The position numbers and the translations under genes were made by a program. The notes under the pieces were generated by a model, which was not told the DNA's origin, made no database searches, and worked only from the letters and a program-made list of their open reading frames with translations. From the NCBI GenBank assembly GCA_016746295.1, contig JAEAOA010000822.1, positions 950,104-1,014,103 of the forward strand: a DNA stretch of 64,000 nt, in the 5' to 3' direction. This DNA is from Potamilus streckersoni. Lineage: Eukaryota. This document shows, piece by piece, positions 1 to 64,000 of the stretch (positions are counted from its first letter, which is position 1; each line of letters opens with the position of its first letter).

Positions 1-212
1 GTTTAAAATATTTCTCAACTTTTCATGCAATACTTTGGGAAATGTATTGGGTAGAACACAAGTCCAAAATATTTTGACAGCAAGTGTATTTGGTAGAATA
101 TGAATTCAAAAACTCTTGACAGCAACTGTATTGTGTTGGGCACAAGTTTCTTGATAGGAAGTGTACTGGGTAGAACATGTTTAGAAACCTAATAGCATGT
201 GTACTGAGTATT

Positions 213-520
213 TGTGTGTGTGTGATTTGGATTTGTAATGTTTGCTTTAACAATTGTTTAGTCATACTGCTATTGTTGTCAGTGTTGCAGCTTATAGTGA
301 TGTCTAACACTGAGGCATCATGCCACTGACATTTAGCATGATGTCTCCAGTCACACTATCCTGACACCAGGTCAAACAGTCCTAACACTAACCTCTTAAA
401 GCTGAGAGCCAAGCAAGGCTGCTGTGAGTATCACTTTTATAAGTCTTTGACTGGGGTTTGAACTCATACCTCCCATATTTGATGCAAATTCTCTAACCAC
501 TTAGGCCACTGGAGCAGTCC
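213..520 (-). mobile_element. tRNA-derived SINE, family A, full length
   Basis: The minus strand shows a tRNA-like head GGACTGCTCCAGTGGCCTAAGTGGTTAGAG...GGTTCAAACCCCAGTC (A and B boxes) at the high-coordinate end and a (CA)n tail, seen on the plus strand as (GT)n at 211-228. Homologous copies lie at 5847-6000 and 14793-15100. Confidence 0.7.
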
Positions 521-1031
521 AGAAAACTCTTTATAGCAAGTGTAATGTGTAGAACACAAGTTCAAAAATTCTTGAAAGCAAATGTTTTGGGTAGAATGTG
601 ATGATGAAAACTCTTGATAGCAAATTTTTTAAGTACAACATGAGTTTGAAACTCTTTATAGCAAGCATAGTATGTGAACAGTGCTTCCAAGTATACTTAA
701 CTTGAAAAACATGACAAGTTCCTGAAATAAGGTGAACTGTCAATCACTAGATTGACACTTTGTAAATCTGACTAAGGTCTGTCTCTTCAATTAAGGTCAG
801 ATTCGGCTGTAATGTACAATAAACAAGGCTGCCCCTTTTAACATACATCAGTCCAAATGATATCTTATGAAACATTAACAGAAGAAAAATCTGTAGGAAT
901 CTAACAAATTTTCACCATCTTTTCTAAATATTTAAGAATTCTTATACAAAAAAATAATGCTAAACGGTGAACAGATTTAAAACAAAGAAAGGAGGATGTT
1001 AATACACCAAAACATTATCATGAAAGTGGTC

Positions 1032-1037
1032 TTTATT
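1032..1037 (-). promoter_or_regulatory. Candidate polyadenylation signal (AATAAA on the minus strand)
   Basis: Plus-strand tttatt at 1032-1037, about 170 nt downstream of the TAA of the putative terminal exon. Confidence 0.2.
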
Positions 1038-1203
1038 TGCACAAAGGATTTAAATCAACCTAATTTAACCAGCCCACTTCAAACCAACAGTAAATTTCCA
1101 TGTACATCAGTAAACAATAAAAATATTAACTTTTTAATTATAATTTCCATTAGCACACAAATTATCCAATCATGAAAAAAGGAATTATTTTTAATTCCAA
1201 AAT

Positions 1204-1309
1204 TTATATAGATAATAAAATAAATTCTCCTCCAGTGCTTTTAAGAAAATGAGATTCATCTTCATAATAAATGCTTCTGGTTGAGATCTGCACATCACCA
1301 ACAGCAATG
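1204..1309 (-). CDS. PARP4: PARP4-like putative terminal exon (vWA alpha6-betaF, then stop)
   Basis: Acceptor ttacatcattaaaag gives (S)IAVGDVQISTRSIYYEDESHFLKSTGGEFILLSI followed by TAA. The frame is exactly compatible with the phase-2 end of exon T. HFLKSTGGEFI fits the vWA alpha6-betaF motif (human NRHVLRILSQCGAGVFEYF). There is no GT between the motif and the stop, so it can only be a terminal exon. An AATAAA on the minus strand lies about 170 nt downstream (plus 1032-1037). The acceptor is weak and the C-terminus would be truncated relative to human PARP4; the alternative is that the real next exon lies beyond position 1. Confidence 0.3.
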
Positions 1310-1795
1310 CTTTTAATGATGTAATATTCTGATTTCATCATCAGAGATTATTTTTAATTGCATCAGCAAAATAGGTCTTTATAAACTGAAATATTTATCC
1401 CTTTTTTTAAAATAATTTTTTTTCAGGGAAAGTTTTAATTTTCATTAGCACACAAATTATCATTCTGTTTGAGATCTGCACATCACAAACAGCAATGATG
1501 TAATATTCTGATTTCATCATCAGAGATTATTTTTAATTGCATCAGCAAAATAGGTCTTTATAAACTAAAATATTTATCCCTTTTTTAAAAATAATTTTTT
1601 TTTCAGGGAAAGTTTTAATTTTCATTAGCACACAAATTATCATTCTGTTTGAGATCTGCACATCACAAACAGCAATGATGTAATATTCTGATTTCATCAT
1701 TAGAGATTATTTTTAATTGCATCAGTAAAATAGGTCTTTATAAACTGCAATATTTATCCCTTTTTTTAAAAATAATTATTTTTTAGATAAAAAAC
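1268..1795. repeat. 180-bp tandem repeat x~3
   Basis: The units ttcattagcacacaaattatc...tttgagatctgcacatcac...cagcaatgatgtaatattctgatttcatcat... recur at 1442 and 1622. The first unit overlaps the acceptor and 5' part of the putative terminal exon. Confidence 0.85.
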
Positions 1796-2448
1796 AAAAC
1801 TTGAAACAAACTACTTTAATTTTTTCATTCTGGGAAATAAACAATTGTTTGCTAATAAGCATACACATCTAGATACATTACTCTGGCTAGTGCATAGTGC
1901 ATGATTTGTTAAGTATGATGCAGTGCAGTGTGGAGAAATACTTTACAACCCATGACATTGTTGAATTAATGCAGAAAACAATGAGCATCTAGTGAACAAA
2001 AACACTCATCCCAGAAACCAGTTTTAAAAAATGGAGCAGATCCAATTGTTATGAAATAAACGAAAATTATTTGTTCTTGTTGTGGGTTTAAAGCCATTTC
2101 TCAGCATATAATAGGCTATAGCTTTCTCACATACCCACATTAGCCAAGCTGAGATGAAAATTTAGAATCTTAAAAGTAAGGAATATTGTTATAAAGATCC
2201 AATATTCACTCTCTAGGATTCAGATTTCTTAAAAAATTAATTAATTTTTTAAAAATATATCCCATGAATTCTCAGCTGTGATAAATATAAAAGTATTTAT
2301 TGACAACTGTAACAATCCAATCTCTGAAGATAATCATTTACTCCCAAAACCTTAAAAAAGACTGGTTTATCCTCACTATAATAGAATAATATATGTATAT
2401 ACTTCTTAATATGCACAAGGACCATGCAAATTTATAATTATCCTGTAC

Positions 2449-2636
2449 CTAACTCCAAATGTAAAGATCCTTGTGTTCTGGCAATGGCAGTGAATTTCAG
2501 CCAGAGTTATCTCCTCATTGTTCACATGACCATCTGTTATCAGGAATACATTCCTTAAACTGCTCTCTCGTTTTAAGAGATACAAGGAATGCAGTGGTCG
2601 GAGGGCTTCCGTGTTACCCATGTCGGCTTTCAAGCC
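2449..2636 (-). CDS. PARP4: PARP4-like exon T (vWA domain)
   Basis: Translation GLKADMGNTEALRPLHSLYLLKRESSLRNVFLITDGHVNNEEITLAEIHCHCQNTRIFTFGV aligns to human TPTMGNTDFWKTLRYLSLLYPARGSRNILLVSDGHLQDESLTLQLVKRSRPHTRLFACGIG. Acceptor ttgtttgttgcag, donor AG|gtacag. Phase 0 in, 2 out. This segment is locally CpG-rich. Confidence 0.8.
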
Positions 2637-4127
2637 CTGCAACAAACAACGTAGTAATGCATTGAATCACATTTGTTTTTTAATTTCATATTTATAATTA
2701 TTGCAAAACAAAACTGTTCATGGATGTTGATAGAAACTGTTTATAGCTAACTTTTCTTCATCTAAATTACTCAGTGTATCTGTTTCAGTCTAAAACATCA
2801 TTTATCAAGACCCATTGGGATATGAGATGATTGTTTTTAAATTACTGGCTGTCCAGAGAACTTGTACATTATTCAATACAAAACATGCATTTTGGAGACC
2901 AGTCATTGGTTTGCAACCGAAAAGTTCCATTCCAAGAATGGACTCATGTTCATTCTTGGAATAAATAAATTGCTGTTACATTAACATATACTTTAAATAT
3001 AAAATGAGACATACCACATGTAACAATTAAAAATATTTTACTTTTCAGTGCTTGAACTCTCATTTTTGACAATTCTTATATGTTTCTCCTATTGACTACA
3101 TATAGTGTATGTAAATAGGATATGCCTGAGGTAACTTCATGTAATGATTGCATAACAAAGTTACTTGCACAATAACATACATGAGCTAGCAACTGAGATT
3201 TGAGATTAACTCTACAAATATTTTTCTTAAAAATGTGATCTCTTCAAGGAACTTTAGCCATGAGTACCTGTGGTGCAGATAAGGAGAAAAATGTGATTTC
3301 CTAATATTTCCAATTACTACAAGACTCCTCAAACAGAAATTATTCATTGGACAACACCACTTTATGTGATTTGTTTTAATTCATCATATGGCACCATCAT
3401 GATGTGATGCCATGATTTTTTCTGAGTGTCAAGCAACTGTAATAGCAGTTTTGATATTGTGAATCATGTTTAATATATCACACTGCTATTTTACAATCAG
3501 AGAACTAGTATACTGATAGCAGTAATAAAAAACTAGAGCGCTGGATATTTGAGAAGCATTCAATGGCTTATAAATGGATTTGATTTGCTTCCATTATTGA
3601 TTTCATAAACTTCAATCTATGTACTATTTTTGACAACAAAATATTTTCTTTAATATTTGATATCCTCTCTACTGACCCAATAGTATATGACCTTTTGGCT
3701 ACGTTATAATGACCAGATCAAGGGGGTACCCTTGTTTAACAGTATAATGCTCAGTAATGTGCAGGGTAACACCTGTAGTACATGTTGAAAAAAATTATCA
3801 AACCCTAATGAACAAAAATATGTGTAGTCTGTATGCCAATCTAATGTCGAAACAATCTGCTTTATTTAACAGATCATCATTAAGTTCTGTAGTAAATAAA
3901 TTAGTGGCCCAATCTCTTAATTTAAAAGTCATGCACTGCATCTCATAATAAAATAATTTTATACCTATGTCGTAATGTATTTGAAATTAATGAACCAGCA
4001 GACCCATTATATTGACCTTTGATAATATACAAGTCTTACTGTTTCCTAAATGTCTTAATTACCTAAACAAAGTCAATTATTGTATAAAACATTAAAAACT
4101 TAAGTAATTAAGAGCAATCATGTGTAT

Positions 4128-4640
4128 GTAATTCAGAGCAATCAGGTGTTAAAGTGATTGAGAACAAGAAAGTGTTTATAATAATTAGATGTATTTAATC
4201 AAGAGCAATCAGGTGTATGTAATTTTGAGTAATCAGGTGTATGTAATTTTGAGTAATCAGGTGTATATAATTTTGAGTAATCAGGTGTATGTAATTTTGA
4301 GTAATCAGGTGTATGTAATTTTGAGTAATCAGGTGTATGTAATTTTGAGTAATCAGGTGTATATAATTTTGAGCAATCAGGTGTATATAATTTTCAGCAA
4401 TCAGGTGTATATAATGTTGAGCAATCAGGTGTATATAATTTTGAGTAATCAGGTGTATGTAATTTTGAGTAATCAGGTGTATATAATTTTGAGCAATCAG
4501 GTGTATATAATTTTGAGCAATCAGGTGTATATAATTTTGAGCAATCAGGTGTATGTAAATTTGAGTAATCAGGTGAATGTAATCAAGAACAATCAGGTGT
4601 ATGTAATTAAGAGTAATTAGGTGTATGTAATTAAATAATA
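4128..4640. repeat. 21-bp minisatellite (aatcaggtgtatgtaattttgagt) x~24
   Basis: Direct reading; it produces the spurious ORF 4189..4620. Confidence 0.9.
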
Positions 4641-4890
4641 TGCAATTCCACCAACAAGTGAATCAGACAACACATTACTATTACAAGGAAAACTCATAAA
4701 TTTTAATAAATGTCATACAATGGCCATAATGAAGAGAAACAGCTACAGTCCAAAAATGCAGTAACAGAGAAATATTACAGTGATTGATAAGCCAACATTT
4801 TTGAGAACAAGATTGTGTGAAATGTTCATTCTGAAAAGAGAAAGAAAGGAGGACAAGTTAACATAAATATACAATTCACATTTTTGTTAC

Positions 4891-4964
4891 CTGTACAAAC
4901 TTTTCAACTTTTTTAACATTCTCGGGTGTCTTGCAAACTCCTCCTGGAAAAAGCTCTCGATAAC
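4891..4964 (-). CDS. PARP4: PARP4-like exon S (vWA domain)
   Basis: Translation (G)YRELFPGGVCKTPENVKKVEKFVQ aligns to human YKELFSYPKHITSNTMAAEFIMSA. Acceptor tttttctttgttacag, donor CAG|gtaaca. Phase 1 in (from exon R), 0 out. Confidence 0.8.
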
Positions 4965-5189
4965 CTGTAACAAAGAAAAAAAGATCAAATAGAAATCTTT
5001 CTCTCAGAAATAAGCAAAGGTTTGCATCATGGTAGAAATAATGAACACTCAGAACAAGAGCAGACTTTTAATATGATAATAAACCATAAGCTGTCATGAA
5101 CAACAAAGTCACTGAGGCATAAAATATGCCTCACAGTGACCTAGTTCTGGTACTAAGTTGCAGTTTTATGGATAATACACTCCCTCACC

Positions 5190-5190
<1 letters not shown>

Positions 5191-5223
<33 letters not shown>

Positions 5224-5250
5224 GTAAAAATAATAATGATAATTTTTATT
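5191..5250. repeat. (AAT)n microsatellite
   Basis: ataataataataataataataataataata... Confidence 0.9.
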
Positions 5251-5846
5251 ATCATTCACTAAGCAATTGCTTTTCTCCCTTGAGGCTTCCTACTACAAGA
5301 CTTCTAATTCTACACTTAAATGTAAAAAAGAGAAAATGAACACACACAACAACCATAACACAAGCATGCACATACACAGATGTTTGGCAACTTCTATATA
5401 AAGAATATCATCTTGTATATGTACCTTCCATAATATCAAGATAAAGCAAAATGTGATTACATAATTAATATATGTGTGAGACCTCCTTTGAAAATTTCAC
5501 TTTGTAACCTTACATGTTTAAACATTCCTACTGTCTCTGCCAATCTTGCATAAAGAGAATTCAGTTTTATAGTACCAGTATAATGGAAGTAATTATTCAG
5601 TCTTTAGCTTAAGTAATTTCAGATCTGTATGACTAAATAATTTCAAACTGTGGATTAGGTTCTGACTAATGAAAATGAAACACGTAACTGCCTTTTTTAA
5701 TCAAAATTATACCAATTTTGTTAGGAAAAGACATGTACTCAGTGTACCTACAAGGGCATCAAATCCAATAAACTCAGTTTAAGTTGAATAATATATCTAG
5801 TGCTTGGCACAGTGCTTTCCCTTTAAGACTGAACTGTAGTCCTTAA

Positions 5847-6000
5847 TGTGTGTGTGTGTGTGATTTAGATTTTTAACGTCGCTTTAACAATTTTTCAGTC
5901 ATATCACTATAATGTCTGCAGTGTGAGAGTTTACAGTGATCTCTAGCACTGAAGCATCATGCATCAGACATGTACCATGATGTCCCACCCAGTCAACTTA
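5847..6000 (-). mobile_element. SINE family A, copy truncated to the tail-proximal half
   Basis: (GT)n followed by gatttagatttttaacgtcgctttaacaatttttcagtcatatcactat..., homologous to 213-380 and 14793-14960. Confidence 0.6.
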
Positions 6001-6002
6001 TC

Positions 6003-6112
6003 CCATGATATCTGACTTGATGTAACCCTATGATATTTTACCTGGACCAATGATTTTTGACTTGTTGCAACCCAAGATATTTGACCTGATGTAGCCCCAT
6101 GAATTTTACTTT
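6003..6112. repeat. ~27-bp tandem repeat x4 (tgatatttgacctgatgtaacccta)
   Basis: Direct reading, adjacent to the SINE-A fragment. Confidence 0.6.
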
Positions 6113-6277
6113 CAAAAAAAAAATAAGAAAGGACATCAATGTCAAAAAGGATATTATTGCTGACATTCTGGCTGAAAGAGAAGTTATACCTTGCTCTCAC
6201 TATCCAACTATGCAGTCAGGATAAATCTTTGAAATCATTTTGAAAAGTTCTGTCTTCATGCTTGAGAGTATAATACA

Positions 6278-6670
6278 TTCACTCACCAGTTCCAAACACA
6301 ATCACGTTGAAAGTCCACTGCTTGGGGATGTGGGCAAGGGTCAAAATTAGGATACATTCACTCACCAGTTCCAAACACAATCACGTTGAAAGTACACTGC
6401 TTGGGGATGTGGGCAAGGGTCAAAAGTAGGATACATTCACTCACCAGTTCCAAACACAATCATGTTGAAAGTCCACTGCTTGGGAATATGGGCAAGGATC
6501 AAAAGTAGGATACATTCACTCACCAGTTCCAAACACAATCACATTGAAAGTCCACTGCTTGGGGATGTGGGCAAGGGTCAAAAGTAGGATACATTCACTC
6601 ACCAGTTCCAAACACAATCACATTGAAAGTCCACTGCTTGGGGATGTGGGCAAGGGTCAAAAGTAGGACC
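6278..6670. repeat. 78-bp tandem array x5 duplicating the exon R 3' end plus its 5' splice site
   Basis: Each unit, on the minus strand, reads ACTTTTGACCCTTGCCCACATCCCCAAGCAGTGGACTTTCAAyGTGATTGTGTTTGGAACTG|gtgagtgaatgtatcct. The highest-coordinate copy is the real exon end; the four copies in the intron retain GTGAGT. Confidence 0.9.
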
Positions 6671-6789
6671 TTTTTGGCCTGAGTAAGGGCTGCACCCTTC
6701 ATAGAGTTGGACAAGTCCAGCAAAAAGATGACATCTGATTCTTCGTCTTGACTTGCCTCAAATTCAGGGAAAAATGACAGCATACATGC
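6603..6789 (-). CDS. PARP4: PARP4-like exon R (vWA domain, MIDAS motif)
   Basis: Translation ACMLSFFPEFEASQDEESDVIFLLDLSNSMKGAALTQAKKVLLLTLAHIPKQWTFNVIVFGT(G) aligns to human ACMLVFQPDLD...EVIICLDCSSSMEGVTFLQAKQIALHALSLVGEKQKVNIIQFGTG. Acceptor tcttgatttcag, donor ACTG|gtgagt. The 3' 68 nt and the donor are tandemly duplicated four more times inside the following intron (array 6278-6670). Confidence 0.85.
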
Positions 6790-7987
6790 CTGAAATCAAG
6801 AGATTTCATGGTTCAGATTTAAAAATGAGAAAAGACTTTTTTTAAAATAGAATACTTATATAAAATGGGTCATTTTTAGATCGAAAGCCAAAAGGTCTAA
6901 AATCCAGACAAAGACTCCAATTTTGCGCATAAAACAACTTTGTGTATGTATTTGAGATCTTTTGGTCTTAGATCTAAGTCAAGCCAGTCCAAACTGCACA
7001 GGGAGAGATAAACCTTTTGCAGCTTTAGAATTAAAAGGGGCCAGAAAACAAAATAAGTGCCTCCAATAAGAAAAAAAGTCAAATTTTCACCCTTCTGCAC
7101 ATACATGGGCAAAATAGCCAACCAAACAAATCCTGTGCACAATAAACAAGTGGAGAGTGTCCCATATACCAACTCATGACCAGACCTTCCAAAATTATAA
7201 ATTCTTGAAAGATAAAAATTCATGCAAAACAAAAATCCAGAAATAAATATGGGCAAATAAAACCTTATCTATCACAGGAACAATGAAGGGGAATTCAATT
7301 TAATAAAGCACTGTTTACTAATCCAGGTGCTAAAATTTACAAAAGGAACTTAACCAATCAAATAGCGCAAGGACTGTGGTGACAAACACACATTCAATAC
7401 AACAGGGGGAATCCTAAAAATATTTTGAAAACCAAATATGAAGAAAATTTTGACAAGCAATATAGTATACATGTAATTTATATGACATCCAAAGGAATGG
7501 GGGATAACATTCTGCATTTTGACAGTGACTCAGATGTTCTTTTATATTCTGGCACTCCAGTACTAAGGGTTGTTCTATTAAAATATATATGGGACCCTGG
7601 AAAGGCACTTTTAAAGTGTGTTACTCACCCATATATGCAATTTAGAATTTTCTGATCATTTAAATATGAAGTCTCTAAATCAAAGTATGCTAGCATATAT
7701 TTTTTAAAAAGTGCCTTACCTATGTACCATGTATGTTAAAATGAGACCGCCCTAATTGGATGAGAGAATTATTAGCTTGACAATAGACTGTAAGTCATGG
7801 AATATAAAAACAAAGCAATAGTAACAGGTGTTCTTTTACTGTTATTGAATTTTATTTTGCATCATTTTTAGAGCAACCCCAATATATAACAAGCTAATTT
7901 TCCCTTGACATCGTTAAAGATCATGGATCTGTGATCTCCACCAGATCTATCAGTCTGATATGTCTAGTCACTGATCAAAATAAATAC

Positions 7988-8125
7988 CTGGTGATCTGAA
8001 TCAGTGTCCTTTCTCTCAACCCACATACGAGGAACATGGATTTCTGCCAGACCAATCAGAAGTTGAAACCCATCTGACAGGCTCTGTCCATTGCACATTT
8101 CCACCACTGCTTTCGTCAATGTTTT
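7988..8125 (-). CDS. PARP4: PARP4-like exon Q (end of VIT)
   Basis: Translation KTLTKAVVEMCNGQSLSDGFQLLIGLAEIHVPRMWVERKDTDSDHQ aligns to human SSGFSLHIGLSAAYLPRMWVEKHPEKESE. Acceptor acattccag, donor CAG|gtattt. Confidence 0.8.
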
Positions 8126-8286
8126 CTGGAATGTTACATTGTTGTATACATCAATCATTTAATGGAGAAAGAAAAAAGAGTTCATGAACCCTTTCTAAAA
8201 CATGCACATCTAGGCCCTTAATACATGTCAATGCAAGAGCCTTTCAACACCTCTGCTGCATTTCGATGCAAGCACATTATGATATA

Positions 8287-10515
8287 CAGTGGAACCCTGC
8301 TATAACGCGCCCCACATTAACGCGAATTCGGATATAACGCGGTCATAGCATGGCTCCCGAAATTTCGTATATTCATTCACACATGGAAAATTTTTTTAAA
8401 GAAAAGTAAAAAAAAAAAACAAAAACCCCACAAGAAATTAACTTCATTTTGGGCATGAGATTAGTTGTGACTTTTAAAATAATATTTTTGTGGCATGGTT
8501 GCTGAAATTTGAAATTCATTTACGTGTATTTTTATGGGACCGTGAAAATATTTGTTTAACGTACGAGAAATAGTGTGTAAAACATTTATTATAATTTGGT
8601 GGAAGAATTTGCGTATTGCTTTTAATAATAAACGATCGGAACTTAACAATTTATCCAGGTTCTTTAAGTGATTTTGGAGAAGTGATCGTGTATGAATTCT
8701 AAAAAAAAACGATATATATAACGTACGAGAAATAGTGTACAATGCTTGGCTTCTGAAATTTATCAATTTGAACAGGTTGTGGTGAAGCTCCGTATTCTAC
8801 TCCAGAAGAGAAAACTGGTTTCAGTAGGTTTTTGAATTGTTAAGCCAAAGTAAACATTATCGGAAGTGTTACTTATTATGGATCCCTGAGTAAAGCCAGT
8901 AAATCGTCTTTGTGATTGTCTTCCGTAAATTCTGTAGACAGTCGTTGCTCAAACAATAGCCGACATGGGCTTCTTATTTAGCTGGAATCACAGCCACGCC
9001 GCAGACCAAGCGGTGGTTGATACAAGAGTCGCACAATTTAATAAATATCAAAGGACGAAAGCCGCCGACATGTATACTGTGCTTGGCATTGTGGTCAAAT
9101 AACAAACAGTTCAAAGTAAATAATATCCACTTTATTATCTGTAAATTAAAAGGGCTTCAAATTGTACATCCATTTGGCTTAATTTTGTTTTAAATAAAAA
9201 TTGATTCATAACCATTGCAGGCCTTCATTACTTAGTTATCGAGCTTTATCTGTGTACGTTGTTTGCTTATATATAATTTTTTTGTTACTGTTATGGAAAA
9301 GCAAGTTCAAAAACACAAGTCGTTTTCTGCTAAAGAGAAACTATGCCCTAGATCAACTAAAGAAGGGCAAACAAAAAACTCAGCTTAAAGACGACATACG
9401 TTTAGCAGAAGAAGCACTCAAAAAAATATGAGCACAGACATCATCATATCCTTAACTTGTATTCAGTAGATGACATCTGCCCTATATATGAACACATATC
9501 GATGACGAAATTTTTACAAATGTCAGGAGGAAGAATGAAGCTGCACAATCAAAACCTGAAACCAGTGATGATAACGATGACGATGGCACACCAACTCCCC
9601 CCACCAAAAGTGTCTGAGGCAGTAGTATATTTAGAAGCAAGTTTAAGGTGTCTGGAAACACAAGATGTTGACAGCATCAAAGTCATTTAATCAAGAAACA
9701 CTATTGACTTTGCTAGAACCCAACAGTTCGCGGCAAAGAAGCAAACGTCATTGAATATATTTTTCAAGAAATGATGAAATTTAAATTTGGGACCACACTG
9801 ACTTTGCACTTTGGGCAACGATTAATTTAGCAGTTTTCACATGCTTCTTTTGATGTTCACAAAATCTGAAATAAAAGTTATTTGCACGCTGAAATCATGC
9901 TTTGATTGTTAATTATTCTTGCAGTTGTCGCATATGATAATATTTTAGTGGTATAAAATTTGTACAGACACCATATGTAGACCCAGGAAAAGCTGCATGC
10001 AATGACCGTACGATATCAGACGGCAAGTAAATGGTTTCCATAGTTTGTTCATCCTATATTTTACACGATGAATTCAGACTATTACAAAATTATTGAATAT
10101 TTAAATCTGTACAATTTTCAATGAAATTACATCCATTTTGGATGAACTGTATGCCACGACGGCACGGTAGCATACAGTGTTGATACACTTTTCATGATAT
10201 AGCATAGTCTGGCATTATCGGTCAATCTGTATTATCGTTCAAACAAATAAAAATTAGTAAATGTTTTCAATGCACAGTAATAACCTATAAATATCTTAGC
10301 CATCGATTATTTTGAATATATCTTAATTAATGCAATCCAGTTAATATTCATCTGATGATAAGCAGTCTTTTGATCATTGTACATGTATACACGTACATGT
10401 ATATGTTCTCGGAAAAAAAAGTTAAATATTGTAAACCCCGCATTAACGCGACCCCGCTTTTAACACGATTCAATTTTATGGACCCCGATCATCGTGTTAT
10501 AGCAAGGTTCCACTG
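8287..10515. mobile_element. Non-autonomous TIR DNA transposon, Tc1/mariner-like (TA target-site duplication)
   Basis: The left end CAGTGGAACCCTGCTATAACGCG is matched by the reverse complement of the right end CAGTGGAACCTTGCTATAACACG. Both ends are flanked by TA (8285-8286 and 10516-10517). The interior is CpG-rich, with repeated (t)ataacgcg and gttaaaagcgggg motifs, and has no long ORF resembling a DDE transposase. Confidence 0.65.
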
Positions 10516-11574
10516 TATTTCTAAATTCTAAACATTTGCATTAAAAGCATGAGAAATGTGTCAGGTTATCTACAAATGATTACAAACATGCCTACAAATT
10601 TAATTTGTCTATCTCATCTGGATTTTGCTTAATTGTATTGATAAATATTCACAATTGTTTAAAAATTGAAAAACTTCATTAATTGCCTGAAAATATAACC
10701 AGGTCTCGATTTCACCAACTTACATCTCAAAGTTGAGTGTAGATTTAAGACATCTGACAGGTCAATTTTTAGTCAGACTCAAGACATCTGTTACATATAA
10801 GTCATTTAATTACTTGTGTGTTAGTTTTAAAAATTTTTTTACTTTTATTTCATTATGTTATTGTAATGATAACTTTATTCACTGAATTTGATATTCTTTC
10901 CACGGAATATTCAGTTTTCTGTTTTGACCAGATAAACACATAATTCAATTGCTTCATTTTATTTTAGCTCACTTTCATTGAGAAGTTTGTAAACACTAAG
11001 TTAAAATGATTGGTTATTACCAAGGTCATATTCAGTCCACATGTTAGCCATGTCATAAACAATGCCTTTAACAGTTTTCAAGTGTTCTTGCTAAGTTGCT
11101 CAATTGATTTTAACATTCTTCTGTTTTTTGGGATTAATGATTTATATTCTCCAGAAAACATACACAAATGCTCTCTTTCATCAATATTCTTGAATAAAGG
11201 CATTCAGTGGAAAATAAGTGCTTCTTCATCAAAGTTTTGGACAAAGACATTTACTGAAAATTATTTGGAATTCTAAAGCCAGAATATTATTCTTGATTCA
11301 CAAAATTCCAAGAGGAACTTCTGACAAATCAATACTGCATTCATCTGTCATTATTCTGCCATCTTGGAACTTCATTGGGATTTGAACTTGGATTCATTTA
11401 GGACATTTTAGTGATATGACTTATATTTTAATTATTTCATGATTAATTTTCAGATTATATTCACAACTGTAAGTTCTTTTTCATATTTTTACTGTGTTTT
11501 CTAGAGAATTAAATTATTTTTGTTAAAATTCACAAAGCTTGTTGGCTTCACTCTTTTACTTCATTGCTTTTCAT

Positions 11575-11965
11575 TAAGCCTACACATAACACATCTCAGA
11601 GGTCAATTTCGAGTCAGACTTAAGACATTTGATACGTTGATTTTAAGTCTTACTTAAGATATCTGACAGGTCAATTTTATATCAGGCTGAAAACATCTGA
11701 TAGGTCAATTTAAAGTCAGACTTGAGATATCTGATAGGTCAATCTCAAATCAGACTTGAGATATCTGAAAGGTCAATTTCAAGTCAGACTTAAAACATTT
11801 GATAGGTCAATTTTAAGATAGACTTAAGACATTGAAAGGTCAATTTTAAAGCAGATTTAAGACATCTGATAGGTCAATTTCAAGTCAGACTTAAGACATA
11901 TGATAGGCCAATTTTTATTCAGATTTAAGACATCTGATAGGTCAATTTCAAGGGAGACTTAAGAC
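11575..11965. repeat. ~40-bp tandem repeat x~10 (ggtcaatttcaagtcagacttaagacatctgata)
   Basis: Direct reading; a diverged fragment lies at 10715-10790. Confidence 0.85.
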
Positions 11966-12254
11966 ATCTGATTGGTGTAACAATGTGTCACGAGAGATAA
12001 CAAAGGCAGTGGAGCCCTTGAGCCACCAAAAGTGCCCTTATGAGGCCCTCTGGGTGGTTTGAGTTTGAGACTCCTACTCTAATTTAATAGTTTTATGCCA
12101 TTATGCTGAATGAATTCACAACACCTACAATACCAAAGTTTCACAATGTGACACTGACATAGTAAATTAATACAAAGAGTGAAATGTGATGAAGAATTTT
12201 ATGGTTAAAACTTACATATATGATAGATAATGACAGTAAAAACAAATTTCTTAC

Positions 12255-12368
12255 CATCAGCATTATTTTGTGTGTAGGGCATTCAATAGTGCGAATGTCA
12301 AAGGGCATCTCCACAGAAACAAGTAGTGAAGTCCTGCCTTGTTTGACCTCTACAGTTGCAAGGTCAGA
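12255..12368 (-). CDS. PARP4: PARP4-like exon P (VIT domain)
   Basis: Translation SDLATVEVKQGRTSLLVSVEMPFDIRTIECPTHKIMLM aligns to human TKQSFSLTMSIEMPYVIEFIFSDTHEL. Acceptor tgtatttttcag, donor ATG|gtaaga. Phase 0/0. Confidence 0.8.
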
Positions 12369-13429
12369 CTGAAAAATACATAAAATGGTAAACAAAATAC
12401 AATTCTTTAAAGCCCCTTAAGATGTCTTATCTCTACCATCAATAAAAAAATTCCAGCAATCCAAGATAAAATCCATTTCTTCTTTTTAAATGCAACATGT
12501 TTATGCTATCTGATAGACTTGAGTAATAACAAGTTACATTTACATTGAATGTAGGATTGTTCTATTTTTGTAACAACTAGAAATCATAATATTTTGTTGA
12601 AAATAAACCATGTTGATATGACCAGGGGTCAAGGATGGTCAAACTGGCTGGCAGATCAGCATGATTTTCACTTTAAACCAACTAGACACCATACGAATTC
12701 AGATAAAAACCTCATGTTGATATGATGACTTTCCATTTAAGAGAAAGAACAACAAGCAATAACAAGATTTCTAAAACAGTTACTATGTGGCCATATTAGA
12801 TGTCAGATGGGTGGCTATTTTGGATGTCAGATGGGTGCAAGTTTCATTAACTAGACCTAATAAGCAATCTTTTGGTGAACACAGCAATGCTGAAATGACC
12901 ATCCATGCATAAAACAGGAACAACAGCAAGATTTTTAAGATGACCACCATAAAAAGCAGTGGTAACAAGATTTTAAAATGGTTGCATTTACAAAAATACC
13001 TGATATTGTATGAGCTCATTTAGTGACAACACAATTTTGAAATGACCATCTTTTCCAAAGGAATAGTGATTACAAATGTTAAAAAATGGCTGCTGCTGTG
13101 TCACAATTTTCACTATATCTTAAGATGAATACTTGTATCAAGTCAATCTTACAAGTAAAAATAGCAAACTTGTGCTAACAGATGTAAGTATGATGGACTG
13201 GTGAATGACAGATGATTATACAAGAAATGACAAGCACATTACCCTATAAGTTCTACCAGTAAAAATAATGACCAAAGGCCCGTAGAAGCTTTCCTATTTA
13301 CATCAAGCTAAAAACAATCAATGTGATCATAATGTACAAATTATTGAAAACTGTTCAAAAGACCTGCTCTTGTGTACATCTTTTTAACATGTTTGTATTA
13401 ATCAATGTTAAAGACAGTTACTCTCATGT

Positions 13430-13745
13430 ACATGTATATTTGTCAATAACTGTAAATTCTTATTTTGCCATGACATCATGCTATGCCTGTAAATTCTTAT
13501 CTTATCATGACATGTTATACCTGTAAATTCATATTTTATCATGACATATAATACCTGCAAATTCTTATTTTATTATGACATCATGTTATACCTGTAAATT
13601 CGTAATCTGTCATAATATGTTATAATGGAAATTCATATTTTATCATGACATCATATTGTACTTTCAAATTCTCATTTTATCATGACATCTTGTTATACCT
13701 GTAAATTCTTATTTTATCATGACATCATGTTATACCTGTAACTCT
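13430..13745. repeat. ~54-bp tandem repeat x~6 (tcttattttatcatgacatcatgttatacctgtaaat)
   Basis: Direct reading. Confidence 0.85.
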
Positions 13746-14164
13746 TAGTTTAAGCAAGATAGCTTATGCCAGTATTGTAGTCAGCACCATCTGCAGCAGT
13801 GGTGGTGGTATTGGTGTTACCTAATGAACACCTTTAAGTTTAAAGTTGTATATGTGTTGGCAAGCTTTTCTGTCATCTGAGAGCTCCATTTTTTATTTTT
13901 CATCTGTCCACCTATCCATTCATGCAAGGTATTGGAGTCTCTGTATCAACTCAAATCTGGATTCCCCTACATGCATCCTTGTATCTGACAGGTATGTACA
14001 ATTTTTACCAGTGATTTGTTATGAAGACAAACATCTTTGCTCCAGGTTGACACACGACCATCAAACATTAAATTTGTCCTTAGTCTGAAGGCTGGCTACA
14101 TATATCACTTTAACATATAGTGATGGGCAGACAGACAGACAGACAGAAAAACATGTAACTTTAC

Positions 14165-14329
14165 CTGTGTCTGGTCCTGGAGAGCAGCATCTTTGCTCCA
14201 GGGTGCCACACTGCCAGGAAGCCTAAAACTGATCAATTCATCTTCCACCTGCAGCTCTGCTACATATGTGATCTTAATAAACACAGTGGCCCAAGGTGGC
14301 AAGTTGCCCACACTGATTGTAAACACATC
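14165..14329 (-). CDS. PARP4: PARP4-like exon O (VIT domain)
   Basis: Translation DVFTISVGNLPPWATVFIKITYVAELQVEDELISFRLPGSVAPWSKDAALQDQTQ aligns to human DVFTVSVGNLPPKAKVLIKITYITELS...MPATVAPWQQDKAL. Acceptor ttacattccag, donor CAG|gtaaag. A (GACA)n microsatellite follows the donor. Confidence 0.9.
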
Positions 14330-14479
14330 CTGGAATGTAATACCAATGTGTATCTGCATTAGGATATTGTAATATATTAGCCCTCATTATAAAGGCCCAA
14401 AGTATAATGCTGTTCCTACTTATAACATGGGCATGATTACAGATCTTACTAGTCGAATTTATCATTAATACTTTATTTT

Positions 14480-14536
14480 ACTTTAAGTTCTTGGCTTATT
14501 AGAACCAATTATAAGGTCACCACATCACATCACTCT

Positions 14537-14595
<59 letters not shown>

Positions 14596-14744
14596 ATTGC
14601 TCTTCCTCCTTATAACATGGGCATGATTACAGATCTTAATAGTTAAATTTATCATTACTACTCTATTTTACTTTAAGTTCTTGGCTTATTAGAACCAATT
14701 ATAAGGTCACCACATCACTCTGTGTGTGTGTGTGTGTTTGTGTC

Positions 14745-14792
<48 letters not shown>
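14480..14792. repeat. Duplicated ~160-bp segment with (GT)n and (GT)n(GA)n microsatellites
   Basis: cttataacatgggcatgattacagatctta...ttggcttattagaaccaattataaggtcaccacatca occurs twice, each copy followed by a GT run (14540-14592 and 14715-14760), then (GA)n at 14765-14792. Confidence 0.8.
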
Positions 14793-14797
<5 letters not shown>

Positions 14798-15100
14798 AAT
14801 TTTTAACGTAGCTTTAAAAATTATCCAGTCATATCACTATGATGTCTGCAGTGTGGTAGATTAAAGTGATGTCTATCACTGGGGCATCATGTAGAAGACA
14901 TGTATCATGATGTCCCACCCAGTCACAATATCCTGACACCAGTCTGACAGTCCTAACACTAACTTCTTAATGCTAAGCAATTAGTGAAGCAGCTGCTAGT
15001 ACCATGTTTATAGGTCTATAGTATGACTTGACTGGGTTCAAACCCATGACATTCCACATCTGGGGAAGACATTGTAACCATTAGGTCACTAGAGTAGTCC
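14793..15100 (-). mobile_element. SINE family A, full length
   Basis: Same consensus as the copy at 213-520. (GT)n(GA)n microsatellite tail at 14715-14792; tRNA-like head ...GGTTTGAACCCAGTCAAGTC... on the minus strand. Confidence 0.7.
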
Positions 15101-15149
15101 ACATCACTAAGTACTCTTCATTTTGTTTTAATATAGTGTGGAAACATGG

Positions 15150-15672
15150 AAATGTTGAAACACCTCACAGCATAAAGCTCATGGCAATGTTGAAACACCT
15201 CACAGCATAAAGCTCATGGCAATGTTGAAACACCTCACAGCATAAAGCTCATGGCAATGTTGAAACACCTCACAGCATAAAGCTCATGGCAATGTTGAAA
15301 CACCTCACAGCATAAAGCTCATGGCAATGTTGAAACACCTCACAGCATAGAACTCATGGCAATGTTGAAGCACCTCACACCATAAAGCTCATGGCAATGT
15401 TGAAGCACCTCACAGCATAAAGCTCATGGCAATGTTGAAACACCTCACAGCATAAAGCTCATGGCAATGTTGAAACACCTCACAGCATAAAGCTCATGGC
15501 AATGTTGAAGCACCTCACACCATAAAGCTCATGGCAATGTTGAAACACCTCACAGCATAAAGCTCATGCAAATGTTGAAACACCTCACACCATAAAGCTC
15601 ATGGCAATGTTGAAACACCTCACAGTATAAAGCTCATGGCAATGTTGAAACACCTCACACCATAAAGCTCTT
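15150..15672. repeat. 45-bp minisatellite x~11 (aatgttgaaacacctcacagcataaagctcatggc)
   Basis: Direct reading. Confidence 0.9.
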
Positions 15673-16487
15673 TCACTGCAGTTTGCCTAATGGCTCATAC
15701 AAGAAATTTTATGAGATGCATTGTATACTGCAATCAAACCTGTCTAATAAATTCCCTGTACACTGCAATCAAAATTGTCTAATCAACATCCTTTATACTG
15801 CAATGAAGCCTGGCTAATCAAATCCCTGTACATTGCAATCAATCCTGACTAATCAACCCCTTGTATAATGCAATCAAACCTATTTGATCAAGCCCCTGAA
15901 TATTTCAAATACCTGCCAATTATGGTTACAAAATTTAGTTATGGTACATTAACAAATAGCATATGCCACTGAATACAATGGGTCACTGCCCAATGTGGCT
16001 TTAATTTACAGCCCACAATCAGCCAGATTACAAATGTTTCTTTATATTATGGCTGAAATAAAATTCATATGAGATTTAAATTCAAATGTTTTCACATTTT
16101 AAAGGGAAATGTCAGATGCACCATACAGTAAAATGACAAATGTAAGCATGAATTCTAAAGAATTCAACATGAACCATCTTAAAAAGAAATTTCATAGAAA
16201 GAGTTGACAAATATGACCTGTATCTTAATTTATATAAATTTAAATTTCCTAAATCTCATGTATAGCCCCACTAGCTTTTGCATAACTGCCCATATTCATA
16301 TCATTCTCAGGATAATGCAAACATGATTTTAAATGCAATGGCAGAATGTAGAAAGCTTGAAAATATATAAGAAATTAATTTTGTTTTTTTTATTTATCTG
16401 TATAGCATATAAAAGCAACATGTAGAACATTTCTTTGATAAATTCAATGTAGAATCCAATGTTTTCCATAAGACTAGCATCACTCAC

Positions 16488-16712
16488 TGGTGTCTCCTCA
16501 TCCTGATCCATGAGGTAGGCCCCATGACCTTCGCTGATGGCCTTCTTGTACTCTTTATGTGCCGTCTCTTTTTCCTTCACCTCACCAATAATATGTTTGC
16601 CATTGATGAAAGCCTCAAAGCCACATACGACAGCCATTTCATCCAGTGGGAACACATACTTTGCCTCTAGGGGCACAGAACTGTTGTTACTGTACTCTTG
16701 AATCACTACTAC
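16488..16712 (-). CDS. PARP4: PARP4-like exon N (VIT domain)
   Basis: Translation VVVIQEYSNNSSVPLEAKYVFPLDEMAVVCGFEAFINGKHIIGEVKEKETAHKEYKKAISEGHGAYLMDQDEETP is near-identical in places to human VIVFQTYTNKSHVPIEAKYIFPLDDKAAVCGFEAFINGKHIVGEIKEKEEAQQEY...GHGAYLM. Acceptor ttcctcaaatag, donor CCA|gtgagt. Confidence 0.9.
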
Positions 16713-16879
16713 CTATTTGAGGAAAAATTTAAAATTTAATATCTTGCCCATAACAAGCATCACAACCTTGACCTCCGATCTTTTTGTGCTTCGACTTACA
16801 TTCATTTACATTATCAGTCCTGTAAATTACACAATTTTACAATCATTACGTTTTTAAAATTTAGCAATACCCTAAATTA

Positions 16880-17290
16880 AAATTATTCATCTATATTCTG
16901 TAAAATTATTACTGTATACAATATGCTAATTGACAATGAGACCATATTCACAGTGACAATGTTACTGTATACAGCATGCTTATTGACAATAAAACCATAT
17001 ATTCATAGAGACATTGTTACTGTCTACAATATGCTAATTGACAATGAGACCATATTCACAGTGACAATGGTACTGTATACAGCATGCTAATTGATAATGA
17101 GACCATATTCACAGTGACTTTGTTATTGTATACAGCATGCTTATTGTCAATAAGACCATATTCATAGAGACACTGTTACTGTCTACAATATACTGACTGA
17201 CAGTATGACCATGTTCAGTGACATTTTTACTGAATACAACATGCTAACTGACAACCATATTCACAGTGATGTTGTTATTGTATGCAATAT
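16880..17290. repeat. ~60-bp tandem repeat x~7 (atgctaattgacaatgagaccatattcacagtgacaatgttactgtatacagc)
   Basis: Direct reading. Confidence 0.85.
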
Positions 17291-18963
17291 GCTAATTGAC
17301 AATGAAACAATAATGAAAACCTTGTGATTTTAATGATCACAAAAACTCAAATGATTCAAGAATACTGTAAACATTCATTTATAAGTGATATTATTCAACT
17401 CTTGCAATCATTCTCTTGTATGCAACTTTCCAACAACTTTATCCCCAAAAAAATTTACTGAACAATGACTTTACCAAAATCATTCCCCAATCCATATAGT
17501 CCCATGAAAGGTTTATGTCTATCATTCAAAATTTTGAAAGCTATGTAAGTAACTATAATTTATATTAAAAAGTTTCAATAAATTCTACATTATTGTTTAT
17601 TTTAATTCTAGCTATCAATTCTTTCACTATATATAATACCAATAACATAGATATTAGAACTTTTAAACAAAAATTTAAAATTAGATTTGACTTGTTCTCC
17701 ATAGTATACTGCAATCATTCTTACTATAATTCCTTTTTTTGCATCTCATACTTTATGAATTTCCAACATATGAATTCACTAAAAACACAAAAAATATAGA
17801 ATCCAAATTTATCCTGTTAAAGATTTTAGTAACAATTATTAATGGTAATGTTCAAGCTAAATTCCATTCTAAAAATGTCAAATCATATTAACTTCCAATA
17901 TACACATTATAAAATGTACATGGTCTGTATTTTTATATTAAACAGGAATGAAAGACATATGTAAGAAAATATCAGGATATAAACTTTTAATCTGACACAA
18001 GTCTAAAGAGAATGGCATCCAAAGCAATCAAAAGAATGGGAAAAAAATACAAGCACTTATAATTACCTCTACCTATTCAGTGGCTGTCATTATTCTGACA
18101 TCTACTGAATATATGATGCTTCTTTATAACAATTAAACAAACCAATTAACAGATTATTAGTATCCAGTTGTTTATAATAAAATGAATTATACCATCATCT
18201 CAGTAACCTTCTGACACAGACTCAACATAAATGTTTGTTAAAATCACAAGATACAACTTCTAAGCTTTTGCTTTTGCCAAATTTCATCACTAGTTCTTCA
18301 AACATTTTTAAGAATTATTCAAAAACAACTTAAAGTTTTTATTTCATGTTCTTGTTTTTGTCTTATATATTTTTTAAATTATTTTTTTATATTTGTTTTT
18401 TGTTCTTCTGATCTGGAAAAAGTGTTCAGGGAACTGCCAGACATGTTTCATCAGCGCACACACAATATGGAATTATTTATTATTAATATAATATCATTTT
18501 CTTTCAAAAAAATACAACACAAACATAACCATGGCAGTTCAAAATCATCATGTAATACAAGTCAAGAAGCTTCTGTTCATTTATTTTTGCTTCTGATGGA
18601 TACACATGCTGTGATATTGAAGGGAGGCAACTCTGATTTTACTGATGTGCACATTTGCAGTGCTTTATGTCAATTTTGATTTATATTGGAAGTAAACCAC
18701 TACTTTCATTATTCCATGTTACTTATTTATATCTCATTTATGAGACCAATATTTCTTCTAAACAATGTAAATTATAATTCCTATCCATCAATGATAGATG
18801 CTACCCTCCCCCATCCTCAACTATTAACCAAACTTTTAGTCCATCTTTCTAGTTTGCATTCTTAGTCTTCATTTACGGACCCCACAATTCAAGTTATCAA
18901 CGAAGAGGTGTAACATGTTCTGTTAAAACTACACATGGTAATAGTGATGATACAAGCGAATAC

Positions 18964-19094
18964 CTGAGACACCATATCTAAAAGCCGAGCTGAAATGTGA
19001 ACTTGTTTCAGGTCAACTGGTGCATCACCGCTGGAAACCAATCCTGCCTTGACCTTTGACACTGGATCAATGACATTGGCCACATCTTTCAAAT
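18964..19094 (-). CDS. PARP4: PARP4-like exon M (linker into VIT)
   Basis: Translation (D)LKDVANVIDPVSKVKAGLVSSGDAPVDLKQVHISARLLDMVSQ aligns to human TKAGLQDASGNLVPLEDVHIKGRIIDTVAQ. Acceptor cttatacag, donor CAG|gtattc. Phase 1 in, matching exon L. Confidence 0.8.
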
Positions 19095-19439
19095 CTGTAT
19101 AAGAACATAAAGTAATCTTGTAAGGCAGTGAATAAAGTCAACATCAAAATGCCTCAATATTTTTAATATAGTTTCCTTAGATCAATTATTAGTCGCCTTT
19201 TAAGAAAAATAAAATAGAAAAGACTATCACTCTACTCATAGTCTTGGAATTGAAAGACAGCATGCCATTTTTGCTAGATCTCTCAGCTCAAAATTAAAAT
19301 GGTGTGTATTGATGGATAATTAATTACAGTAATTAATGCTCTTGTGCTCTAAAGTTAAGCCTTAATCAAAATTATATAATTTCACTTGGGTGCCAATTCT
19401 TCACAGGTTAAGTCCCATGTAATGCTGAAAACCACATAA

Positions 19440-20880
19440 GTTATGTTCATGGAAGCTAAGAAGACCTTCCTGTCCTAAACTGACTATAAGAAGACCTTCC
19501 TGTCCTGAAATGACTATAACAAGACCTTCCTGTCCTGAACTGACAATAAGAAGACCTTCCTGTCCTAAACTGACTATAAGAAGACCTTCCTGTTCTAACC
19601 TGACTATAAGAAGACCTTGCTGTCCTGAACTGACAATAAGAATACCTTCCTGTCCTGAACTGACTATAAGACCTTCCTGTCTTAAACTGACTATAAGAAG
19701 ACCTTCCTGTCCTGAACTGACAATAAGACCTTCCTGTCCTGAACTGACTATAAGACCTTCCTGTCCTGAACTGACAATAAGAAAACCTTCCTGTCCTGAA
19801 CTGACAATATGAAGACTTTCCACTCCTGAACTGACAATAACAAGACCTTCCTGTACTGAACTGACTATAAGACCAACCTGTCCCTAAACTGACTATAAGA
19901 AGACCTTCCTGTCCTAAACTGACTATAAGAAGACCTTCCTGTCCTGAACTGACAATAAGACCTTCCTGTCCTGAATTGACTATAAGACCTTCATGTCCTG
20001 AACTGACTATAAGACCTTCCTGTCCTAAACTGACAATAAGAAGACCTTCCTGTCCTGAACTGACAATAAGAAGACTTTCCAGTCCCTAAACTGACAATAA
20101 GACGACCTTCCTGTCTTGAACTGACTATTAGACCTTCCTGTCCTAAACTGACTATATGAAGACCTTCCTGTCCTAAACTGACTATAAGAAGACCTTCCTG
20201 TCATGAACTAACAATAAGACCTTTCTGTCCTGAACTGACTATAAGACCTCCCTGTCCTGAACTGACAATAAGAAGACCTTCCTGTCCTGAACTGACAATA
20301 AGACTTTCCAGTCCTGAACTGACAATAAGACCTTCCTGTCCTGAATTGACTATAAGACCTTCCTGTCCTAAACTGACTATAAGAAGACCTTCCTGTCCTG
20401 AACTGACAATAAGACCTTCCTGTCCTGAACTGACTATAAGACCTTCCCGTCCTAAACTGACAATAAGAAGACCTTCCTGTCCTGAACTGACAATAACTAG
20501 ACCTTTCTGTCCTGAACTGACTATAAGACTTCCTGTCCTGAACTGACTATAAGAAGACCTTCCAGTCCTGAACTGACAATAAGAAGACCTTCCTCTCCTG
20601 AACTGACTATAAGACCTTCCTGTCCTGAACTGACTATAAGAAGACCTTCCTGTCCTGAACTGACTATAAGACCTTCCTGTCCTGAACTGACTATAAGAAG
20701 ACCTTCCAGTCCTGAACTGACAATAAGAAGACCTTCCTGTCCTGAACTGACTATAAGACCTTCCTGTCCTGAACTGACTATAAGACCTTCCTGTCCTAAA
20801 CTGACTATAAGAAGACCTTCCTGTCCTGAACTGACTATAAGACCTTCCTGTCCTAAATTGACTGTAATTGGAATGGCAAT
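19440..20880. repeat. 1.4-kb minisatellite, 27-30-bp unit (gaccttcctgtcctgaactgactataagaa) x~50
   Basis: Direct reading; it generates long spurious ORFs on both strands (19401..19823, 19510..19812, 20521..20886). Confidence 0.9.
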
Positions 20881-20999
20881 CAACATCAGAAAAAAACTGG
20901 ACCTATATTCTTAAAATTTAGCTCAAGCTAAAAACCAGAAGATCATATATCCTCAAAATATTCTGAGACCATATAAAAATGTATCCATTGTTATTTTTT

Positions 21000-21300
21000 C
21001 CTGTCCCAAGATTTACAGACATTACAATAGTCTACAAAAAGACTTAAAAATGTTCAAGTTTAGACATGTGGATAAGCCACACACACACACACCTTCTTCC
21101 AGGCCTTTATTTTTTCCTAAATTACTTGGCTTGTATGCAAGTATATACAGTATATCTTTACATTTATTGTATTTTATTTCCTGCAATTTTAATAAGTTAA
21201 TGTTGTAAATTTGAAATCCTTAATTATGACAGTTTTAGTGTTGCACATGTAACTGTATAACATATATTTTGTAGAATAATTCACACCTCTCTGTAAGATA
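21000..21300. repeat. Dispersed duplicate, copy 1 (~280 bp) of the segment at 22010-22290
   Basis: The run tacagacattacaatagtctacaaaaagacttaaaaatgttcaagtttagacatgtgg...ttcttccaggcctttatttttt...gcaagtatatacagtatatctttacatttattgtattttatttcctgcaattttaataagttaatgttgtaaatttgaaatccttaattatgacagttttagtgttg is repeated about 1 kb downstream. Confidence 0.75.
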
Positions 21301-22009
21301 GATTGCAATATATTTGTATGTATTGCTAATATCTATAGTGAGTTGAAGTCAATCATTAACGTAATAAAAGTCACCAATTTATACTGCATATGTCTTATGT
21401 TATTCAAGTAATGAACCACAATCAAATTATAATAAATAATTAGCCTTTATTATTACCACTCTTTATGAACATGTAAATTGTGCTGGTTATGTGCCTTGTA
21501 CAATTAAACGTGCATACCGTTTCATACATATTGCCTCAGTTTGTAAGATCACTTATATCATTGAAAATGAGTAACTCATGAGCACATTATTCAATGTAAA
21601 TGAAACAGTTATTAAGGACTAATTGAAATGTTATCTGGAAGAATGCACTTTGGTTGAAACAGTGAATAAAGCATCTGCATCTAATATGTTTGAAAATAAA
21701 TAAATCTGCATCTAATATTTTTGAAAATAAAAAAGGATTTAAGTGATGCTATGCATGCTTTACACTAAATACTGTACATTATAGTTCAGCCTGGTCTCCG
21801 GCACAAATTCAACCAGCCTGCTAATTATGAAGTCTGTATTTACCATTATTTAATTTTGTGTTGGAGAAATCTAAAATTATGCACATGTAAAATAATAACA
21901 AAATCGATTAAAGTACTTAACAACAGTTTAATAAGTGTCGGGTCACTGAAAATGATTATTTTTTACATGCATATGTCTTAGCAAACAGAAAAATTTATTT
22001 TTTTCTGTC

Positions 22010-22290
22010 CATCACTTACAGCCACTATAGTAGTCTACAAAAGGACTTAAAAACAGTCAAAAGTTTAGACACTGACCTGCGAATAAGCCCCCCCTTCTTC
22101 CAGGCCTTTATTTTTTTTTTTTCTAAATTATTCAGCTTACATGCAAGTATATAGGTATATCTTTACATTTATTGTATTTCATTTCTTGCAATTTTAATAC
22201 ATTAATGTTGTAAATTTGAAGTCCTTAATTATGACAGTTTTAGTGTTGAAAAGGTGTCATTGCACATAATTGTATAACATGTATTTTGTA
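22010..22290. repeat. Dispersed duplicate, copy 2
   Basis: See copy 1 at 21000-21300; about 90% identity by eye. Confidence 0.75.
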
Positions 22291-22479
22291 GAATATTTAA
22301 ATGCAAATGAATCACTGACATTATGCAATAAAATTTATATTTGGTACAATTAAACATTTCAGGGACTGTACCTTCTATAATTACATACACTGAGCTACAG
22401 GTGCCAAATTTTTTAAGACCCAAATCGTGTTTCCAATATAATTACTAACTTAATTACTGCACACATGGACAGAACCCAT

Positions 22480-23560
22480 GGACAAGATGGGTATTGAAAG
22501 AAAGGGAAGTACCACCACACACGAGGACATAACCCATGGAGAGGAGTGGTACTAACAGAAGGGAAAGTTTCATGACAAACTTGGACAGAAGAGTGCTATG
22601 AAAAGATGGGGAAGTATCACAACACACAGAGGCAGAACCCATGGACAGGAGTGTTATTGAGAGAGGAAGTAGCACTACACACAGGGGCTAAACCCATGGA
22701 CAGGAGTGTTATTGAGAGAGGAAGTAGCACTACACACAGGGGCTAAACCCATGGACAGGAGTGTTATTGAGAGAGGAAGTAGCACTACACACAGGGGCTA
22801 AACCAATGGACAGGAGTGTTATTGAGAGAGGAAGTAGCACTACACACAGGGGCTAAACCAATGGACAGGAGTGTTATTGAGAGAGGAAGTAGCACTACAC
22901 ACATTGGCTAAACCCATGGACAGGAGTGTTATTGAGAGAAGAAGTATCACTACACACAGGGGCAAAGTTTCTGGACAGGAGTGGTATTGAAATAAGGGGA
23001 AGTATCACCGCACACAGGGACAGACCCGATGGACAGGGGTGGTATTGAAATAAGGGGATGTATCACCGCACACAGGGACAGATCTGATGGACAGGAGCAG
23101 TATTGAAATAAGGGGAAGTATCACCGCACACTGGGACAGATCCGATGGACAGGAGTGGTATCGAAATAAGGGGAAGTATCACCGCACACAGGGACAGATC
23201 CGATGGACAGGAGTGGTATTGAAATAAGGGGAAGTATCACCGCACACAGGGACAGATCCGATGGACAGGAGTGGTATTGAAATAACGGGAAGTATCACTG
23301 CACAGAGGGACAGATCCGATGGACAGGATTGGTATTGAAATAAGGGGAAGTATCACAGCACACAGAGACAGATCTGATGCCAGGAGTGGTATTGAAATAA
23401 GGGGAAGTATCACCGCACACAGGGACAGATCCGATGGACAGGAGTGGTATTGAAATAACGGGAAGTATCACCGCACACAGGGACAGATCTGATGGACAGG
23501 AGTGGTATTGAAATAAGGGGAAGTATCACCGCACACAGGGATAGGTCTGAGTGGTATTGA
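22480..23560. repeat. ~58-60-bp minisatellite x~18, two subfamilies
   Basis: Units atggacaggagtgttattgagagaggaagtagcactacacacaggggctaaaccc (22640-22960) and gatggacaggagtggtattgaaataaggggaagtatcaccgcacacagggacagatcc (22960-23560). Confidence 0.9.
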
Positions 23561-23987
23561 AAGAGACACGGGAAAGTATCACTATGCACTGGAACTCAAC
23601 CATTGAACAGTGATGGTATTGAAAGAAGCTGAAGGATGTGACAATGTTATATTTAAAACAAGTGAAATGGTAAAGGAGTGAAAACAGATCTGATGAACAA
23701 AAACTGTAACCCAAATATGTTCCCTGTGGTTCCTTAGCTACACCTAGGGGCAGAAGTGAAACAGAGATGAGTTGGTAATATTATATTCCAAGAATGAGGT
23801 GAATCAAAATGATTACTGAGTTATATCTGCTGGGAAAAAAAACAGCCATACATTCACACACCCAGAAATAAAACACCCAAATGAAAGATGCCCACATCAT
23901 AGGGGCCATACAAATCTCACCCACCACATCATACAGGCTATAAGAATCTCATAAAACACTAATAATTCTTCCAAAAAATGTACATAC

Positions 23988-24165
23988 CAACTTCTTTGAG
24001 CAATAAATCCTCAACATCATCACTGTCCATTTTACCTACAAAAAGTTGCTGATTGTGCAAAACACTTCCCACATCCTGGGCTATAATTATATCTCCAGGC
24101 AGAGTAAATTCTACCAGGTACTTGATCTTCTGCTGGTTTGTGTTGTAAACCACATATTCATCTGC
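23988..24165 (-). CDS. PARP4: PARP4-like exon L (end of PARP catalytic domain, catalytic Glu)
   Basis: Translation ADEYVVYNTNQQKIKYLVEFTLPGDIIIAQDVGSVLHNQQLFVGKMDSDDVEDLLLKEV aligns to human DDEFVVYKTNQVKMKYIIKFSMPGD and to PARP1 [21 protein letters not shown]. Acceptor ccaattttag, donor TTG|gtatgt. Phase 0 in, 1 out. Confidence 0.85.
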
Positions 24166-25149
24166 CTAAAATTGGGAGAGTAAATTATAATAGGCAAACC
24201 AATCTTACAGAATATATTTATATAAAGACCACCTATCTATCAACAAAACTTCCTATATTGCCCAATGAAAATCCTTACCACACTTAACCAGCATATGTGT
24301 GACCTTACTATATCTGCAGACTGGCAACATATAATGGACTCTTTATTATAATTAAACCTCTTTATACTGTCCACCTGTATCATACAGTCAATATGCTTGG
24401 TCCCAACAGTATTTGGTTAGAGGAACTCTTGTGCATTTGTCCGCTGTACATGGATCAGCTGATTATTATGGTGTCACAAATTCCCATTATCACTGCATGT
24501 AGAGAATGCTTTAACTACAATTTGTAAGAAAATGATAAATGTAACTTTTTCTATATATGAGACCTGTCTGACTGAAGAGCAATTAAAACCAAAAAAGCTT
24601 AATGCAATCTCTTGTAGAGTTGCCCATTTCAATGCTGTCTTTATAACTAATGATTATTCATTATAACAGTGAAGGAGTTGTCATTTTTTAGCCTATCCAA
24701 TTACCTTTTGCCCAATTAGTCTCATTAAATCAAAATATTTTACTATTCCAGTAATTCATCACTATTATAATTTCAAAGGATGCAAGAACAAAACTTTATT
24801 TTTTTATTTGTAATATGTATAAGTGATTTAAGTTAAGGTTCTAAAGAACAGCATGTCCTGCCTTCACACAGCACTGTTGTTAATCAAATCTGAGTCAGCT
24901 GGATACTTTCTATACACATTTTTTCCCATGTAAACAAATCTGGTCTGCTGGATACTCTCTGTACAAATTTTTTTTCCATGCTGTTGAAAACAAATCGCTT
25001 TATGGTTTCTTTATTGAAAGGCATATCCAGATAATTTCTCCAATATTGAAAAGTATACCCAAATATTTTGCCCAATATTGAATGGCATATCTGCATAATT
25101 TGTCCAGTACTGAAAGACCTTAATGCCAAGTTGTTTTTGTCAAAGTAGA

Positions 25150-26580
25150 TCAAATTCTTTTAGCTATCTTTTTCTGACCAAGTTGTTTAAATGTTTAAAT
25201 ACTTTTCACAGCATTGCCATATTTGATGGTGAACTGAAATAAATTGTACAAACATTAAAACCATTAATGTTACACTGGTCAAACTCCGTGAAGAAGTCAC
25301 TTAATGGGTTTTGTATTTTAGTAATGGTGACCATAACTTACGACAGCTCACATGACAATCTGTATCAACCTGAAAGCCATTTATAACAAGATGCTTCTAT
25401 CAAATTTGGTCATATTCAATTCAGCTGTTTTTGAAAAAATTACTTTAATAGAAAACTGTATTTGTAGTATTGAAGGGTCTGGTATATTGTCAATATTTTA
25501 CAAATTACAAAGCTTTTCAAGCCTAGAGACATTTTGTCAAATTTGGTCAATTCCTATAACCCAGAGTTTTCAGATAAACCTTTGTTTTATTTTTAGCACT
25601 GGTGGTCAAAGCAGACTGGCATCATCTGTACAAACTGCAGAACCCTTCATGCCAATATATTTATAGACAATTTGGTCTAGTTCTGTTAAGCATTTTTGTT
25701 TTAATAATGCTGGCCATATTTGATGGCAAATTAGCATCATTGGTACCAGTCTGAAATGCTTTCAGTCAAATCTGTTCAGATTCTGCTCAAAACATTTTGT
25801 CAAGAAGTCATCCAAAGGTTTTCTACATTAAGTAACAGTTGCCATTATTTCATGGCAGTTCAGCCTCAAGTAAAACTTTTGAAGTCCATAATGAAAAGGT
25901 GTCTATTGTCAAATTTGTCAAAATTTGGTTAAGCAATTTCAAGAAAAAGTTATTAAAGGTTTGTCTTTCTACAGTATTGGTGGCCACACTTGATGGTTGA
26001 CATGCAGTCCCTTTTGCTAAAAAATGTTCTGTCAAATCTTGTTGAGTGGTTGTTTGTTTTAAGAAAAGTCATTTAATGATTTTATTTTTCTAGCTTTAGT
26101 AATAATAACCATACATGATGGCAGACTGGCACAATTTATACAAGCCTAAAGACCTTTCATGGAAAGATGCTTCGTCAAAATAGTTTTGTAAAGATGATTC
26201 AAGGCTTTTCTATTTTTAGCAATGGTAGCCATTTTGGATGGCTAAATCAATGTCATTTGTACAAATTTTGAATGCCTTTCACACCAAGATGCTTTATTTC
26301 AAATTTGTTCAGATTCTGTTCAGCAGCCTTTGTTTCCTCTTTTAAATGTTTTTCTTTGTTTTGTAACATTGACTTATATTTGACAGCAAACAGCAACAAC
26401 TGTATAAACTAGAAGCCCAGCCCATACACCAGTATGCTTTCTGTCAAATTTTGTGGAGCAGTTTTCAAGAATTTGTTTTGAGGTTGTTTTGAAGTTATTC
26501 TGCTTTTAAAAAATTGGTAGCCCAGCCATATTTGGTGGTTAATTAGCATTATTTGTAAAAATATAGAAGTGATTCATGCC
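25150..26580. repeat. Degenerate ~190-bp satellite x~7
   Basis: Recurring motifs ...ttctgtcaaatttggtca..., ...gttttctatttttagtaatggtgaccatatttgatggcaaactggca..., ...gtacaaact..aaagcctttcat..ccaagatgcttt.... Ends at the SINE-B insertion. Confidence 0.6.
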
Positions 26581-26616
26581 TGGATACGCTCTGCTGAGCT
26601 GAAATCAGTCCAATTG

Positions 26617-26870
26617 GGGGGCCCCGAGTGGCCGAGTGGTCTAAAGCGCTGTCCGTTACGGATCACTGCCATCTCACCTCTGTCTGCGTGGGTTCGAGTC
26701 TAGGATTCGGCGAATGTGGATATGTGAGAAAGCTTGCCAGTAGCTTCTCGTGGGTCGGTGGTTCTTTCCGGTGATTTCCCGGTTTCTTCCTCCACCATTA
26801 ATACTGGCCGCCATGAATAGCCTATCGTGTGCTGAAAAATGGCGTTAAGCTCAACAACAACAACAACAAC
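26617..26870 (+). mobile_element. tRNA-derived SINE, family B, full length with target-site duplication
   Basis: tRNA-like head GGGGCCCCGAGTGGCCGAGTGGTCTAAAGCGCTG...GTGGGTTCGAGTC and a (CAA)n tail. A 10-bp direct repeat agtccaattg flanks it at 26607-26616 and 26871-26880. CpG-rich relative to its surroundings. Confidence 0.8.
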
Positions 26871-27331
26871 AGTCCAATTGTAACTGCAAAGTTTAAAATA
26901 TTGCTTTAATGACACACATCATACACTGGATGAAAAACCATCATAAGCTCACACAGTCTTGCAGTCAAGTGAACAAAGAAAAGGAAGTCAGAAAGGTGTT
27001 TCTGGAACAAAACCTGAACTAAATACAAAACCTCAACAGATAGTCAAACAGATGGACAAGGGTATGACTCGATACATCTTCCATCTGTGGCAAGACTATT
27101 CTAGAACAGAAAATTTGTGAAGATTCAAAACAATTTAAAATGTTAAAATTTACAAAAAAAGGGGCACAATTTTCTGAGATAGAAGGAATTTAATGATTAA
27201 ATAAATGTTGAGCTTGGAAATATAATTTGCAATTTTAATGCTTTCATTTGATATTAAGCATGATTTTGTAAAATCTAGCACATATCACAAAACTGAATGT
27301 CCAAGAAAAGATTCTCATGAAAATATCTAAC

Positions 27332-27515
27332 CTTAAAATCTGAAGGACAGTTCTCTGTGACCTTGATGCCATGTACGCTTTGGTAACCCTCTGGAGGCTC
27401 TGCCAAGGACTTGTTGAACTTGGTTGTGCCAAAACAAGATCCAAGAGCAACCTCATTAATCAGCATCAGTCTCGTCCCTTTAGTTTTTCCAGGTGAGGAA
27501 TAGCCTGCACTGGTA
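27332..27515 (-). CDS. PARP4: PARP4-like exon K (PARP catalytic domain)
   Basis: Translation (S)TSAGYSSPGKTKGTRLMLINEVALGSCFGTTKFNKSLAEPPEGYQSVHGIKVTENCPSDFK aligns to human STSIKYSHPGETDGTRLLLICDVALGKCMDLHEKDFSLTEAPPGYDSVHGVSQTASVTTDFE. Acceptor tttttttattatgcag, donor AAG|gttaga. Confidence 0.85.
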
Positions 27516-28230
27516 CTGCATAATAAAAAAATGATGACAATGGTGGTGGTAGTGGTGGTGTCAGTGATGATGTTGAAGAAGAAGATCATGATGATGATTA
27601 TTGAGGATGAATTTTAGTTTAGTTTATTGCTAACTTTGATATCATGAAATAGGGCTGAACACAATTGGGTTCAAACTGCCTGTGTTTATTGGCTTTTGAA
27701 GAATGGGAGGTATACACATGTAACAGTGTATATAACAAATCCACATGTTTTGTATTTTATGATTTCAAAAAAAATGATAACTGTCATTTCTTTGGGGGTG
27801 GGGGTATATGCATTATATAAGGTATCAAATTCTCTTTTTTCATATTAAAGTGAAATCACAAACATTCACAAAGTATCTGTGACTTTGGTCATAATATAAT
27901 TGATCCAGCAAGACAAAAATAGCATGTTTCCTACTCTCCCTTCCGTGTTCTCTTATCTTCCTTCATTGCTCTCACCTCAGCCTTTAAAAAGGGTCAAACT
28001 AAATAGCCCATCCAATTTTGTGGTGTAATGGCAGTGAAATATACATTTTCATACATCTAACCTTTTTAGGTAACACAGAAGATGTTACTCATTGTTAAAC
28101 TCCTCTTGCAGATGAATATCATACCATAAACTTCTGAACAAAATCTAGGCTGTGATAGTAATTAATGGACTGAAAGGCAGATTGGCTGATGGAAGGAAAG
28201 GGCCATAATATTCATTATGCTAATATGTGG

Positions 28231-28232
<2 letters not shown>

Positions 28233-28317
<85 letters not shown>

Positions 28318-28318
28318 G
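28233..28318. repeat. (AAT)28 microsatellite abutting the exon J 5' splice site
   Basis: A pure AAT run (TTA on the gene strand) that starts immediately after the donor hexamer GTAACT of exon J. Confidence 0.95.
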
Positions 28319-28324
28319 AGTTAC

Positions 28325-28423
28325 CTCCCTGCTTCTGCAAAGTAAATGCCACTTCCCAGCATTCCTGGATCAGTACGTTTTCCTCCATGGTCATCAACCA
28401 CAACCCTTGGCATGAGCAAGCCT
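28325..28423 (-). CDS. PARP4: PARP4-like exon J (PARP catalytic domain, catalytic Tyr)
   Basis: Translation (R)GLLMPRVVVDDHGGKRTDPGMLGSGIYFAEAG aligns to human RGLLLPKVVEDRGVQRTDVGNLGSGIYFSDSLS. Acceptor tttcttgtttttaaag (an AG 2 nt downstream is an alternative), donor AG|gtaact. The (AAT)n microsatellite begins immediately after the donor hexamer. Confidence 0.8.
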
Positions 28424-29029
28424 CTTTAAAAACAAGAAAACTGCCAGTTATGGACAAGCCAAATAGCTAAGATGTTTTCTATAAATGGTATTATACACCT
28501 TTTTATCAAGTTACATCACTCTGCATTAACAGTTTCTAAGAAACTGAGCTAAACGCAAAGGTTAGCACATCAATAAAGCATGAAATATGGTTCATAGTAA
28601 CTCAAGTTTAATTAAAGTCTGAAGAACTTCTCATCATGTATCAAGACAATAAATTACATGACTCTGTTCGCAAACTGTCTGAGAAACAAAGCAAGACACA
28701 GATTAAAGCAGGTCACTGTGGTGGGAAATACAGGACATACTTGACAAACGTTTTGTACTACTCCTTATGTTGCATATTTATTCCAAGATATGTGACACTG
28801 CAAGCAACAGTGTAAGAGAAACTGACCAAATTGTAAACCCTGACTGAACTCAACAAAAGCACAAATCACTGAACCATGAAAATATAGGTCGTAGTAACCT
28901 GTTTTCCTTGAAGGCTGAAGTAGTCATCTTGAAGTATTTAAAGTCATCAGACTCTAGAAGCAATAATGTTAAAGAAAATGATCTAAATGCAAATGCTAAC
29001 CTTAATGCCAATTGACAGGCATTATTAAT

Positions 29030-29340
29030 CCACAAACCACCAAAAAATATATATTTGCAATACTGACTAAACGTAATATCACAACCATTCTATCCCTGGG
29101 ACTAGATTGGGACTTGCAAGTCAGCAAACACTATATATTTCAAAATATATTGACTGAATGTAATATCACATCCATTCTATCCCTGGCACTAAATTGGGAG
29201 TCAGCAAACACTATATACTTCAAAATATAATCACTGAATGTAATATCACATCTATTCTACTGTGACTAGATTAGGACCTGCAAATCAGTAAATGCCATAC
29301 ACTTAAAAATATAATCACATCCATTCTACTGTGACTAGAT
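29030..29340. repeat. ~62-bp tandem repeat x~4
   Basis: The unit ...aatataatcactgaatgtaatatcacatccattctatccctggcactagattgggacttgcaagtcagcaaacactatatacttcaa recurs with variants. Confidence 0.75.
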
Positions 29341-31137
29341 TAGGACCTGCAAGTCAACAAATACTGTATACTTCAATTTAATCTTTTGATTCATTGCAGC
29401 TTAAAGAACATTTATCTTAACTTCTGTACAATAGCAATGACACTGAAGTGACAGACTTTGACACTATAGTGTGAAATAAATGATCAACAAAGCAAGCAGT
29501 ACATTTTAACCCTAAATAAAGGTATCAATCTACAGCATCTTTGACATGTATAAACCTTCCATAACATAAAGTATCATGAACTGAACACAGTCCTTCTCTT
29601 ACTCTATTTCCCTCTATGTTTTGGGAGGTACATACCAGTAAGCAATTTGCAAACATGAGCTTTCCCTGTGTCAAATCTGAGTCTATCCTGGGCATTAGGC
29701 AAGTGAATTTGTCCTGACAACTGTAAATGTATGCTAAATCACTGTATCCTACAAACATCTTATTAACAAGCTTATCATAGAGATGTCAACCTATTAGAAT
29801 TCCTATCAACTCTACAAAATCAATAATCGTTGACATTTCTGATAATTATTTTAATATTTGATTTCAAACATTTTTGCTTTTGCTGCACTAACACATCTTG
29901 ATAGTTTAACTGTTTACGAACAAATGTTAATACACAAGTCAAATAATACAGTTCAGGAAGCCAGACAAACTCAAAGCATCAGACGCCCACCCAGAGTTAA
30001 ATAGTCTTCTATGAATGTAAAAGATTGGTATGGATGACTTTGGGATTATTTTATGGGAGACTTAGGAGATTATTTACCAAGGAGTTCCACTTACCATCAC
30101 TTTGGGTCAATACATGCAGCCTTGTTTAAATTAGTATTATAATGACAGAAATCTCTGATCATGAGACCCAAAAATCTATAGGCTTCTTTTGTACGTTAAG
30201 TGAAAGCCATCCACAAAATGTAGTCAAGAAATGTACTCTAAAAAACCAAAAAGTTTCTGCAAAACATCTTTTTCTTTAAGCCACAATAAAACTGATGTTT
30301 GACCCTTTAAATCTAAAAATCAAGAGTAATTTCTGTACCTTATATGCAAGTTTTCCACAAGCTTCAGCCAAGGTACTAAAATCGTTATCCAAACAAACAT
30401 TCTTCTTTCAAAGTGACAATGACCTATGACCCTTAGATCCCATAATCAATAAGCTTCTATCTTACCAAACATGCAAGAAATCCACAAACCTTGATGAAGG
30501 TATATTGTCTATAACTTAAGTTTATCTGCAGAAGCCATTTTTATTTTTTCAGTCAGCAATTTTCACCTCGGACCTTATGACCCCAAATTTTTTTAAAAAG
30601 TTTCTTCCTAGTCTGAAAAATGACCTTAAAATTCAGTCATTGTACCTCAAAATTTGTAGGTTTCTACAAGTGCAAGCTATCTGCAGATTTTTATAACTGT
30701 AGATGTTAATGAACTCGAGCTTTTATGAAGAAACCATTTCTCTTTTTTCAATCACAATCAACTTCACTTTTTGACCCTGAAATCAATAGCTTTATTACTT
30801 ATTCAAGTGCAAACCACTCAAAAAAATCTGGGAACTGTAACATGAGTTAATGTGCAGAAACATATTTTGGTAACAGTCAAATGAACAGATGGATGGAAAA
30901 ATAACGTAATGTAATACACTTTTAAAATTAACTTTTTCTCATGAGCCAGAGAAAGATAGAAATCCATATTAATCCAAAACTTTCTGCCTCCATACAATTT
31001 TGAAATCTCAAGATCAAACTAGACATTTTTTCAGTGTGATATATGAAGAAGAAAAAGAAATCTTTGCAGTGAAATACACGGTGCAGAAAAGCAAATACAG
31101 AAATCCAGAATGTTCTAGTCACATTCAGGTATCCCAC

Positions 31138-31275
31138 CTTGAAAGAATTCCCATAAAATTCTCCACTCTGGAGGAGTGAAAAAGAAGCCTCCTGGGTTCT
31201 AGATCCATCCTGAAGTTAGAAGTCTCTGCCGAACGATACACATGAAAAATTCTCTCAATCTTCAATGACATCCCA
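31138..31275 (-). CDS. PARP4: PARP4-like exon I (PARP catalytic domain, catalytic His)
   Basis: Translation (G)GMSLKIERIFHVYRSAETSNFRMDLEPRRLLFHSSRVENFMGILS aligns to human VLQIFRVGRVNETTEFLSKLGNVRPLLHGSPVQNIVGILC. Acceptor tttttttttctctttattcag, donor AG|gtggga. Phase 2 in, 2 out; the junction codons are GGT and AGA. Confidence 0.85.
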
Positions 31276-31469
31276 CTGAATAAAGAGAAAAAAAAACTTA
31301 ACAAGGATATCTTTTTCACAATCTTTGGAAGCTATTTATAATTGAGAGCTGAACTTATGTCATTCTCAACCCCACACTCTACAGTCATCCATTAAATATG
31401 AAATCACCTCAAATTAAAAACAAGAACCTTTGGAACTAAGTCACAAAATTTAGTTGAATAGTGACACAC

Positions 31470-31680
31470 ATGCTAAAAAATATTACTTTTGCTTTAAGAT
31501 GTTGTCTATATGGACATCAGGTAATCTGACAGGTTAAAAATATTACTGCTGCTCTAAGTTTGTCTCTGTACGGACTGTCACATAAGGTAATCTGACAGGC
31601 TAAAAATATCACTATTACTCTGAAATGTTGTCTATATGGTCATAATATAATCTGACAGGCTAAAATTCACAATTCAGTGA
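31470..31680. repeat. ~65-bp tandem repeat x3 (aaaaatattactgctgctctaag...ggtaatctgacaggctaaaa)
   Basis: Direct reading. Confidence 0.7.
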
Positions 31681-31731
31681 TTGTTATGAATAATTGTGAG
31701 TTATTAAGACAGCATCAAATGGGCAACTCAC

Positions 31732-31892
31732 CCTTCAATAGAATGCATTAAGTAGTCTTTTATGGTTTTATACTCTGGACTGGTACTCTCCAAATGTTCA
31801 ATGTTACAACGGAGTGCTCTGTATTTTGCCTCATCACTTGGTTTAGCAGACCAGTCTGTAGCCTCACTCACAGCAATCAAGTCTCTTATTAA
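31732..31892 (-). CDS. PARP4: PARP4-like exon H (helical domain / start of catalytic domain)
   Basis: Translation LIRDLIAVSEATDWSAKPSDEAKYRALRCNIEHLESTSPEYKTIKDYLMHSIE(GG) aligns to human LIRDMVNVCETNLSKPNPPSLAKYRALRCKIEHVEQNTEEF. Acceptor caaatatttcag, donor GG|gtgagt. Phase 0 in, 2 out. Confidence 0.85.
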
Positions 31893-31899
31893 CTGAAAT

Positions 31900-32140
31900 A
31901 TTTGAAAGTTTTTGTCAATATTTGCACATGCAGCTGATGTTATAAATGACTGCATGTAACAGTTGGTATCTGCATGCAGTTGATATTTTAACTGGCTGCA
32001 TGTAATGGTTGGTATTTGCATAGTACTGATGTCTTAAATGGCTGTATGTAATGGTTCATAATCACATTTGTAGCTGATGTCTTAACTGGCTGCATGTAAT
32101 GATCGGTATCTGCATACAGAATATTGTTACATTTTTCTCC
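31900..32140. repeat. ~60-bp tandem repeat x4 (tgcatgtaatggttggtatctgcatacagttgatgtcttaactggc)
   Basis: Direct reading; it starts 8 bp from the acceptor of exon H. Confidence 0.75.
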
Positions 32141-32849
32141 TATATGCAACAGCTATGTAAATAAATAAGTAGATATATATACCAAGTACATTATATAGAT
32201 CTAGAATATTTTCAAATCATGACAAATTCTGAATTTCAACAATTTACTGAAAATATGGTCACACTCCATTCTAGATAAAGTGGTCCACCTCTTTAACAAC
32301 AGTCTCCCACCCCTTATGGCCAGAATCCATCAGCACCAACAAGCTTGTGTTCAAAAGTACCTCTCACAAAAGGCCACCTAACATGACCAGCGGAGAACAT
32401 ATTAATGCAAAAATATACAATTTACCCCTCACAAGCAGCCGCACTTTATTTTGCAATATGTATCCAGAACAAGTATTTTATTCATAATATATGTTAAGCA
32501 AATTCGATTTTTCTTACCCAATATCAGGTTTTCGTTACTGAAAGAAGTGTTGTCCATGTACCACTAAGGTCAATATTATATCATTAACACCTCACGAGAA
32601 GCATCATTTATTCCATAAAGCCGAGTAAGACTCAAATTTTAATCCCTACAAAATGGTAAGTGCACATAATCAGAGTAGCAGGCTGTGTTATTCCTGCACA
32701 GAATCAATGTCGATTGTTTATCTATGCTCTCTGACTCTTGTTTTCAAAGGACTATACCTATGATGACCTTCCATTACACTTTTGTTATCTTCCCAGAGAT
32801 AGGAAAATCCTGATAACTTGTTTTGCTGTAAACAGTAACTGAGTAACAA

Positions 32850-33137
<288 letters not shown>

Positions 33138-33689
33138 TGCCTTAGAACATTGAAACCAAGCGGTCTAAACCAAGAAGACTAGAAAATGAAAACTATGCAT
33201 AGAAAATGAAAACTATGCACTAGTAAAATTTAACATTTTCTAAATCATCTTATTAATCCTTCAATTTTTACTATAAAAATAACCAGTATAGAATCAAATA
33301 TCTGGGATATAATCTGCGTTACATATGTACAAAAAGTAAAAATAGATGTCACTTTGGCTTGTGGACTTTTAGAAACTTATACGTTTTCAGTTTCCGCATC
33401 TAGTCTATACAAGCTGGTTGTATTTATAGTTTTAGCACATGTGAAGACAGCCATGTAGAGGTTTACAAACACAACGTTTTTGTGTTTATTTGTTTATCGT
33501 ATATATGTTTTGTATTTGCCTTTGAAAAAGACTCATTAAGAGTCGAAAGCGCTTAGGCTAGTTAGTTACTAGTTTCGTACTGTTCGTCGTCAGTTTATAG
33601 CATCTATTTTAATTAATCCCTGACACACATGATCCCTTGGTGGATCCAGTACGCTTGAAAGGGTTGTTATTCGCCATAAGATTTGTATT

Positions 33690-33782
<93 letters not shown>
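33690..33782. repeat. (TA)n microsatellite
   Basis: Direct reading. Confidence 0.95.
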
Positions 33783-33785
<3 letters not shown>

Positions 33786-34148
33786 CACTCAATCAAAAAA
33801 GAAACCATCACAATACAATACAAACTCTTTATGCAATGACTAACAAACTGCAAGCAAGATGGCTGATGAAGAGAGAGGAAATAAACAGATGAAATGAACA
33901 GATAGGGAAAATTATACAATGGCTTAAGTGTCTTTTGTTTAAGGGAGATGGCTATAATGGGACCTGGTACTGTCTGACATTCAACAAAAGTTTCTGCACA
34001 CACACATGCACGCACACACCTTGCTTCCTCACAGACATAACTGTTTCAATAATGATTGTCACTAAGAAAATGAATTGATCTATTCAGATAAAATGAGAAT
34101 GTTCCTGGCAAAGTCTTTGATGCAACTCTTCTTTGTAAAAACAGATAC

Positions 34149-34322
34149 CTGGCAGAGATCAAAGGTGCGAGAGATCCAGGCCTTGTTAATGTTTGATATG
34201 GAAACTGTCTGCTGATAAGGAATCTCCTTATAGAACTCATCTTTCAACTCATTAAGTCTCATAGTATTGTCTTCATCCACAGCTTCTCTCATCTGCTTGA
34301 GAATGCCCTCCGCCTTGTCTAT
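34149..34322 (-). CDS. PARP4: PARP4-like exon G (PARP helical domain)
   Basis: Translation IDKAEGILKQMREAVDEDNTMRLNELKDEFYKEIPYQQTVSISNINKAWISRTFDLCQ aligns to human SKAEGILLLVKAALKNGETAEQLQKMMTEFYRLIPHKGTMPKEVNLGLLAKKADLCQ. Acceptor tag, donor CAG|gtatct. Confidence 0.85.
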
Positions 34323-35502
34323 CTACAGTATTTAAATACATTAACAAAATAGATTTGAATGCAGTTGCTGGTTTCATCTTTATACTTACATCAAGAATCT
34401 ATTACCACTGTTGTAAGCTTTTATAACTGAATAACCACACAAATGCTACTGCAAATGTTATTTAATGTGCACATCCTAACAAGGCTGCCTGAAACTTGAC
34501 TCAACTACCTAAAGCTGGTAATAGGTAAATTTTTGTTTTGGACAACACAAACTAGATTTAACAAAATATAAAAATTGGATTCGTGAACTTCATAATCCAA
34601 TGAGGATACATAAAATACATGCCTGCTAAATTTAATTTGCATACATCCAAAAGCTTTTGAACAAGCAGTTTTAAGAGTTACCATGACAGAAAGAATGATG
34701 GACTATAGTAAAAGTCACATGGGACATATATGCACAATAACCTATTTTAAATTAAATATAAATTGTTCCTTTTAACACTAATTTTCTTTAAGCAAATTCA
34801 ATTGAATACACTGCACCTTAACTGTAATCAAGAAGCTTTGCAATGAAAATTATTAATCTTTATGGTCTTTTAAAATGGTGTCCATGTACTAAACCTTAGT
34901 CAAGAAAAGCACTTTGAGTGGAATTGTCACAATATAAGGTAGTATGAATTTGTTTATCAATACATGTGGCTTTCATTGTATCATCACAATGTGCAACATT
35001 CAATTCTGATTATACTGGATCACACCTTTAGTCTCATATCATTCAAAAATGTCTATGCACTTTAACATTGATTAAACCATATGTACTTCTCAGGCCATCT
35101 AAATAATGACCTTCCAGAGGATTGTGGATGTATAAGAATCCACATCAAGTAAATACTTAAAGGTATGTAGAATCAAATTCTAAAAAAGACACCCATTACT
35201 GAAATAGTCGGTGTTGAGATGCCTACATGACCCATGTGACTTTTACTATAGACCAAATCAATATGCCCCGGGCCTTTCAACAAGCAATATGAAATATGCC
35301 TTCTAAATATCATTTGTCTGCATCAAAAGTTACTCAGCTAATAGATAAGACCAAATTATGATGCTCATGCCCAATTTCACTGAGCAGTGGAGACATAATT
35401 AAAAATCACTTTGGACAGCATCCATGTGCCTTCTAAGAGACACACAAATGCAAAGACAAAGTCTTGCACAAGAACACAGAACTGTGCATTCAGATTCCTT
35501 AC

Positions 35503-35640
35503 CTGTTCTGTCTTTATGCTGGTAAGAGGACCCCTAAGGTTGTGCTGTAGATTTCCCACAGCCTCCTCCCATACATAGTTCACCAATCCAGATACAGCAG
35601 GGGAGATAACCCCACATTCTGCTCCAATTTCCTCCATCAT
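35503..35640 (-). CDS. PARP4: PARP4-like exon F (PARP helical domain)
   Basis: Translation MMEEIGAECGVISPAVSGLVNYVWEEAVGNLQHNLRGPLTSIKTEQ aligns to human LLLEEVMNSSTLSQEVSDLVEMIWAEALGHLEHMLLKPVNRISLNDV, and the spacing to exon E is the same in both proteins. Acceptor tttgtattcaccag, donor CAG|gtaagg. Confidence 0.85.
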
Positions 35641-35956
35641 CTGGTGAATACAAATTCATTACAAATTTAACATTTTAAAATCTCAAACCCAGAATAAAGT
35701 AAGACATAAGAGAATATGAATATTACAAATTTCTGAAAAGGAATAATCTTTATTGTGCCATTTAATATTTAATATCTTGAAGAATAAAAGCAACAGCTGA
35801 CCATTCCAATCAGCAGGTTTAAGTAGTACTGTAAGAAGAACACAACCTATGTACACTATCTTCCAATCTTTTTATTTTACTATATCCTGATCAAGCCATA
35901 GCAAATGTACACTGAAGTCATTCAAGATCATAATGATAACGAGCTTATATAAATTG

Positions 35957-36197
35957 GTTGTTGTTGTTGTAGGGTTTAACGCCATTTTTCAGCACAATAT
36001 AGGCTATACATGGCGGCCAATATTACTGGTGGAGAAAGAACCCTGGAAAACCCAGGAAAGAACCACCGACCCACGAGAAGCTACTGGCAGGCTTTCTCAT
36101 TGACCCACATTAGCCGAGTCTGGACTCAAACTCACGCAGACAGAGGTAAGATGGCAGTGATCTGTAACTTTCATCGCTTTAGACCACTCGGGGCCCC
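35957..36197 (-). mobile_element. SINE family B copy
   Basis: Reverse complement of the family B consensus; the (TTG)n tail is at the low-coordinate end. Flanking direct repeat tatataaattgg / tatacaaattgg. Confidence 0.8.
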
Positions 36198-37028
36198 TCT
36201 TATACAAATTGGAGGAGAAATATAGTTTCTAGATCTCAATGGGTTATATGCTCAGATGAGTAAATTTCATTTATTATATTATTTATTATAGAATCTATTT
36301 GCAACAATATAAATTATGTAGGTGGAGCAAAATCATACATTAAAAGGAGCATCCAGAATTAGTTTGTACCATAGCTTCAAATGATACTCCATAAACAAGG
36401 CCACGTATGTAATGCTGAATGACTGATACTGGTGGAGAAATTCAAGATGGCATGCATTGGTGATAAGGAAATTGCATTAAATCAGTTATTTCCAGCTGTG
36501 TCACCACTGGACTTTTTTGTTTTATTAGTCACAACTATATTAATTAAAAAGGAAATGGGTGTTTGTTTAAAGTTCCACTATGCTGTACTGTCATTTTCAG
36601 CCATTATGTGTGAGTTGACAGGATGGGATACAGTGAATTTTCATATATTCCTTAACTGTATCAAGTTAGTTTTTCTACCAACTCAAAACTGAACATGCAG
36701 TTTTGCATATGTATCAAGCTCCTTGGTCCAGAGGAAAAAAATCATTATACAAGCTTGATTAACTGTGAATACAAGCTGTAACACAACCTCATTGAATGTT
36801 CATGTAGATATTAAGGAAAATACTACCAATTCAATTACTGAATATTTAAAGGGTTAACAAAGTCCCATTGCAAAAGCCAGTTTATTATTCCTACAGATGT
36901 TATATTTCTGTGCATTGTACTACATAATTTAACATCTTGATGTGGTCACCTGGTAATAGAGTGGTCTGAACTACTTCCATTTAGCCAATCAATCACTGCC
37001 ATTTTATCTTTGTCCTCATGCATTCAAG

Positions 37029-37200
37029 TCTCAGGTGCAGTCATTGTGGATATGTGAGAAATCTTGTCAGGAGCTTAGCATGGCTTGGCGGTTCTTACCA
37101 GGGTTTTCCCATGTTCTTTTTCCACCAGTTGTACTGGCCACCATAGCCAATATTGCATTGAAAAAAGGCAATAAACTCCAAAACAGCAACAACAAAGATG
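37029..37200 (+). mobile_element. SINE family B, 5'-truncated copy
   Basis: Matches the family B body ...gtggatatgtgagaaatcttgtcagg...ccaccagttgtactggccaccatagcc... followed by a (CAA)-like tail. Confidence 0.65.
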
Positions 37201-37381
37201 AACATCACATGATGCTATAAAGATAGGCAAAACTCTATCAGTTACCATAAACTATGAGTATTGAAAAACAATCATAATAATATATTCCAGTCCAAATAAG
37301 AAAATATTTAAATATATAAACACTTTTATTGCATATTAAGAGAATAATTACTCTATATTATTCAAACTTCTCCTACCATAC

Positions 37382-37543
37382 CTGTTGGAATTTTTTGGAT
37401 CCCACATGTCTGGAGAAAAGGTCAAATGTCAAGGTCATGCTCTCAGGTGGTTTCATCTGCTCATGGTATTGATGAACATAAATGGCCACAACTTCCTCCG
37501 AGGTCTGGGCAAATCTAAACTCTTTGTTCCCATCTTGGCCTTC
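37382..37543 (-). CDS. PARP4: PARP4-like exon E (start of PARP helical/regulatory domain)
   Basis: Translation EGQDGNKEFRFAQTSEEVVAIYVHQYHEQMKPPESMTLTFDLFSRHVGSKKFQQ aligns to human METRRQFAIKKTSEDASEYFENYIEELKKQ.... Acceptor tttgcttttag, donor CAG|gtatgg. Phase 0/0. Confidence 0.75.
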
Positions 37544-40149
37544 CTAAAAGCAAAATTAGAAAAAAACCACTTCAAAATCCCAAAACAAATCTTCATCCAT
37601 TTTTTTACATTTATGACAATAAAATAAACATAATGATGTCAAATAATACTCAATTAAAGTTGACTCAAAAACTATCTTTCATTGTCATTAAATATCCATT
37701 AAAATAAAATCAGGTTATCTGTCATAAAGGTGCACATCCTTACTGATGTGAAACAGGAAATGAAAATCCATTACTGATGTAAATTAGGAATGCCAGCAAG
37801 ATGCTGACCCCTAATAAAGTGAAACAAGAAAGACCAACCCTTAAATATATGAAATAGGGATTCCAGCTTTAACATAACTGGAACCTAAAAAATAAAAAAA
37901 CAGGAATACTTCCAAAATTATTTTAGCATAAAAATCTTTGAAGTGGTTTTGGACTGAAATGTATTTTCTACAGCCACATTTCCTATTATGTGATGCAATA
38001 ATGTAAGTCACAAAAGGCTGCAAAGACATGCTGTTTGTCCAATATTGATGCTGTGTTTATTAAATTTAGTAAGTTTCCAGCACCTTTTTCCATCAAAGTG
38101 TAATCATCTTTAGCACATTCAATTCACAATCTAGAACTTTTCAATCTGAATTAAGGTGCAATGTCAAGGTGCATTTTGAGAGTCAACTATTCAATTGATT
38201 TTGTTAAAGTGCTTGTGTGCTTTCAGAAAAAATTACAACCACTTTTGAGATTTGGTTCACCTATAAAACTATACCTGATCTGAAAATCAAAATCAAACTG
38301 GAATCAATTTCTAACTGAACAGTTTATGAAAGTTCCTGAGTGTAAATGCTAATTTGGTTCTGATATTTTGTAATTTTAAACCTTTACATTTTCTTTTCTT
38401 TTTCAAGAAATATTCAATTATTTTACAAATAAGCATAATTTTCATGACTTTTCCAAAAAAGGCAATCATCAACTGACAGATGGTCATCAATTGTTGTATA
38501 TACTTCATTTATCTCTGATTTAGCTAATGTCAGAAACACTTTAAAGAGTTACTAACTTCAAACTACATTTTATTGTTTCTTAATTAGAGAAAGATAATCC
38601 TATCAAAGCATGAGCATGATCTGATTTGTAATTGAAGTTGAAGAAATTCCCAAAAGGATAAATATATAATAAAATTAAGAAATAATATGATCTGCTCATT
38701 TTGTCTTCTCCATGAAGAGTGTCTTTTTTTGTGGGGTTCTTCTCTTTCCAAATTATGGCTCTCCTTCCAAATATTTTGATGAATATCTAGTTCAAAGCTT
38801 CAGGTAACTCTCCAGGATTCTACCATAATAGTTTATGCATTAAATATGTCTTCTTAAAAAAAGCTGGACTTATCGAACAACATTTCTGGTTTATCATCAA
38901 CTGATCAAACCAAAGTAATGGAGCTATTTGAGATTAAAAACAGAAAAAAATATCGCCTAAATCATACAGTTGGCATCACTTTTGATGTAATACACAGACT
39001 TCTGATTTAAAATTTATGACAATCTGACAGAAAATAGTTTCTATATTGGTTTTGTAAGAGTAGAGGTACTCTGGTAACATGGAGGCATAACTTCATATAT
39101 TTTTCCTCCAATAAAGAGAAATTTTAATAAAGCATAAATAATTTTGATCCCTATATTATACTTAAAGACACACTGATCACTGATATTGTTATTATGGTTA
39201 ACCGACAATGCTATGCAATCAATGACTGCACATCAATACAGTGGTTCCCTTCTCACAAGCCACCCTTTCTGCATCAATGAGGCTGGCCTTTTAAAAGATA
39301 TGACTTCTCATAATGGGACAAAATGGTGAAATTATCATATAATGGTGTTTGGCCAAGTGTACTCTAATGTGAGGTGGCCTCTTCTGACATAGGCATCTCA
39401 AGAAGTGGTCTAATAGTATTCTATAAAATATAAAACTAATTACATCAACAAAATAGCTAAATTAAATGGATTCAACAAAACACTCGTCTTCTTCGACCTG
39501 GCCCTGACCTGGCTATGACAGTTCTCTGCCAAATGAAAGTCTGGTCAGAAAATAAGTTTATCTTGATACAACTGAACAAAACTTTCCCAAAATTTTTAAA
39601 AGTTGTTTGATTGTCTGATTAGATGAAGTAATTTAAGTGATGATGAGATGACATGTTTTGCAGAGACAATTTCATTGGTTAATTTGGACACACATCATGT
39701 TTTGAGTGTCTGTTTCTAAAAATATTTTGAATAATGTAATTGTATGCAGTTAATTTGGTTTGGCCATAATGGCTGCATAAGGTTTTCTATAAAATAATAT
39801 GTACAAAGAAATCTCTATAGTTTGATACTTAAAAATTTTATCTAAGGTACTTCATTGGGTAGAAAGATCAATGAAGGATTTGTACCAGACTCTTGTAAAT
39901 GCAGAGATCTCAGGAAGACACATGAGAAGTCTCATTCAGTAAAATCATAAGTTTATTCTGATATTTAAATAAAGGCAGTAATTCCTTTCTGATACTACTG
40001 ATTGACAAACATTGGTTTGACTGACAGACCTAATCTGACATCACTGGATAATGATATATGGCACCATTTTAATAAGTTTCAAAACTGTAGTATGCAAAAT
40101 ATTATACGAATTGGAAAATGTCTTCCGTGTAATATCAAGCAATATGTAC

Positions 40150-40281
40150 CTCCACATCATGGAGAGTTCCATGATGACAGAAAACTCTAAATCTGTGCTC
40201 ACTAGTTCCTTCTACCTTGAGGTCAACCACATGAAGTTCAAGGACACAGAACATAGTAGTCTCTGTTGACTTGTCCAATTT
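40150..40281 (-). CDS. PARP4: PARP4-like exon D (tentative)
   Basis: Translation KLDKSTETTMFCVLELHVVDLKVEGTSEHRFRVFCHHGTLHDVE aligns weakly to human EAVVVELQCSRDSRDCPFLISSHFLLDDG. Acceptor gtgttttcatag, donor GAG|gtacat. Phase 0/0 is consistent with both neighbours. A shorter version ending at the in-frame donor CTCAAG|gtagaa (lower limit 40216) is also possible. Confidence 0.45.
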
Positions 40282-41479
40282 CTATGAAAACACACCAAAA
40301 ATGAGATTATTTAATAATACAGTCTAATATCAAATTTCTGGAAGAATCATTACCATTATTGAAGTGACTAGATAACGTTTTAACAATGAATATAAAAATT
40401 TTAGTAGACAATTATGTTAACATTTGTATGCAAGTAAAATCTAATGCCAAACTTGAGAAATTAGCCGCATTTGTTGATTTAATAAATACAATAATTTTGA
40501 ACACAGACAAAAGACAACATTAATCTTTGTTTTATATGAACAAAGTCAAAACCATAGAGTTGGAATATTTAGACAGACTTTTGTTCCATCTGATGATTTC
40601 TGAACCTTGAGTAGACACTGATGAATATAATTATATGTAATGTATTTGATCCTACACACACACACACACACACACACACTAATACAATTTGCACCCTCTA
40701 CCTAAAATATATTAATCCAGAGAAAATGAAATTCTACAATGTGTCCATATGACCAAAAATATTACAAAATGACAACCTGCATCAAATCTTCCAATACTTT
40801 TGTTCATCATACTGCTCTATACGTTTCCATGAACTGGGAACCATTTACTAATTACCTATATGAAACTTAATTTTATTCATTGCTCATACACAAATTGTTC
40901 ATTAGATCCAAATCATTTGCTCTCTCTATGGTATGAATACATGTAGCAAGTGTTAATGTAAAATTTTACTTCTGTATTAGTCTGGTTATCAATCCTTGCC
41001 TAGCCATTGGAATATTTATGATTATTTATGATTATCTATAGTTTGTAATGCACAGAACCAGTCCACACCACTCCATGAACTCTATTTTGCACTAAACACA
41101 GAATACCCTATGTTATATTTGACTGAGGACCCTGATATGTTAAAACTGGATTGAATACAAAAAGCTTTTAAATTTTAAATTTATACCAATATTACTTAAT
41201 GATGTAGATTTTGACAAGTAGCAAGTTAAACCTGCTGAATACTTACTTATTTGTCAGTTACTAACAGTGAGTGTATGGTTACCAAAACTTAGTGAAACAC
41301 AATGGTAAATTTTGGAGGTATGTGTTCTATGATGTAAGCACAAAAAGACTTGCCCAACCTCTATACACACATGCAAACAGCACAGATCCAGCTCTGCTAT
41401 CATATAAAGTATTGGTAGAAGAGAGTAAATTCTGTTTGTTCTATGCATAATTTCATGTGTAATGTATATCACTGTGTAA

Positions 41480-42070
41480 TGTATATCACAGTCCGTTAAC
41501 ACAAGATGAGTATATGCTGTTCATAATATGCATAATTTTATCAGTAATGTATACTATGATCTGTTAACAATTGACTGTAATTGACAGTAATGTATACTAT
41601 GATCTGTTAACAATTGACTGTAATTGACAGTATTGTATACTATGATCTGTTAATAATTGACTGTAATTGACAGTAACGTATATTATGATCTGTTAACAAT
41701 TGACTGTAATTGACAGTATTGTATACTATGATCTGTTAACAATTGACTGTAATTGACAGTATTGTATACTATGATCTGTTAATAATTGACTGTAACTGAC
41801 TGTAGTGTATACTATGATCTGTTAATAATTGACTGTAATTGACAGTAATGAATACTATGATCTGTTAATAACTGACTAATTGATAGTAATGTATACTATG
41901 ATCTGTTAATAACTGACTGTGACAGTAATGTATACTATGATCTGTTAATAATTGACTGTAATTGACAGTATTGTATACTATGATCTGTTAATAATTGACT
42001 GTAACTGACAGTAATGTATACTATGATCTGTTAATAATTGACTGTAATTGACTGTAATGTACACAATGAT
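41480..42070. repeat. 43-bp minisatellite x~13 (ttgacagtaatgtatactatgatctgttaacaattgactgtaa)
   Basis: Direct reading; the period is measured from 41581 to 41624. Confidence 0.9.
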
Positions 42071-42280
42071 CTTTTAGAGCATGCTGGGCCTATACTGCTT
42101 GTTCTTGCATTAATTTGTAAGTAATGATCTGTTAGCACATGATGGCTTTATGATGTTTGCTCTCAAAGTAATGTATACTGTTACATCCCTGTAGTTAAAT
42201 TATGTGTATTAAGGTATGAATTCTGTATAAATCTTTTCATTTCATTTTTATATCATTAAATGTAGTTATCATTATTACTA

Positions 42281-42281
<1 letters not shown>

Positions 42282-42356
<75 letters not shown>
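42282..42356. repeat. (ATT)n microsatellite
   Basis: attattattatt... Confidence 0.95.
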
Positions 42357-43129
42357 GTTAGCATGGGTCTAAAGTTTTGTTAGAAACATCGTGTTTACTT
42401 AAATTGTAAATGTGACTCATGTAGGCATAAGCTTTGTATGATAGTAAATTCGTCATAAGTAAACATTCAGAAGTAGCTATGTAAATGATTAGCTGATACT
42501 TGTTCAGGTTTTCCTAATGCCCTTCATGCATGTGTACATGAAACAACATATTAATGTCTTTTAGTTATCTGTAAGAAAGTTTAGTCGTAGTCATAAGTGC
42601 AGTTCAGTCACCATTTTCAACATCTTAGAGAGTCACTTAGTTTCTATTACCTTATAAAAGGTATTTTTGTGCTGGAAGAAGTTGTCTGTTCATATGTCTA
42701 TGTAGAATGACATGTGTTTTGTTAGTGGAGATAATTGTACTTCATCTACTTTCTAAATAATTATTTCCCCTGGAGAACAACACTACTGGTTTGAAGAAAG
42801 ACATTTTCTGAAATTACTTCTAAATTAAAACAGAACAATGCAAATAATGCTTCACATTCTAGGATTTTTGTTTTAGCCTTCATCTGACGTCATCATCCAC
42901 CATCTTGGACTGGAACAGAAGTTCAGACTATCAATTTAGAACTGTTTGTTCATAGGACTTATGTGTTTTCATAACTTTAGAACAAATTTTTGGATCTTCT
43001 TCATAAATTGAAAGTCTTGTTTCATATATTTACCTTTTCTCCATGTTTTCTGGGGAAATAAATTATTTTTGTTAAAATTTACAAAGCTTGTTGTCTTCAC
43101 TCTTACTTTGTGTTACTTTGAACGAGCCG

Positions 43130-46100
43130 ATACCTAATAATACCATGATCTGTTAGCACACAATCGGTCTATGATATTTGCTCTCAGAGTAAAGTATATC
43201 ATGATCTATCAGAGCATTATAAGTCTATGCTGTTTGCTCTCAGAGTAATGTATACTATGATCTGTTAGTACATAATGGGTCTATGCTGTTTGCTCTCAGA
43301 GTGGATATGTAGACAGCTTGCAAGTAGCTTCTTCTGGGGGTTTCCCGTGTTCTTCCTCCACAATTAATACTGTCTGCCATGTATAGCCTATCATGTGCTG
43401 GAAAATGGCATTAAACCATACAACATCAACATCATTGCTCTCAGAGTAATGTATACCATGATCTATTCACAATTGATGTGTATTTGTTTGTGCTGTTTGT
43501 TCTCAGATTAATGTATAATGTGATCTATTAGCACATGATGGATTCTCTCATTAGAGAGCAAAATGGGTCAATTTTGTTTGCTATTAGTGTAATGTATACC
43601 ATGACTTGTTGGCACATAATGGGTCTATGCAGTTTGGTCTCAGAGTAATGTATACCATGATCTGTTAGCACATAATGAGTCTAAACAATTTGGTCTCAGA
43701 ATAAAGTATACCATGATCTGTTAGTACATAATGATTCTATGCAGTTTGGTCTCAGAATAATGTATACCATGATTTGTTAGCACATAATGGGTCTATGCAG
43801 TTTGGTCTCAGTGTAATGTATACCATGATCTGTTAGCACATATTGGTTCTATGCAGTTTGGTCTCAGAGTAATGGATACCATGATCTGTTAGCACATAAT
43901 GGGTCTATGCAGTTTGGTCTCAGAATAATGTATACCATGATCTGTTAGTACATAATGATTCTATGCAGTTTGGTCTCAGAATAATGTATACCATGATTTG
44001 TTAGCACATAATGGGTCTATGCAGTTTGGTCTCAGATTAATGTATACCATGATCTGTTTTTACATAATGGGTCTATGCAGTTTGGTCTCAGATTAATGTA
44101 TACCATGATCTGTTTTTACATAATGAGTCTATGCAGTTTGGTCTCAGAGTAATGTGTACCATGATCTGTTAGCACATAATGGGTCTATGCAGTTTGGTCT
44201 CAGAATAATGTATACCATGATCTGTTAGCACATAATGGGTCTATGCAGTTTGGTCTCAGAATAATGTATACCATGATTTGTTAGTACATAATGATTCTAT
44301 GCAGTTTGGTCTCAGATTAATGTATACCATGATCTGTTTTTACATAATGAGTCTATGCAGTTTGGTCTCAGAGTAATGTGTACCATGATATGTTAGCACA
44401 TAATGGGTCTATGCAGTTTGGTCTCAGAATAATGTATACCATGATCTGTTAGCACATAATTGGTCTATGCAGTTTGGTCTCAGATTAATGTATACCATGA
44501 TCTGTTTTTACATAATGAGTCTATGCAGTTTGGTCTCAGATTAATGTATACCATGATCTGTTAGCACATAATTGGTCTATGCAGTTTGGTCTCAGATTAA
44601 TGTATACTATGATCTGTTTTTACATAATGAGTCTATGCAGTTTGGTCTCAGAGTAATGTGTACCATGATCTGTTAGCACATAATGGGTCTATGCAGTTTG
44701 GTCTCAGAATAATGTATACCATGATCTGTTAGCACATAATGGGTCTATGCAGTTTGGTCTCAGAATAATGTATACCATGACTTGTTGGTACATAATGAGT
44801 CTATGCAGTTTGGTCTCAGAGTAATGTATACCATGATTTGTTAGCACATAATGGGTCTATGCAGTTTGGTCTCAGAATAATGTATACCATGATTTGTTAG
44901 CACATAATGAGTCTATGCAGTTTGGTCTCAGAATAATGTATACCATGATCTGTTAGTACATAATGATTCTATGCAGTTTGGTCTCAGAATAATGTATACC
45001 ATGATTTGTTAGCACATAATGGGTCTATGCAGTTTGGTCTCAGATTAATGTATACCATGATCTGTTTTTACATAATTGGTCTATGCAGTTTGGTCTCAGA
45101 TTAATGTATACTATGATCTTTTTTTACATAATGAGTCTATGCAGTTTGGTCTCAGAGTAATGTGTACCATGATCTGTTAGCACATAATGGGTCTATGCAG
45201 TTTGGTCTCAGAATAATGTATACCATGATTTGTTAGCACATGTGTCTATGCAGTTTGGTCTCAGAATAATGTATACCTTGATTTGTTAGTACATAATGAT
45301 TCTATGCAGTTTGGTCTCAGAATAATGTATACCATGATCTGTTAGCACATAATGGGTCTATGCAGTTTGGTCTCAGAATAATGTATACCATGATCTGTTA
45401 GCACATAATGGGTCTATGCAGTTTGGTCTCAGAATAATGTATACCATGATCTGTTAGTACATAATGATTCTATGCAGTTTGGTCTCAGAATAATGTATAC
45501 CATGATTTGTTAGCACATAATGGGTCTATGCAGTTTGGTCTCAGATTAATGTATACCATGATCTGTTTTTACATAATGGGTCTATGCAGTTTGGTCTCAG
45601 ATTAATGTATACCATGATCTGTTTTTACATAATGAGTCTATGCAGTTTGGTCTCAGAGTAATGTGTACCATGATCTGTTAGCACATAATGGGTCTATGCA
45701 GTTTGGTCTCAGAATAATGTATACCATGATTTGTTAGCACGTGTCTATGCAGTTTGGTCTCAGAATAATGTATACCATGATTTGTTAGTACATAATGATT
45801 CTATGCAGTTTGGTCTCAGAATAATGTATACCATGATTTGTTAGCACATAATGTGTCTATGCAGTTTGGTCTCAGATTAATGTATACTATGATCTGTTTT
45901 TACATAATGAGTCTATGCAGTTTGGTCTCAGAATAATGTATACCATGATTTGTTAGTACATAATGATTCTATGCAGTTTGGTCTCAGAATAATGTATACC
46001 ATGATCTGTTAGCACATAATGGGTCTATGCAGTTTGGTCTCAGAATAATGTATACCATGATCTGTTAGCACATAATGGGTCTATGCAGTTTGGTCTCAGA

Positions 46101-47470
46101 ATAATGTATACCATGATCTGTTAGTACATAATGATTCTATGCAGTTTGGTCTCAGAATAATGTGTACCATGATTTGTTAGCACATAATGGGTCTATGCAG
46201 TTTGGTCTCAGATTAATGCATACCATGATCTGTTTTTCCATAATTGGTCTATGCAGTTTGGTCTCAGATTAATGTATACCATGATCTGTTTTTACATAAT
46301 GAGTCTATGCAGTTTGGTCTCAGAGTAATGTGTACCATGATCTGTTAGCACATAATGTGTCTATGCAGTTTGGTCTCAGAATAATGTATACCATGACCTG
46401 TTTTTACATAATTGGTCTATGCAGTTTGGTCTCAGATTAATGTATACCATGATCTGTTAGTACATAATGATTCTATGCAGTTTGGTCTCAGAATAATGTA
46501 TACCATGATCTGTTTTTACATAATGAGTCTATGCAGTTTGGTCTCAGAATAATGTATACCATGACCTGTTAGCACATAATGATTCTATGCAGTTTGGTCT
46601 CAGAATAATGTATACCATGATCTGTTAGTACATAATGGGTCTATGCAGTTTGGTCTCAGAATAATGTATACCATGATTTGTTAGTACATAATGATTCTAT
46701 GCAGTTTGGTCTCAGAATAATGTATACCATGATCAGTTAGCACATAATGGGTCTATGCAGTTTGGTCTCAGAATAATGTATACCATGACCTGTTAGCACA
46801 TAATGAGTCTATGCAGTTTGGTCTCAGAATAATGTATACCATGATCTGTTAGTACATAATGATTCTATGCAGTTTGGTCTCAGAATAATGTGTACCATGA
46901 TTTGTTAGCACATAATGGGTCTATGCAGTTTGGTCTCAGAATAATGTATACCATGATCTGTTAGCACATAATGGGTCTATGCAGTTTGGCCTCAGAATAA
47001 TGTATACCATGACTTGTTGGTACATAATGAGTCTATGCAGTTTGGTCTCAGAGTAATGTATACCATGATTTGTTAGCACATAATGGGTCTATGCAGTTTG
47101 GTCTCAGATTAATGCATACCATGATCTGTTTTTACATAATTGGTCTATGCAGTTTGGTCTCAGATTAATGTATACCATGATCTGTTTTTACATAATGAGT
47201 CTATGCAGTTTGGTCTCAGAGTAATGTGTACCATGATCTGTTAGCACATAATGTGTCTATGCAGTTTGGTCTCAGAATAATGTATACCATGACCTGTTTT
47301 TACATAATTGGTCTATGCAGTTTGGTCTCAGATTAATGTATACCATGATCTGTTAGTACATAATGATTCTATGCAGTTTGGTCTCAGAATAATGTATACC
47401 ATGACCTGTTAGCACATAATGAGTCTATGCAGTTTGGTCTCAGAATAATGTATACCATGATCTGTTAACT
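43130..47470. repeat. 4.3-kb satellite, 56-bp unit x~75 (gtctatgcagtttggtctcagaataatgtataccatgatctgttagcacataatgg)
   Basis: Direct reading; it is interrupted once by the SINE-B fragment at 43297-43440. Recurrent variant units (gtttttacataat, ttagtacataatgatt) suggest a higher-order structure. Confidence 0.95.
43297..43440 (+). mobile_element. SINE family B, 5'-truncated copy embedded in the 56-bp satellite
   Basis: gagtggatatgtagacagcttgcaagtagcttcttctggggg...ccacaattaatactgtctgccatgtatagcctatcatgtgctgg..., interrupting the satellite. Confidence 0.65.
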
Positions 47471-48779
47471 TAAAAGCATAATGGGTTTATGATGTTTGCT
47501 CTCAGGTTTGCATTTCAAATAGACTAATCATGCATTTTGCAACCAAGATCAAAGACAGTCAAAAATAAATATATCCGCTATGAAATAGCATCACAAATTG
47601 TACCCAGTGTTGCATTTAAAAATGTTTTAATAGAAATGGTTTCACAAAGAGACTATGAAAATAATGTATACTAGAGAGTACTTTTTACCCATGCTAAATA
47701 ATTTGCTATCATCATTCTTTTATGCATTAAATGGAAATCATGTATTCAACTGACCAACAAAGGATCAAACTTCTTGCAATGTTAAAAAGGCCATTATGCT
47801 GTCAGATAAGTTTTCCTGAAGGGGTTGCACAGGTTCTCAGCAGATTTCCAGTCAAGAACTATGTTATTAATTTTTCTTGAATATTTTAGTTAGTTTTATA
47901 AAATGTTTTTACTTCTGAAGAAGCTTTTTTAAAATATTACAAAACAAATTATGATTACAAAATGCAACACAAACAATAGCAACACTTCTGCCTAAAATCA
48001 AAATATAAAAGAAAATTAAATTGTTTTAAAAATTAAATCTAATTATATGTACATTTTAACAATAATTAATTTAATTTCAATTCATGTTTTGATTTCCTGC
48101 CAATTCTATCCACTTCTTCATAAACTCTTCCATTGAAAAAATAAATTGGTCTGACATGATAGATTATTGTTAGATAATTTCTCTAATAATACTTTAATTT
48201 GTTAATGCGTAATGTGATACACATCATAATATGTTATCATATTAGGAGATCTATATTGTAACATGTATCAATCAGGTATTTGTATTGAAGTAACATAACT
48301 AGGCACTGCAGGCAAAACAAAGCACACACACAGTACATGAACTGACCATGCCAAATATGGACAGCCCTGACTTAATGAGAAACAAAATATGAAGCAATGT
48401 TTCACAAAATGAACCCATAACAATAGGCAGCAATTAAATGGGTACTTAAGCACAGGTAAAATGACAATAAATGTGCAAATGCTCATCAATACATGCAAAT
48501 GAAGCATTGCATGCTAACCACTAATAAAATGATACATTATATAGTTAATTATTTTTCTATATGTCCTATGGAATATTTATTTTTCAGATACCTGGAAAAC
48601 ATAAAATAATTATGTATTTATTTTCTTTAGACATGATTTAATGTATAAATTAATTTGTATGGCATCTTTTACTTACATATTCTTGATTTCATTATCTCAG
48701 TCTTGTGATACTTGATAAAATACACATATTAACACAACATGTATAAATCTTTTCAAATAGTGTCACAACACATATCAAT

Positions 48780-49150
48780 ACTATTCATGAGTGGTCAAAA
48801 CATGTTAACATCACTAACTGACATATAGTCACATCTTAATACTAATTATGAGTTGTCCCAATACTTAACGTTACTATTTACATATACTGTCATGAAACAT
48901 ATCAATACTATTCTGGAGCTGTCACAATACTTATTATTATTAATTGACATAATACTGTCACATCTTAATACTATTTATGAGTTGTCACAATACTTATCAT
49001 TACTAATTGACATATAATGTCACATCCTAATACTATTTATGAGTTGTCACAATACTTCTTATTACTATTTACATACATTGTCACAATACATATCAGTACT
49101 GTTCTGGAATCGTCACAATACTTATCATTACTAACTGACATATGGCTGTT
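48780..49150. repeat. ~60-bp tandem repeat x~6 (tgtcacaatacttatcattactaattgacatatactgtcacatcttaatactatttatgagt)
   Basis: Direct reading; related units occur at 49560-49660. Confidence 0.8.
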
Positions 49151-49664
49151 TTAAGCCTGATTTTAGATCACATGGTATTTCACATGACAAACTGTGATTT
49201 CCAACTTGAACATTGCAATAAAAAAAATGTCATTTGTCACATAGCTTAGAATAGCCCTATCTAAAGCAACAGATTCTCATGCTTGAAAAGAAAAATTCAA
49301 AAGATCTGTTTACACATGGGTAACACATGAGCTGAAAAATGACCCTGGAAACAGCCAATCATTTCTGCTTAATGTTTATGAGTTTGTGAACCATGGTTGG
49401 CTAAAAATAATGCTGAAGTAATGCCTTTATGTTCTATACAAACATAATTTACTGGAAAAAATATTGAATCCCATGAAAATAATACAATGAAATGAAACAA
49501 AAATATTTTTAAAAAAAGAATTTAAAACTAACAAACTAACACACAAGCAATTTAATTACCTATTCATATCACATATCATTACTAATTCACATATACTGTC
49601 ACAACATATATCATTACTATTTAGATATACAGTCACAACACATTAACACTATTCATGAGTTGTC

Positions 49665-49669
<5 letters not shown>

Positions 49670-49732
<63 letters not shown>
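49670..49732. repeat. (TA)n microsatellite
   Basis: Direct reading. Confidence 0.95.
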
Positions 49733-49735
<3 letters not shown>

Positions 49736-49856
49736 ACAAAACATATGCTATTTATGAATTGTGTTATCTCTAATTATTTAGTTTTGTTCTAGATAATACG
49801 ATTACACCTTAAACATATTCTGAATTTACCTTAAACATGGCATACTTTGAATTTAC

Positions 49857-50002
49857 CTTAAACATAGCATATTTTGCTATCTGGTAATTTTCCTCATCAA
49901 AGACTGGACAGTCTTTTTCTCCAAAGGTCCATTTTTTCACATTTTTCACATTAAATTGAGACCTGACTTTCTGTTTCTTCTCCTGTCTCTGTTGTCTTGA
50001 GG
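49857..50002 (-). CDS. PARP4: PARP4-like exon C (BRCT-to-PARP linker)
   Basis: Translation (A)SRQQRQEKKQKVRSQFNVKNVKKWTFGEKDCPVFDEENYQIAKYAMFK; the ENYQIAKYAMFK segment aligns to human QDFEVAKYNTLEK. Acceptor ttacttttcag, donor AAG|gtaaat. Phase 1 in, matching exon B. A duplicated in-frame donor lies 27 nt further on, at 49830. Confidence 0.7.
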
Positions 50003-50059
50003 CTGAAAAGTAACATTCAAAACTACCTTTAATAACTAACTCAAATTTGTAAACTACCT

Positions 50060-50470
50060 TGCTAATTGTCAAGACTAGATTTTGTGGTACATCCTCTTCT
50101 TGTTAACTTACTTAACTCTAGGTTCTGTAGTACACTCTATATCCAGTCAACTCCCTTGTACTGTCGATTGTGTGGTATACCATATTCAACTCAACTTGCT
50201 TGTAATGTAGACTGTGTGGTACACCTTATTCTAATCAACTTACTTGTACTGTCGCTTGTCTAGCAGACCCAATTCTAGTCAGCTCACTTGTACTGTAGAT
50301 TATCTGGTACACCTTAATCCAGTCAACTCACTTGTACTGTAGACTGTGTGGCAAAACCTATTCCTCCCATCAACTCATTTGTACTGTAAATTGTGTGGTA
50401 CACCCTATTCTAATCAACTTATTTGTAATGTAGATTTGTGTGACACACCCTATTCTAGTCAACTAACTGG
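50060..50470. repeat. 44-bp satellite block 1 (ccagtcaacttacttgtactgtagattgtgtggtacaccctatt)
   Basis: The same unit is found at 51370-51660 and 53470-55990. Confidence 0.9.
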
Positions 50471-51369
50471 TCTTACGAGTCTTTGCTATTAAAATAAGTA
50501 ACAGAAATGAGTGAAAGACATCAAGCATTGTAAAATTTAACAAATATATTTATTTCAAAAGAATACAACGTGAAAATGAGAAAAACAATCTTACGAATCA
50601 AATCCCAAAACAGTATTACAAATTAAATCCCAAAATAGTCCAAAAATTACAGACAAGTCTTAATAATTTAAAGTCCTGAATAAAATTCAGTAAAAGTCCC
50701 AAAAGATCCAAAACTGAAGGTGATGATGTATCTGTAATAGCTTATATAATGCTGATGTGTCAACAGACTTTTGTTTAATCACAGTTAATATATTTCCAGG
50801 TTTTAATATACAATAAATTCCAGTGAATGTCTTTATCTATGAGTTTTATCTAAGCACTATTGTCTTCCCAAAGAAAATAATCACTTAAATTCAATAATTT
50901 CAAGAAAATAAAATTTAGTGTAACTGGTCACAACATAATAAAACTTGAAAGTACTAGATATTAAAGTTCAAATAACCAAGTCATCACAATTACAAGATAA
51001 GATAGTTCTCTACTTGACCTCATGTAAAAATCAGCATTTTCTAAAAATAAAATATGATCTAATGGAAAATAATTTTTAGAATGATGTAATGAGCCTTGAT
51101 TACTTACAACATGATCACCTGTAAAATTCACTTAAGAAATTCCAAAAACCTGACCCCAAAAAACACATTTACTCATTCTTGTCTACCTGAATATTAATCC
51201 TAATATTAAGCTCATACACATAGAGAATAATTTAGCTATGTATTAGTTGCTTACATAAAATGAAATATAAAATAATAAATACAATTAAATCAGGTCAAGC
51301 AGAAATGAATTCAATTTTGGACAAGTTCAAGTCTAACATATAATGTTACATTACAATAGCATGGAATGA

Positions 51370-51660
51370 CCTAATTTTTAAAACTCAACTCACTTGTACT
51401 GTAGATTGTGTGGTACACCCTAATCAAGTAAACTTACTTGTACTGTAGATCATGTGGTACACCCTATTCCAGTCAACTTACTTGTACTGTAGATTGTGTG
51501 GTACACCCTACTCCAGTCAACTTACTTGTAATATAGATTGTGTGGTACACCCTATTCCAGTCTACTTGTACTGTGTGTGGTAACACCCTAATCTAGTCAA
51601 CTTACTTGTACTGTAGATTGTGCAGCACAACCAATTCCAGTCAACTTACCTGTACTGTAT
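51370..51660. repeat. 44-bp satellite block 2
   Basis: Ends exactly at the left TA of the TIR element. Confidence 0.9.
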
Positions 51661-51661
51661 A

Positions 51662-53468
51662 CACCACTCTCTCGATAACTCGTGGACATTGGGGTCCAAA
51701 AACATCGACCGCGATATAAGCGAGGGCGCGAGTTATCGAGGGACCTATAACAACAAAACTAACAAAGGGATCGATGTATAGGCAAAAGGGGGTGGGGTTG
51801 GCTTGGCATGTTACAATGTTGAATACTCAATAAACGTGCTAAGATTAACAGTGAATAAATATCTCTTCATATCGGTATATATTATTTTTTTTCCTCAGAG
51901 TAACATTAATTTCAGGATAACTTGAAGTATATTGATCATCAAACATTATTCCACTTGGTTTTCATTCGCTTAGCACATGTACGACTTCACGTTTTGACCG
52001 CAGATTTGAATCACCCACGCATGCATGCCCCCAGTTATACCACGTGACCACGCAGTCGCATAAATGTTATTATTTTGGAATTATTATTCTTAAGATAGTT
52101 ATTGGTAAAAACGTAGTAGTATCGCAAATAGAAATATCAGTACATGAACGATGGCTAACTTTCGAAATTCGCGGAGCTAGTCGACTAAAAAAACAACGAG
52201 CAAAGATTACTTTGATGCGTTACGAAGATTTCAAGGTGTCTAGGTGATGATTGTTCATAATATACTTTGTGGGATTTCTTTGACATGTTTGTTCGGAAAT
52301 CAAAGGTATCCATCTGGGTTTCATTAAAGGAGCCCGCTAGGTACCGATCATTTAGCACCCACATTTAATAGTTATCGTCTACAAAGAGGTTTATTACTCG
52401 TAGAACAAAGGTTTTAACCTTGGAATATAATGCCTCGGGGATAACGGTTGGTCCGGTTGCACAATGCCAATGAATTTTATTAATCAAAACAGATGGCCTG
52501 ACGTATTGTTTATTTATATTAAGCAGCGATCTGGTTTCTTATTATAGCCATAGCTGTCACACCTGTTTGAAGTGGTTGGCCAGTGTGTCGATTTTTTTTT
52601 TTTTACAGGTACCCGCGTTTACTTTTCAATATCCGGGTTTTTTTATACCGGTTTACCCGATGACAGCCCTAGATACCTTACTGATATTATATACTTTAAT
52701 GATGTTAATACATAAAATGTGAAAACATTTTCGATTGGTGAAGTAAAATTAAATTTGATAACGGTAACGAATACGAGAACATAGGCTCCTAAAGGCATGC
52801 CTTTGAACTTTCTTTTATTGTACTTACCAGGTTTGATTTGATGCAAAATACATATTCTAAAACAACACCGGTCTCTTTTACTTGATTCTTTTATTGTAAC
52901 AAACACTTCCCACGCTGTTGATCAAAACAAAGTCAGCATGTAATTAGGTTCCCACTGAAGTACTCTCGGTTTTGATGTGACGGTTGACTGACTCTTTTCC
53001 TGCCTTCATCTAAGAGAATAGGTATGTTGCGATTATGGAGTTGAGACAAAATTAAAGGCTTATAATGTGAATTTCACCTAGCCAGATATTTAATTAGTGT
53101 CTATTTCATTCTAGGTTGCTGCATGTTAGCAATTTACCAGAGTTTTTCATTGAGCACTGTTTATTTACAATTTACAGTGTATTAACAACTATTTCTCTAT
53201 TAAAAAAAACAATATGTGATATCTTTTTAGAAATTGCAAATTTCACAATATGGATTCTATCTTTACGGGCAATAATCACCATTTTCAATGATAAAAACAA
53301 GTTATGTATCAAAGTTTAATTTACCAATTTACCATTTCTTATCACATTTTCACTGTTCAACACATTTTAAAATATATTTGCTTTGAAAAAAAATCGGGAG
53401 CCATGCCGGACACCGCGTTATAAGCGGGTTCGGGAGTTATCCGGGCGCGAGTTATCGAGGGAGTGGTG
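51662..53468. mobile_element. Non-autonomous TIR DNA transposon (TA target-site duplication) inserted into the 44-bp satellite
   Basis: Termini CACCACTCTCTCGATAACTCG and the reverse complement of the right end CACCACTCCCTCGATAACTCG, flanked by TA on both sides. Subterminal gcgcgagttatcgaggga motifs occur at both ends. The interior is CpG-rich (cgcgat, ccgcg, tcgac), which is atypical for the locus, and has no long ORF. The satellite continues on both sides. Confidence 0.6.
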
Positions 53469-53469
53469 T

Positions 53470-55990
53470 ATTGTGTGGTACAACCTATTCCAGTCAACTC
53501 ACTTTTACTGTAGTTTGTGTGGTACACCCCATTCCAATCAACACACTTAAAAAGTAAATTGTGTGGTACACCCTTCTCTAGTCAACCTACTTGTACTGTA
53601 GCTTGTGTGGTACACCCTATTCTAGTCAACTTACCTGTAATGTAGATTGTGTGTTACACCCTATTCTAGTTAACCTACCTGTACTGTAGATTGTGTGGTA
53701 CACCCTATTCTAGTCAACTTACTTGTACTGTATATTATGTGGTACACCCTTCTCTAGTCAACTCACTTGGACTGTAGATTGTATGGTACACCCTATTCCA
53801 GTCAACTTATTTGTGCTGTAGATTGTGTGGTACACCCTATTCCAGTCAACTTACTTGTACTGTATATTGTGTGGTACACCCTTCTCTAGTCAACTCACTT
53901 GGACTGTAGATTCTGTGATACTCCATTTTTCAGTCAACTTACTTGTACTGTAGATTGTGTAGTACATATATTCCAGTTAACTTACATGTATTGTAGATTG
54001 TGTGGTACACCCTATTCCAGTCTACTTGTACTGTGTGTGGTACACATTAATCTAGTCAACTTAATTGTACTGTAGATTGTGCAGCACAACCAATTCCAGT
54101 CAACTTACCTGTACTGTATATTGAGTGGTACACCCTACTCCAGTCAACTTACCTGTACTATATATTGTGTGGTACACCCTACTCCAGTCAACTTACTTGT
54201 ACTGTATATTGTGTGATACACCCTATTCCAATCAACACACTTAAAAAGTAAATTGTGGTGTACACCCTTCTCTAGTCAACTTACTTGTACTGTAGCTTGT
54301 GTGGTACAGCCTATTCTAGTCAACTTACCTGTAATGTAGATTGTGTATTACACCCTATTCTAGTTAACCACCTGTACTGTAGATTCTGAGGTACACCCTA
54401 TTCTAGTCAACTTACTTGTACTGTATATTGTGTGGTACACCCTTCTCTAGTCAACTCACTTGGACTGTAGATTGTGTGGTACACCCTATTCCAGTCAACT
54501 TATTTGTGCTGTAGATTGTGTGGTACACCCTATTCCAGTCAATTTACTTGTACTGTATATTGTGTGGTACACCCTTCTCTAGTCAACTCACTTGGAATGT
54601 TGATTGTGTGGTACACCATTTTTCAGTCAACTTACTTGTACTGTAGATTGTGTAGTACACCATATTCCAGTCAACTTACTTGTACTGAAGATTGTGTGGT
54701 ACACCCTATTCCAGTCAACTCACTTGTACTGTACATTGTGTAGTACACCATTCTATAGTCAACTTACTTGAACTGTAGATTATGTGGTACAACCTATTCC
54801 AGTCATCTTACTTGTACTGTAAATTGTGTGGTACACCCTACTCCAGTCAACTTACTTGTACTGTAGATTGTGTGGTACACCCTATTCCAGTCAACTCACT
54901 TGGACTGTAGATTGTGTGGTACACCATTTTTCAGTCAACTTTTTTGTACAGTAGATTGTGTAGTACACCATATTCCAGTCAACTTACTTGTACTGAAGAT
55001 TGTGCGGTACACCCTATTCCAGTCAACTCACTTGTACTGTAGATTGTGTAGTACATCCTTCTCTAGTCAACTCACTTGAACTGTAGATTATATGGTACAA
55101 CCTATTCCAGACAAATTACTTGTACTGTAAATTGTGTGGTACACCCTACTCCAGCCAACTTACTTGTACTGTAGATTGTGTGGTACACCCTATTCCAGTC
55201 AACTCAAAAAGTAAATTGTGTGGTACACCCTACTCCAATCAACTTACTTTGTACTGTATATTGTGTGGTACACCCTATTCTTGTCAAATTACTTGTACTG
55301 TATATTGTGTGGAACACCCTACTCCAGTCAACCCACCTAAACTATAAATTGTGTGGTTCACCCTATTCTAGTCAACTTACTTGTACAGTATATTGTGGTA
55401 CATCCTCTTCTAGTCAACTTACCTGTACTGTAGATTGTGTTACACCCTCTTCTAGTCAACTTACCGGTACTGTAGATTATGTGGGACACCTTATTCCAGT
55501 AAACATACTTGTACCGTATATTGTGTGGTACACAATTCTCTAGTCAACTCACTTGGAATGTAGATTTTGTGGTAGATCCTATGCTAGTCAACTAACTTGT
55601 ACTGTATATCGTGTGGTATACCCTTCTCTAATCAACTCATTTGCACTGTAGATTGTGTGATACACCGTATTCTAGTCACCTCACTTGTAATGTAGATTAC
55701 ACCTGTTCCAGTCAACTTACTTGTACTGTAGGTTGTGTGATGCATCCGATTCTAGTCAACCTAATTGTACTGTAGATTGAGTGGAACACCCTATATCCAG
55801 TCAACTCACTTGAACTGTAAATTGTGTGGTACAGCCTATTCCAGTCAACTAACTTGTACTGTAGATTGTGTGGTACATCCTACCATTAGGTACTGTAGGC
55901 TGTGTGGTCCACCCTATCCTAGTCAACTGCTTGACACTGTAGATTATGTGGTACACTATATTCAACTCTTTAGCACTGCTGATTGTGTGG
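53470..55990. repeat. 44-bp satellite block 3 (2.5 kb)
   Basis: Starts exactly at the right TA of the TIR element; it produces the spurious cysteine-rich ORFs 54474..56055. Confidence 0.9.
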
Positions 55991-56088
55991 CACACCCTAT
56001 TCTACTGAACTCTTTCTTAGTATCCAAGAATTTAATTTTCTTGCAATATTTATGAAATTCTAAAAATCTATGATGCACACTAACTTAC

Positions 56089-56287
56089 CAGAAATCTTCC
56101 CCAATTTAAGTTCCTCTGCCTTATTCTTGCCCAAGAGCAAATAGCCATCAGTGTTAAGTAGTCTCCCTTTATCAATACAGTCTCTGACATAGTCTAGACA
56201 GATGATAGGAATACCGTACTTGGTAGCCATCTTACATTTGTAAGACATATCTGCCTTCTTTGGGTCACCGCATAGAACATGAGTTGA
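56089..56287 (-). CDS. PARP4: PARP4-like exon B (BRCT)
   Basis: Translation STHVLCGDPKKADMSYKCKMATKYGIPIICLDYVRDCIDKGRLLNTDGYLLLGKNKAEELKLGKIS aligns to human CTHIILDNAD...HIANPDFIWKSIREKRLLDVKNY. Acceptor ttttttttctttttccttattttcag and donor CTG|gtaagt are both strong. Phase 0 in, 1 out. Confidence 0.85.
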
Positions 56288-57042
56288 CTGAAAATAAGGA
56301 AAAAGAAAAAAAAATAAATTAATTAAAGATTAAGTTTCATCTGTGTGATGTGTGCCTACTGTCATGTCACTTAAGGGCAGTTTACTAAAATTGTTTTCAA
56401 ATGATATCAAAAAATCAAATAAGCCTAGACCCAAATCTAAGACTGCATAATTCTGTCTGGTCAATGTCACTATTATTATTATTAATATTCACTTGAAATC
56501 ATAAATAGAAAGAACATAATAAACCCAGATTATCTTGAGAAATTAAGGGATTGCAGCTCTAGATGTATGCTGATAACATTTTGTGCACAACTTAATATGG
56601 CATGTCTCAAAAGATGGAATAATGAAGAGATTAATTCTGAAGCTCTCATGTCTTTAACCTTCTGTTAAAATCCTTTTCCTCAGACAGGAGATTTGTGTTT
56701 CATTGCTGTTAATCAAATTATATTAGACTGACAACAAGCATGAAATACTCATAGGCCAAAAATATTTCAAATATTTAAGAAATACTGCAAAATTTGAATC
56801 ATGGAATTCATTGTTTTGAATTTTCCAAGGAAGTAGAAGAAAGAATCTGCTATGCCAGGAATAATTTCAAGTAATGTCTAGTAGTCAACGAGTGATACTT
56901 AGATTAACAATATTTTAGTAATGCTTAGTATTTAATTGTTGCCAAGTATTCAACTAATGCACAGTATATGAATATGATGTCTATCATTTGGGTGTTGCCT
57001 ATAATTTGAGTTAATTTCAGTGATATCTAGTATTCAAGAATG

Positions 57043-57298
57043 TTGGTTGTTGATGCTGTAGGGTTTAATGCTATTTTTCAGCACACTATAGTCCATATAT
57101 GGCAGCCAGAATTAATGGTAAAGGAACCAGAGAAAACCCAGGAAAGAACCACCGACCTACAAGAAGCTACTGACAAGCTTTCTCACATATCTACATTGGC
57201 CGAATCCAAGATTCGAACCCACAGAGACAGAGTTGAGATGGCAGTGATCTATAACAGACAGCACTTTAGACCACTCGGCCACTTTAGTCCTCTTCAAG
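57043..57298 (-). mobile_element. SINE family B copy
   Basis: Reverse-complement match to family B over nearly its full length, including the tRNA-like head ...agaccactcggccac. Confidence 0.75.
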
Positions 57299-57429
57299 AC
57301 ATGTCTGGCATTTGAGTGATATATAGTATTCAAGAGATATCTAGTTTATGAGTGATATCTTGTATTAAACAGATGTCTAGTGTTTGAGGGATACCTAGTA
57401 TTTTAGTATTAGAGCGACACTTGTTATTT

Positions 57430-58880
57430 GGGTGATGCCTAGAATTCAAGTATTGTCAAGTATACATGTGATACCTAATATTTTTCAAGTGATGTCTAGT
57501 ATTCAAGTGATGTCTAGTATTCAAGTGATGTCTAATAGTATTCAAGTGATGTCTAGTATTCAAGTGATGTCAAGTATTCAAGTGATGTCTAATAGTATTC
57601 AAGTGATGTCTAATAGTATTCAAGTGATGTCTAATAGTATTCAAGTGATGTCAATTATTCAAGTGATGTCTAATAGTATTCAAGTGATGTCTAATAGTAT
57701 TCAAGTGATGTCTAATAGTATTCAAGTGATGTCTAATAGTATTCAAGTGATGTCAATTATTCAAGTGATGTGTAGTATTCAAGTGATGCCAGTTTCAAGT
57801 GATGTGTAGTATTCAAGTGATGCCTAGTATTCAAGAGATGTCTAATAGTATTCAAGTGATATCTAGTATTCAAGTGATGTCTAATAGTATTCAAGTGTCT
57901 AATAGTATTCAAGTGATGTCTAATAGTATTCAAGTGATGTCAATTATTCAAGTGATGTTTAGTATTCAAGTGATGCATAGTATTCAAGTGATGTGTAGTA
58001 TTCAAATGATGCCTAGTATTCAAGTGATGTCTAGTATTCAAGTGATGTGTAGTATTCAAGTGATGTGTAGTATTCAAATGATGCCTAGTATTCAAGTGAT
58101 GTCTAATAGTATTCAAGTGATGTCTAGTATTCAAGTGATGTCTAGTATTCAAGTGAAGTCTAATAGTATTCAAGTGATGTCTAGTATTCAAGTAATGTCT
58201 AATAGTATTCAAGTGATGTCTAATAGTATTCAAGTGATATTCAAGTGATATCTAATAGTATTCAAGTGATGTCTAATAGTATTCAAGTGATGTCTAATAG
58301 TATTCAATTGATGCCTAATAGTATTCAAGTGATGTCTAATAGTATTCAAGTGATGTCTAGTATTCAAGTGATGTCTAATAGTATTCAATTGATGCCTAAT
58401 AGTATTCAAATGATGCCTAATAGTATTCAAGTGATGTCTAATAGTATTCAATTGATGCCTAATAGTATTCAAGTGATGTCTAATAGTATTCAAGTGATGC
58501 CTAATAGTATTCAAGTGATGTCTAATAGTATTCAATTGATGCCTAATAGTATTCAAGTGATGCCTAATAGTATTCAAATGATGCCTAATAGTATTCAAAT
58601 GATGCCTAATAGTATTCAATTGATGCCTAATAGTATTCAAGTGATGTCTAATAGTATTCAAGTGATGCCTAATAGTATTCAAGTGATGTCTAATAGTATT
58701 CAATTGATGCCTAATAGTATTCAAGTGATGTCTAATAGTATTCAATTGATGCCTAATAGTATTCAATTGATGCCTAATAGTATTCAAGTGATGCCTAATA
58801 GTATTCAAATGATGCCTAATAGTATTCAATTGATGCCTAGTATTCAAGTGAATCCTGATATTCATCTGATGCCAAGTATT
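57430..58880. repeat. 1.45-kb minisatellite, 21/24-bp unit (tattcaagtgatgtctaatag) x~65
   Basis: Direct reading; it produces 125-212-aa spurious ORFs on both strands. Confidence 0.95.
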
Positions 58881-59044
58881 TGAGTGATACCTACAACCCC
58901 TGGATTATATATGTTGCTCTACTAACCAAGATACCACATCAGACAAACTGCCTATGTTCCAGAGATATACCAATTACCATAAAAATAACAGCATGTATGT
59001 TTAACCACTAGTAAAACTGGAAAGAAAAATTAAATATCTATTAC

Positions 59045-59183
59045 CTTCTTTGTAACAATGAAGGACACTATCCCACCATGGCTGGTGATTGCTTTCCTTA
59101 AGTTAGTTTTCTCGGAGAAAGACATGTTCATTGACAAGTCCAATGCAAATTGACAGTTTGCAAAAACTGCAGGCAAGGGGGTC
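59045..59183 (-). CDS. PARP4: PARP4-like exon A (BRCT N-terminal part)
   Basis: Minus-strand translation TPLPAVFANCQFALDLSMNMSFSEKTNLRKAITSHGGIVSFIVTKK aligns to human PARP4 residues ~5-45 (GIFANCIFCLKV...GGKFSFSLNPQ). Acceptor ctatttcag at 59184-59186; an alternative strong acceptor cccccttgcctgcag would give the upper limit 59166. Donor AAG|gtaata. No in-frame ATG is present, so the start codon must lie in an upstream exon. Confidence 0.6.
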
Positions 59184-59339
59184 CTGAAATAGTATTGAAA
59201 GGTAAGGCACAGAAAAATCTAGTTCTGACAATGAATAATATTCATACCTGTTAATTATGAGACACACCAAATTACAAAGCTGTACAAAAAGCTTTTTTAA
59301 TTCCTTGAGTTCAGGAATCTATTGAAACAGCTATTTTAA

Positions 59340-59995
59340 TCAAAGCATGTGAATAATACAAGAACTTAAAAGCCAATACTTCATTGCTGTACACATCAAT
59401 GTTCTGTCATCTATGTAAAGGCTCACTATAATAGTCAATGCACAATACAATGATCCCTCATGTAATGGTCGGTCATCATATAATGGTCTTTCACTATAAT
59501 CATCCCTCACTATGCAATGGTCCCTCACTATAATTGCTACTCAATAATGGTCTCTCAATATATAATGGTCCTTCACTATTATAAATCCCTCACCATGTAA
59601 TGGTCCCTCACTATATAATAGTCTTTCACTATCATGGTCCCTCACTATATAATTGTCTTTCACTATAATCATCCCTCACTATGCAATGGTGGTGGTTGTT
59701 GTTGTTCTTGTTGTGGGGCTTAACACCATTTCTCAGCACATGATAGGCTATACATGGCGGCCAGTATTAATGGTGGAGGAAAAACCTGGGAAATCCACAG
59801 AAAGAACCACTGACCCACGAGAAGCTACTAGCAAGCTTTCTCACATATCCACATTCACCGAATCTTAAACTCGAACCCACACAGACAGAGGTGACTTGGC
59901 TGTGATCCAAAATGGACAGCGCCACTCAGGGCCCCTTATGCAATGGTACCTCACTATGATTGCTATTGTATAATGGTCCTTCAATATAATTCTAC
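59340..59995. repeat. 22-bp minisatellite (taatggtccctcactatataa) split by the SINE-B insertion
   Basis: The array occupies 59340-59688 and 59936-59995, on either side of the SINE. Confidence 0.85.
59689..59935 (-). mobile_element. SINE family B copy inserted into the 22-bp minisatellite
   Basis: Reverse-complement match to family B. The flanking direct repeat ~tatgcaatggt sits on both sides, inside the minisatellite. Confidence 0.8.
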
Positions 59996-61079
59996 TTGAA
60001 CTTCCAAGTTCATTTTAATTCATTATAATGTCATTTCACATAACTAATAAAAAGTAGATAGTCCTACACATGGTATCCCTGTAGTTCCTTGTTTTGACCT
60101 CCACCCCTCAATGCCAACATTTGAGCCTACTGGCTGAGAACCTTTTTAAGGGCAAATATCAGATGGGTGTTTGCATTTGTTTTCATGCTCTATAATTATA
60201 CAAATGGCTACATGGTGTAGATCTCAATAGTTTCCAAGTAAAAACAGGGGCTTAGTCCCTTGTGAGTTAAGAATGGACCCCTGGACAAATATTAGTTGCA
60301 TTATAATCTGTTTTTCCTTTCCAATAACCATACATGTATGATTATAGGGTAGCGATCTCAATAGTTTCCAATTTACAACCCAAAGAACAAACCCTGGTTT
60401 AATGCCTGTTTCATGTATTCCAGAGGTTTCGGAAATGCTTGCTCATGCATATTTGGATACCAATTTTTTTATCAGGGACACAGGAAATCATTTAGGTGGG
60501 AGTTCTCCATACTCATATAATGGATGGGTGACAAAATTCAAAGACTTTCCTGTCCTGCTTCAGCCACCTGCTTGGTTGGAAAATGAGTTGATTAATTACC
60601 TGTGCTGATATTTACAATGACAGAAAGACCTGTTTATGTACATGTCATTATAGGAGTACATCAAAAGAACATGATGCAATAGCTTGGTGGCTTGTTTAAA
60701 GACTCCGATAGGCATATTGGTGGGACAATTCTTCAATCAAGCAAACACTCAGACATGAGAGGCATTCAACTCTGGAGTTATCTAAAATTTTGTAAAATCA
60801 CCAAATACTCTTGCCAAAGCAGCGTAACAATTCCTGACAATCTACACTCATATGACTTTCACTTACACTATTTTCATGTGTCTAGTAGTATGGGAATTTA
60901 ATACATATGGACTGTATAACTATCTCCATGTGCTTCAGTAAAAGAGCTAATAACCAAAATAGTGTTGATTAATACTGGTAATTGAATTTATGACATGAAA
61001 AAATATTTGTTGTCACATTGCATGTTTACCAATAATTATAATTATAACCTGTACTATGCTTATTTATTATTATAGTAAA

Positions 61080-61320
61080 GAACTTCTGATATTTCATTTA
61101 CTTACCCTGTGTTATCCTTGTTCAACAATTATCTTATTCTGTGTTACCCTTGTTCAGCAATTACCCACACTGTGTAACCATTCTTTAAAGATTACCTACC
61201 CTATGTTACCCTTGTTCAGCAATTACCTATCCAGTGTTACCCTTGTTAAACAATTACCTATCCTGTGTTACCCTTGTTCAACAATTACCTACCTTGTGTT
61301 ACCCTTGTTCAAGCTCTTTG
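61080..61320. repeat. 33-bp tandem array x7, each unit carrying a 5' splice-site-like motif
   Basis: The minus-strand unit is gataggtaattgttgaacaagggtaacacag. AACAAGG|GTAACA is the same motif that ends the SGIK ORF at 61303. Confidence 0.85.
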
Positions 61321-61909
61321 GATTAATCTTGATCTTGTCCTGATTGAGTTTGCCAGCTGCATCTAATCCTATAGCATCAAGCACACATCCACCTGTGGTG
61401 ATATTCATTTTGCTGCTAAGAGGGGCAAGACCCTTCCTTGGATGCATGCTAACAGCATGCGAGTCGGAATCACTTTTCTCAATGCCAAGGTGTGCACCAC
61501 CTAATCCACTCATCAGGTTTTGATGATCATCCTTCAAACCACTTGCTGTACTGTAATGACTGCTGGTCAAACTACTGACAATGCTAGATTTAATACCACT
61601 CTTACTGGTGAAATGATCCAGATGTGGAGTGGCTGTCACTTTAATTCCACTCATACTGATGGTATTGCTAGAAAGGAGACTACTTTCCCCAGCAATAAGA
61701 CTATGCAGCAACTTGCTGGCAAGGTTGCCATCAATTAAACCCCCACTCAAGTTGGTACATTGTTTGACTGCCTTGTTGATGCCAGTTGTGCCCAAATTTG
61801 CCTTCAACTGATCAGAAGAACTGACATCTGTGCACATTTTACTAGCGCACAAATTTGTCAATGTTCTCTTTCCATCAACATGTATACCAAGCCTGCTTCT
61901 GTCAGCCAT
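61303..61909 (-). CDS. Ser/Gly-rich SGIK-repeat ORF: candidate 5' coding exon (N-terminal extension of the PARP4-like gene) or a separate gene
   Basis: A 636-nt open frame on the minus strand (ATG at 61907-61909): MADRSRLGIHVDGKRT...SMSGIKVTA...SKSGIKSSI...GGCVLDAIGLDAAGKLNQDKIKINPKSLNKG. The region is unusually long and GC-richer than its AT-rich surroundings. It ends at a plausible donor AAGG|gtaaca in phase 1, which is compatible with the alternative acceptor of exon A at 59166. A related ORF with the same SGIK motif, in another frame, lies at 61950-62144. I see no homology to a known family. Confidence 0.3.
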
Positions 61910-64000
61910 ATTAGACTTGATCACAGTTCCAAGATTTTCTGAGCTTTTATTATTTTTGTCCAGAGATCAATTTCTGCTGTGAAAGCTTAATACCACTGAG
62001 AGTGTTTGTGCCACCAATTAAAGAACTCAAACTAGGGTTTGTCTTCTCCAGGTTTTGACTACCATTGCTAATAAAGATATTTGTCAAAGTCTTTGAATCA
62101 GACGAAGGAACTCCTGGACTGAATTGACCAATATATTTCATCAAGGTGACGTAGTCTTTGTTTACATCAACTGGATCCCTTTTGGTTATTTATTTTTAAA
62201 AAGCCTTCAAAATACTGTCATACACTTGTATACCTTCTGAATTGAATTGATGTATCTTGCCTGAAATATAAAATACATTAAGTGGTTGATCAATTTAATC
62301 TGTTTTTCTATATTAAAATGTGTATTAGCTTAAATATAAAACAAATTCAGGTGGTTAATCAATTTGATGTTTATAGATTATGATAATGGATCAAATGGGA
62401 CTTACATTCCAATTAATTCAGTAAAACTCACATGATTCCTGACAAATTTAAAAACTAATTTTAGCTTTAAAATTTAATAATAACATAGTTATAACAAAGT
62501 TTATTCAATCATGATTTTTTAGTGAACTGCACATTAATTGTCATAACATAAGTTCCAGATGAAAATTATCGATCACTAATGACTTTTACAATGGAAGAAT
62601 GGGTCAAGAAAATTGACATTGGAATTAGCTATTACCTACCAGTGCAGGGGGAATCAAGGTAGTCAAGAGCAGTTTTATTCATCTCCTGTATGGGTTTTCA
62701 AATATGAATGATATAGAGGAATAATATACAGTAAGTTTTATTCTTAACTTTTACATTCAACATTTCTTCACAATTATAATTTAGTATGATGTAAAAGGTA
62801 ACTAAAACAATGTGAATTAACAGCCATGTCTTTACTATTTTTAACATGCAAGAAGGAACATATCTGCATGGGAAAACGTTTAATGGGGACACCCCCATTA
62901 ACTTCACTGTACCTACAAATGTCAAAGTACATTATCATTGAATTTGGTATTAAGTATGTTTTGATTATACAATAATCTTCTAAAGAATTTTGATGGACAA
63001 GTTGTGAAATAAAGTAAATAAATGCCATTTAAAGGTATGTCAAACCAAATTCTCCAAAACAACACTTATAGCTTAATCAATGACTCAGTGCATGTATATG
63101 AGTCATGAAAGTTGTATGATAAACATAGGAACTCATACGAGGATTCAGTTACTAAGCAGAGGATCTTACACAAATCCTCAATTCAAATAAAATTTAGGGA
63201 AAAAAGTTTGAACAATTTCTGTCTGGTGAGATTTGCAATGTAATCCAAAATTTACGAAAAAATATCATAGATGAGATGGCTTCAAATTTTGATGTTCAAA
63301 CCGACCTGAGATTGAATTACATTTTCAAATGTATTAAAAATCAATTGATACACATTTTCTACATTCCACTACTAATGATATAGCAGAGGTCCCTTTCTAG
63401 CACTAAGTGCAAACATGGGTGTTAAAAGTGGTAGATAATGTCATGTAAAAACAAAATGCATTGGCAGAATCCTGCATTTACAATTCAAAAAAAAAAGAAA
63501 CGGGATTTCTCAGACTGTTATAATTTGAAGGTAACTTTCAAACTTGTTACAAAATATTTTTCTCCACCACTCTTTATTATTTTCAAAGCAGAGAACAAAC
63601 ATACAATAACTAAATTAAATAATCTTTAGTTCCATGTAGAAATTCTGGATCATGATTGTCTTTCAACTATAAATTCAGTTATGTGAACTGACGTTTGTTA
63701 ATATCAATAAACTGTGATGCAAATCAATTACAAAAGCCTATACAAATTTAATCAAAAAAAAAATTTAATGGAGAATTAGAAGAACATTATTGTTCCTGCG
63801 TAAACACTAATTGCTGTAGTGCTGGTTCTCAAAACATAATTCCATATCAATATAATTGATTACATAGGCTAGACTGGCTGAGAAAAGGAGCAAACACCAA
63901 CCAGATCATCAATTCCATGCATAGACAAGAACTACTAATAACCTTACCATAAAACATAATCCCCAGATTGTAAAATACTGATCACAGTGACTGATGGTTA

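Follow-up and report, generated by a model that had tools for sequence, protein, structure and literature searches.

The 64,000-nucleotide stretch of Potamilus streckersoni DNA analysed here (the window) very probably holds an intact orthologue of PARP4 (vault PARP) from a unionid freshwater mussel, represented by the 5' 52% of its coding region. The gene would lie on the minus strand, its 21 coding exons spread between 61909 and 2449 with introns of 0.46–9.6 kb that are rich in repeats, and would run on past the window's low-coordinate end. Translation of these 21 exons is identical to residues 1–1229 of a public P. streckersoni protein, KAK3593675.1 (UniProt A0AAE0SKK7; 2363 aa), whose other 1134 residues are encoded beyond the window. 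An earlier note on this DNA had reconstructed 20 of the exons as a PARP4 gene spanning the window; the protein is not complete there, as only 1229 of its 2363 residues are encoded before the gene leaves the window.

Gene identity and public record

When solved structures were searched with phmmer, the 20-exon translation aligned with residues 6–1004 of human PARP4 in one stretch (E = 3.9e-191), and the HD-ART crystal chain of human PARP4, 8sx1, was matched with E = 4.3e-79; the next families were PARP2 (1.6e-24) and ITIH1 (4.2e-13). The earlier assignment to PARP4, and not to ITIH/VWA5A, is borne out by this ranking, which places PARP4 ahead of PARP1–3 as well, and by the nearest database proteins, which are PARP4 or PARP4-like: the top 53 relatives are all of the PARP4 type, VIT–vWA-only proteins start at E = 1e-16, and the closest full-length relatives named PARP4 come from oyster, scallop, nemertean, sea anemone and sponge. 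Spacing is also close to that of the human protein, as had been claimed (1001 residues, or 1017 if the longer donor of exon 12 is used, opposite human residues 6–1004), and the agreement in spacing and alignment is far beyond chance. The composition of the window is eukaryotic, with 33.5% GC (43.5% in the exons) and a CpG observed/expected ratio of 0.21.

Human PARP4 (PDB 9bw6, 9bw7 and 11jf, full length; 8sx1, HD-ART) has the same domain order from BRCT to vWA, and the mussel protein is collinear with it at almost identical spacing, conserving the H-Y-E triad, the Thr at the K903-equivalent position, the MIDAS motif and AKYRALRC. The two differ in predicted length (2363 aa in the mussel, 1724 aa in human), and the mussel protein has an extra N-terminal extension of 212 residues. 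Molluscan PARP4 proteins (Mytilus edulis CAG2205451.1, Magallana gigas K1PUC2, Saccostrea echinata XP_061177422.1, Ylistrum balloti XP_060065436.1 and a Pomacea canaliculata PARP4-like protein) share the architecture, with 84–88% identity over the VIT exon and ~50% over the N-terminal 670 residues, but begin at or close to the BRCT motif without a long extension.

Membership of the ITIH/VWA5A group was considered and rejected, as BRCT and PARP catalytic exons lie upstream of VIT in the same phase-consistent open reading frame; ITIH heavy chains and VWA5A share the VIT and vWA pair (E ~1e-13 to ITIH1 and ITIH4), but lack both BRCT and the PARP catalytic domain, and their matches are far weaker. 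Membership of clade 1 (PARP1/2/3), as opposed to clade 5A with PARP4, was likewise rejected, the ART fold here being followed by VIT–vWA and not C-terminal; phmmer matches to PARP1/2/3 are confined to residues 277–548 (E = 1e-18 to 1e-24).

KAK3593675.1 is a "hypothetical protein" in GenBank and a "Poly [ADP-ribose] polymerase" in UniProt, neither of which says PARP4. The earlier view that PARP4 is sparsely annotated outside vertebrates does not hold, since it is widely annotated in invertebrates (Perina et al.) and the mussel protein itself stands in both databases. The gene is thus already modelled in public data and the finding is an ordinary one, given that GenBank lists the protein and that most animals are known to have PARP4.

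Exon chain and its limits

The exon chain was rebuilt independently by tblastn of invertebrate and fish PARP4 proteins, together with a listing of AG/GT sites and phases; all splice junctions were derived from sequence, homology and the public computational gene model. The exons, all on the minus strand, are as follows (residues in public-protein numbering).

E0, 61293–61909, minus: first coding exon, ATG at 61909–61907; public residues 1–206; outside the range of the earlier note
E1, 59045–59183, minus: BRCT start (...TPLPAVFANCQFALDL...VTKK); tblastn, splice sites, public protein
E2, 56089–56287, minus: rest of BRCT; tblastn, splice sites, Pfam, public protein
E3, 49857–50002, minus: linker and start of WGR-like region; splice sites, public protein
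E4 (exon D of the earlier note), 40150–40281, minus: WGR-like region; Oculina protein match, donor 40150 preferred over 40156
E5, 37382–37543, minus: WGR-like region; tblastn, splice sites, public protein
E6, 35503–35640, minus: start of helical (regulatory) domain; tblastn, splice sites, phmmer, public protein
E7, 34149–34322, minus: helical domain; tblastn, splice sites, Pfam, phmmer, public protein
E8, 31732–31892, minus: helical domain with AKYRALRC; tblastn, splice sites, phmmer, public protein
E9, 31138–31275, minus: ART catalytic domain, triad His (LLFHSS, H656); splice sites, Pfam, phmmer
E10, 28325–28423, minus: ART domain, triad Tyr (GIYFAE, Y696); tblastn, splice sites, phmmer
E11, 27332–27515, minus: ART domain, T703 (aligns with human T484, PARP1 K903); splice sites, phmmer
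E12, 23988–24165, minus: end of ART, catalytic Glu (ADEYVVY, E766) and acidic linker; splice sites, public protein
E13, 18964–19094, minus: linker and VIT start; tblastn, splice sites, Pfam, public protein
E14, 16488–16712, minus: VIT core (EAKYVFPLDEMAVVCGFEAFINGKHIIGEVKEKE); tblastn, Pfam, 100% identity to P0065, public protein
E15, 14165–14329, minus: C-terminal part of VIT; tblastn, splice sites, Pfam, public protein
E16, 12255–12368, minus: between VIT and vWA; tblastn, splice sites, public protein
E17, 7988–8125, minus: between VIT and vWA (GFQLLIGLAEIHVPRMWVE); tblastn, splice sites, public protein
E18, 6603–6789, minus: vWA start, MIDAS motif D-L-S-N-S; tblastn, splice sites, Pfam, public protein
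E19, 4891–4964, minus: vWA; public protein, phase
E20, 2449–2636, minus: vWA (MGNTE, ITDGH, FTFGV), last exon in the window; tblastn, splice sites, Pfam, public protein

The 20 exons from 59183 to 2449 are all bounded by AG...GT, have compatible phases and contain no in-frame stop, as the earlier note had it, and every motif it quoted was found: FANCQFALDL (exon 59183–59045) and IPIICLDYVRDCIDKGRLL in BRCT, AKYRALRC, EAKYVFPLDEMAVVCGFEAFINGKHIIGEVKEKE in VIT, and DLSNS, ITDGH and FTFGV in vWA. Its continuous protein was reconstructed correctly, but without a starting Met and without the coding exon at the 5' end (61909–61293). At the 3' limit of exon D (40281–40150), which it flagged as ambiguous, donor 40150 fits the homologue spacing and the public protein. 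Taken from sequence alone, three further boundaries are ambiguous: for exon 1 the acceptor (59183 or 59166, scoring 6.5 and 1.7, respectively), for exon 3 the donor (49857 or 49830) and for exon 12 again the donor (23988 or 24036, the latter losing 16 residues).

The low-coordinate limit of 1204 proposed earlier was not upheld, there being no supported exon at 1204–2448. In a low-stringency tblastn of 1–2449 the best matches had E = 0.07 and contained a stop, leaving nothing coding at 1–2448, and an ORF ending near 1207 adjoins a 180-bp tandem repeat. Exon E20 ends in a split codon, AG|, which is completed to Ser in the public protein, and for the residues of that protein past FTFGV (SSTANRHLLRALARMGGGAFEFF...) no part of the window gives a match.

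Domains and predicted activity

Pfam places the domains in PARP4 order: BRCT (PF00533, E = 1.5e-9, model residues 1–78, aligned to human residues 6–90), PARP (PF00644, E = 1.2e-32), VIT (4.6e-36) and VWA_3 (2.6e-15), the last cut by the window end with its profile covered to position 132 of 155. The encoded order would be an N-terminal extension, BRCT, a divergent WGR-like region, the helical domain, the ADP-ribosyltransferase fold, VIT and most of vWA. A WGR-like domain between BRCT and the helical domain is a PARP4 criterion (Frigon et al. 2023); a search for Pfam WGR in this interval gave no match even at E <= 10, and the interval is spanned by the one phmmer alignment with human PARP4 and can be aligned to the invertebrate homologues. 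PARP_reg scored 23.6 bits, under its cut-off of 26.8.

The H-Y-E triad is present (H656, Y696, E766), and by homology to human PARP4 the enzyme would bind NAD+ through this intact triad and transfer ADP-ribose one unit at a time. Mono- and not poly-ADP-ribosyltransferase activity is predicted from T703, which is aligned with human T484 and stands where polymer-forming PARPs have an acceptor-site Lys, that of PARP1 being K903; the role of this position has been explained by Frigon et al. 2023 (PMC10711553). In the two residues directly ahead of the catalytic-Glu motif, however, the mussel protein has K-A in place of human E544-D545, so the acceptor-site argument is only partly transferable. In Pomacea and Lottia the acceptor-site position is occupied by Lys and not by Thr. 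The BRCT domain is a likely nucleic-acid-binding module, while VIT and vWA, the latter with a complete metal-ion-dependent adhesion site (DxSxS...T...D; DLSNS, MGNTE, ITDGH), would serve as protein-interaction modules. From published work on the human enzyme we infer mono-ADP-ribosylation, RNA binding by BRCT, and regulation by BRCT and WGR.

The "vault-type" label is likewise one that we infer; vault residence would depend on a C-terminal MVP-interaction domain encoded outside the window. Two observations favour a vault context: MVP is abundant in mussel gill (PMC5302490), and the final ~140 residues of the complete public protein show weak similarity to the human MVP-interaction (MINT) region 1576–1706 (E = 6.7e-5). 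In that region S1614 is conserved, but the human MVP-contact residues K1618 and R1689 are replaced by Ser and Thr, respectively. Docking of mussel PARP4 in vaults is nevertheless uncertain, because the PARP4-binding residues of MVP have been reported only in vertebrates (Lodwick et al. 2025, PMC12280208).

Alternative readings and significance

Three donor splice sites in the gene are duplicated by tandem repeats, one of them five times. The exon-3 donor has a copy 27 bp downstream, at 49830, and the last 66 nt of E18 with its donor occur in five tandem copies, giving five identical donors CTG|GTGAGTGA at 6603, 6524, 6445, 6366 and 6287, of which only the first keeps the frame. The four extra donors could divert splicing into a premature stop.

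The start of the gene leaves most room for another reading. E0 lies within a 225-codon open frame (the longest ORF in 100 Markov-random windows reached 198), has an exon-like GC content of 42%, and ends in a donor, AAG|GTAGGT at 61293, at about the 99th score percentile and in phase with acceptor 59183; its translation is 100% identical to KAK3593675.1 residues 1–206. The extension that precedes BRCT is Ser/Leu/Gly-rich, and searches for a homologue or Pfam domain of it found none; it is probably lineage-specific and disordered. E0 could be an annotation artefact, because its extension has no homologue, and Mytilus and scallop PARP4 begin only 2–3 residues ahead of the BRCT motif. The true 5' end would then differ, E0 being over-predicted or an ORF that does not belong to the gene, with translation starting in a short upstream exon, for which 62682–62640 (MNKTALDYLDSPCT, donor CTG|GTAGGT) is a candidate; spliced to 59166, it would give a protein beginning a few residues before BRCT. 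Other PARP4 proteins do begin directly with M-x-[VI]-F-x-x-C, donor 62640 scores 9.0 and is phase-compatible with 59166, and the putative E0 donor falls in a 31-bp tandem repeat, inside its first unit. We nonetheless regard this as unlikely, if the most serious of the alternatives: acceptor 59183 is much the stronger by score, E0 is significantly long and ranks with the best of 175 ORFs in codon usage, its first ATG comes after an in-frame stop and has A at -3 and G at +4, and the public model, from a pipeline trained on RNA-seq (PMC7937423), splices E0 precisely to 59183.

Another alternative is a PARP4 copy that is decaying or has lost its function, the multiplied exon-18 donor and the other duplicated junctions upsetting splicing and leaving little functional protein. 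This would accommodate the out-of-frame donor copies at exon 18, the duplicated exon-3 donor and the weak donor scores at exons 4, 12 and 20. It is very improbable, given that 21 of 21 exons are open, the catalytic and MIDAS residues are intact, and the VIT-exon identity of 81–88% with other molluscs points to purifying selection; the repeats are also possibly assembly artefacts. That two adjacent genes, one PARP1/2/3-like and one an ITIH/VWA5A-like VIT–vWA gene, have been wrongly fused is scarcely credible. VIT and vWA alone do match ITIH1 and ITIH4 (E = 4e-13 and 7e-13), and separate VIT–vWA proteins exist in P. streckersoni (P0061, P0062), but all exons share one strand, the exon that ends ART (23988) and the one that starts VIT (19094) meet in a compatible phase-1 junction, the human PARP4 alignment crosses it unbroken, all nearest relatives have the identical fused architecture, and the PARP4 match of 3.9e-191 compares with 1e-24 and 4e-13 for the separate families.

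An intact PARP4 orthologue remains the preferred reading, and the finding itself matters little beyond a modest value in curation, where the GenBank "hypothetical protein" record could be renamed PARP4. More speculatively, the 212-residue extension of unionid PARP4 may be real and lineage-specific, and the five exon-18 donors, four of them leading to a stop, may send part of the pre-mRNA to nonsense-mediated decay and so lower PARP4 output. This combination is improbable; if true, and taken with the non-conserved MVP-contact residues, it would mean that mussel PARP4 is targeted and regulated unlike the vertebrate vault enzyme.

Exon structure and family identity

Recognisable BRCT, PARP, VIT and vWA peptides occur in a series of short open frames on the minus strand. 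When these exon peptides were roughly joined, the close relatives in a homologue search were all of PARP4 type, led by a Pomacea canaliculata “PARP4-like” protein (50% identity), Lottia and several corals, then fishes and birds; proteins with only VIT and vWA domains first appeared at E = 1e-16. Four of these proteins, used as tblastn queries on the window, gave 20 collinear matches from 59170 to 2451. Listing every AG and GT near each match with its phase yielded one chain of 20 exons (59183 to 2449), with canonical boundaries, compatible phases and zero stops. Using the shorter of two exon-12 donors, its translation is 1001 aa long, and one continuous alignment joins it to human PARP4 residues 6–1004 (E = 3.9e-191); it also matches 8sx1, the crystal chain of the human helical and ADP-ribosyltransferase domains (HD-ART), at E = 4.3e-79. 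PARP2 (1.6e-24), PARP1 (about 1e-20) and ITIH1 (4.2e-13) follow as the next best families, the last bearing on the possibility, raised in the earlier note, that ITIH would be the best hit. Pfam domains follow the order BRCT, PARP_reg (below its cut-off), PARP, VIT and vWA, with nothing credible in Pfam for the WGR-like region or the N-terminal extension. The phase-consistent chain and its alignment to the human protein thus confirm, far beyond chance, the PARP4 gene read from the sequence in the earlier note; all the motifs quoted there are found in the rebuilt chain, and the spacing between them is within a few residues of that in human PARP4.

A large representative search with the exact exon 14 translation as query returned, as its top match, a 100% identical protein of 2363 aa, KAK3593675.1, named [quoted passage not shown] in GenBank and “Poly [ADP-ribose] polymerase” in UniProt (A0AAE0SKK7). 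The genome of P. streckersoni, one of the unionid freshwater mussels, has been annotated with RNA-seq-trained AUGUSTUS and cDNA evidence (PMC7937423), a source from which KAK3593675.1 may or may not stem. Translating the chain with the donor that gives the longer exon 12, and with an added upstream exon, reproduces residues 1–1229 of this protein exactly; the window is therefore the KAK3593675.1 locus or that of a near-identical genome.

Three boundaries were ambiguous. For exon 4, the donor at 40150 (score 2.8), which gives gap-free spacing with homologues, is preferred to 40156 (−2.3). A 27-bp duplication gives exon 3 two identical donors, 49857 and 49830; the latter is in frame and would add VNSKYAMFK, and the former fits the homologues. 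In exon 12, splicing from 23988 includes an extra acidic stretch, GKMDSDDVEDLLLKEV, which can be aligned to an acidic linker found in mollusc and coral proteins; 23988 is therefore preferred to 24036. The shorter form was rejected once the chain had been aligned to invertebrate homologues and checked against the public protein, which agrees with all three choices.

By the definition of Citarelli et al. 2010 (PMC2964712), members of the vPARP clade have their catalytic domain in the centre, with BRCT on its N-terminal side and VIT and vWA on its C-terminal side. The nearest full-length relatives carrying PARP4 names come from Magallana, Saccostrea, Ylistrum, Tubulanus, Nematostella and Sycon, so the earlier note was wrong to call PARP4 sparsely annotated outside vertebrates. 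The gene is already modelled in public data and the finding already known; the sole practical gain is a name, PARP4, for the “hypothetical protein” in GenBank.

The two ends of the gene

The chain in the earlier note begins at 59183 without a Met, and exon 1 has no in-frame ATG before FANC, a motif of the BRCT region; a coding exon must therefore exist upstream. Splice sites were scored with a position-weight matrix trained on confident junctions. The acceptor at 59183, with a score of 6.5 where the alternative at 59166 reaches 1.7, requires a donor leaving two extra bases. Such a donor, AAG/GTAGGT at 61293 (the slash marking the exon–intron junction), with a score of 8.8 (about the 99th percentile), ends a 225-codon open frame at 61966–61292. 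This frame is longer than any ORF in 100 Markov-random windows (maximum 198), has a GC content of 42% (exons 43.5%, window 33.5%) and a codon usage ranking among the real exons. Its first ATG, at 61909, follows an in-frame stop and lies in an A(−3)/G(+4) context. This exon (E0, 61909–61293) is probably the first coding exon, and the public gene model uses exactly it. The rival retained is a short 5′ exon at 62682–62640 joined to the lower-scoring acceptor at 59166. E0 encodes an extension of 212 residues, rich in Ser, Leu and Gly, in which Pfam recognises no domain and for which a set of 228 PARP4-family proteins contains no homologue; Mytilus and scallop PARP4 begin only 2–3 residues ahead of the BRCT motif. 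A search with the upstream ORF returned no homologue, although it also missed the public protein that contains this ORF and so says little about long proteins; likewise, the proteins returned for the joined peptides were all under 1200 aa (about 1180 aa at most), and the 2363-aa KAK3593675.1 was missed.

Just upstream of E0, in a different frame, lies a 79-codon minus-strand open frame (61953–62189), Ser-rich like E0 and with LSGIK-like motifs; an A-rich run, GGACAAAAATAATAAAAG, marks the point where it parts from the E0 frame. This open frame is absent from KAK3593675.1 and could be 5′UTR, a frameshifted remnant or chance. There is no promoter CpG island upstream of the gene, the CpG-rich patches being all intronic, with none at 59–64 kb.

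At the other end, the gene extends past the end of the window, with 1134 residues encoded outside it. Coverage of the Pfam vWA profile stops at position 132 of 155, and the split codon AG/ left over at the last window exon fits Ser, the next residue of KAK3593675.1. Residues of this protein beyond 1229 (SSTANRHLLRALARMGGGAFEFF...) have no match within the window, and low-stringency tblastn of 1–2449 with the segments following FTFGV (the vWA motif in the last window exon) from about 50 homologues gave only matches at E ≥ 0.07 containing a stop. A coding exon below 2449 was rejected on these two results, which also leave the lower limit of 1204 in the earlier note unsupported. ORFs around 1347–1207 adjoin a 180-bp tandem repeat, and “FLKALEE” and “HFLKSTGGEF” are chance resemblances.

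Tandem repeats in introns and at splice donors

The window DNA is eukaryotic in character (33.5% GC; CpG strongly depleted, observed/expected 0.21). Of the 47 rows from Tandem Repeats Finder, some are overlapping descriptions of one array, and the introns are filled by large minisatellite arrays:

1315–1784: 180 bp × 2.6
4182–4632: 24 bp × 19
15145–15670: 35 bp × 15
19457–20867: 30 bp × 49
22608–23541: 58 bp × 16
43590–47467: 56 bp × 69
53470–55882: 44 bp × 55
57432–58851: 21 bp × 72

These arrays yield spurious minus-strand open frames of up to 233 codons, which can be mistaken for exons. Intronic patches at 8200–9100, 10000–10700 and 51700–53000 are not CpG-depleted (observed/expected 1.2–1.8, against the window mean) and contain no recognised coding domain. 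That at 51.7–53.0 kb is flanked on both sides by one 44-bp satellite (50076–50468, 51385–51659 and 53470–55882), a layout that points to a mobile element which carries satellite arrays and is young or unmethylated. Rfam and tRNA scans found no Rfam family and no tRNA in the window.

Three further tandem repeats start exactly at donor sites of the PARP4 gene:

6274–6668, minus strand: 79-bp repeat, five copies, 96% matches, overlapping exon 18 (6789–6603)
49814–49876: 27-bp repeat, 2.3 copies, at the exon 3 donor, duplicating AAATATGCTATGTTTAAG/GTAAATTC
61098–61312: 31-bp repeat, 6.9 copies, at the 3′ end of E0, beginning at its last codons and donor

The 79-bp unit comprises the last 66 nt of exon 18 and the first 13 nt of the intron, copies 1 and 2 being identical, and creates five identical donors, CTG/GTGAGTGA, at 6603, 6524, 6445, 6366 and 6287. 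Only 6603 keeps the frame, because read-through meets TGA at once. The array could be a real recent amplification with splicing consequences, or an assembly artefact. The array at E0 is the third in the gene seeded at an exon–intron junction, and its later units carry degenerate donor-like GGTAGGTAA and GGTAAGTAA motifs.

Predicted activity and possible vault docking

The mussel protein keeps all three residues of the catalytic triad (H656, Y696 and E766 in public-protein numbering), and its T703 is aligned to human T484. Although human PARP4 has an H-Y-E triad, it acts as a mono-ADP-ribosyltransferase (Frigon et al. 2023, PMC10711553), an activity attributed to an acceptor site disabled by changes such as T484, where PARP1 has K903; its BRCT binds vault RNA, and BRCT and WGR damp activity (PMC10711553). 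By analogy, the mussel enzyme would be a mono-ADP-ribosyltransferase with a nucleic-acid-binding BRCT. The analogy is incomplete, since human E544/D545 are replaced by K-A at the equivalent mussel positions. The vWA domain has a complete MIDAS motif (DLSNS...T...D) and is accordingly predicted to bind proteins in a metal-dependent way.

For residence in vaults, PARP4 relies on a C-terminal MVP-interaction domain (human 1562–1724), and the PARP4-binding residues of MVP have been reported in vertebrates only (Lodwick et al. 2025, PMC12280208). MVP is abundant in mussel gill (PMC5302490). The MVP-interaction domain is encoded outside the window; the C-terminus of KAK3593675.1 (residues about 2210–2350) is weakly similar to human 1576–1706 (E = 6.7e-5), with S1614 conserved, whereas K1618 is replaced by Ser and R1689 by Thr. 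Given this weak match, these replacements and the vertebrate-only report of the MVP-side residues, “vault-type” is a family label for the mussel protein and not a demonstrated property. The mussel C-terminal domain is thus relevant to the question of vault docking by invertebrate PARP4.

Follow-up and report, generated by a model that had tools for sequence, protein, structure and literature searches.

Minisatellites whose first monomer lies across an exon–intron boundary are known from the human genes F7, IFI6, CBS, LMNB2, and PDGF (PMC1557585). The IVS7 minisatellite of F7 comprises five to nine copies of a 37 bp unit (Borensztajn et al. 2006, PMC1557585). Experiments with 50 constructs showed the pseudo-sites there to be functional, but splicing takes the most upstream donor alone, through a selection that is oriented 5'-to-3' and does not depend on cell type (PMC1557585). 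In IFI6 (6-16) intron 2 and CBS intron 13, the first two pseudo-sites are used constitutively besides the authentic donor, and in LMNB2 (100 bp, 10–15 copies) and PDGF intron 4 (81 bp, 16–18 copies) only the authentic donor is used (PMC1557585). Classical experiments with duplicated donors conflict, with either the upstream or the intron-proximal copy winning (PMC1557585). Normal splicing is lost upon a junction duplication in human FGG (PMC9052919), and, as described for PAH exon 11, U1 that binds shortly past a donor can enhance the definition of the exon (PMC5933811). The boundary-spanning layout is thus already documented in human genes, and the mollusc PARP4 gene described here is an added case.

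The array lies in a 64-kb window, by which we mean the whole stretch of DNA that was analysed. On the evidence of homology and domain order, the host gene is the orthologue of PARP4 (vault PARP), most likely from a bivalve. Pfam matches in minus-strand exon order are BRCT (2e-11), PARP catalytic (9e-32), VIT (2e-33), and VWA_3 (8e-17), and the window thereby presents the BRCT–PARP catalytic–VIT–vWA succession expected of PARP4. At least 16 homologous exons were located by tblastn; they all lie on the minus strand, between ~59.2 kb and 2.4 kb, and the N-terminal BRCT exon is at ~59170. The composite exon translation matches proteins named PARP4 in many animals, the best named matches being those of Crassostrea gigas (80%, VIT domain) and Tegillarca granosa (55%, vWA domain). 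No protein match exceeding 80% identity to the 408-aa composite query was found, and a search with the peptide of exon R, the exon under study, returned a single Logan fragment that is 67% identical. Separately, VIT–vWA proteins on ENA metagenome contigs of up to 2.4 Mb (P0004–P0009 and P0028) are 70–75% identical to the VIT domain here, and one protein from a MAG with the label Thermoanaerobaculia reaches 58% identity in its best local alignment. Such likeness could reflect eukaryotic contamination of the bins or a notably conserved domain.

Exon R is a vWA-domain exon of 187 nt on the minus strand (6789..6603), delimited by sequence and tblastn. It follows the acceptor tttcag|GCATGT at 6790/6789, and its last nucleotide, 6603, leaves the reading frame in phase 1 (...ACT G|gtgagt). 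Protein homology to 68–72 PARP4/VIT–vWA proteins stops at ...FNVIVFGT, in agreement with this boundary. The productive 5' splice site, CTG|GTGAGTGA with its GT at 6602-6601, is the only donor that keeps the vWA frame. Four pseudo-donor GTs follow on the same strand at 6523-6522, 6444-6443, 6365-6364, and 6286-6285 (span 6285..6523), preceded by last ‘exon’ nucleotides 6524, 6445, 6366, and 6287, respectively. All five CTG|GTGAGTGA sites score 11.8 on a rough 5'ss position weight matrix (PWM), which ranks them among the strongest donors of the gene. An earlier sequence-only reading of this DNA had proposed a real donor at 6603 followed by four pseudo-exon ends with intact donors, each running into a TGA two codons past the donor; both statements hold for every copy (G|GT GAG TGA). 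The first in-frame TGA upon read-through of donor 1 lies at 6595..6597 on the minus strand, where the open reading frame 6598-6795 ends, and it recurs in every unit. Donors 2, 3, 4, and 5 would extend exon R to 266, 345, 424, and 503 nt, and all of these extended exons translate to ...FGTGE*.

The intron after exon R (4965..6602, minus strand) measures 1638 nt and opens with 329 nt of array sequence, made up of the tail of unit 1 and units 2–5. Its sense strand carries one AATAAA (5250) and two ATTAAA (5701, 5072) poly(A)-like signals. The next exon (4891..4964, minus strand; G|GT TAT CGA ... = GYRELFPGGVCKTPENVKKVEKFVQ) is homologous, with the same boundaries, to an exon on L001, a Logan contig from another animal, and the following vWA exon (GLKADMGNTEALRPL...RIFTFGV; 2449..2636, minus strand) was placed by sequence and homology. 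Joining 6603 to 4964 yields ...FNVIVFGT-GYRELFPGG..., which forms one continuous VWA_3 match. The reading frame and this unbroken match point to donor 1 as the working donor.

Tandem Repeats Finder delimits the array at 6273-6668, with 5.0 copies of a 79-bp unit, 96% matches, no indels, and a score of 736, confirming that an exon end is repeated five times together with its 5' splice site. The period had previously been given as 78 bp, divided into 68 nt of exon and 10 nt of intron; the program output and the start-to-start spacings in a repeat search (79, 79, 79, 79) correct it to 79, and each minus-strand unit consists of 65–66 nt of exon R end and 13–14 nt of intron (CTG|GTGAGTGAATGTA). The ranges arise because one T is common to both sides of the unit junction (GTGAGTGAATGTA(T)). 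Unit 1 (6668-6590) is the exon's own 3' end together with the intron start; unit 2 (6589-6511), unit 3 (6510-6432), unit 4 (6431-6353), and unit 5 (6352-6274) are intronic, all in minus-strand orientation. The unit reads TCCTACTTTTGACCC...GTGTTTGGAACTG|GTGAGTGAATGTA on the minus strand, and it is bounded upstream of unit 1 by unique exon sequence (...GCCAAAAAGG) and downstream of unit 5 by unique intron sequence (TTATACTCTC...). We considered whether the array is coding sequence and rejected this: all three sense frames are closed inside each unit, and the 65-codon plus-strand open reading frames are antisense by-products.

Divergence among the copies is small and unevenly placed. Copies 1 and 2 are identical throughout, copies 3, 4, and 5 each carry private substitutions, and all seven variable columns lie within unit positions 1–48. 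Around the donor, 31 nt (18 exon nt and 13 intron nt of the unit) are invariant in 5/5 copies, with a post-hoc P=0.025, and could hint at constraint; the probability that none of the variable columns falls in the 9-nt donor motif by chance is P=0.41. Unit positions 47-48, a CpG, are the only site that separates groups of copies, which read CAACGTG in copies 4-5, CAATGTG in copies 1-2, and CAACATG in copy 3; this variation is consistent with deamination of methylated CpG in a gene body. Because copies 1 and 2 are the same and copies 3–5 share CAACGTG or its CpA decay product, turnover of the array appears to be continuing, with the exon copy taking part. That an assembler expanded the copy number, or the entire array, is very improbable. 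The identity of copies 1 and 2 over 79 nt is what such an artefact would produce, but the private substitutions in copies 3, 4, and 5 leave four distinguishable copy types, dozens of comparable arrays occur in the window, and the independent assembly of another bivalve, described below, has the same design. The presence of at least four distinct copy types makes a pure assembly artefact unlikely.

The closest counterpart is F7 IVS7. As in F7, the array starts inside an exon, so that the first monomer (unit 1, 6668-6590) holds the exon–intron junction, and the authentic donor is followed by sequence-identical intronic pseudo-donors, with five to nine donors in F7 and five CTG|GTGAGTGA sites here. 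In both genes productive mRNA needs the most upstream site, which was demonstrated experimentally for F7 and follows from the reading frame here. The two arrays differ in composition: the F7 unit has 4 exon nt and 33 intron nt, in contrast to the 65–66 and 13–14 nt of the PARP4 unit, in which a long pseudo-exon end is repeated too. They also differ in donor strength, which is weak in F7 (UGG|gugggu) and strong in PARP4 (CUG|GUGAGU). Furthermore, donor usage and copy-number polymorphism have been demonstrated for F7, whereas the present array, hosted by a mollusc PARP4 gene, is known from one haplotype. IFI6, CBS, LMNB2, and PDGF share the layout, and the LMNB2 and PDGF units (81–100 bp) are close in length to the bivalve units of 79 nt and, in Tegillarca, 95 nt; the human copy numbers are higher, and none of the human cases is in PARP4. 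A 403-bp duplication in a human patient likewise duplicates an exon end and its donor in tandem; unlike the five 79-nt copies in an otherwise intact gene seen here, it is single and results in intron retention and null expression.

We examined orthologous loci for the age of the intron and of the array. L001, which is 67% identical to the window in exon R, has three exons with the same boundaries, the same FGT ending in phase 1, and one donor. In the PARP4 loci of Tegillarca granosa (L002) and Solemya velum (L003), protein homology also stops after ...FGT. A tandem array at the exon R homologue is absent from all three of these loci. Since the intron position is conserved and none of the three orthologous loci has the array, the array is lineage-specific and the intron is old. 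This bears on the intron-gain model of Rogers (Lehmann et al. 2010, PMC2891723), in which an exonic AG|GT proto-splice site is duplicated. The PARP4 array resembles that model in that tandem duplication adds splice signals and the duplicate is removable without change to the mRNA; it differs in that no new intron is created and an existing conserved intron is merely lengthened. Intron gain by tandem duplication was rejected on the basis of the conserved position, seen as the shared boundary in L001 and as homology stopping at the same residue in Tegillarca and Solemya.

The PARP4 gene of Tegillarca granosa (GCA_029721355.1, CM056596.1) has a boundary-spanning array of its own, located not at the exon R homologue but at the counterpart of the window exon that ends at 12255. 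This array (L002, 3946-4438) has a period of 95 nt, 5.2 copies, and 94% identity, and it presents six AAG|GTAAGTC donors at 4022, 4117, 4212, 4307, 4402, and 4479. Its intronic copies are close to each other but stand apart from the exon copy, with a 3-nt indel among the differences, and for this reason we read it as older than the array in the window. The exon ending at 4022 continues directly into the next exon, so that the annotated protein uses the first donor. The Tegillarca array arose independently of the one in the window and has the same design.

Taken together, it is likely that the exon R array is a young, tolerated, lineage-specific minisatellite in which donor 1 is chosen by position, units 2–5 leave with the intron, and rare use of a later donor generates substrates for nonsense-mediated decay (NMD). 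Replication slippage or unequal exchange would have duplicated in tandem a 79-bp segment across the exon R–intron boundary, and the host genome appears to make tandem arrays at a very high rate. Unit 1 would stay the working exon end and donor, and units 2–5 would be removed with the intron. With five identical donors, position and not sequence would have to determine that donor 1 is chosen; candidate mechanisms are selection that proceeds 5'-to-3' and exon definition set by the upstream 3' splice site, as demonstrated by experiment for human F7 IVS7. A secondary structure that exposes donor 1 or masks donors 2–5 was tried as another basis for the choice and rejected: predicted RNA accessibility does not discriminate in favor of donor 1, for which the unpaired probability is 0.24, as compared to 0.29, 0.28, 0.37, and 0.13 for donors 2–5. 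Occasional use of donors 2–5 would add 79–316 nt with an immediate TGA, and such transcripts would be expected to be cleared by NMD. Provided that donor 1 is the donor used and that NMD disposes of the longer products, the array is probably neutral or mildly costly. The sequence-only reading had suggested that the copies could act as decoy or cryptic 5' splice sites. The arrangement itself, one productive donor and then four pseudo-donors that each lead to a premature TGA, is as in human F7, IFI6, and CBS; a selected decoy role is without support.

The same five donors could also be read as a hypomorphic or decaying allele, in which the downstream donors compete through their proximity to the 3' splice site, many TGA-containing transcripts are degraded, and the array persists because PARP4 is weakly constrained. 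The equality of the donors in sequence and a predicted accessibility that does not favor donor 1 (0.24 vs 0.13–0.37) agree with such competition, as do the loss of normal splicing upon FGG junction duplication (PMC9052919) and the additional use of the first two pseudo-sites in IFI6 and CBS (PMC1557585). Nevertheless, we judge this reading unlikely: all PARP4 exons identified in the window have open frames and show homology to orthologues, and the four domains are intact. The array is old enough to have gathered seven substitutions and is still expanding, an independent five-copy array is tolerated in the PARP4 gene of Tegillarca with the annotated protein on the first donor, and in the F7 experiments splicing was confined to the upstream donor. 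These observations are better accommodated by a tolerated minisatellite with positional choice of donor 1.

Two further regions of the gene had been put forward as recurrences of the same architecture. The first, at 49830-49857, is confirmed as a small array of the same design: Tandem Repeats Finder and the sequence define 2.3 copies of a 27-nt unit at 49806-49876 on the minus strand, comprising an exon end and donor. Two TTTAAG|GTAAAT donors (last exon nucleotides 49857 and 49830) are followed by a degraded third, TTTAAG|GTGTAA, at 49808, with PWM scores of 7.2, 7.2, and 3.5, and protein homology stops at 49857. The unit length of 27 nt is divisible by three and the added stretch is free of stops, so splicing at the second donor would lengthen the protein by nine in-frame residues (VNSKYAMFK), which makes 49830 a candidate alternative 5' splice site; in this respect the 27-nt array resembles IFI6, as its second donor could find alternative use.

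The second region, 61080-61320, does contain a tandem array, with 6.9 copies of a 31-nt unit, 80% identical, at 61098-61312 on the minus strand (Tandem Repeats Finder and sequence), but its standing as a PARP4 exon end with donor is ambiguous. The array begins at the 3' end of a 225-codon open reading frame, and several copies are without GT context. In phase, the putative donor AAG|GTAGGT at 61293 would fit the BRCT exon at ~59.2 kb, yet the same bases are the in-frame TAG stop of the open reading frame. Two long open reading frames, of 225 and 79 codons and serine/threonine-rich, overlap on the minus strand at 61292-62189, for which no Pfam match was found. If 61293 is a donor, they could form an N-terminal extension exon of PARP4; if the TAG acts as a stop, they could be the final exon of a gene further upstream. 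That the two frames differ where they overlap is suggestive of a small intron or a frameshift.

How often donor-spanning arrays should be expected depends on the repeat load, which is heavy: 45 non-redundant tandem arrays cover 27% of the window. Coverage at other PARP4 loci is 26% in Tegillarca, 5% in Solemya, and 9% in Lingula, and no donor-spanning array was seen in the Solemya or Lingula loci. In our chance model each array grows from a randomly placed founder unit, and the expected number of donor-spanning arrays is the sum of the periods multiplied by the number of donors and divided by the span. For the window, 0.46 such arrays are expected and two are observed (P=0.08); for the Tegillarca locus, 1.25 are expected and one is observed; for both together, the figures are 1.71 and three (P=0.25). 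As expected and observed counts are comparable, the recurrence of donor arrays within the gene is what its repeat density predicts, and the argument that recurrence makes a chance origin less likely does not stand against a 27% repeat load. Acceptor-spanning arrays have the same expectation, and none is observed in the window and Tegillarca (P=0.18); the difference of three donor-spanning to zero acceptor-spanning arrays is not significant. A 46-nt array at 31927-32119 was evaluated as acceptor-spanning and rejected, since protein homology puts the exon start at ~31895, about 30 nt away. The donor-over-acceptor trend, together with the lack of arrays inside exons, is consistent with simple purifying selection: a donor-side duplication would be harmless if the first donor is used, and acceptor-side or exon-internal duplications would be likelier to disrupt the mRNA.

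It had further been proposed that the copies serve as binding sites for U1 snRNP and protect this long gene by telescripting. As a selected landing pad, the four extra 5' splice sites would strengthen definition of the upstream exon or suppress intronic cleavage and polyadenylation. The array does resemble U1 telescripting and PAH exon 11 (PMC5933811) in that 5'ss-like sequences lie in the intron past the real donor and, matching a strong working donor (PWM 11.8), should bind U1; the ability of downstream U1 to enhance exon definition in PAH exon 11 and the 31 nt around the donor that do not vary in 5/5 copies also speak for a pad. A functional role was shown by mutation in those systems, unlike here, where nothing indicates selection for the sites. 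No array is found at exon R in the three orthologous loci, the conservation of the 9-nt motif is within chance (P=0.41), and in the two arrays of greater age, with 31-nt and 27-nt units, the donor motif has decayed. At 1638 nt the host intron is short, with just one AATAAA, and much longer PARP4 introns are without an exon-derived array. These results speak against a selected telescripting role, and the repeat density accounts for the frequency of the arrays.

One line of evidence for a U1 pad is strand bias, as strong 5'ss-like motifs at threshold 8 are far commoner on the sense strand of the window (94 vs 20 antisense). This excess is due to exon-derived arrays, which are sense by construction, and to one 44-nt satellite family, which supplies 46/94 of the strong sense-strand sites; outside repeats, the count is 39 sense vs 19 antisense, and the 39 include the real donors. 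We therefore regard a selected U1 landing pad as highly unlikely and retain the tolerated minisatellite as the preferred explanation. The satellite itself comprises ~70 units in three arrays (50076-50468, 51385-51659, and 53470-55882), which occupy the intron that separates the 56-kb exon from the 49.9-kb exon, and its sense-strand units bear CAA|GTAAGT-like motifs. An origin of the 53470-55882 array and the two smaller ones from the neighboring exon donor at 56089 was considered and rejected, as the satellite starts ~80 nt downstream and only the GTAAGTT motif is similar.

The count of three donor-spanning vs zero acceptor-spanning arrays in two PARP4 orthologues leads to a broader proposal: that arrays of exon end and 5' splice site are a recurrent class in repeat-rich bivalve genomes, specifically tolerated or even favored, possibly as U1 clusters that reinforce the upstream exon or protect the intron. 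We consider this proposal quite unlikely; if true, upstream-first donor selection of the F7 type would operate in molluscs too. By itself, the PARP4 array is a small structural curiosity in one gene. It nonetheless offers a natural experiment in a non-mammalian animal: one strong donor recurs in five identical copies at 79-nt intervals, the first alone being productive. Together with the 95-nt Tegillarca array, it could test outside mammals whether the most upstream donor wins, as in human F7. Donor-spanning arrays could, in addition, reveal the cost of unproductive splicing. For annotation they carry a warning: in mollusc genomes rich in repeats, gene predictors may settle on an incorrect donor copy or annotate pseudo-exons.

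Other repeats were noted along the gene. The donor of the PARP catalytic exon, GAG|GTAACTCT, directly precedes a perfect (AAT)28.7 microsatellite at 28232-28317, which starts 8 nt past the last nucleotide of that exon (28325). A dispersed repeat occurs in both orientations in the PARP4 introns, on the minus strand at 26703-26918, 43299-43466, and 37078-37251 and on the plus strand at 35891-36100, 57031-57312, and 59653-59865. All copies contain an open reading frame-like motif, ...FNAIFQHxIGYTWRPVLMVEE...TTDPREATGKLSHI..., and the family is presumably a transposable element.

Follow-up and report, generated by a model that had tools for sequence, protein, structure and literature searches.

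In the gene for PARP4 (vault PARP) of Potamilus streckersoni, a mussel living in fresh water, the boundary between coding exon 4 and intron 4 lies inside a 27-bp tandem duplication, through which a second 5' splice site with the same sequence as the annotated one is found 27 nt further into the intron. A preliminary description of this DNA had taken the two sites for a natural alternative 5' splice-site pair created by microduplication. One part of that reading stands, since the second donor is identical to the first, in frame and stop-free and belongs to a genuine coding exon, whereas the other part, the use of both donors, is unsupported: the protein record, the spacing in orthologues and the position within a β-strand favour the short form. 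The upstream donor is probably the predominant one and its copy a neutral pseudo-donor, with minor use at most, rather than an evolved isoform switch. All positions given below are those of the window, i.e. the whole stretch of 64,000 nt that was analysed (contig JAEAOA010000822.1, positions 950,104 to 1,014,103), in which the gene lies on the minus strand; a slash within a sequence marks a splice boundary.

Host gene and exon structure

Stop-free stretches on the minus strand of the window look like BRCT, PARP, VIT and VWA exons, and a concatenated query matched proteins named PARP4 that carry BRCT, PARP, VIT and VWA Pfam domains, with matches of about 60% in coral and limpet and of 75% over the VIT part in oyster, while BRCT and a weak PARP_reg were found with the N-terminal query. 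The domains follow one another along this strand in the order BRCT, WGR-like, PARP regulatory and catalytic, VIT and VWA, which is the order that characterises PARP4, and the host gene, as judged from its sequence, is PARP4. When the spliced N-terminal region was used in an exhaustive HMMER scan, a 100%-identical protein of 2363 aa (P0073) was recovered, which by exact look-up is KAK3593675.1, a hypothetical protein of the unionid freshwater mussel P. streckersoni. Its sequence can be placed on the window without a mismatch as 21 exons bounded by GT-AG, the start codon being at 61909.

A word-indexed protein search with a 48-aa exon peptide and with the spliced 364-aa N-terminal query gave no matches, a negative result that does not mean that the protein is absent, since long proteins seem to be missing from the index. 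All hits obtained with the PARP4 query in this search were of at most 1004 aa, and the identical protein of 2363 aa was never returned.

The exon under study, referred to as exon C in the preliminary description, is coding exon 4 (49857..50002, minus strand, 146 nt, phase 1 to phase 0), which encodes (A)SRQQRQEKK...FDEENYQIAKYAMFK, corresponding to residues 318-367 of the deposited protein, and is bounded by GT-AG junctions. Its acceptor, ttacttttcag/CC, is located at 50003-50005 and its first base at 50002. Intron 4 (40282..49856, minus strand) is about 9.6 kb long and includes a microsatellite, (AT)32, repeats of 34 bp and 129 bp and a satellite of 3.9 kb with a 56-bp unit (43590-47467). It is followed by coding exon 5 (40150..40281, minus strand, 132 nt, phase 0 to phase 0), which has the acceptor ttttcatag/AAATTGGAC and encodes KLDKSTETTMFCVLELHVV...HDVE.

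Exon 1 of the deposited model (61293-61909, minus strand) encodes a serine-rich N-terminal extension of 206 residues that precedes the BRCT domain, and its stop-free frame continues upstream of the ATG (61292-61966). This extension, which is missing from the closest orthologues (P0074, P0075, P0078, P0080 and others), where the protein begins at BRCT, may be lineage-specific or an annotation artefact.

The duplicated donor

Exon 4 ends with the codons AAA TAT GCT ATG TTT AAG/gtaaattcaaag, its last base being 49857. The first copy of the repeat (TATGCTATGTTTAAG/GTAAATTCAAAG, 49871→49845, minus strand) comprises 15 bases at the end of the exon and 12 at the start of the intron, and contains the annotated donor AAG/GT with its GT at 49856-49855. 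The 27 nt that follow, TATGCCATGTTTAAG/gtaaattcagaa, agree with the 27 nt before them in 24 of 27 positions and constitute the second copy (TATGCCATGTTTAAG/GTAAATTCAGAA, 49844→49818, minus strand), whose donor AAG/GTAAAT has its GT at 49829-49828 and would give an alternative exon end at 49830, in frame and stop-free. The positions 49857 and 49830, as given in the preliminary description, each coincide exactly with the exon base immediately before one of the two GTs. Beyond the second copy lies a degenerate partial third one (49801..49817, minus strand, TATG-TTTAAG/GTGTAAT), in which a donor-like GT follows 49808. This site is weak (U1 pairing of -5.2 kcal/mol, 4/9 consensus matches), is out of frame because it is located 22 nt beyond the second donor, and is preceded by an in-frame stop, TAA, at 49811-49809.

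The whole array is placed by TRF at 49814-49876 on the minus strand (period 27, 2.3 copies, 88% matches, no indels, score 105). The repeat reaches 5 nt further upstream, and its true form is r-X-r-X-r, with CAAAATATG, CTATGTTTAAGGTAAATT, CAAAGTATG, CCATGTTTAAGGTAAATT and CAGAATATG in succession, the 9-nt direct repeats CAAAATATG, CAAAGTATG and CAGAATATG (CA[A/G]A[A/G]TATG) flanking an 18-nt core. Not one period-27 match of at least 24/27 occurred in 30 first-order Markov-simulated sequences of 64 kb, and the tandem duplication that had been noticed at the exon end from the letters alone can therefore be regarded as real and not due to chance.

Donor strength was assessed by consensus matches together with ViennaRNA energies of the U1 duplex, in place of MaxEnt, with AUACUUACCUG used as the 5' end of U1, a general sequence that is not taken from P. 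streckersoni. The donors at 49857 and 49830 share the 9-mer AAGGTAAAT, and the two copies are identical from -9 to +9, for which reason the core sequence favours neither donor. AAG/GTAAAT has 7/9 consensus matches and a U1 pairing energy of -6.8 kcal/mol (rank 14 among the 20 donors of the gene), and the equal scores that had been predicted for the two sites follow directly from the identity of their 9-mers. The predicted RNA fold of 49770-49930 (minus strand) is weak (z = -1.78), leaves both donors partly paired and does not discriminate between them.

In the exon, AAUUACC (49883-49887, minus strand), 27 nt upstream of the first donor, is complementary to the GGUAA of both donors (49852-49856 and 49825-49829), and the minimum-free-energy fold pairs it with the first; with a fold this weak, such predicted pairing is probably of no consequence. 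No Rfam families were found in the 47-52 kb region on either strand.

Reading through the first donor adds VNSKYAMFK without a stop, as the preliminary description had stated, and the added residues duplicate KYAMFK. The frame into exon 5 is kept by either donor, since exon 4 ends in phase 0 both ways. The predicted junction is GCAAAATATGCTATGTTTAAG/AAATTGGACAAG for the short form (i.e. GCAAAATATGCTATGTTTAAG/AAATTGG) and TTCAAAGTATGCCATGTTTAAG/AAATTGGACAAG for the long form (...TTCAAAGTATGCCATGTTTAAG/AAATTGGAC with the start of exon 5), the difference between them beginning with T/C at -10.

When compared with junction-spanning minisatellites, the locus has the head-to-tail tandem repeat (TRF, 24/27 identity), a first unit that contains the authentic exon-intron junction (the exon end of the deposited protein, 49857, lies inside the first copy) and a downstream unit with a donor identical to the authentic one (AAGGTAAAT at both positions), the third unit being degenerate. 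Multi-copy arrays of at least five units, variable in copy number, characterise the described human cases; the mussel locus comprises 2.3 units only and is therefore a duplication or incipient minisatellite and not a full VNTR. When regarded as an alternative 5' splice-site pair, it has two sequence-competent, frame-keeping donors, and their separation of 27 nt falls outside that of the TASS/GYNGYN class, in which the donors are 2-12 nt apart (PMC2878309). TASS are likewise in-frame donors that give subtle protein indels (PMC1779574, PMC2878309) but arise from overlapping motifs, whereas the mussel pair arises from duplication.

Replication slippage or unequal exchange between the 9-nt direct repeats most likely gave rise to the 27-bp tandem duplication. 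We infer this from the 18-nt core lying between these repeats, short direct repeats on both sides of a core being what such events classically leave behind. With a unit that spans 15 exon and 12 intron bases, such an event would make the donor AAG/GTAAAT recur 27 nt into the intron, and the copy would be in frame because 27 is a multiple of three and the unit has no stop. The ancestral upstream donor at 49857 would then make the conserved protein, and the copy at 49830 would be a pseudo-donor.

The donor 9-mer is intact in the second copy, with 2-3 substitutions elsewhere in the unit. Selection keeping the second donor was considered as an explanation and rejected, the chance of all three substitutions missing the 9-mer being about 0.3.

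Other junction-spanning arrays in the window

TRF assigns 27% of the 64-kb window to tandem repeats, and arrays with a junction-spanning first unit were found at 3 of the 20 donors and at none of the 20 acceptors of the gene in the window. Given that a quarter of the sequence consists of arrays, no special selection has to be invoked for one of the three being in frame and stop-free.

A unit of 79 bp is repeated 5.0 times with 96% identity at 6273-6668 (minus strand) and comprises 66 nt from the end of the VWA exon and 13 intron nt. The unit ends in ..LLLTLAHIPKQWTFNVIVFGT plus G/GTGAGTGAATGTA, its first two copies are 100% identical, and the array presents five identical donors, CTG/GTGAGT, with exon ends at 6603, 6524, 6445, 6366 and 6287, any of which would yield an identical junction (...GGAACTG/GTT...) when spliced. 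Only the first of these is productive, because 79 is not a multiple of three and a TGA follows immediately; either the upstream-most donor is therefore selected or much of the transcript output is non-productive. The remaining array has a unit of 31 bp in 6.9 copies (61098-61312, minus strand), the first of which holds the exon 1 donor AAG/GTAGGT (61293). The GT is changed to AT in the second and third units, and the fourth and seventh keep the donor-like GTAGGT and GTAAGT (GGGTAGGT and GGGTAAGT). Both of these arrays have the copy number of at least five units, and the 79-bp array is a stronger natural case of donor competition than the 27-bp duplication.

Donor usage

The deposited protein reads ...YQIAKYAMFK/KLDKSTETT..., which corresponds to 49857 joined to 40281 and thus to the short form. 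It is the sole deposited protein for P. streckersoni and is alone in its 90% cluster, and the exact long isoform of 2372 aa is absent from a collection of 15 billion proteins. The genome was annotated with the help of RNA-seq mapped by HISAT2, of transcripts from rnaSPAdes and of protein evidence, with the reads being mapped to a repeat-masked assembly (PMC7937423). What speaks against the upstream donor as the main site is that a single deposited model says nothing on minor isoforms.

Other evidence may be obtained from the orthologues, in which the spacer between AKYxxFx and (L/V)E(L/I)H can be compared. In the mussel short form its length is 13 residues, as it is in coral P0001 and, among close invertebrate relatives, in P0074-P0080 (P0078 by eye), P0097 and P0119, and it measures 6-13 residues in nearly all others, vertebrates included, with two outliers of 18 and 20. 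A 22-residue spacer occurs in none of the about 45 orthologue sequences, nor is there a duplicated KYxxF motif among them, the alternative segment being neither conserved nor paralleled there. Within AKY itself, K64 does not vary at all in this comparison, and A63 and Y65 hardly do.

In the AlphaFold2 model of the segment (mean pLDDT 81.5, above 90 around the junction), the K69/K70 junction lies inside a β-strand formed by residues 60-72, which is paired with 77-88 via a 4-residue turn. The top 24 PDB hits obtained with Foldseek are WGR domains of PARP1, PARP2 and PARP3, with a probability of about 1.0 and target TM-scores of up to 0.62. According to this model, an insert of nine residues would fall within a strand of the first WGR-like hairpin and not within a free linker; the long form might still fold, since the insert would be near the tip of the hairpin, where length is variable across phyla. 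The recorded isoform, the spacing in orthologues and the place of the insert in the structure are all in favour of the upstream donor at 49857, and we infer that this donor probably predominates and that the second one would lack a function of its own.

That both donors are used appreciably, with PARP4 isoforms differing by VNSKYAMFK in the first WGR-like hairpin, we consider possible but unlikely. The two 9-mers and their U1 pairing are identical, the long product, being in frame and stop-free, would escape nonsense-mediated decay, and the insert repeats KYAMFK near a hairpin tip whose length differs among orthologues; against this, the recorded form is the short one only, the 13-residue spacing is fixed in the close invertebrate orthologues, and the insert is predicted to land inside a confident β-strand. 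Further evidence on the matter comes from known systems, donor reiteration by junction-spanning repeats being a class already described in several human genes.

In the 37-bp minisatellite of F7 intron 7, the first unit of which extends across the boundary of exon 7, the identical pseudo-donors, although functional, stay silent, and splicing invariably takes the upstream-most site (Borensztajn et al. 2006, PMC1557585), which, with a spacing of 37 nt, argues against the use of both donors in the mussel. The two loci are alike in that an authentic donor is followed by identical pseudo-donors, some of the F7 copies also being frame-keeping. They differ in that F7 has 5-9 polymorphic 37-bp units with 4 exon bases each, whereas the mussel has 2.3 units of 27 bp with 15 exon bases, as a result of which coding sequence is duplicated in the mussel. 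Donor usage has been measured in F7 (upstream only), whereas the mussel case is known from sequence.

The closest match to the idea of an alternative donor is IFI6 (6-16), whose repeat unit is 12 nt long and in which isoform use is documented. According to PMC1557585, 25 pseudo-sites follow the authentic donor of this exon 2 minisatellite and the two nearest ones are used constitutively (Turri et al. 1995, cited therein), and PMC4526556 speaks of three mRNA species and different isoforms. By the account in PMC1557585, the first three donors are used in CBS intron 13, and the authentic donor only in LMNB2 (100-bp unit) and in PDGF intron 4 (81-bp unit). The use of proximal pseudo-donors of junction-spanning minisatellites in IFI6 and CBS favours the use of both mussel donors. 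The first monomer spans the exon-intron boundary in CBS, LMNB2 and PDGF, as in the mussel, but these are mammalian arrays with many more copies, and the mussel array of five 79-bp units is nearer to LMNB2 and PDGF than the 27-bp duplication is.

Opposite in polarity to F7 is the rule derived from duplicated globin donors, by which the downstream one of two strong donors is used almost exclusively at separations of at least 45 nt (Hodson et al. 2012, PMC3413131), its use rising beyond about 30 nt and being mixed below about 30 nt (PMC3413131). The engineered globin and adenovirus substrates (PMC3413131 and studies that it cites) resemble the mussel locus in having equal donors and one acceptor, with separation deciding between them, but they are artificial and have strong consensus sites. 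The 27 nt of the mussel locus are within the range in which duplicated globin donors are both used (PMC3413131), which favours the use of both donors; on the other hand, in-frame tandem splice events are reportedly selected against (PMC2279118) in human coding sequence. Since the experimental rules conflict at 27-nt spacing, minor use of the second donor is plausible by analogy with these systems.

A more specific proposal is that the second donor is used, perhaps in a tissue- or stage-dependent manner, and yields a PARP4 variant whose first WGR hairpin is longer, with the three arrays testing the positional rules; this we regard as improbable.

Still harder to accept is that splicing in vivo occurs mainly at the downstream donor, 49830, and that the gene model took the upstream one by default or through ambiguous read placement. 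Such an error is conceivable in that the assembly was repeat-masked before read mapping (PMC7937423) and the last nine exon bases are the same before both donors, so short overhangs cannot tell them apart, and the intron-proximal site does win when U1 occupies two strong sites (PMC3413131). The proximal rule, however, needs at least 45 nt and strong sites, whereas the mussel donors are 27 nt apart and rank 14/20, and if applied to the 79-bp array it would destroy the reading frame of the gene; the orthologue spacing and the structural model also favour the short form.

It is very improbable indeed that the duplication is an assembly or polishing artefact absent in the animal, for although tandem repeats are error-prone and the assembly was made from noisy PacBio long reads with 10X polishing (PMC7937423), the 3/27 differences between the copies and the decayed third copy are those of an aged duplication and not of stutter, and dozens of similar arrays are present in the window.

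With the upstream donor as the probable main site, the 27-bp duplication looks like a neutral product of slippage in a genome rich in repeats and matters little alone. Its identical donors are 27 nt apart and thus sit where the published positional rules disagree, and the three arrays of 27, 31 and 79 nt, one in frame and two frame-breaking, would make up, in combination with the RNA-seq that exists for this mussel, a natural test outside mammals, in a lophotrochozoan, of upstream-first 'scanning' versus intron-proximal preference. Junctions in short reads can be assigned to either donor here, because the nine preceding exon bases are identical, and gene models at reiterated donors are untrustworthy without long overhangs or long reads.

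Repeat content of the introns

The introns of the gene contain several large satellites, including one of 56 bp x69 (43590-47467), one of 44 bp x55 (53470-55882) and one of 30/57 bp x49 (19457-20867), and further ones of 58 bp x16 (22608-23541) and 21/42 bp x35-72 (57432-58851). An interspersed family with at least six copies in both orientations is also present in the PARP4 introns, with a stop-free frame that reads FNAIFQH(T/N)IGY(T/S)WRPVL(M/L)VEE..GK..ERTTDPREATGKLSH. Its copies are located at 26703-26918, 37078-37251 and 43299-43466 on the minus strand and at 35891-36100, 57031-57312 and 59653-59865 on the plus strand.

Follow-up and report, generated by a model that had tools for sequence, protein, structure and literature searches.

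[quoted passage not shown] This locus raises the question of what such an array is: whether it belongs to a real exon, which of its many donor-like sites serves splicing, and whether the repetition has a function or is a by-product of mutation. We analyzed it within a 64-kb window, by which we mean the whole stretch of DNA studied here. The evidence presented below makes it likely that the array is a junction-spanning minisatellite of a PARP4-like gene, a tandem duplication across an exon-intron boundary that is nearly neutral.

An exhaustive phmmer search with the exon-1 frame against 1.84 billion representative proteins returned exactly one match, a 2363-residue protein of Potamilus streckersoni, a unionid freshwater mussel (KAK3593675.1 / UniRef100_A0AAE0SKK7, named 'Poly [ADP-ribose] polymerase' in UniProt). 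Identity is 100% across the first 203 residues of the match, which correspond to the query from the ATG at 61909 through to its last residue. Pfam domains on this protein (P0121) are BRCT at 211-290, PARP_reg at 502-574, PARP at 607-783, VIT at 851-963 and VWA at 1099-1255, and this predicted order of BRCT, PARP regulatory and catalytic domains, VIT and vWA is the architecture of PARP4, the vault PARP. Residues 1-1229 of KAK3593675.1 map to the minus strand of the window at about 100% identity in 21 exons, and for each of the 20 introns there is only one canonical GT-AG placement that yields the protein. The 64-kb window is almost wholly occupied by this one gene, and scans of the 64 kb gave no Rfam and no tRNA matches.

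Coding exon 1, which we call the SGIK ORF, lies at 61909-61293 on the minus strand (ATG at 61909-61907; 205 codons and 2 nt, ending in phase 2) and is 100% identical to residues 1-206 of KAK3593675.1. It is followed by intron 1 at 59184-61292 (2109 nt, placed by the GT-AG junction solution) and by exon 2 at 59045-59183, where the BRCT domain starts. Since exon 2 has no ATG of its own, an upstream coding exon is needed. The public annotation of Potamilus streckersoni was made with Funannotate/EVM from RNA-seq, protein and ab initio evidence (PMC7937423).

The tandem array reported in our preliminary description at the end of the SGIK ORF is indeed there, on the minus strand. TRF reports it at 61098-61312 with a period of 31, 6.9 copies, 80% matches and a score of 274, and on the minus strand it parses into seven head-to-tail units spanning 61095-61312, six of 31 nt and one of 32 nt. 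The period had been given as 33 bp; the unit string quoted for it was itself 31 nt long. Each unit is composed of 20 nt of the exon-1 tail (TTGAACAAGGGTAACACAAG) and 11 nt of the intron-1 head (GTAGGTAATTG). Unit 1 (61312-61282), which reads TTGAACAAGGGTAACACAAG GTAGGTAATTG, is the true exon 1/intron 1 junction and overlaps the last part of the long open frame on the minus strand. It is followed by unit 2 (61281-61251, ending in CACAGG ATAGGTAATTG), unit 3 (61250-61220), unit 4 (61219-61189), unit 5 (61188-61158), the 32-nt unit 6 (61157-61126) and the last unit, unit 7 (61125-61095, ending in CACAGG GTAAGTAAATG), so the first 198 nt of intron 1 are array. According to an identity matrix the units are pairwise 68-94% identical with one 1-nt indel, and AACAAGGGTAACA is present exactly in five of the seven. 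A 26-nt core of the unit has five matches at three or fewer mismatches in the 64-kb window, all within the array, and none in 100 shuffles.

Each unit contains two GT motifs, which we scored by the energy of the duplex with U1 and with a position weight matrix (PWM) derived from the donors of this gene. The productive 5' splice site, which reproduces the annotated protein, is AAG|GTAGGT at 61287-61295 on the minus strand, with the last exon base at 61293. It ranks at the 99.3rd percentile of 3806 GT sites by PWM, has a U1 duplex energy of -11.9 kcal/mol and is the strongest donor of the array. The second motif of unit 1, AGG|GTAACA at 61297-61305 (last exon base 61303), is moderate, with a PWM score of 6.6 and a U1 duplex of -5.9 kcal/mol. 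We had earlier taken this second motif for the donor and 61303 for the end of the open frame. The frame in fact extends from 61966 as far as the TAG at 61291-61289, and the junction that reproduces the protein is 61293|61292; use of the weaker site at 61303 loses 10 nt, shifts the frame and leads to a stop at codon 221. The idea of an array built from an exon-end and 5' splice site module was correct, and the module sits at a real coding exon, with the donor placed 10 nt off.

Further into the intron are two strong pseudo-donors, AGG|GTAGGT of unit 4 at 61194-61202 (last exon base 61200; PWM 7.1, U1 -11.3 kcal/mol) and AGG|GTAAGT of unit 7 at 61100-61108 (last exon base 61106; PWM 8.6, U1 -11.6 kcal/mol), both on the minus strand. 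Besides these two, the array holds five copies of AGG|GTAACA and four of TAG|GTAAT[T/C], giving three strong and about nine moderate sites resembling 5' splice sites in 215 nt. The in-frame TAG at 61289-61291 overlaps the productive donor (AG|G TAG GT) and terminates the open frame if this first donor is skipped, and all donors downstream of 61293 run into it at codon 207. Only 61293 among the exon-1 donors therefore preserves the reading frame. From the behavior of the human F7 gene described below, the intact open frame and the gene model, we infer that 61293 is the donor used in vivo. The G at +1 of the main donor is mutated in three of the six downstream copies (units 2, 3 and 6). We considered this loss as a possible sign of selection; two of the three changes are common by descent, and six copies are too small a sample to bear on this. 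The idea that RNA structure masks the pseudo-donors was unsupported, as the RNA of the array is not significantly structured (z = -0.79).

The array at exon 1 (E1) had been described as the third of its kind in the window, and we arrive at the same count. At exon 19 (6789-6603), a 79-bp unit is repeated five times at 6272-6666 on the minus strand, each unit consisting of 63 nt of the exon-19 tail, which encodes part of the vWA domain, and 16 nt of the intron head. These E19 units are 92-100% alike, and units 1 and 2 are identical across the whole 79 nt. The result is a row of five CTG|GTGAGT donors, at 6603 (the authentic one), 6524, 6445, 6366 and 6287, which are identical from -20 to +12; use of any donor but 6603 leads to a stop at codon 1145. 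At exon 4 (50002-49857), a 27-bp unit of 20 nt of exon-4 tail and GTAAATT is present in about 2.7 copies at 49796-49876 on the minus strand, with donors at 49857 (authentic), 49830 (which adds 27 nt in frame, or 9 residues) and 49809. Productive tandem alternative 5' splice sites can be rejected as a general explanation, since the E1 and E19 alternatives lead to stops and only the second E4 copy is in frame. The units at E1, E4 and E19 share a common architecture and no common sequence.

The three arrays were recovered independently of TRF by comparing a 32-nt probe of each junction with the adjacent 1.5 kb of intron. Junction copies were found at the E1, E4 and E19 donors and at none of the other 18 donors or the 20 acceptors. 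We also considered a 44-bp repeat family of intron 3 (50076-56007; its unit contains AAGTAAGT) as a decayed junction array of the exon-3 donor. This was rejected because the family is separated from the E3 donor by about 80 nt of unrelated sequence, and candidate copies of the E3 junction all fall short of 22 matches in 32.

Minisatellites are abundant in this window, where G+C content is 27-41% per 2-kb block and mostly near one third. TRF gave 78 rows, and arrays with a period of at least 10 number 44 after merging and cover 26% of the window, nearly all of them in introns. Examples are the arrays at 43590-47467 (56 bp x69), 53470-55882 (44 bp x55), 57432-58851 (21/42 bp x72), 19457-20867 (30 bp x49) and 22608-23541 (58 bp x16), and the 44-bp family occupies three places within intron 3 (50076-50468, 51385-51659 and 53470-56007). 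Two simple repeats lie close to other donors: (ATT)28 on the gene strand at 28232-28317 begins 8 nt past the E11 donor (28325), and (TCTG)5 at 14128-14147 begins 18 nt past the E16 donor (14165).

Few exonic bases fall inside arrays (106 of 3689), and these belong exclusively to the donor ends of E1, E4 and E19. In this window arrays straddle three of 21 donors and none of 20 acceptors. To see what chance would give, the same arrays were dropped at random, tolerating an overlap of at most 66 exonic bases; in this null model a mean of 0.88 donors and 0.87 acceptors were straddled, with P(>=3 donors) = 0.057 and P(>=3 donors and 0 acceptors) = 0.022. The excess at donors alone is mild and is unpredicted by a purely neutral, symmetric model. 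Clustering at donors in one gene is thus suggestive and not compelling.

A wider view comes from PARP4 orthologues on five host contigs of other invertebrates (L001-L005, including ENA ERZ25069853 and ERZ25071447), on which we obtained 65 exon matches. These contigs are distant from the mussel and cover the middle of the gene only, the closest relatives being 79-89% identical in the conserved VIT exon. They contain four more junction arrays, three of them on the acceptor side, at 9669-10099, 14342-14576 and 17587-17753 of L004 and at 17742-17925 of L005. In the array at L004 9669-10099, a 143-bp unit, which joins 43 nt of intron tail (CAG included) to 100 nt of the head of the VIT exon, is present three times, and the last copy is the real exon; an 81-bp unit in 2.3 copies is also among the acceptor-side arrays. 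Junction arrays are confined neither to donors nor to Potamilus streckersoni. The introns of these orthologues also contain retrotransposon ORFs (L001 12787-17277 and L005 12864-14531), of the Pao/BEL type with DUF1759 and an aspartic protease and of the RVT_1 type with an endonuclease domain.

The array belongs to a known class, that of junction-spanning minisatellites ('mirages' or F7-IVS7-type VNTRs): its unit falls in the range of 10-160 bp and is repeated head to tail in at least two copies, its terminal monomer lies across the exon-intron boundary and the splice-site consensus is reiterated downstream. The closest parallel is intron 7 of human F7, in which the first monomer of a 37-bp VNTR lies across the exon-intron boundary and 5-9 pseudo-donors are reiterated behind it (Borensztajn et al. 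2006, PLoS Genet, PMC1557585). Minigene mutagenesis showed that these pseudo-donors are functional yet silent and that the most upstream site alone gives normal mRNA; even improved pseudo-sites with a consensus value of up to 91 were uncompetitive, while a pseudo-site rescued splicing once the authentic donor was mutated (PMC1557585). The mussel array resembles this VNTR in its junction-spanning first monomer and has a similar unit size (31 vs 37 bp) and copy number. The two differ in that the F7 monomer has 4 exonic and 33 intronic nt whereas the E1 unit has 20 and 11, and in that the F7 pseudo-sites match the authentic site exactly, whereas most of the E1 copies have drifted. Donor choice comes from minigene mutagenesis in F7, a mammalian gene, and from analogy and the gene model in the mussel, a bivalve with three junction arrays in one gene.

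Other human minisatellites that reiterate donors are the 31-bp VNTR of CBS at exon 13-intron 13 and those of IFI6 (6-16) intron 2, LMNB2 and PDGFA intron 4. The first two pseudo-sites of CBS and of IFI6 are spliced as well and give extra transcripts, while LMNB2 and PDGFA rely on the authentic donor alone (PMC1557585). The period of 31 bp shared by CBS and the E1 array is a coincidence and the two have no sequence relationship. In amphioxus, 'mirages' affect several genes and were described in Adh3, the globins BflGb6/9, TnC and PGBD5, with units of 10-160 bp and identities of 81-100% (PMC3087553, PMC3902484). Their AG/GT signals are kept and normal splicing is reportedly undisturbed (PMC3087553; PMC3902484), and the Adh3 mirages, as relayed in PMC3087553 and PMC3902484 from Canestro et al. 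2002 (NAR 30:2871), show instability and length polymorphism. Like these, the mussel arrays are tandem boundary duplications of comparable unit identity in a minisatellite-rich invertebrate genome. Amphioxus, a cephalochordate, differs in that both 5' and 3' boundaries are duplicated, while the mussel window has such duplications at donors only (3/21 vs 0/20). Our literature search found 'mirages' in this sense for amphioxus only and no report for molluscs. A related idea is the gain of introns by tandem duplication of an exon segment containing AGGT, discussed in PMC3087553. It likewise involves a duplication that includes splice signals, by which exon-derived sequence becomes intronic; the mussel copies, unlike such a gain, lengthen the 5' end of an existing intron and create no new one. 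The additions made here are modest, namely the occurrence in a bivalve, a single gene with three arrays, and E19 with its five identical donors.

A simple history probably accounts for the E1 array. A 31-bp segment across the exon 1/intron 1 boundary would have been duplicated in tandem and expanded to seven copies, presumably by replication slippage or unequal exchange in a minisatellite-prone genome. Splicing at the most upstream donor, 61293, would discard all extra copies with the intron and leave the mRNA unchanged. Because the extra copies are all downstream of the authentic donor, such a duplication would be nearly neutral and could persist and decay. Selection would remove those arrays that disrupt exons, as the near absence of exonic bases from arrays may reflect. 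The graded identity of the units, 92-100% at E19, intermediate at E4 and 68-94% at E1, fits three independent events of different ages. Besides the mild excess at donors, a further finding goes against this neutral reading: the pseudo-donors at 61200 and 61106 are about as strong as the authentic donor at 61293. In cis-competition in other experimental systems, intron-proximal sites can win. The exon map on which the neutral reading builds is based on a gene model from an automated pipeline (Funannotate/EVM; PMC7937423).

The alternative that survives best, unlikely as we consider it, is that the array is functional. It could be a cluster of U1 snRNP sites that helps exon 1 to be recognized, keeps premature cleavage and polyadenylation in check or supplies back-up donors, or it could serve regulated unproductive splicing that tunes PARP4 output. 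The dense series of strong and moderate 5' splice site-like sequences would suit the former, and the immediate stops reached from all alternative donors of E1 and E19 are what is expected of an unproductive-splicing switch. The second copy at E4 would insert nine residues in frame, and one gene has three arrays at donors and none at acceptors. The partial use of pseudo-sites in IFI6 and CBS and the F7 pseudo-site that rescues a mutated authentic donor (PMC1557585) are precedents for activity, and a study of the CBS VNTR associates allele length with reduced enzyme activity, going by its title as cited (Lievers 2001). Against a function, the copies decay freely, with E1 units only 68-94% alike and half of the downstream copies devoid of the main-donor G+1. 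The three arrays are alike in architecture only, as local accidents arising independently would produce, and their excess at donors is weak (P about 0.02-0.06). In orthologues elsewhere such arrays also occur on the acceptor side, and minisatellites make up 26% of the window regardless. Nothing in these data points to a functional rather than a mutational role. The suggestion in the preliminary description of a locus-wide or lineage-specific pattern, mutational or functional, is a fair reading as far as mutation is concerned; a function is unsupported, and acceptor arrays occur in other taxa. The pattern is a known and probably neutral by-product of a minisatellite-rich genome.

A second alternative, slightly less probable than a function, is that exon 1 is an annotation artifact, an ab initio extension into an ORF that is decayed or due to chance. 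In that case we would be dealing with an ordinary minisatellite of the 5' flanking or untranslated region, whose likeness to donors would be incidental. The N-terminal 206 residues are indeed an orphan: phmmer against the 1.84 billion representative proteins found no homolog other than KAK3593675.1 itself, so the support for exon 1 is intrinsic throughout. Exon 1 has no Pfam domain, a single sub-threshold match being disregarded. A word-indexed protein search with the peptide of exon 1 and that of exons 1-3 found nothing, even missing KAK3593675.1, which is in the same collection, and its empty result therefore cannot be read as absence for such eukaryotic proteins. In the contig collection, exact look-ups found no record of P0121 or of the exon-1 ORF, whether begun at GTG or at ATG, so the exact ORF is absent from recorded gene calls, and L002 and L004 have no homologous exon upstream of exon 2, all of which would fit an artifact. 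The sequence is rich in S and G and apparently of low complexity, and an upstream ORF that encodes a similar peptide in a different frame could indicate decay.

We nevertheless regard exon 1 as probably a real coding exon, judging by its composition and its fit to the gene. Codon usage was scored as a log-likelihood ratio between the codon usage of exons 2-21 and intron trinucleotides, and in its own frame exon 1 reaches +0.228 bits/codon (other frames -0.36 and -0.51), within the 0.05 to 0.52 bits/codon of the other exons in the same test. None of 3000 random 615-nt intron segments reaches this score, their maximum being 0.062. An open frame of 226 codons is expected by chance 0.0012 times per window, and the G+C content of exon 1 is 43%, as in other exons, against a background of 33%. 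Around the ATG, positions -3 and +4 are A and G, respectively, and the exon ends at the strongest donor of the region, in the only phase compatible with the ATG-less exon 2. Even if exon 1 were an artifact, the E4 and E19 arrays would still be at donors of exons that have homologs in other species.

The 206 residues that precede the BRCT domain appear to be a lineage-specific, S/G-rich N-terminal extension. In human PARP4 the BRCT domain is N-terminal. The recurring SGIK peptide motif has no internal DNA repeats as its source beyond 14-17-mers at chance level. The upstream ORF at 61950-62144 on the minus strand (ATG at 62141), which encodes an SGIK-like peptide as in exon 1 in a different frame, is weakly coding-like at +0.087 bits/codon. 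Deletion of one A from the A5 run at 61953-61957 would fuse it to exon 1 without a stop, giving 283 codons; the difference in frame is due either to a true frameshift or to a homopolymer error of the PacBio-based assembly. In the latter case the N-terminus of the protein would be 77 residues longer than annotated.

Two last alternatives are both highly improbable. One is a dispersed, transposon-borne satellite inserted beside the exon by chance, of the Helentron/MITE type that has spread many short arrays in bivalve genomes such as those of oysters and clams (PMC7492417 and PMC3879986) and of which the several families found at more than one place in the window, such as the 44-bp family at 50076-56007, are reminiscent; the E1 unit, however, includes 20 nt of coding exon, unit 1 is the exon end itself, the 31-bp monomer is found in this array only within the 64-kb window, and the E4 and E19 arrays likewise derive from their own exon tails. 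The other is an artifact of an assembly from PacBio long reads and 10X data (PMC7937423), with junction copies collapsed or expanded by the long-read assembler, to which the probable homopolymer frameshift 650 nt upstream and the 100% identity of E19 units 1 and 2 might point, but the E1 units differ at many positions (68-94% identity and one 1-nt indel), beyond what an assembler would invent. The copy number, known from one haplotype, may be erroneous or polymorphic, whereas the array as such is real.

Taken alone, the E1 array, a well-formed instance of a mutational by-product already known, is of little import. It is of practical consequence for the annotation of minisatellite-rich mollusc genomes, in which such arrays offer gene predictors and aligners several equivalent donors, and the exon ends next to them merit checking. 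Our own initial error of 10 nt in placing the donor illustrates this trap. As a more speculative notion, to which we give little credence, junction arrays of unionids may be systematically enriched at donors, compared with acceptors and with random placement, and kept by selection as reserve donors, U1-recruiting clusters or unproductive-splicing switches of variable copy number that tune the expression of genes like PARP4. If this were true, the three donors and no acceptors together with the five identical E19 donors would be the tip of a lineage-wide splicing feature. The locus also offers a natural experiment on how 5' splice sites are chosen outside the vertebrates, with five donors at E19 of which only the first is productive, a graded decay series at E1 and an in-frame alternative at E4. 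Such a series may prove useful for examining, in a protostome, the rule of human F7 that the most upstream site wins.

Follow-up and report, generated by a model that had tools for sequence, protein, structure and literature searches.

The PARP4 (vault PARP, vPARP) proteins of human and of molluscs and cnidarians (orthologues P0105-P0108) share one domain order, in which BRCT is followed by the PARP regulatory-like and catalytic domains, VIT, vWA and, in precomputed annotation, the MVP-interaction domain (PF26156); the freshwater mussel Potamilus streckersoni has the same order downstream of an N-terminal extension. In the clam Ruditapes, the snail Nucella, the mussel Mytilus and the coral Acropora, PARP4 starts directly at BRCT, and the proteins compared from outside the Unionidae begin 2-10 residues before the first BRCT strand (MALFEGC, MSLFNDC, MSIFIDY). 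The human protein has the N-terminus MVMGIFANC, and the Potamilus gene resembles human PARP4 exon by exon, with the human sequence serving as a guide only. Compared with the PARP4 proteins from outside the Unionidae, PARP4 is longer at its N-terminus by 206 residues in Potamilus and by 282 in Sinanodonta woodiana.

The 64,000-nt stretch of P. streckersoni DNA analyzed here (the window) carries on its minus strand an open reading frame (ORF) that runs from an ATG at 61909-61907 to an in-frame TAG at 61291-61289, a length of 206 codons, or of 225 when taken from stop to stop (61292-61966). An AATAAA lies about 225 nt downstream of the TAG. The original prediction described an unannotated, ATG-initiated open frame of 202 codons at 61303-61909. 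Such a frame is real, the figure of 202 codons being the frame cut at the donor chosen there, 61303. It is, however, not unannotated. An exhaustive HMMER search of 1.84 billion representative proteins returned one match, at 100% identity, to residues 1-206 of KAK3593675.1 (A0AAE0SKK7; P0103), a P. streckersoni poly[ADP-ribose] polymerase of 2363 aa, and the ORF is therefore already annotated as a first coding exon. A word-indexed protein search with the 211-aa ORF gave no match, a false negative, as matches in that search span about 0.55-1.65x the query length and the 2363-aa parent was missed. Exact-product look-ups with the 206-, 211- and 63-aa ORFs and with KAK3593675.1 returned no record.

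Within the window, 21 exons of KAK3593675.1 all map exactly, with GT-AG introns (Table 1). Pfam places BRCT at residues 211-290 of the protein (PF00533, E = 3.3e-10; PF16589 and PF12738 match too), PARP at 607-783 (PF00644, 8.5e-32), VIT at 851-963 (PF08487, 1.5e-35) and VWA at 1099-1255 (PF13768/PF00092), with no domain in residues 1-206. The MVP-interaction domain (PARP4_MVP-ID) is a precomputed domain of KAK3593675.1, absent from the Pfam scan at E <= 0.001, and belongs to the part of the gene beyond the window. Exon 2 alone matches BRCT at E = 0.006. No in-frame ATG was found in exon 2 downstream of its upstream stop; without a start codon, exon 2 therefore needs an upstream coding exon. 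The proposal that the ORF is an N-terminal extension of the PARP4-like gene and supplies its start-codon exon agrees with KAK3593675.1 and with a homologous extension in S. woodiana. On the sequence evidence, the ORF is probably the first coding exon of the PARP4 orthologue of P. streckersoni (Unionidae), bearing a recruited tail. We infer that exon 1 is spliced and translated, the splice resting on automated gene models: the Potamilus model is an automated consensus prediction (Funannotate/EVM), as is the Sinanodonta model (automated consensus).

Table 1. Features at the 5' end of the Potamilus streckersoni PARP4-like gene (window coordinates; a slash marks the exon-intron boundary).
Feature	Position	Strand	Remarks
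Upstream open frame, different reading frame	61950..62186	-	ATG 62141, TAA 61952-61950; homologous to Sinanodonta PARP4 residues 2-71
Putative frameshift interval, 14 nt, TCTCTGGACAAAAA	61953..61966	-	A5 run 61957-61953
Exon 1, coding part	61293..61909	-	205 codons + 2 nt, phase 2; KAK3593675.1 residues 1-206; exact exon mapping
Annotated start codon	61907..61909	-	context tctaatATGg, A at -3, G at +4
Splice donor of deposited model, AAG/GTAGGTAA	61285..61295	-	GT 61292-61291; 9.2 bits
31-bp minisatellite, 6.9 copies	61098..61312	-	first copy = last about 19 nt of exon 1 + donor
Intron 1, 2109 nt	59184..61292	-	holds 31-bp array, 34-bp array and interspersed-repeat copy
Copy of roughly 225-bp interspersed repeat in intron 1	59697-59920		
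34-bp array in intron 1	59422-59690		
Exon 2, BRCT start (TPLPAVFANCQFALDL...VTKK)	59045..59183	-	acceptor TATTTCAG/GAC

The PARP4-like protein of S. woodiana (P0104, ACJMK2_039226, GCA_046254885.1), whose gene spans 328 kb, has the same domain set and a homologous extension, which occupies 282 aa in one continuous frame, whereas Potamilus needs a 1-nt correction. The Sinanodonta extension immediately precedes IFANCQFALDL, in keeping with the earlier suggestion that the extension stands directly before the FANC motif of BRCT. The Met of the annotated Potamilus start (61909) is kept in Sinanodonta (MTDRS). The main ORF is 66% identical in amino acid sequence to Sinanodonta residues 72-280, and the alignment gaps inside it are all in frame, as judged from the annotated Sinanodonta protein, in whose model small predicted introns may hide defects. 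Identity between the two species in the extension (65%) lies between that of the core (90%) and that of the C-terminal linker (32%, residues 1451-2150), so the extension is under tighter constraint than the most loosely constrained coding region of the same protein. Codon usage in the main ORF is like that of the other exons of the gene (0.237 bits/codon in frame vs -0.37 and -0.51 off frame), and its score was matched by none of 830 intron windows. Codon bias and conservation together argue that the extension is protein-coding and under purifying selection. In neutral simulations with substitutions alone, a 205-codon frame stayed open in about 9-13% of cases at the same amino acid identity.

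In both deposited models, the donor AAG/GTAGGT (exon end 61293) is joined to the acceptor TTTCAG/G (exon 2 start 59183), in frame and stop-free, and the in-frame TAG that closes the ORF falls within the donor. The junction reads ...KGNTR-TPLPAVFANC, and that of Sinanodonta ...KGNTG-IPLPAIFANC. The original prediction had exon 1 end at 61303 (AGG/GTAACA) and joined it to an acceptor at 59166. This pair does keep the frame, without stops, as claimed, but it differs from the deposited junction, from which it loses 9 aa, and it reads ...SLNK-V-FANC, with no G encoded where one had been given. Use of this pair in the main isoform is improbable, even though GTAAC donors occur at exons 11 and 20 of the gene, the 59166 acceptor has a long pyrimidine tract and is level with the annotated one (2.9 vs 3.0 bits), and the nine residues dropped could be conserved merely via overlap with splice signals. 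With a matrix built from the other donors of the gene (5.4-12.3 bits), the donor at 61293 outscores that at 61303 (9.2 vs 6.6 bits). Both deposited models also retain the nine residues, seven of them identical in Sinanodonta (GNTGIPLPA). Since the first copy of the 31-bp minisatellite consists of the end of exon 1 and its donor, the 5' end of intron 1 holds 13 donor-like GT sites, among them that at 61303. The 61303 motif lies in the repeat unit and recurs five times in the array, and thus carries little specific information.

The ORF might instead be a small gene in its own right, specific to unionids, encoding about 206-290 aa and arranged head-to-tail with PARP4 on its upstream side; the predictors would then have fused the two, and the true PARP4 start would lie in a tiny undetected ATG exon or elsewhere. 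Such a gene is conceivable because the ORF has its own stop (TAG 61289-61291) at the donor, followed by the AATAAA. Chimeric models are common in automated annotation, and the extension had no detectable homologue in non-unionid PARP4 or elsewhere among the 1.84 billion representative proteins. In addition, if GCA_046254885.1 is the assembly of PMC12048480, the homology evidence behind the Sinanodonta annotation included Potamilus proteins, and the junctions of the two models are therefore not independent. We nevertheless give this arrangement little credence. Exon 2, lacking any start codon, requires an upstream coding exon, and the donor at the end of the ORF is a strong consensus site whose phase fits exon 2, just 2.1 kb away. 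The same adjacency and junction residues (KGNT-x-x-PLPA-x-FANC) are found in Sinanodonta, which belongs to another subfamily in a clade whose crown is dated to about 150 Ma (PMC5437074). The Sinanodonta model reaches 88 residues further N-terminally than the Potamilus protein, its annotated Met aligning with an Arg codon in Potamilus, and is thus not a mere copy of it.

The length of the frame had been put forward as far greater than chance allows. Apart from the main ORF, the long open frames of the window (233, 224, 218 and 209 codons) all sit in minisatellites, and across 100 simulations with a second-order Markov model of the window the longest frame had 214 codons, short of 225. To that extent the argument holds; simulations with the ORF's own local composition (GC 0.40), however, do reach 225 codons (mean of maxima 171, largest 278), and length alone is therefore only suggestive. 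The GC content is 0.41-0.44 at the ORF vs 0.25-0.31 upstream. That the ORF is a chance open frame of non-coding DNA, or a dead, untranslated pseudo-exon, is very improbable: simulated 64-kb sequences of the region's composition reach this length fairly often, the assembly has a frameshift within the ancestral exon, and no domain, predicted fold or homologue beyond one family was found, but the exon-like codon usage is frame-specific and equalled by no intron window, no gap against the annotated Sinanodonta protein breaks the frame, and identity to an open frame in another subfamily is about twice that of the C-terminal linker. An origin of exon 1 from a transposable element or repeat was ruled out because the exon is single-copy within the window. 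An Rfam search of 56-64 kb of the window gave no match.

The ORF product is biased toward Ser (15.5%), Leu (12.1%) and Gly (10.2%), with S, G, T, K and L together making up 54% of residues. It had been characterized as an SGIK repeat. The motif copies are present: SGIK has two in the main ORF, at residues 87 and 104, plus a third in the upstream ORF, and GGxxL has two (GGAHL, GGCVL). In shuffled sequences, at least three copies of any 4-mer arose in about 2%, and SGIK, at three copies, is the sole recurring signal. A repeat architecture, on the other hand, is without statistical support, as Smith-Waterman comparison with shuffles detected no significant internal duplication of the extension (p = 0.12, 0.05 and 0.49). 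Derivation of the extension from another part of PARP4 was likewise not significant by Smith-Waterman alignment.

The second ORF noted earlier, at 61950-62144, is present as well (TTG 62144, ATG 62141). By tblastn, the Sinanodonta N-terminus aligns to it at 60% identity over 62177-61953, and its codon usage scores 0.09-0.13 in frame vs -0.59 and -0.44 off frame. Of the two causes suggested for it, a frameshift and an intron, the former is borne out. The Sinanodonta protein spans both ORFs in a single frame, and an intron is ruled out because the alignments of this protein to the two share 8 nt, with no space between them. As the Sinanodonta N-terminus aligns in one frame to both, the two ORFs belong to a single ancestral coding exon, of which the upstream one is the 5' part. 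Judging from this alignment, the ORFs are split by a 1-nt frameshift within 61953-61966, at or adjoining the A5 run. The interval is bounded by the TGA of the downstream frame (61969-61967) and the TAA of the upstream frame (61952-61950), and removal of one A yields ...KLISGQNNKSSENLG..., the Sinanodonta counterpart being ...KLLSADEDSNNKNSENHG.... The frameshift could be a residual indel of the PacBio-CLR/wtdbg2 assembly or a polymorphism; under either, translation would truly begin at the conserved Met of MKYIG (62141), and the tail would be about 283 aa long. It could also be a recent real mutation, after which the conserved internal Met at 61909 would have taken over initiation. Much less likely is antizyme-like +1 ribosomal frameshifting that reads through the AAA-TAA-T site.

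When the ORF was searched against Pfam and PDB sequences, no match was significant and the few seen were weak (Pfam E = 0.039, below cut-off; PDB E = 0.57), a scan of JGI metagenomes gave no relatives of exon 1, and a literature search on N-terminal extensions of PARP4 found no papers. The N-terminus (MADRSRLGIHVDGKRTLTNL) is polar, with no hydrophobic h-region of a signal peptide in the first ~30 residues, and the highest 19-aa Kyte-Doolittle mean of the ORF is 0.98, at about residues 170-188. AlphaFold2 gave residues 1-206 a mean pLDDT of 31, with all 206 below 50, which is weak evidence for disorder given an alignment of 2 sequences only. The tail may be disordered, as this model suggests, and may have a regulatory role. 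It shares with the lineage-specific disordered N-terminal tails that derive from recruited alternative first exons a compositional bias (S, L, G, K, T), no domain match and pLDDT <50, and like them it evolves faster than the folded core, with in-frame indels. Unlike that class, its disorder is so far presumed, and it is better conserved than the protein's own C-terminal linker.

Under the reading of the ORF as the first coding exon of PARP4, translation would start in exon 1, at ATG 61909 in the deposited model. Exon 1 (end 61293, phase 2, AAG/GTAGGT) would be joined across the 2.1-kb intron to exon 2 at 59183, placing before BRCT about 206 residues of a Ser/Leu/Gly/Lys/Thr-rich tail with no domain match and no confident fold. 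Because non-unionid PARP4 proteins begin M-x-x at BRCT and exon 2 is without a start codon, the unionid lineage may have taken up an upstream exon that provided both an initiation codon and a new N-terminal tail. A more detailed scenario is tentative and in its entirety rather unlikely: the Unionidae would have a selectively maintained vault PARP tail, about 200-280 aa long and with no homologue elsewhere, recruited after loss of the BRCT-adjacent start codon, and the Potamilus frameshift would be real, with initiation moved to Met 61909.

The results point to no new mechanism or system. The chief value of the analysis is for annotation quality, as the 5' end of a mollusc PARP4 gene is placed in the window and the junction proposed for it is corrected. 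It also draws attention to what is probably a single-base indel, or else a recent frameshift, in the Potamilus assembly, with the deposited protein shorter by about 76 residues. For the family, the locus would describe a freshwater-mussel vault PARP with an orphan tail before BRCT, moderately conserved and absent from the other animals compared, and may illustrate, on a small scale, how a gene acquires a new N-terminus via a new first exon.

When 1.84 billion representative proteins were searched exhaustively with HMMER, the main ORF of the window matched a single entry, the P. streckersoni poly[ADP-ribose] polymerase KAK3593675.1 (2363 aa), whose residues 1-206 are the ORF at 100% identity. 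The in-window part of this protein corresponds exactly to 21 minus-strand exons separated by GT-AG introns, and Pfam assigns it BRCT (211-290), PARP (607-783), VIT (851-963) and vWA (1099-1255) domains, with no match within residues 1-206. Therefore, the main ORF, described in the original prediction as unannotated, is already annotated in GenBank, as the first coding exon of an orthologue of PARP4 (vault PARP). Its proposed role as an N-terminal extension of a PARP4-like gene agrees with the deposited model, where it lies ahead of the BRCT domain. Funannotate/EVM generated that model automatically as a consensus, with transcripts derived from RNA-seq, proteins and ab initio predictors as possible inputs (PMC7937423). 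A word-indexed protein search with the main ORF gave no match. As that search yielded only proteins about 0.55-1.65 times as long as the query (for one of 219 aa, 120-359 aa), a null result with an exon-sized query is no evidence against homologues; the 2363-aa parent was missed there and recovered at 100% identity by the exhaustive search. Within the window exon 1 is single-copy, and it had no match in Rfam.

The open frame itself is confirmed, at 206 codons from the ATG; the 202 codons first reported (61303-61909) reflect a cut at the donor then chosen. From stop to stop it covers 225 codons (61292-61966). Four open frames of similar length occur elsewhere in the window, every one within tandem arrays, making this the only long non-repeat frame. 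The claim that it is far longer than chance allows holds when the whole window is simulated by a second-order Markov model (100 runs; longest frame, mean 138 codons, maximum 214). It does not hold when the simulations take the richer composition of the region itself (GC 0.40), at which maxima averaged 171 and reached up to 278 codons. Length alone is therefore not conclusive, only suggestive, of coding. GC is 0.41-0.44 across the ORF versus 0.25-0.31 immediately upstream. A codon log-likelihood score (Table) was trained on the 1023 codons of exons 2-21, with intron trinucleotides as the background; of 830 intron windows as long as exon 1, not one attained the exon 1 score, even with stop codons disregarded.

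Features of the PARP4 locus, with window positions and codon scores (bits/codon)
Feature	Position	Size or copies	Location	In frame	Other two frames
Main ORF (exon 1)	ATG 61909 to TAG 61291-61289, minus strand	206 codons	first coding exon	0.237	-0.37, -0.51
Upstream ORF	61950-62144 (ATG at 62141)		upstream of main ORF	0.09-0.13	-0.59, -0.44
Genuine exons, leave-one-out				mean 0.28, range 0.06-0.53	
31-bp minisatellite	61098-61312	6.9 copies	first copy is end of exon 1 and donor		
79-bp tandem repeat	6273-6668	5.0 copies, 96% identity	last ~66 nt of exon 19 and donor		
21/42-bp minisatellite	57432-58851	~72 copies	intron 2		
Interspersed repeat	59697-59920, 57041-57262, 26646-26871, 35957-36162, 36992-37195, 43301-43434	~225 bp	PARP4 introns		
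Comparable repeat-made ORFs	19401-20902, 4189-4662, 32718-33178				

In the deposited model, exon 1 ends at 61293 in phase 2 (donor AAG/GTAGGTAA) and exon 2 begins at 59183 (acceptor TATTTCAG/GAC), so that the protein reads ...SLNKGNTR-TPLPAVFANCQFALDL. The junction originally proposed, 61303 to 59166, is likewise in frame and drops nine residues (GNTRTPLPA), while the two mixed pairings break the frame. With a small weight matrix made from the 19 other donors of the gene, the deposited donor scores 9.2 bits versus 6.6 bits at 61303 (range for the gene 5.4-12.3); the acceptor at 59166, said to be the stronger, ties with that at 59183 (2.9 and 3.0 bits). The Sinanodonta woodiana orthologue keeps GNTGIPLPA at this point. 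The deposited junction is thus favoured on sequence grounds, and the other may represent an alternative isoform. The "good donor" at 61303 scores within the range of the gene, but its motif belongs to the 31-bp array, which carries the 3' end of exon 1 and its donor into intron 1 as 13 donor-like GT sites, the last copy holding a near-perfect AGG/GTAAGT at 61106. Therefore, a good donor at the end of exon 1 is less informative than it appears.

A second minisatellite of the gene also lies across an exon-intron junction. PARP4 exon 19 ends at 6603 (donor CTG/GTGAGTGA) within the 79-bp repeat, whose period is not divisible by 3, and Sinanodonta residues 1196-1218 match four additional copies in intron 19. 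The intron 2 minisatellite yields spurious ORFs of 211-212 aa on both strands (HLNTIR... and NSIQVMS...). The interspersed repeat (at least six copies, both orientations, 69-89% identity) looks SINE-like; it had no Rfam match in the part searched (56-64 kb), and its copies yield similar pseudo-ORFs of 71-91 aa on the plus strand.

Searching with the full protein retrieved PARP4 of S. woodiana, Ruditapes, Nucella, Acropora and Mytilus. Unlike the Potamilus protein with its extension, the four non-unionid ones, of Ruditapes (MALFEGCQIVLDL), Nucella (MSLFNDCQIALDL), Mytilus (MSIFIDYQIVLDL) and Acropora (MGTFQASDIFHGVQFCIDF) start right at the BRCT domain. In Sinanodonta, from a different unionid subfamily, 282 residues precede IFANCQFALDL. 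By tblastn, its residues 2-71 align to 62177-61953, in the upstream ORF frame (60% identity), and residues 72-280 to 61960-61295, in the main ORF (66%); every gap is in frame and the two pieces overlap by 8 nt. In a global alignment the extension is 65% identical (its first 100 residues 74%), the folded core 90% and the C-terminal linker (residues 1451-2150) only 32%. Both subfamilies fall within a clade with a crown dated to ~150 Ma (PMC5437074), and the extension is thus clearly under tighter constraint than the least conserved coding stretch of PARP4. In substitution-only neutral simulations at this identity a 205-codon frame stays open in ~9-13%, so the conservation argument rests on the identity level and the in-frame indels. 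Potamilus proteins served as homology evidence in the A. woodiana genome paper (PMC12048480), which may or may not describe the assembly behind the Sinanodonta model; that model reaches 88 residues beyond the Potamilus one and so is more than a simple projection.

The upstream ORF, in a different frame from the main ORF, had been suggested to reflect a frameshift or an intron. An intron is ruled out, as the Sinanodonta alignments to the two frames abut. This and the single-frame read-through in Sinanodonta make the upstream ORF the 5' portion of the same ancestral exon, in support of the frameshift. The change of frame has to fall between the TGA of the downstream frame (61969-61967) and the TAA of the upstream frame (61952-61950), in a 14-nt interval (TCTCTGGACAAAAA, 61966-61953) containing an A5 run; removing one A gives ...SQQKLISGQNNKSSENLGTVIKSNMADRS..., where Sinanodonta has ...SHQKLLSADEDSNNKNSENHGIVIKSNMTDRS.... 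The assembly used PacBio CLR reads and wtdbg2, then arrow and NextPolish polishing (PMC7937423), and a leftover homopolymer indel is plausible. That the upstream piece remains open over 79 codons with coding-like codon usage argues for an artefact, a polymorphism or a very recent change.

With the frame repaired, the first Met common to both species is MKYIG at 62141, in weak context (T at -3), and a start there would give a tail of ~283 aa. The annotated ATG, whose Met is conserved in Sinanodonta within MTDRS, sits in a strong context (A at -3, G at +4). The Sinanodonta start Met (MDLIDANKK...) aligns with a Potamilus AGG (Arg) codon (62178-62180, minus strand; KRDPVDVNK...) with in-frame stops close upstream (~62187-62195); therefore, that initiation codon is not common to both species.

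Serine makes up 15.5% of the tail, leucine 12.1%, glycine 10.2%, lysine 8.7% and threonine 7.3%; the net charge is +8, and the N-terminus has no hydrophobic segment and hence no signal-peptide-like feature. SGIK does recur (two copies in the main ORF, one in the upstream ORF), but internal duplication was not significant between the two ORFs, between first and second halves or between tail and the rest of the protein, so the "SGIK repeat" is at most a recurring short motif, [ST]-G-[ILG]-x. Pfam and PDB sequence searches with the ORF gave no significant match. An AlphaFold2 prediction, from an alignment of two sequences only, had a mean pLDDT of 31 with all residues below 50, consistent with disorder.

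The best-supported reading is that in unionid mussels the BRCT-adjacent start codon of PARP4 was lost and initiation now lies within an upstream exon, which would add a moderately conserved N-terminal tail of ~200-280 residues without a confident predicted fold. The main rival, a separate upstream gene merged with PARP4 by gene predictors, is disfavoured, as exon 2 must obtain a start codon, and the second unionid subfamily shows both the exon adjacency and the strong in-phase donor again. The main ORF is best seen as an unremarkable exon in a gene family already known, with a lineage-specific tail; that this tail acts as a flexible, possibly phospho-regulated arm ahead of the BRCT module is speculation.
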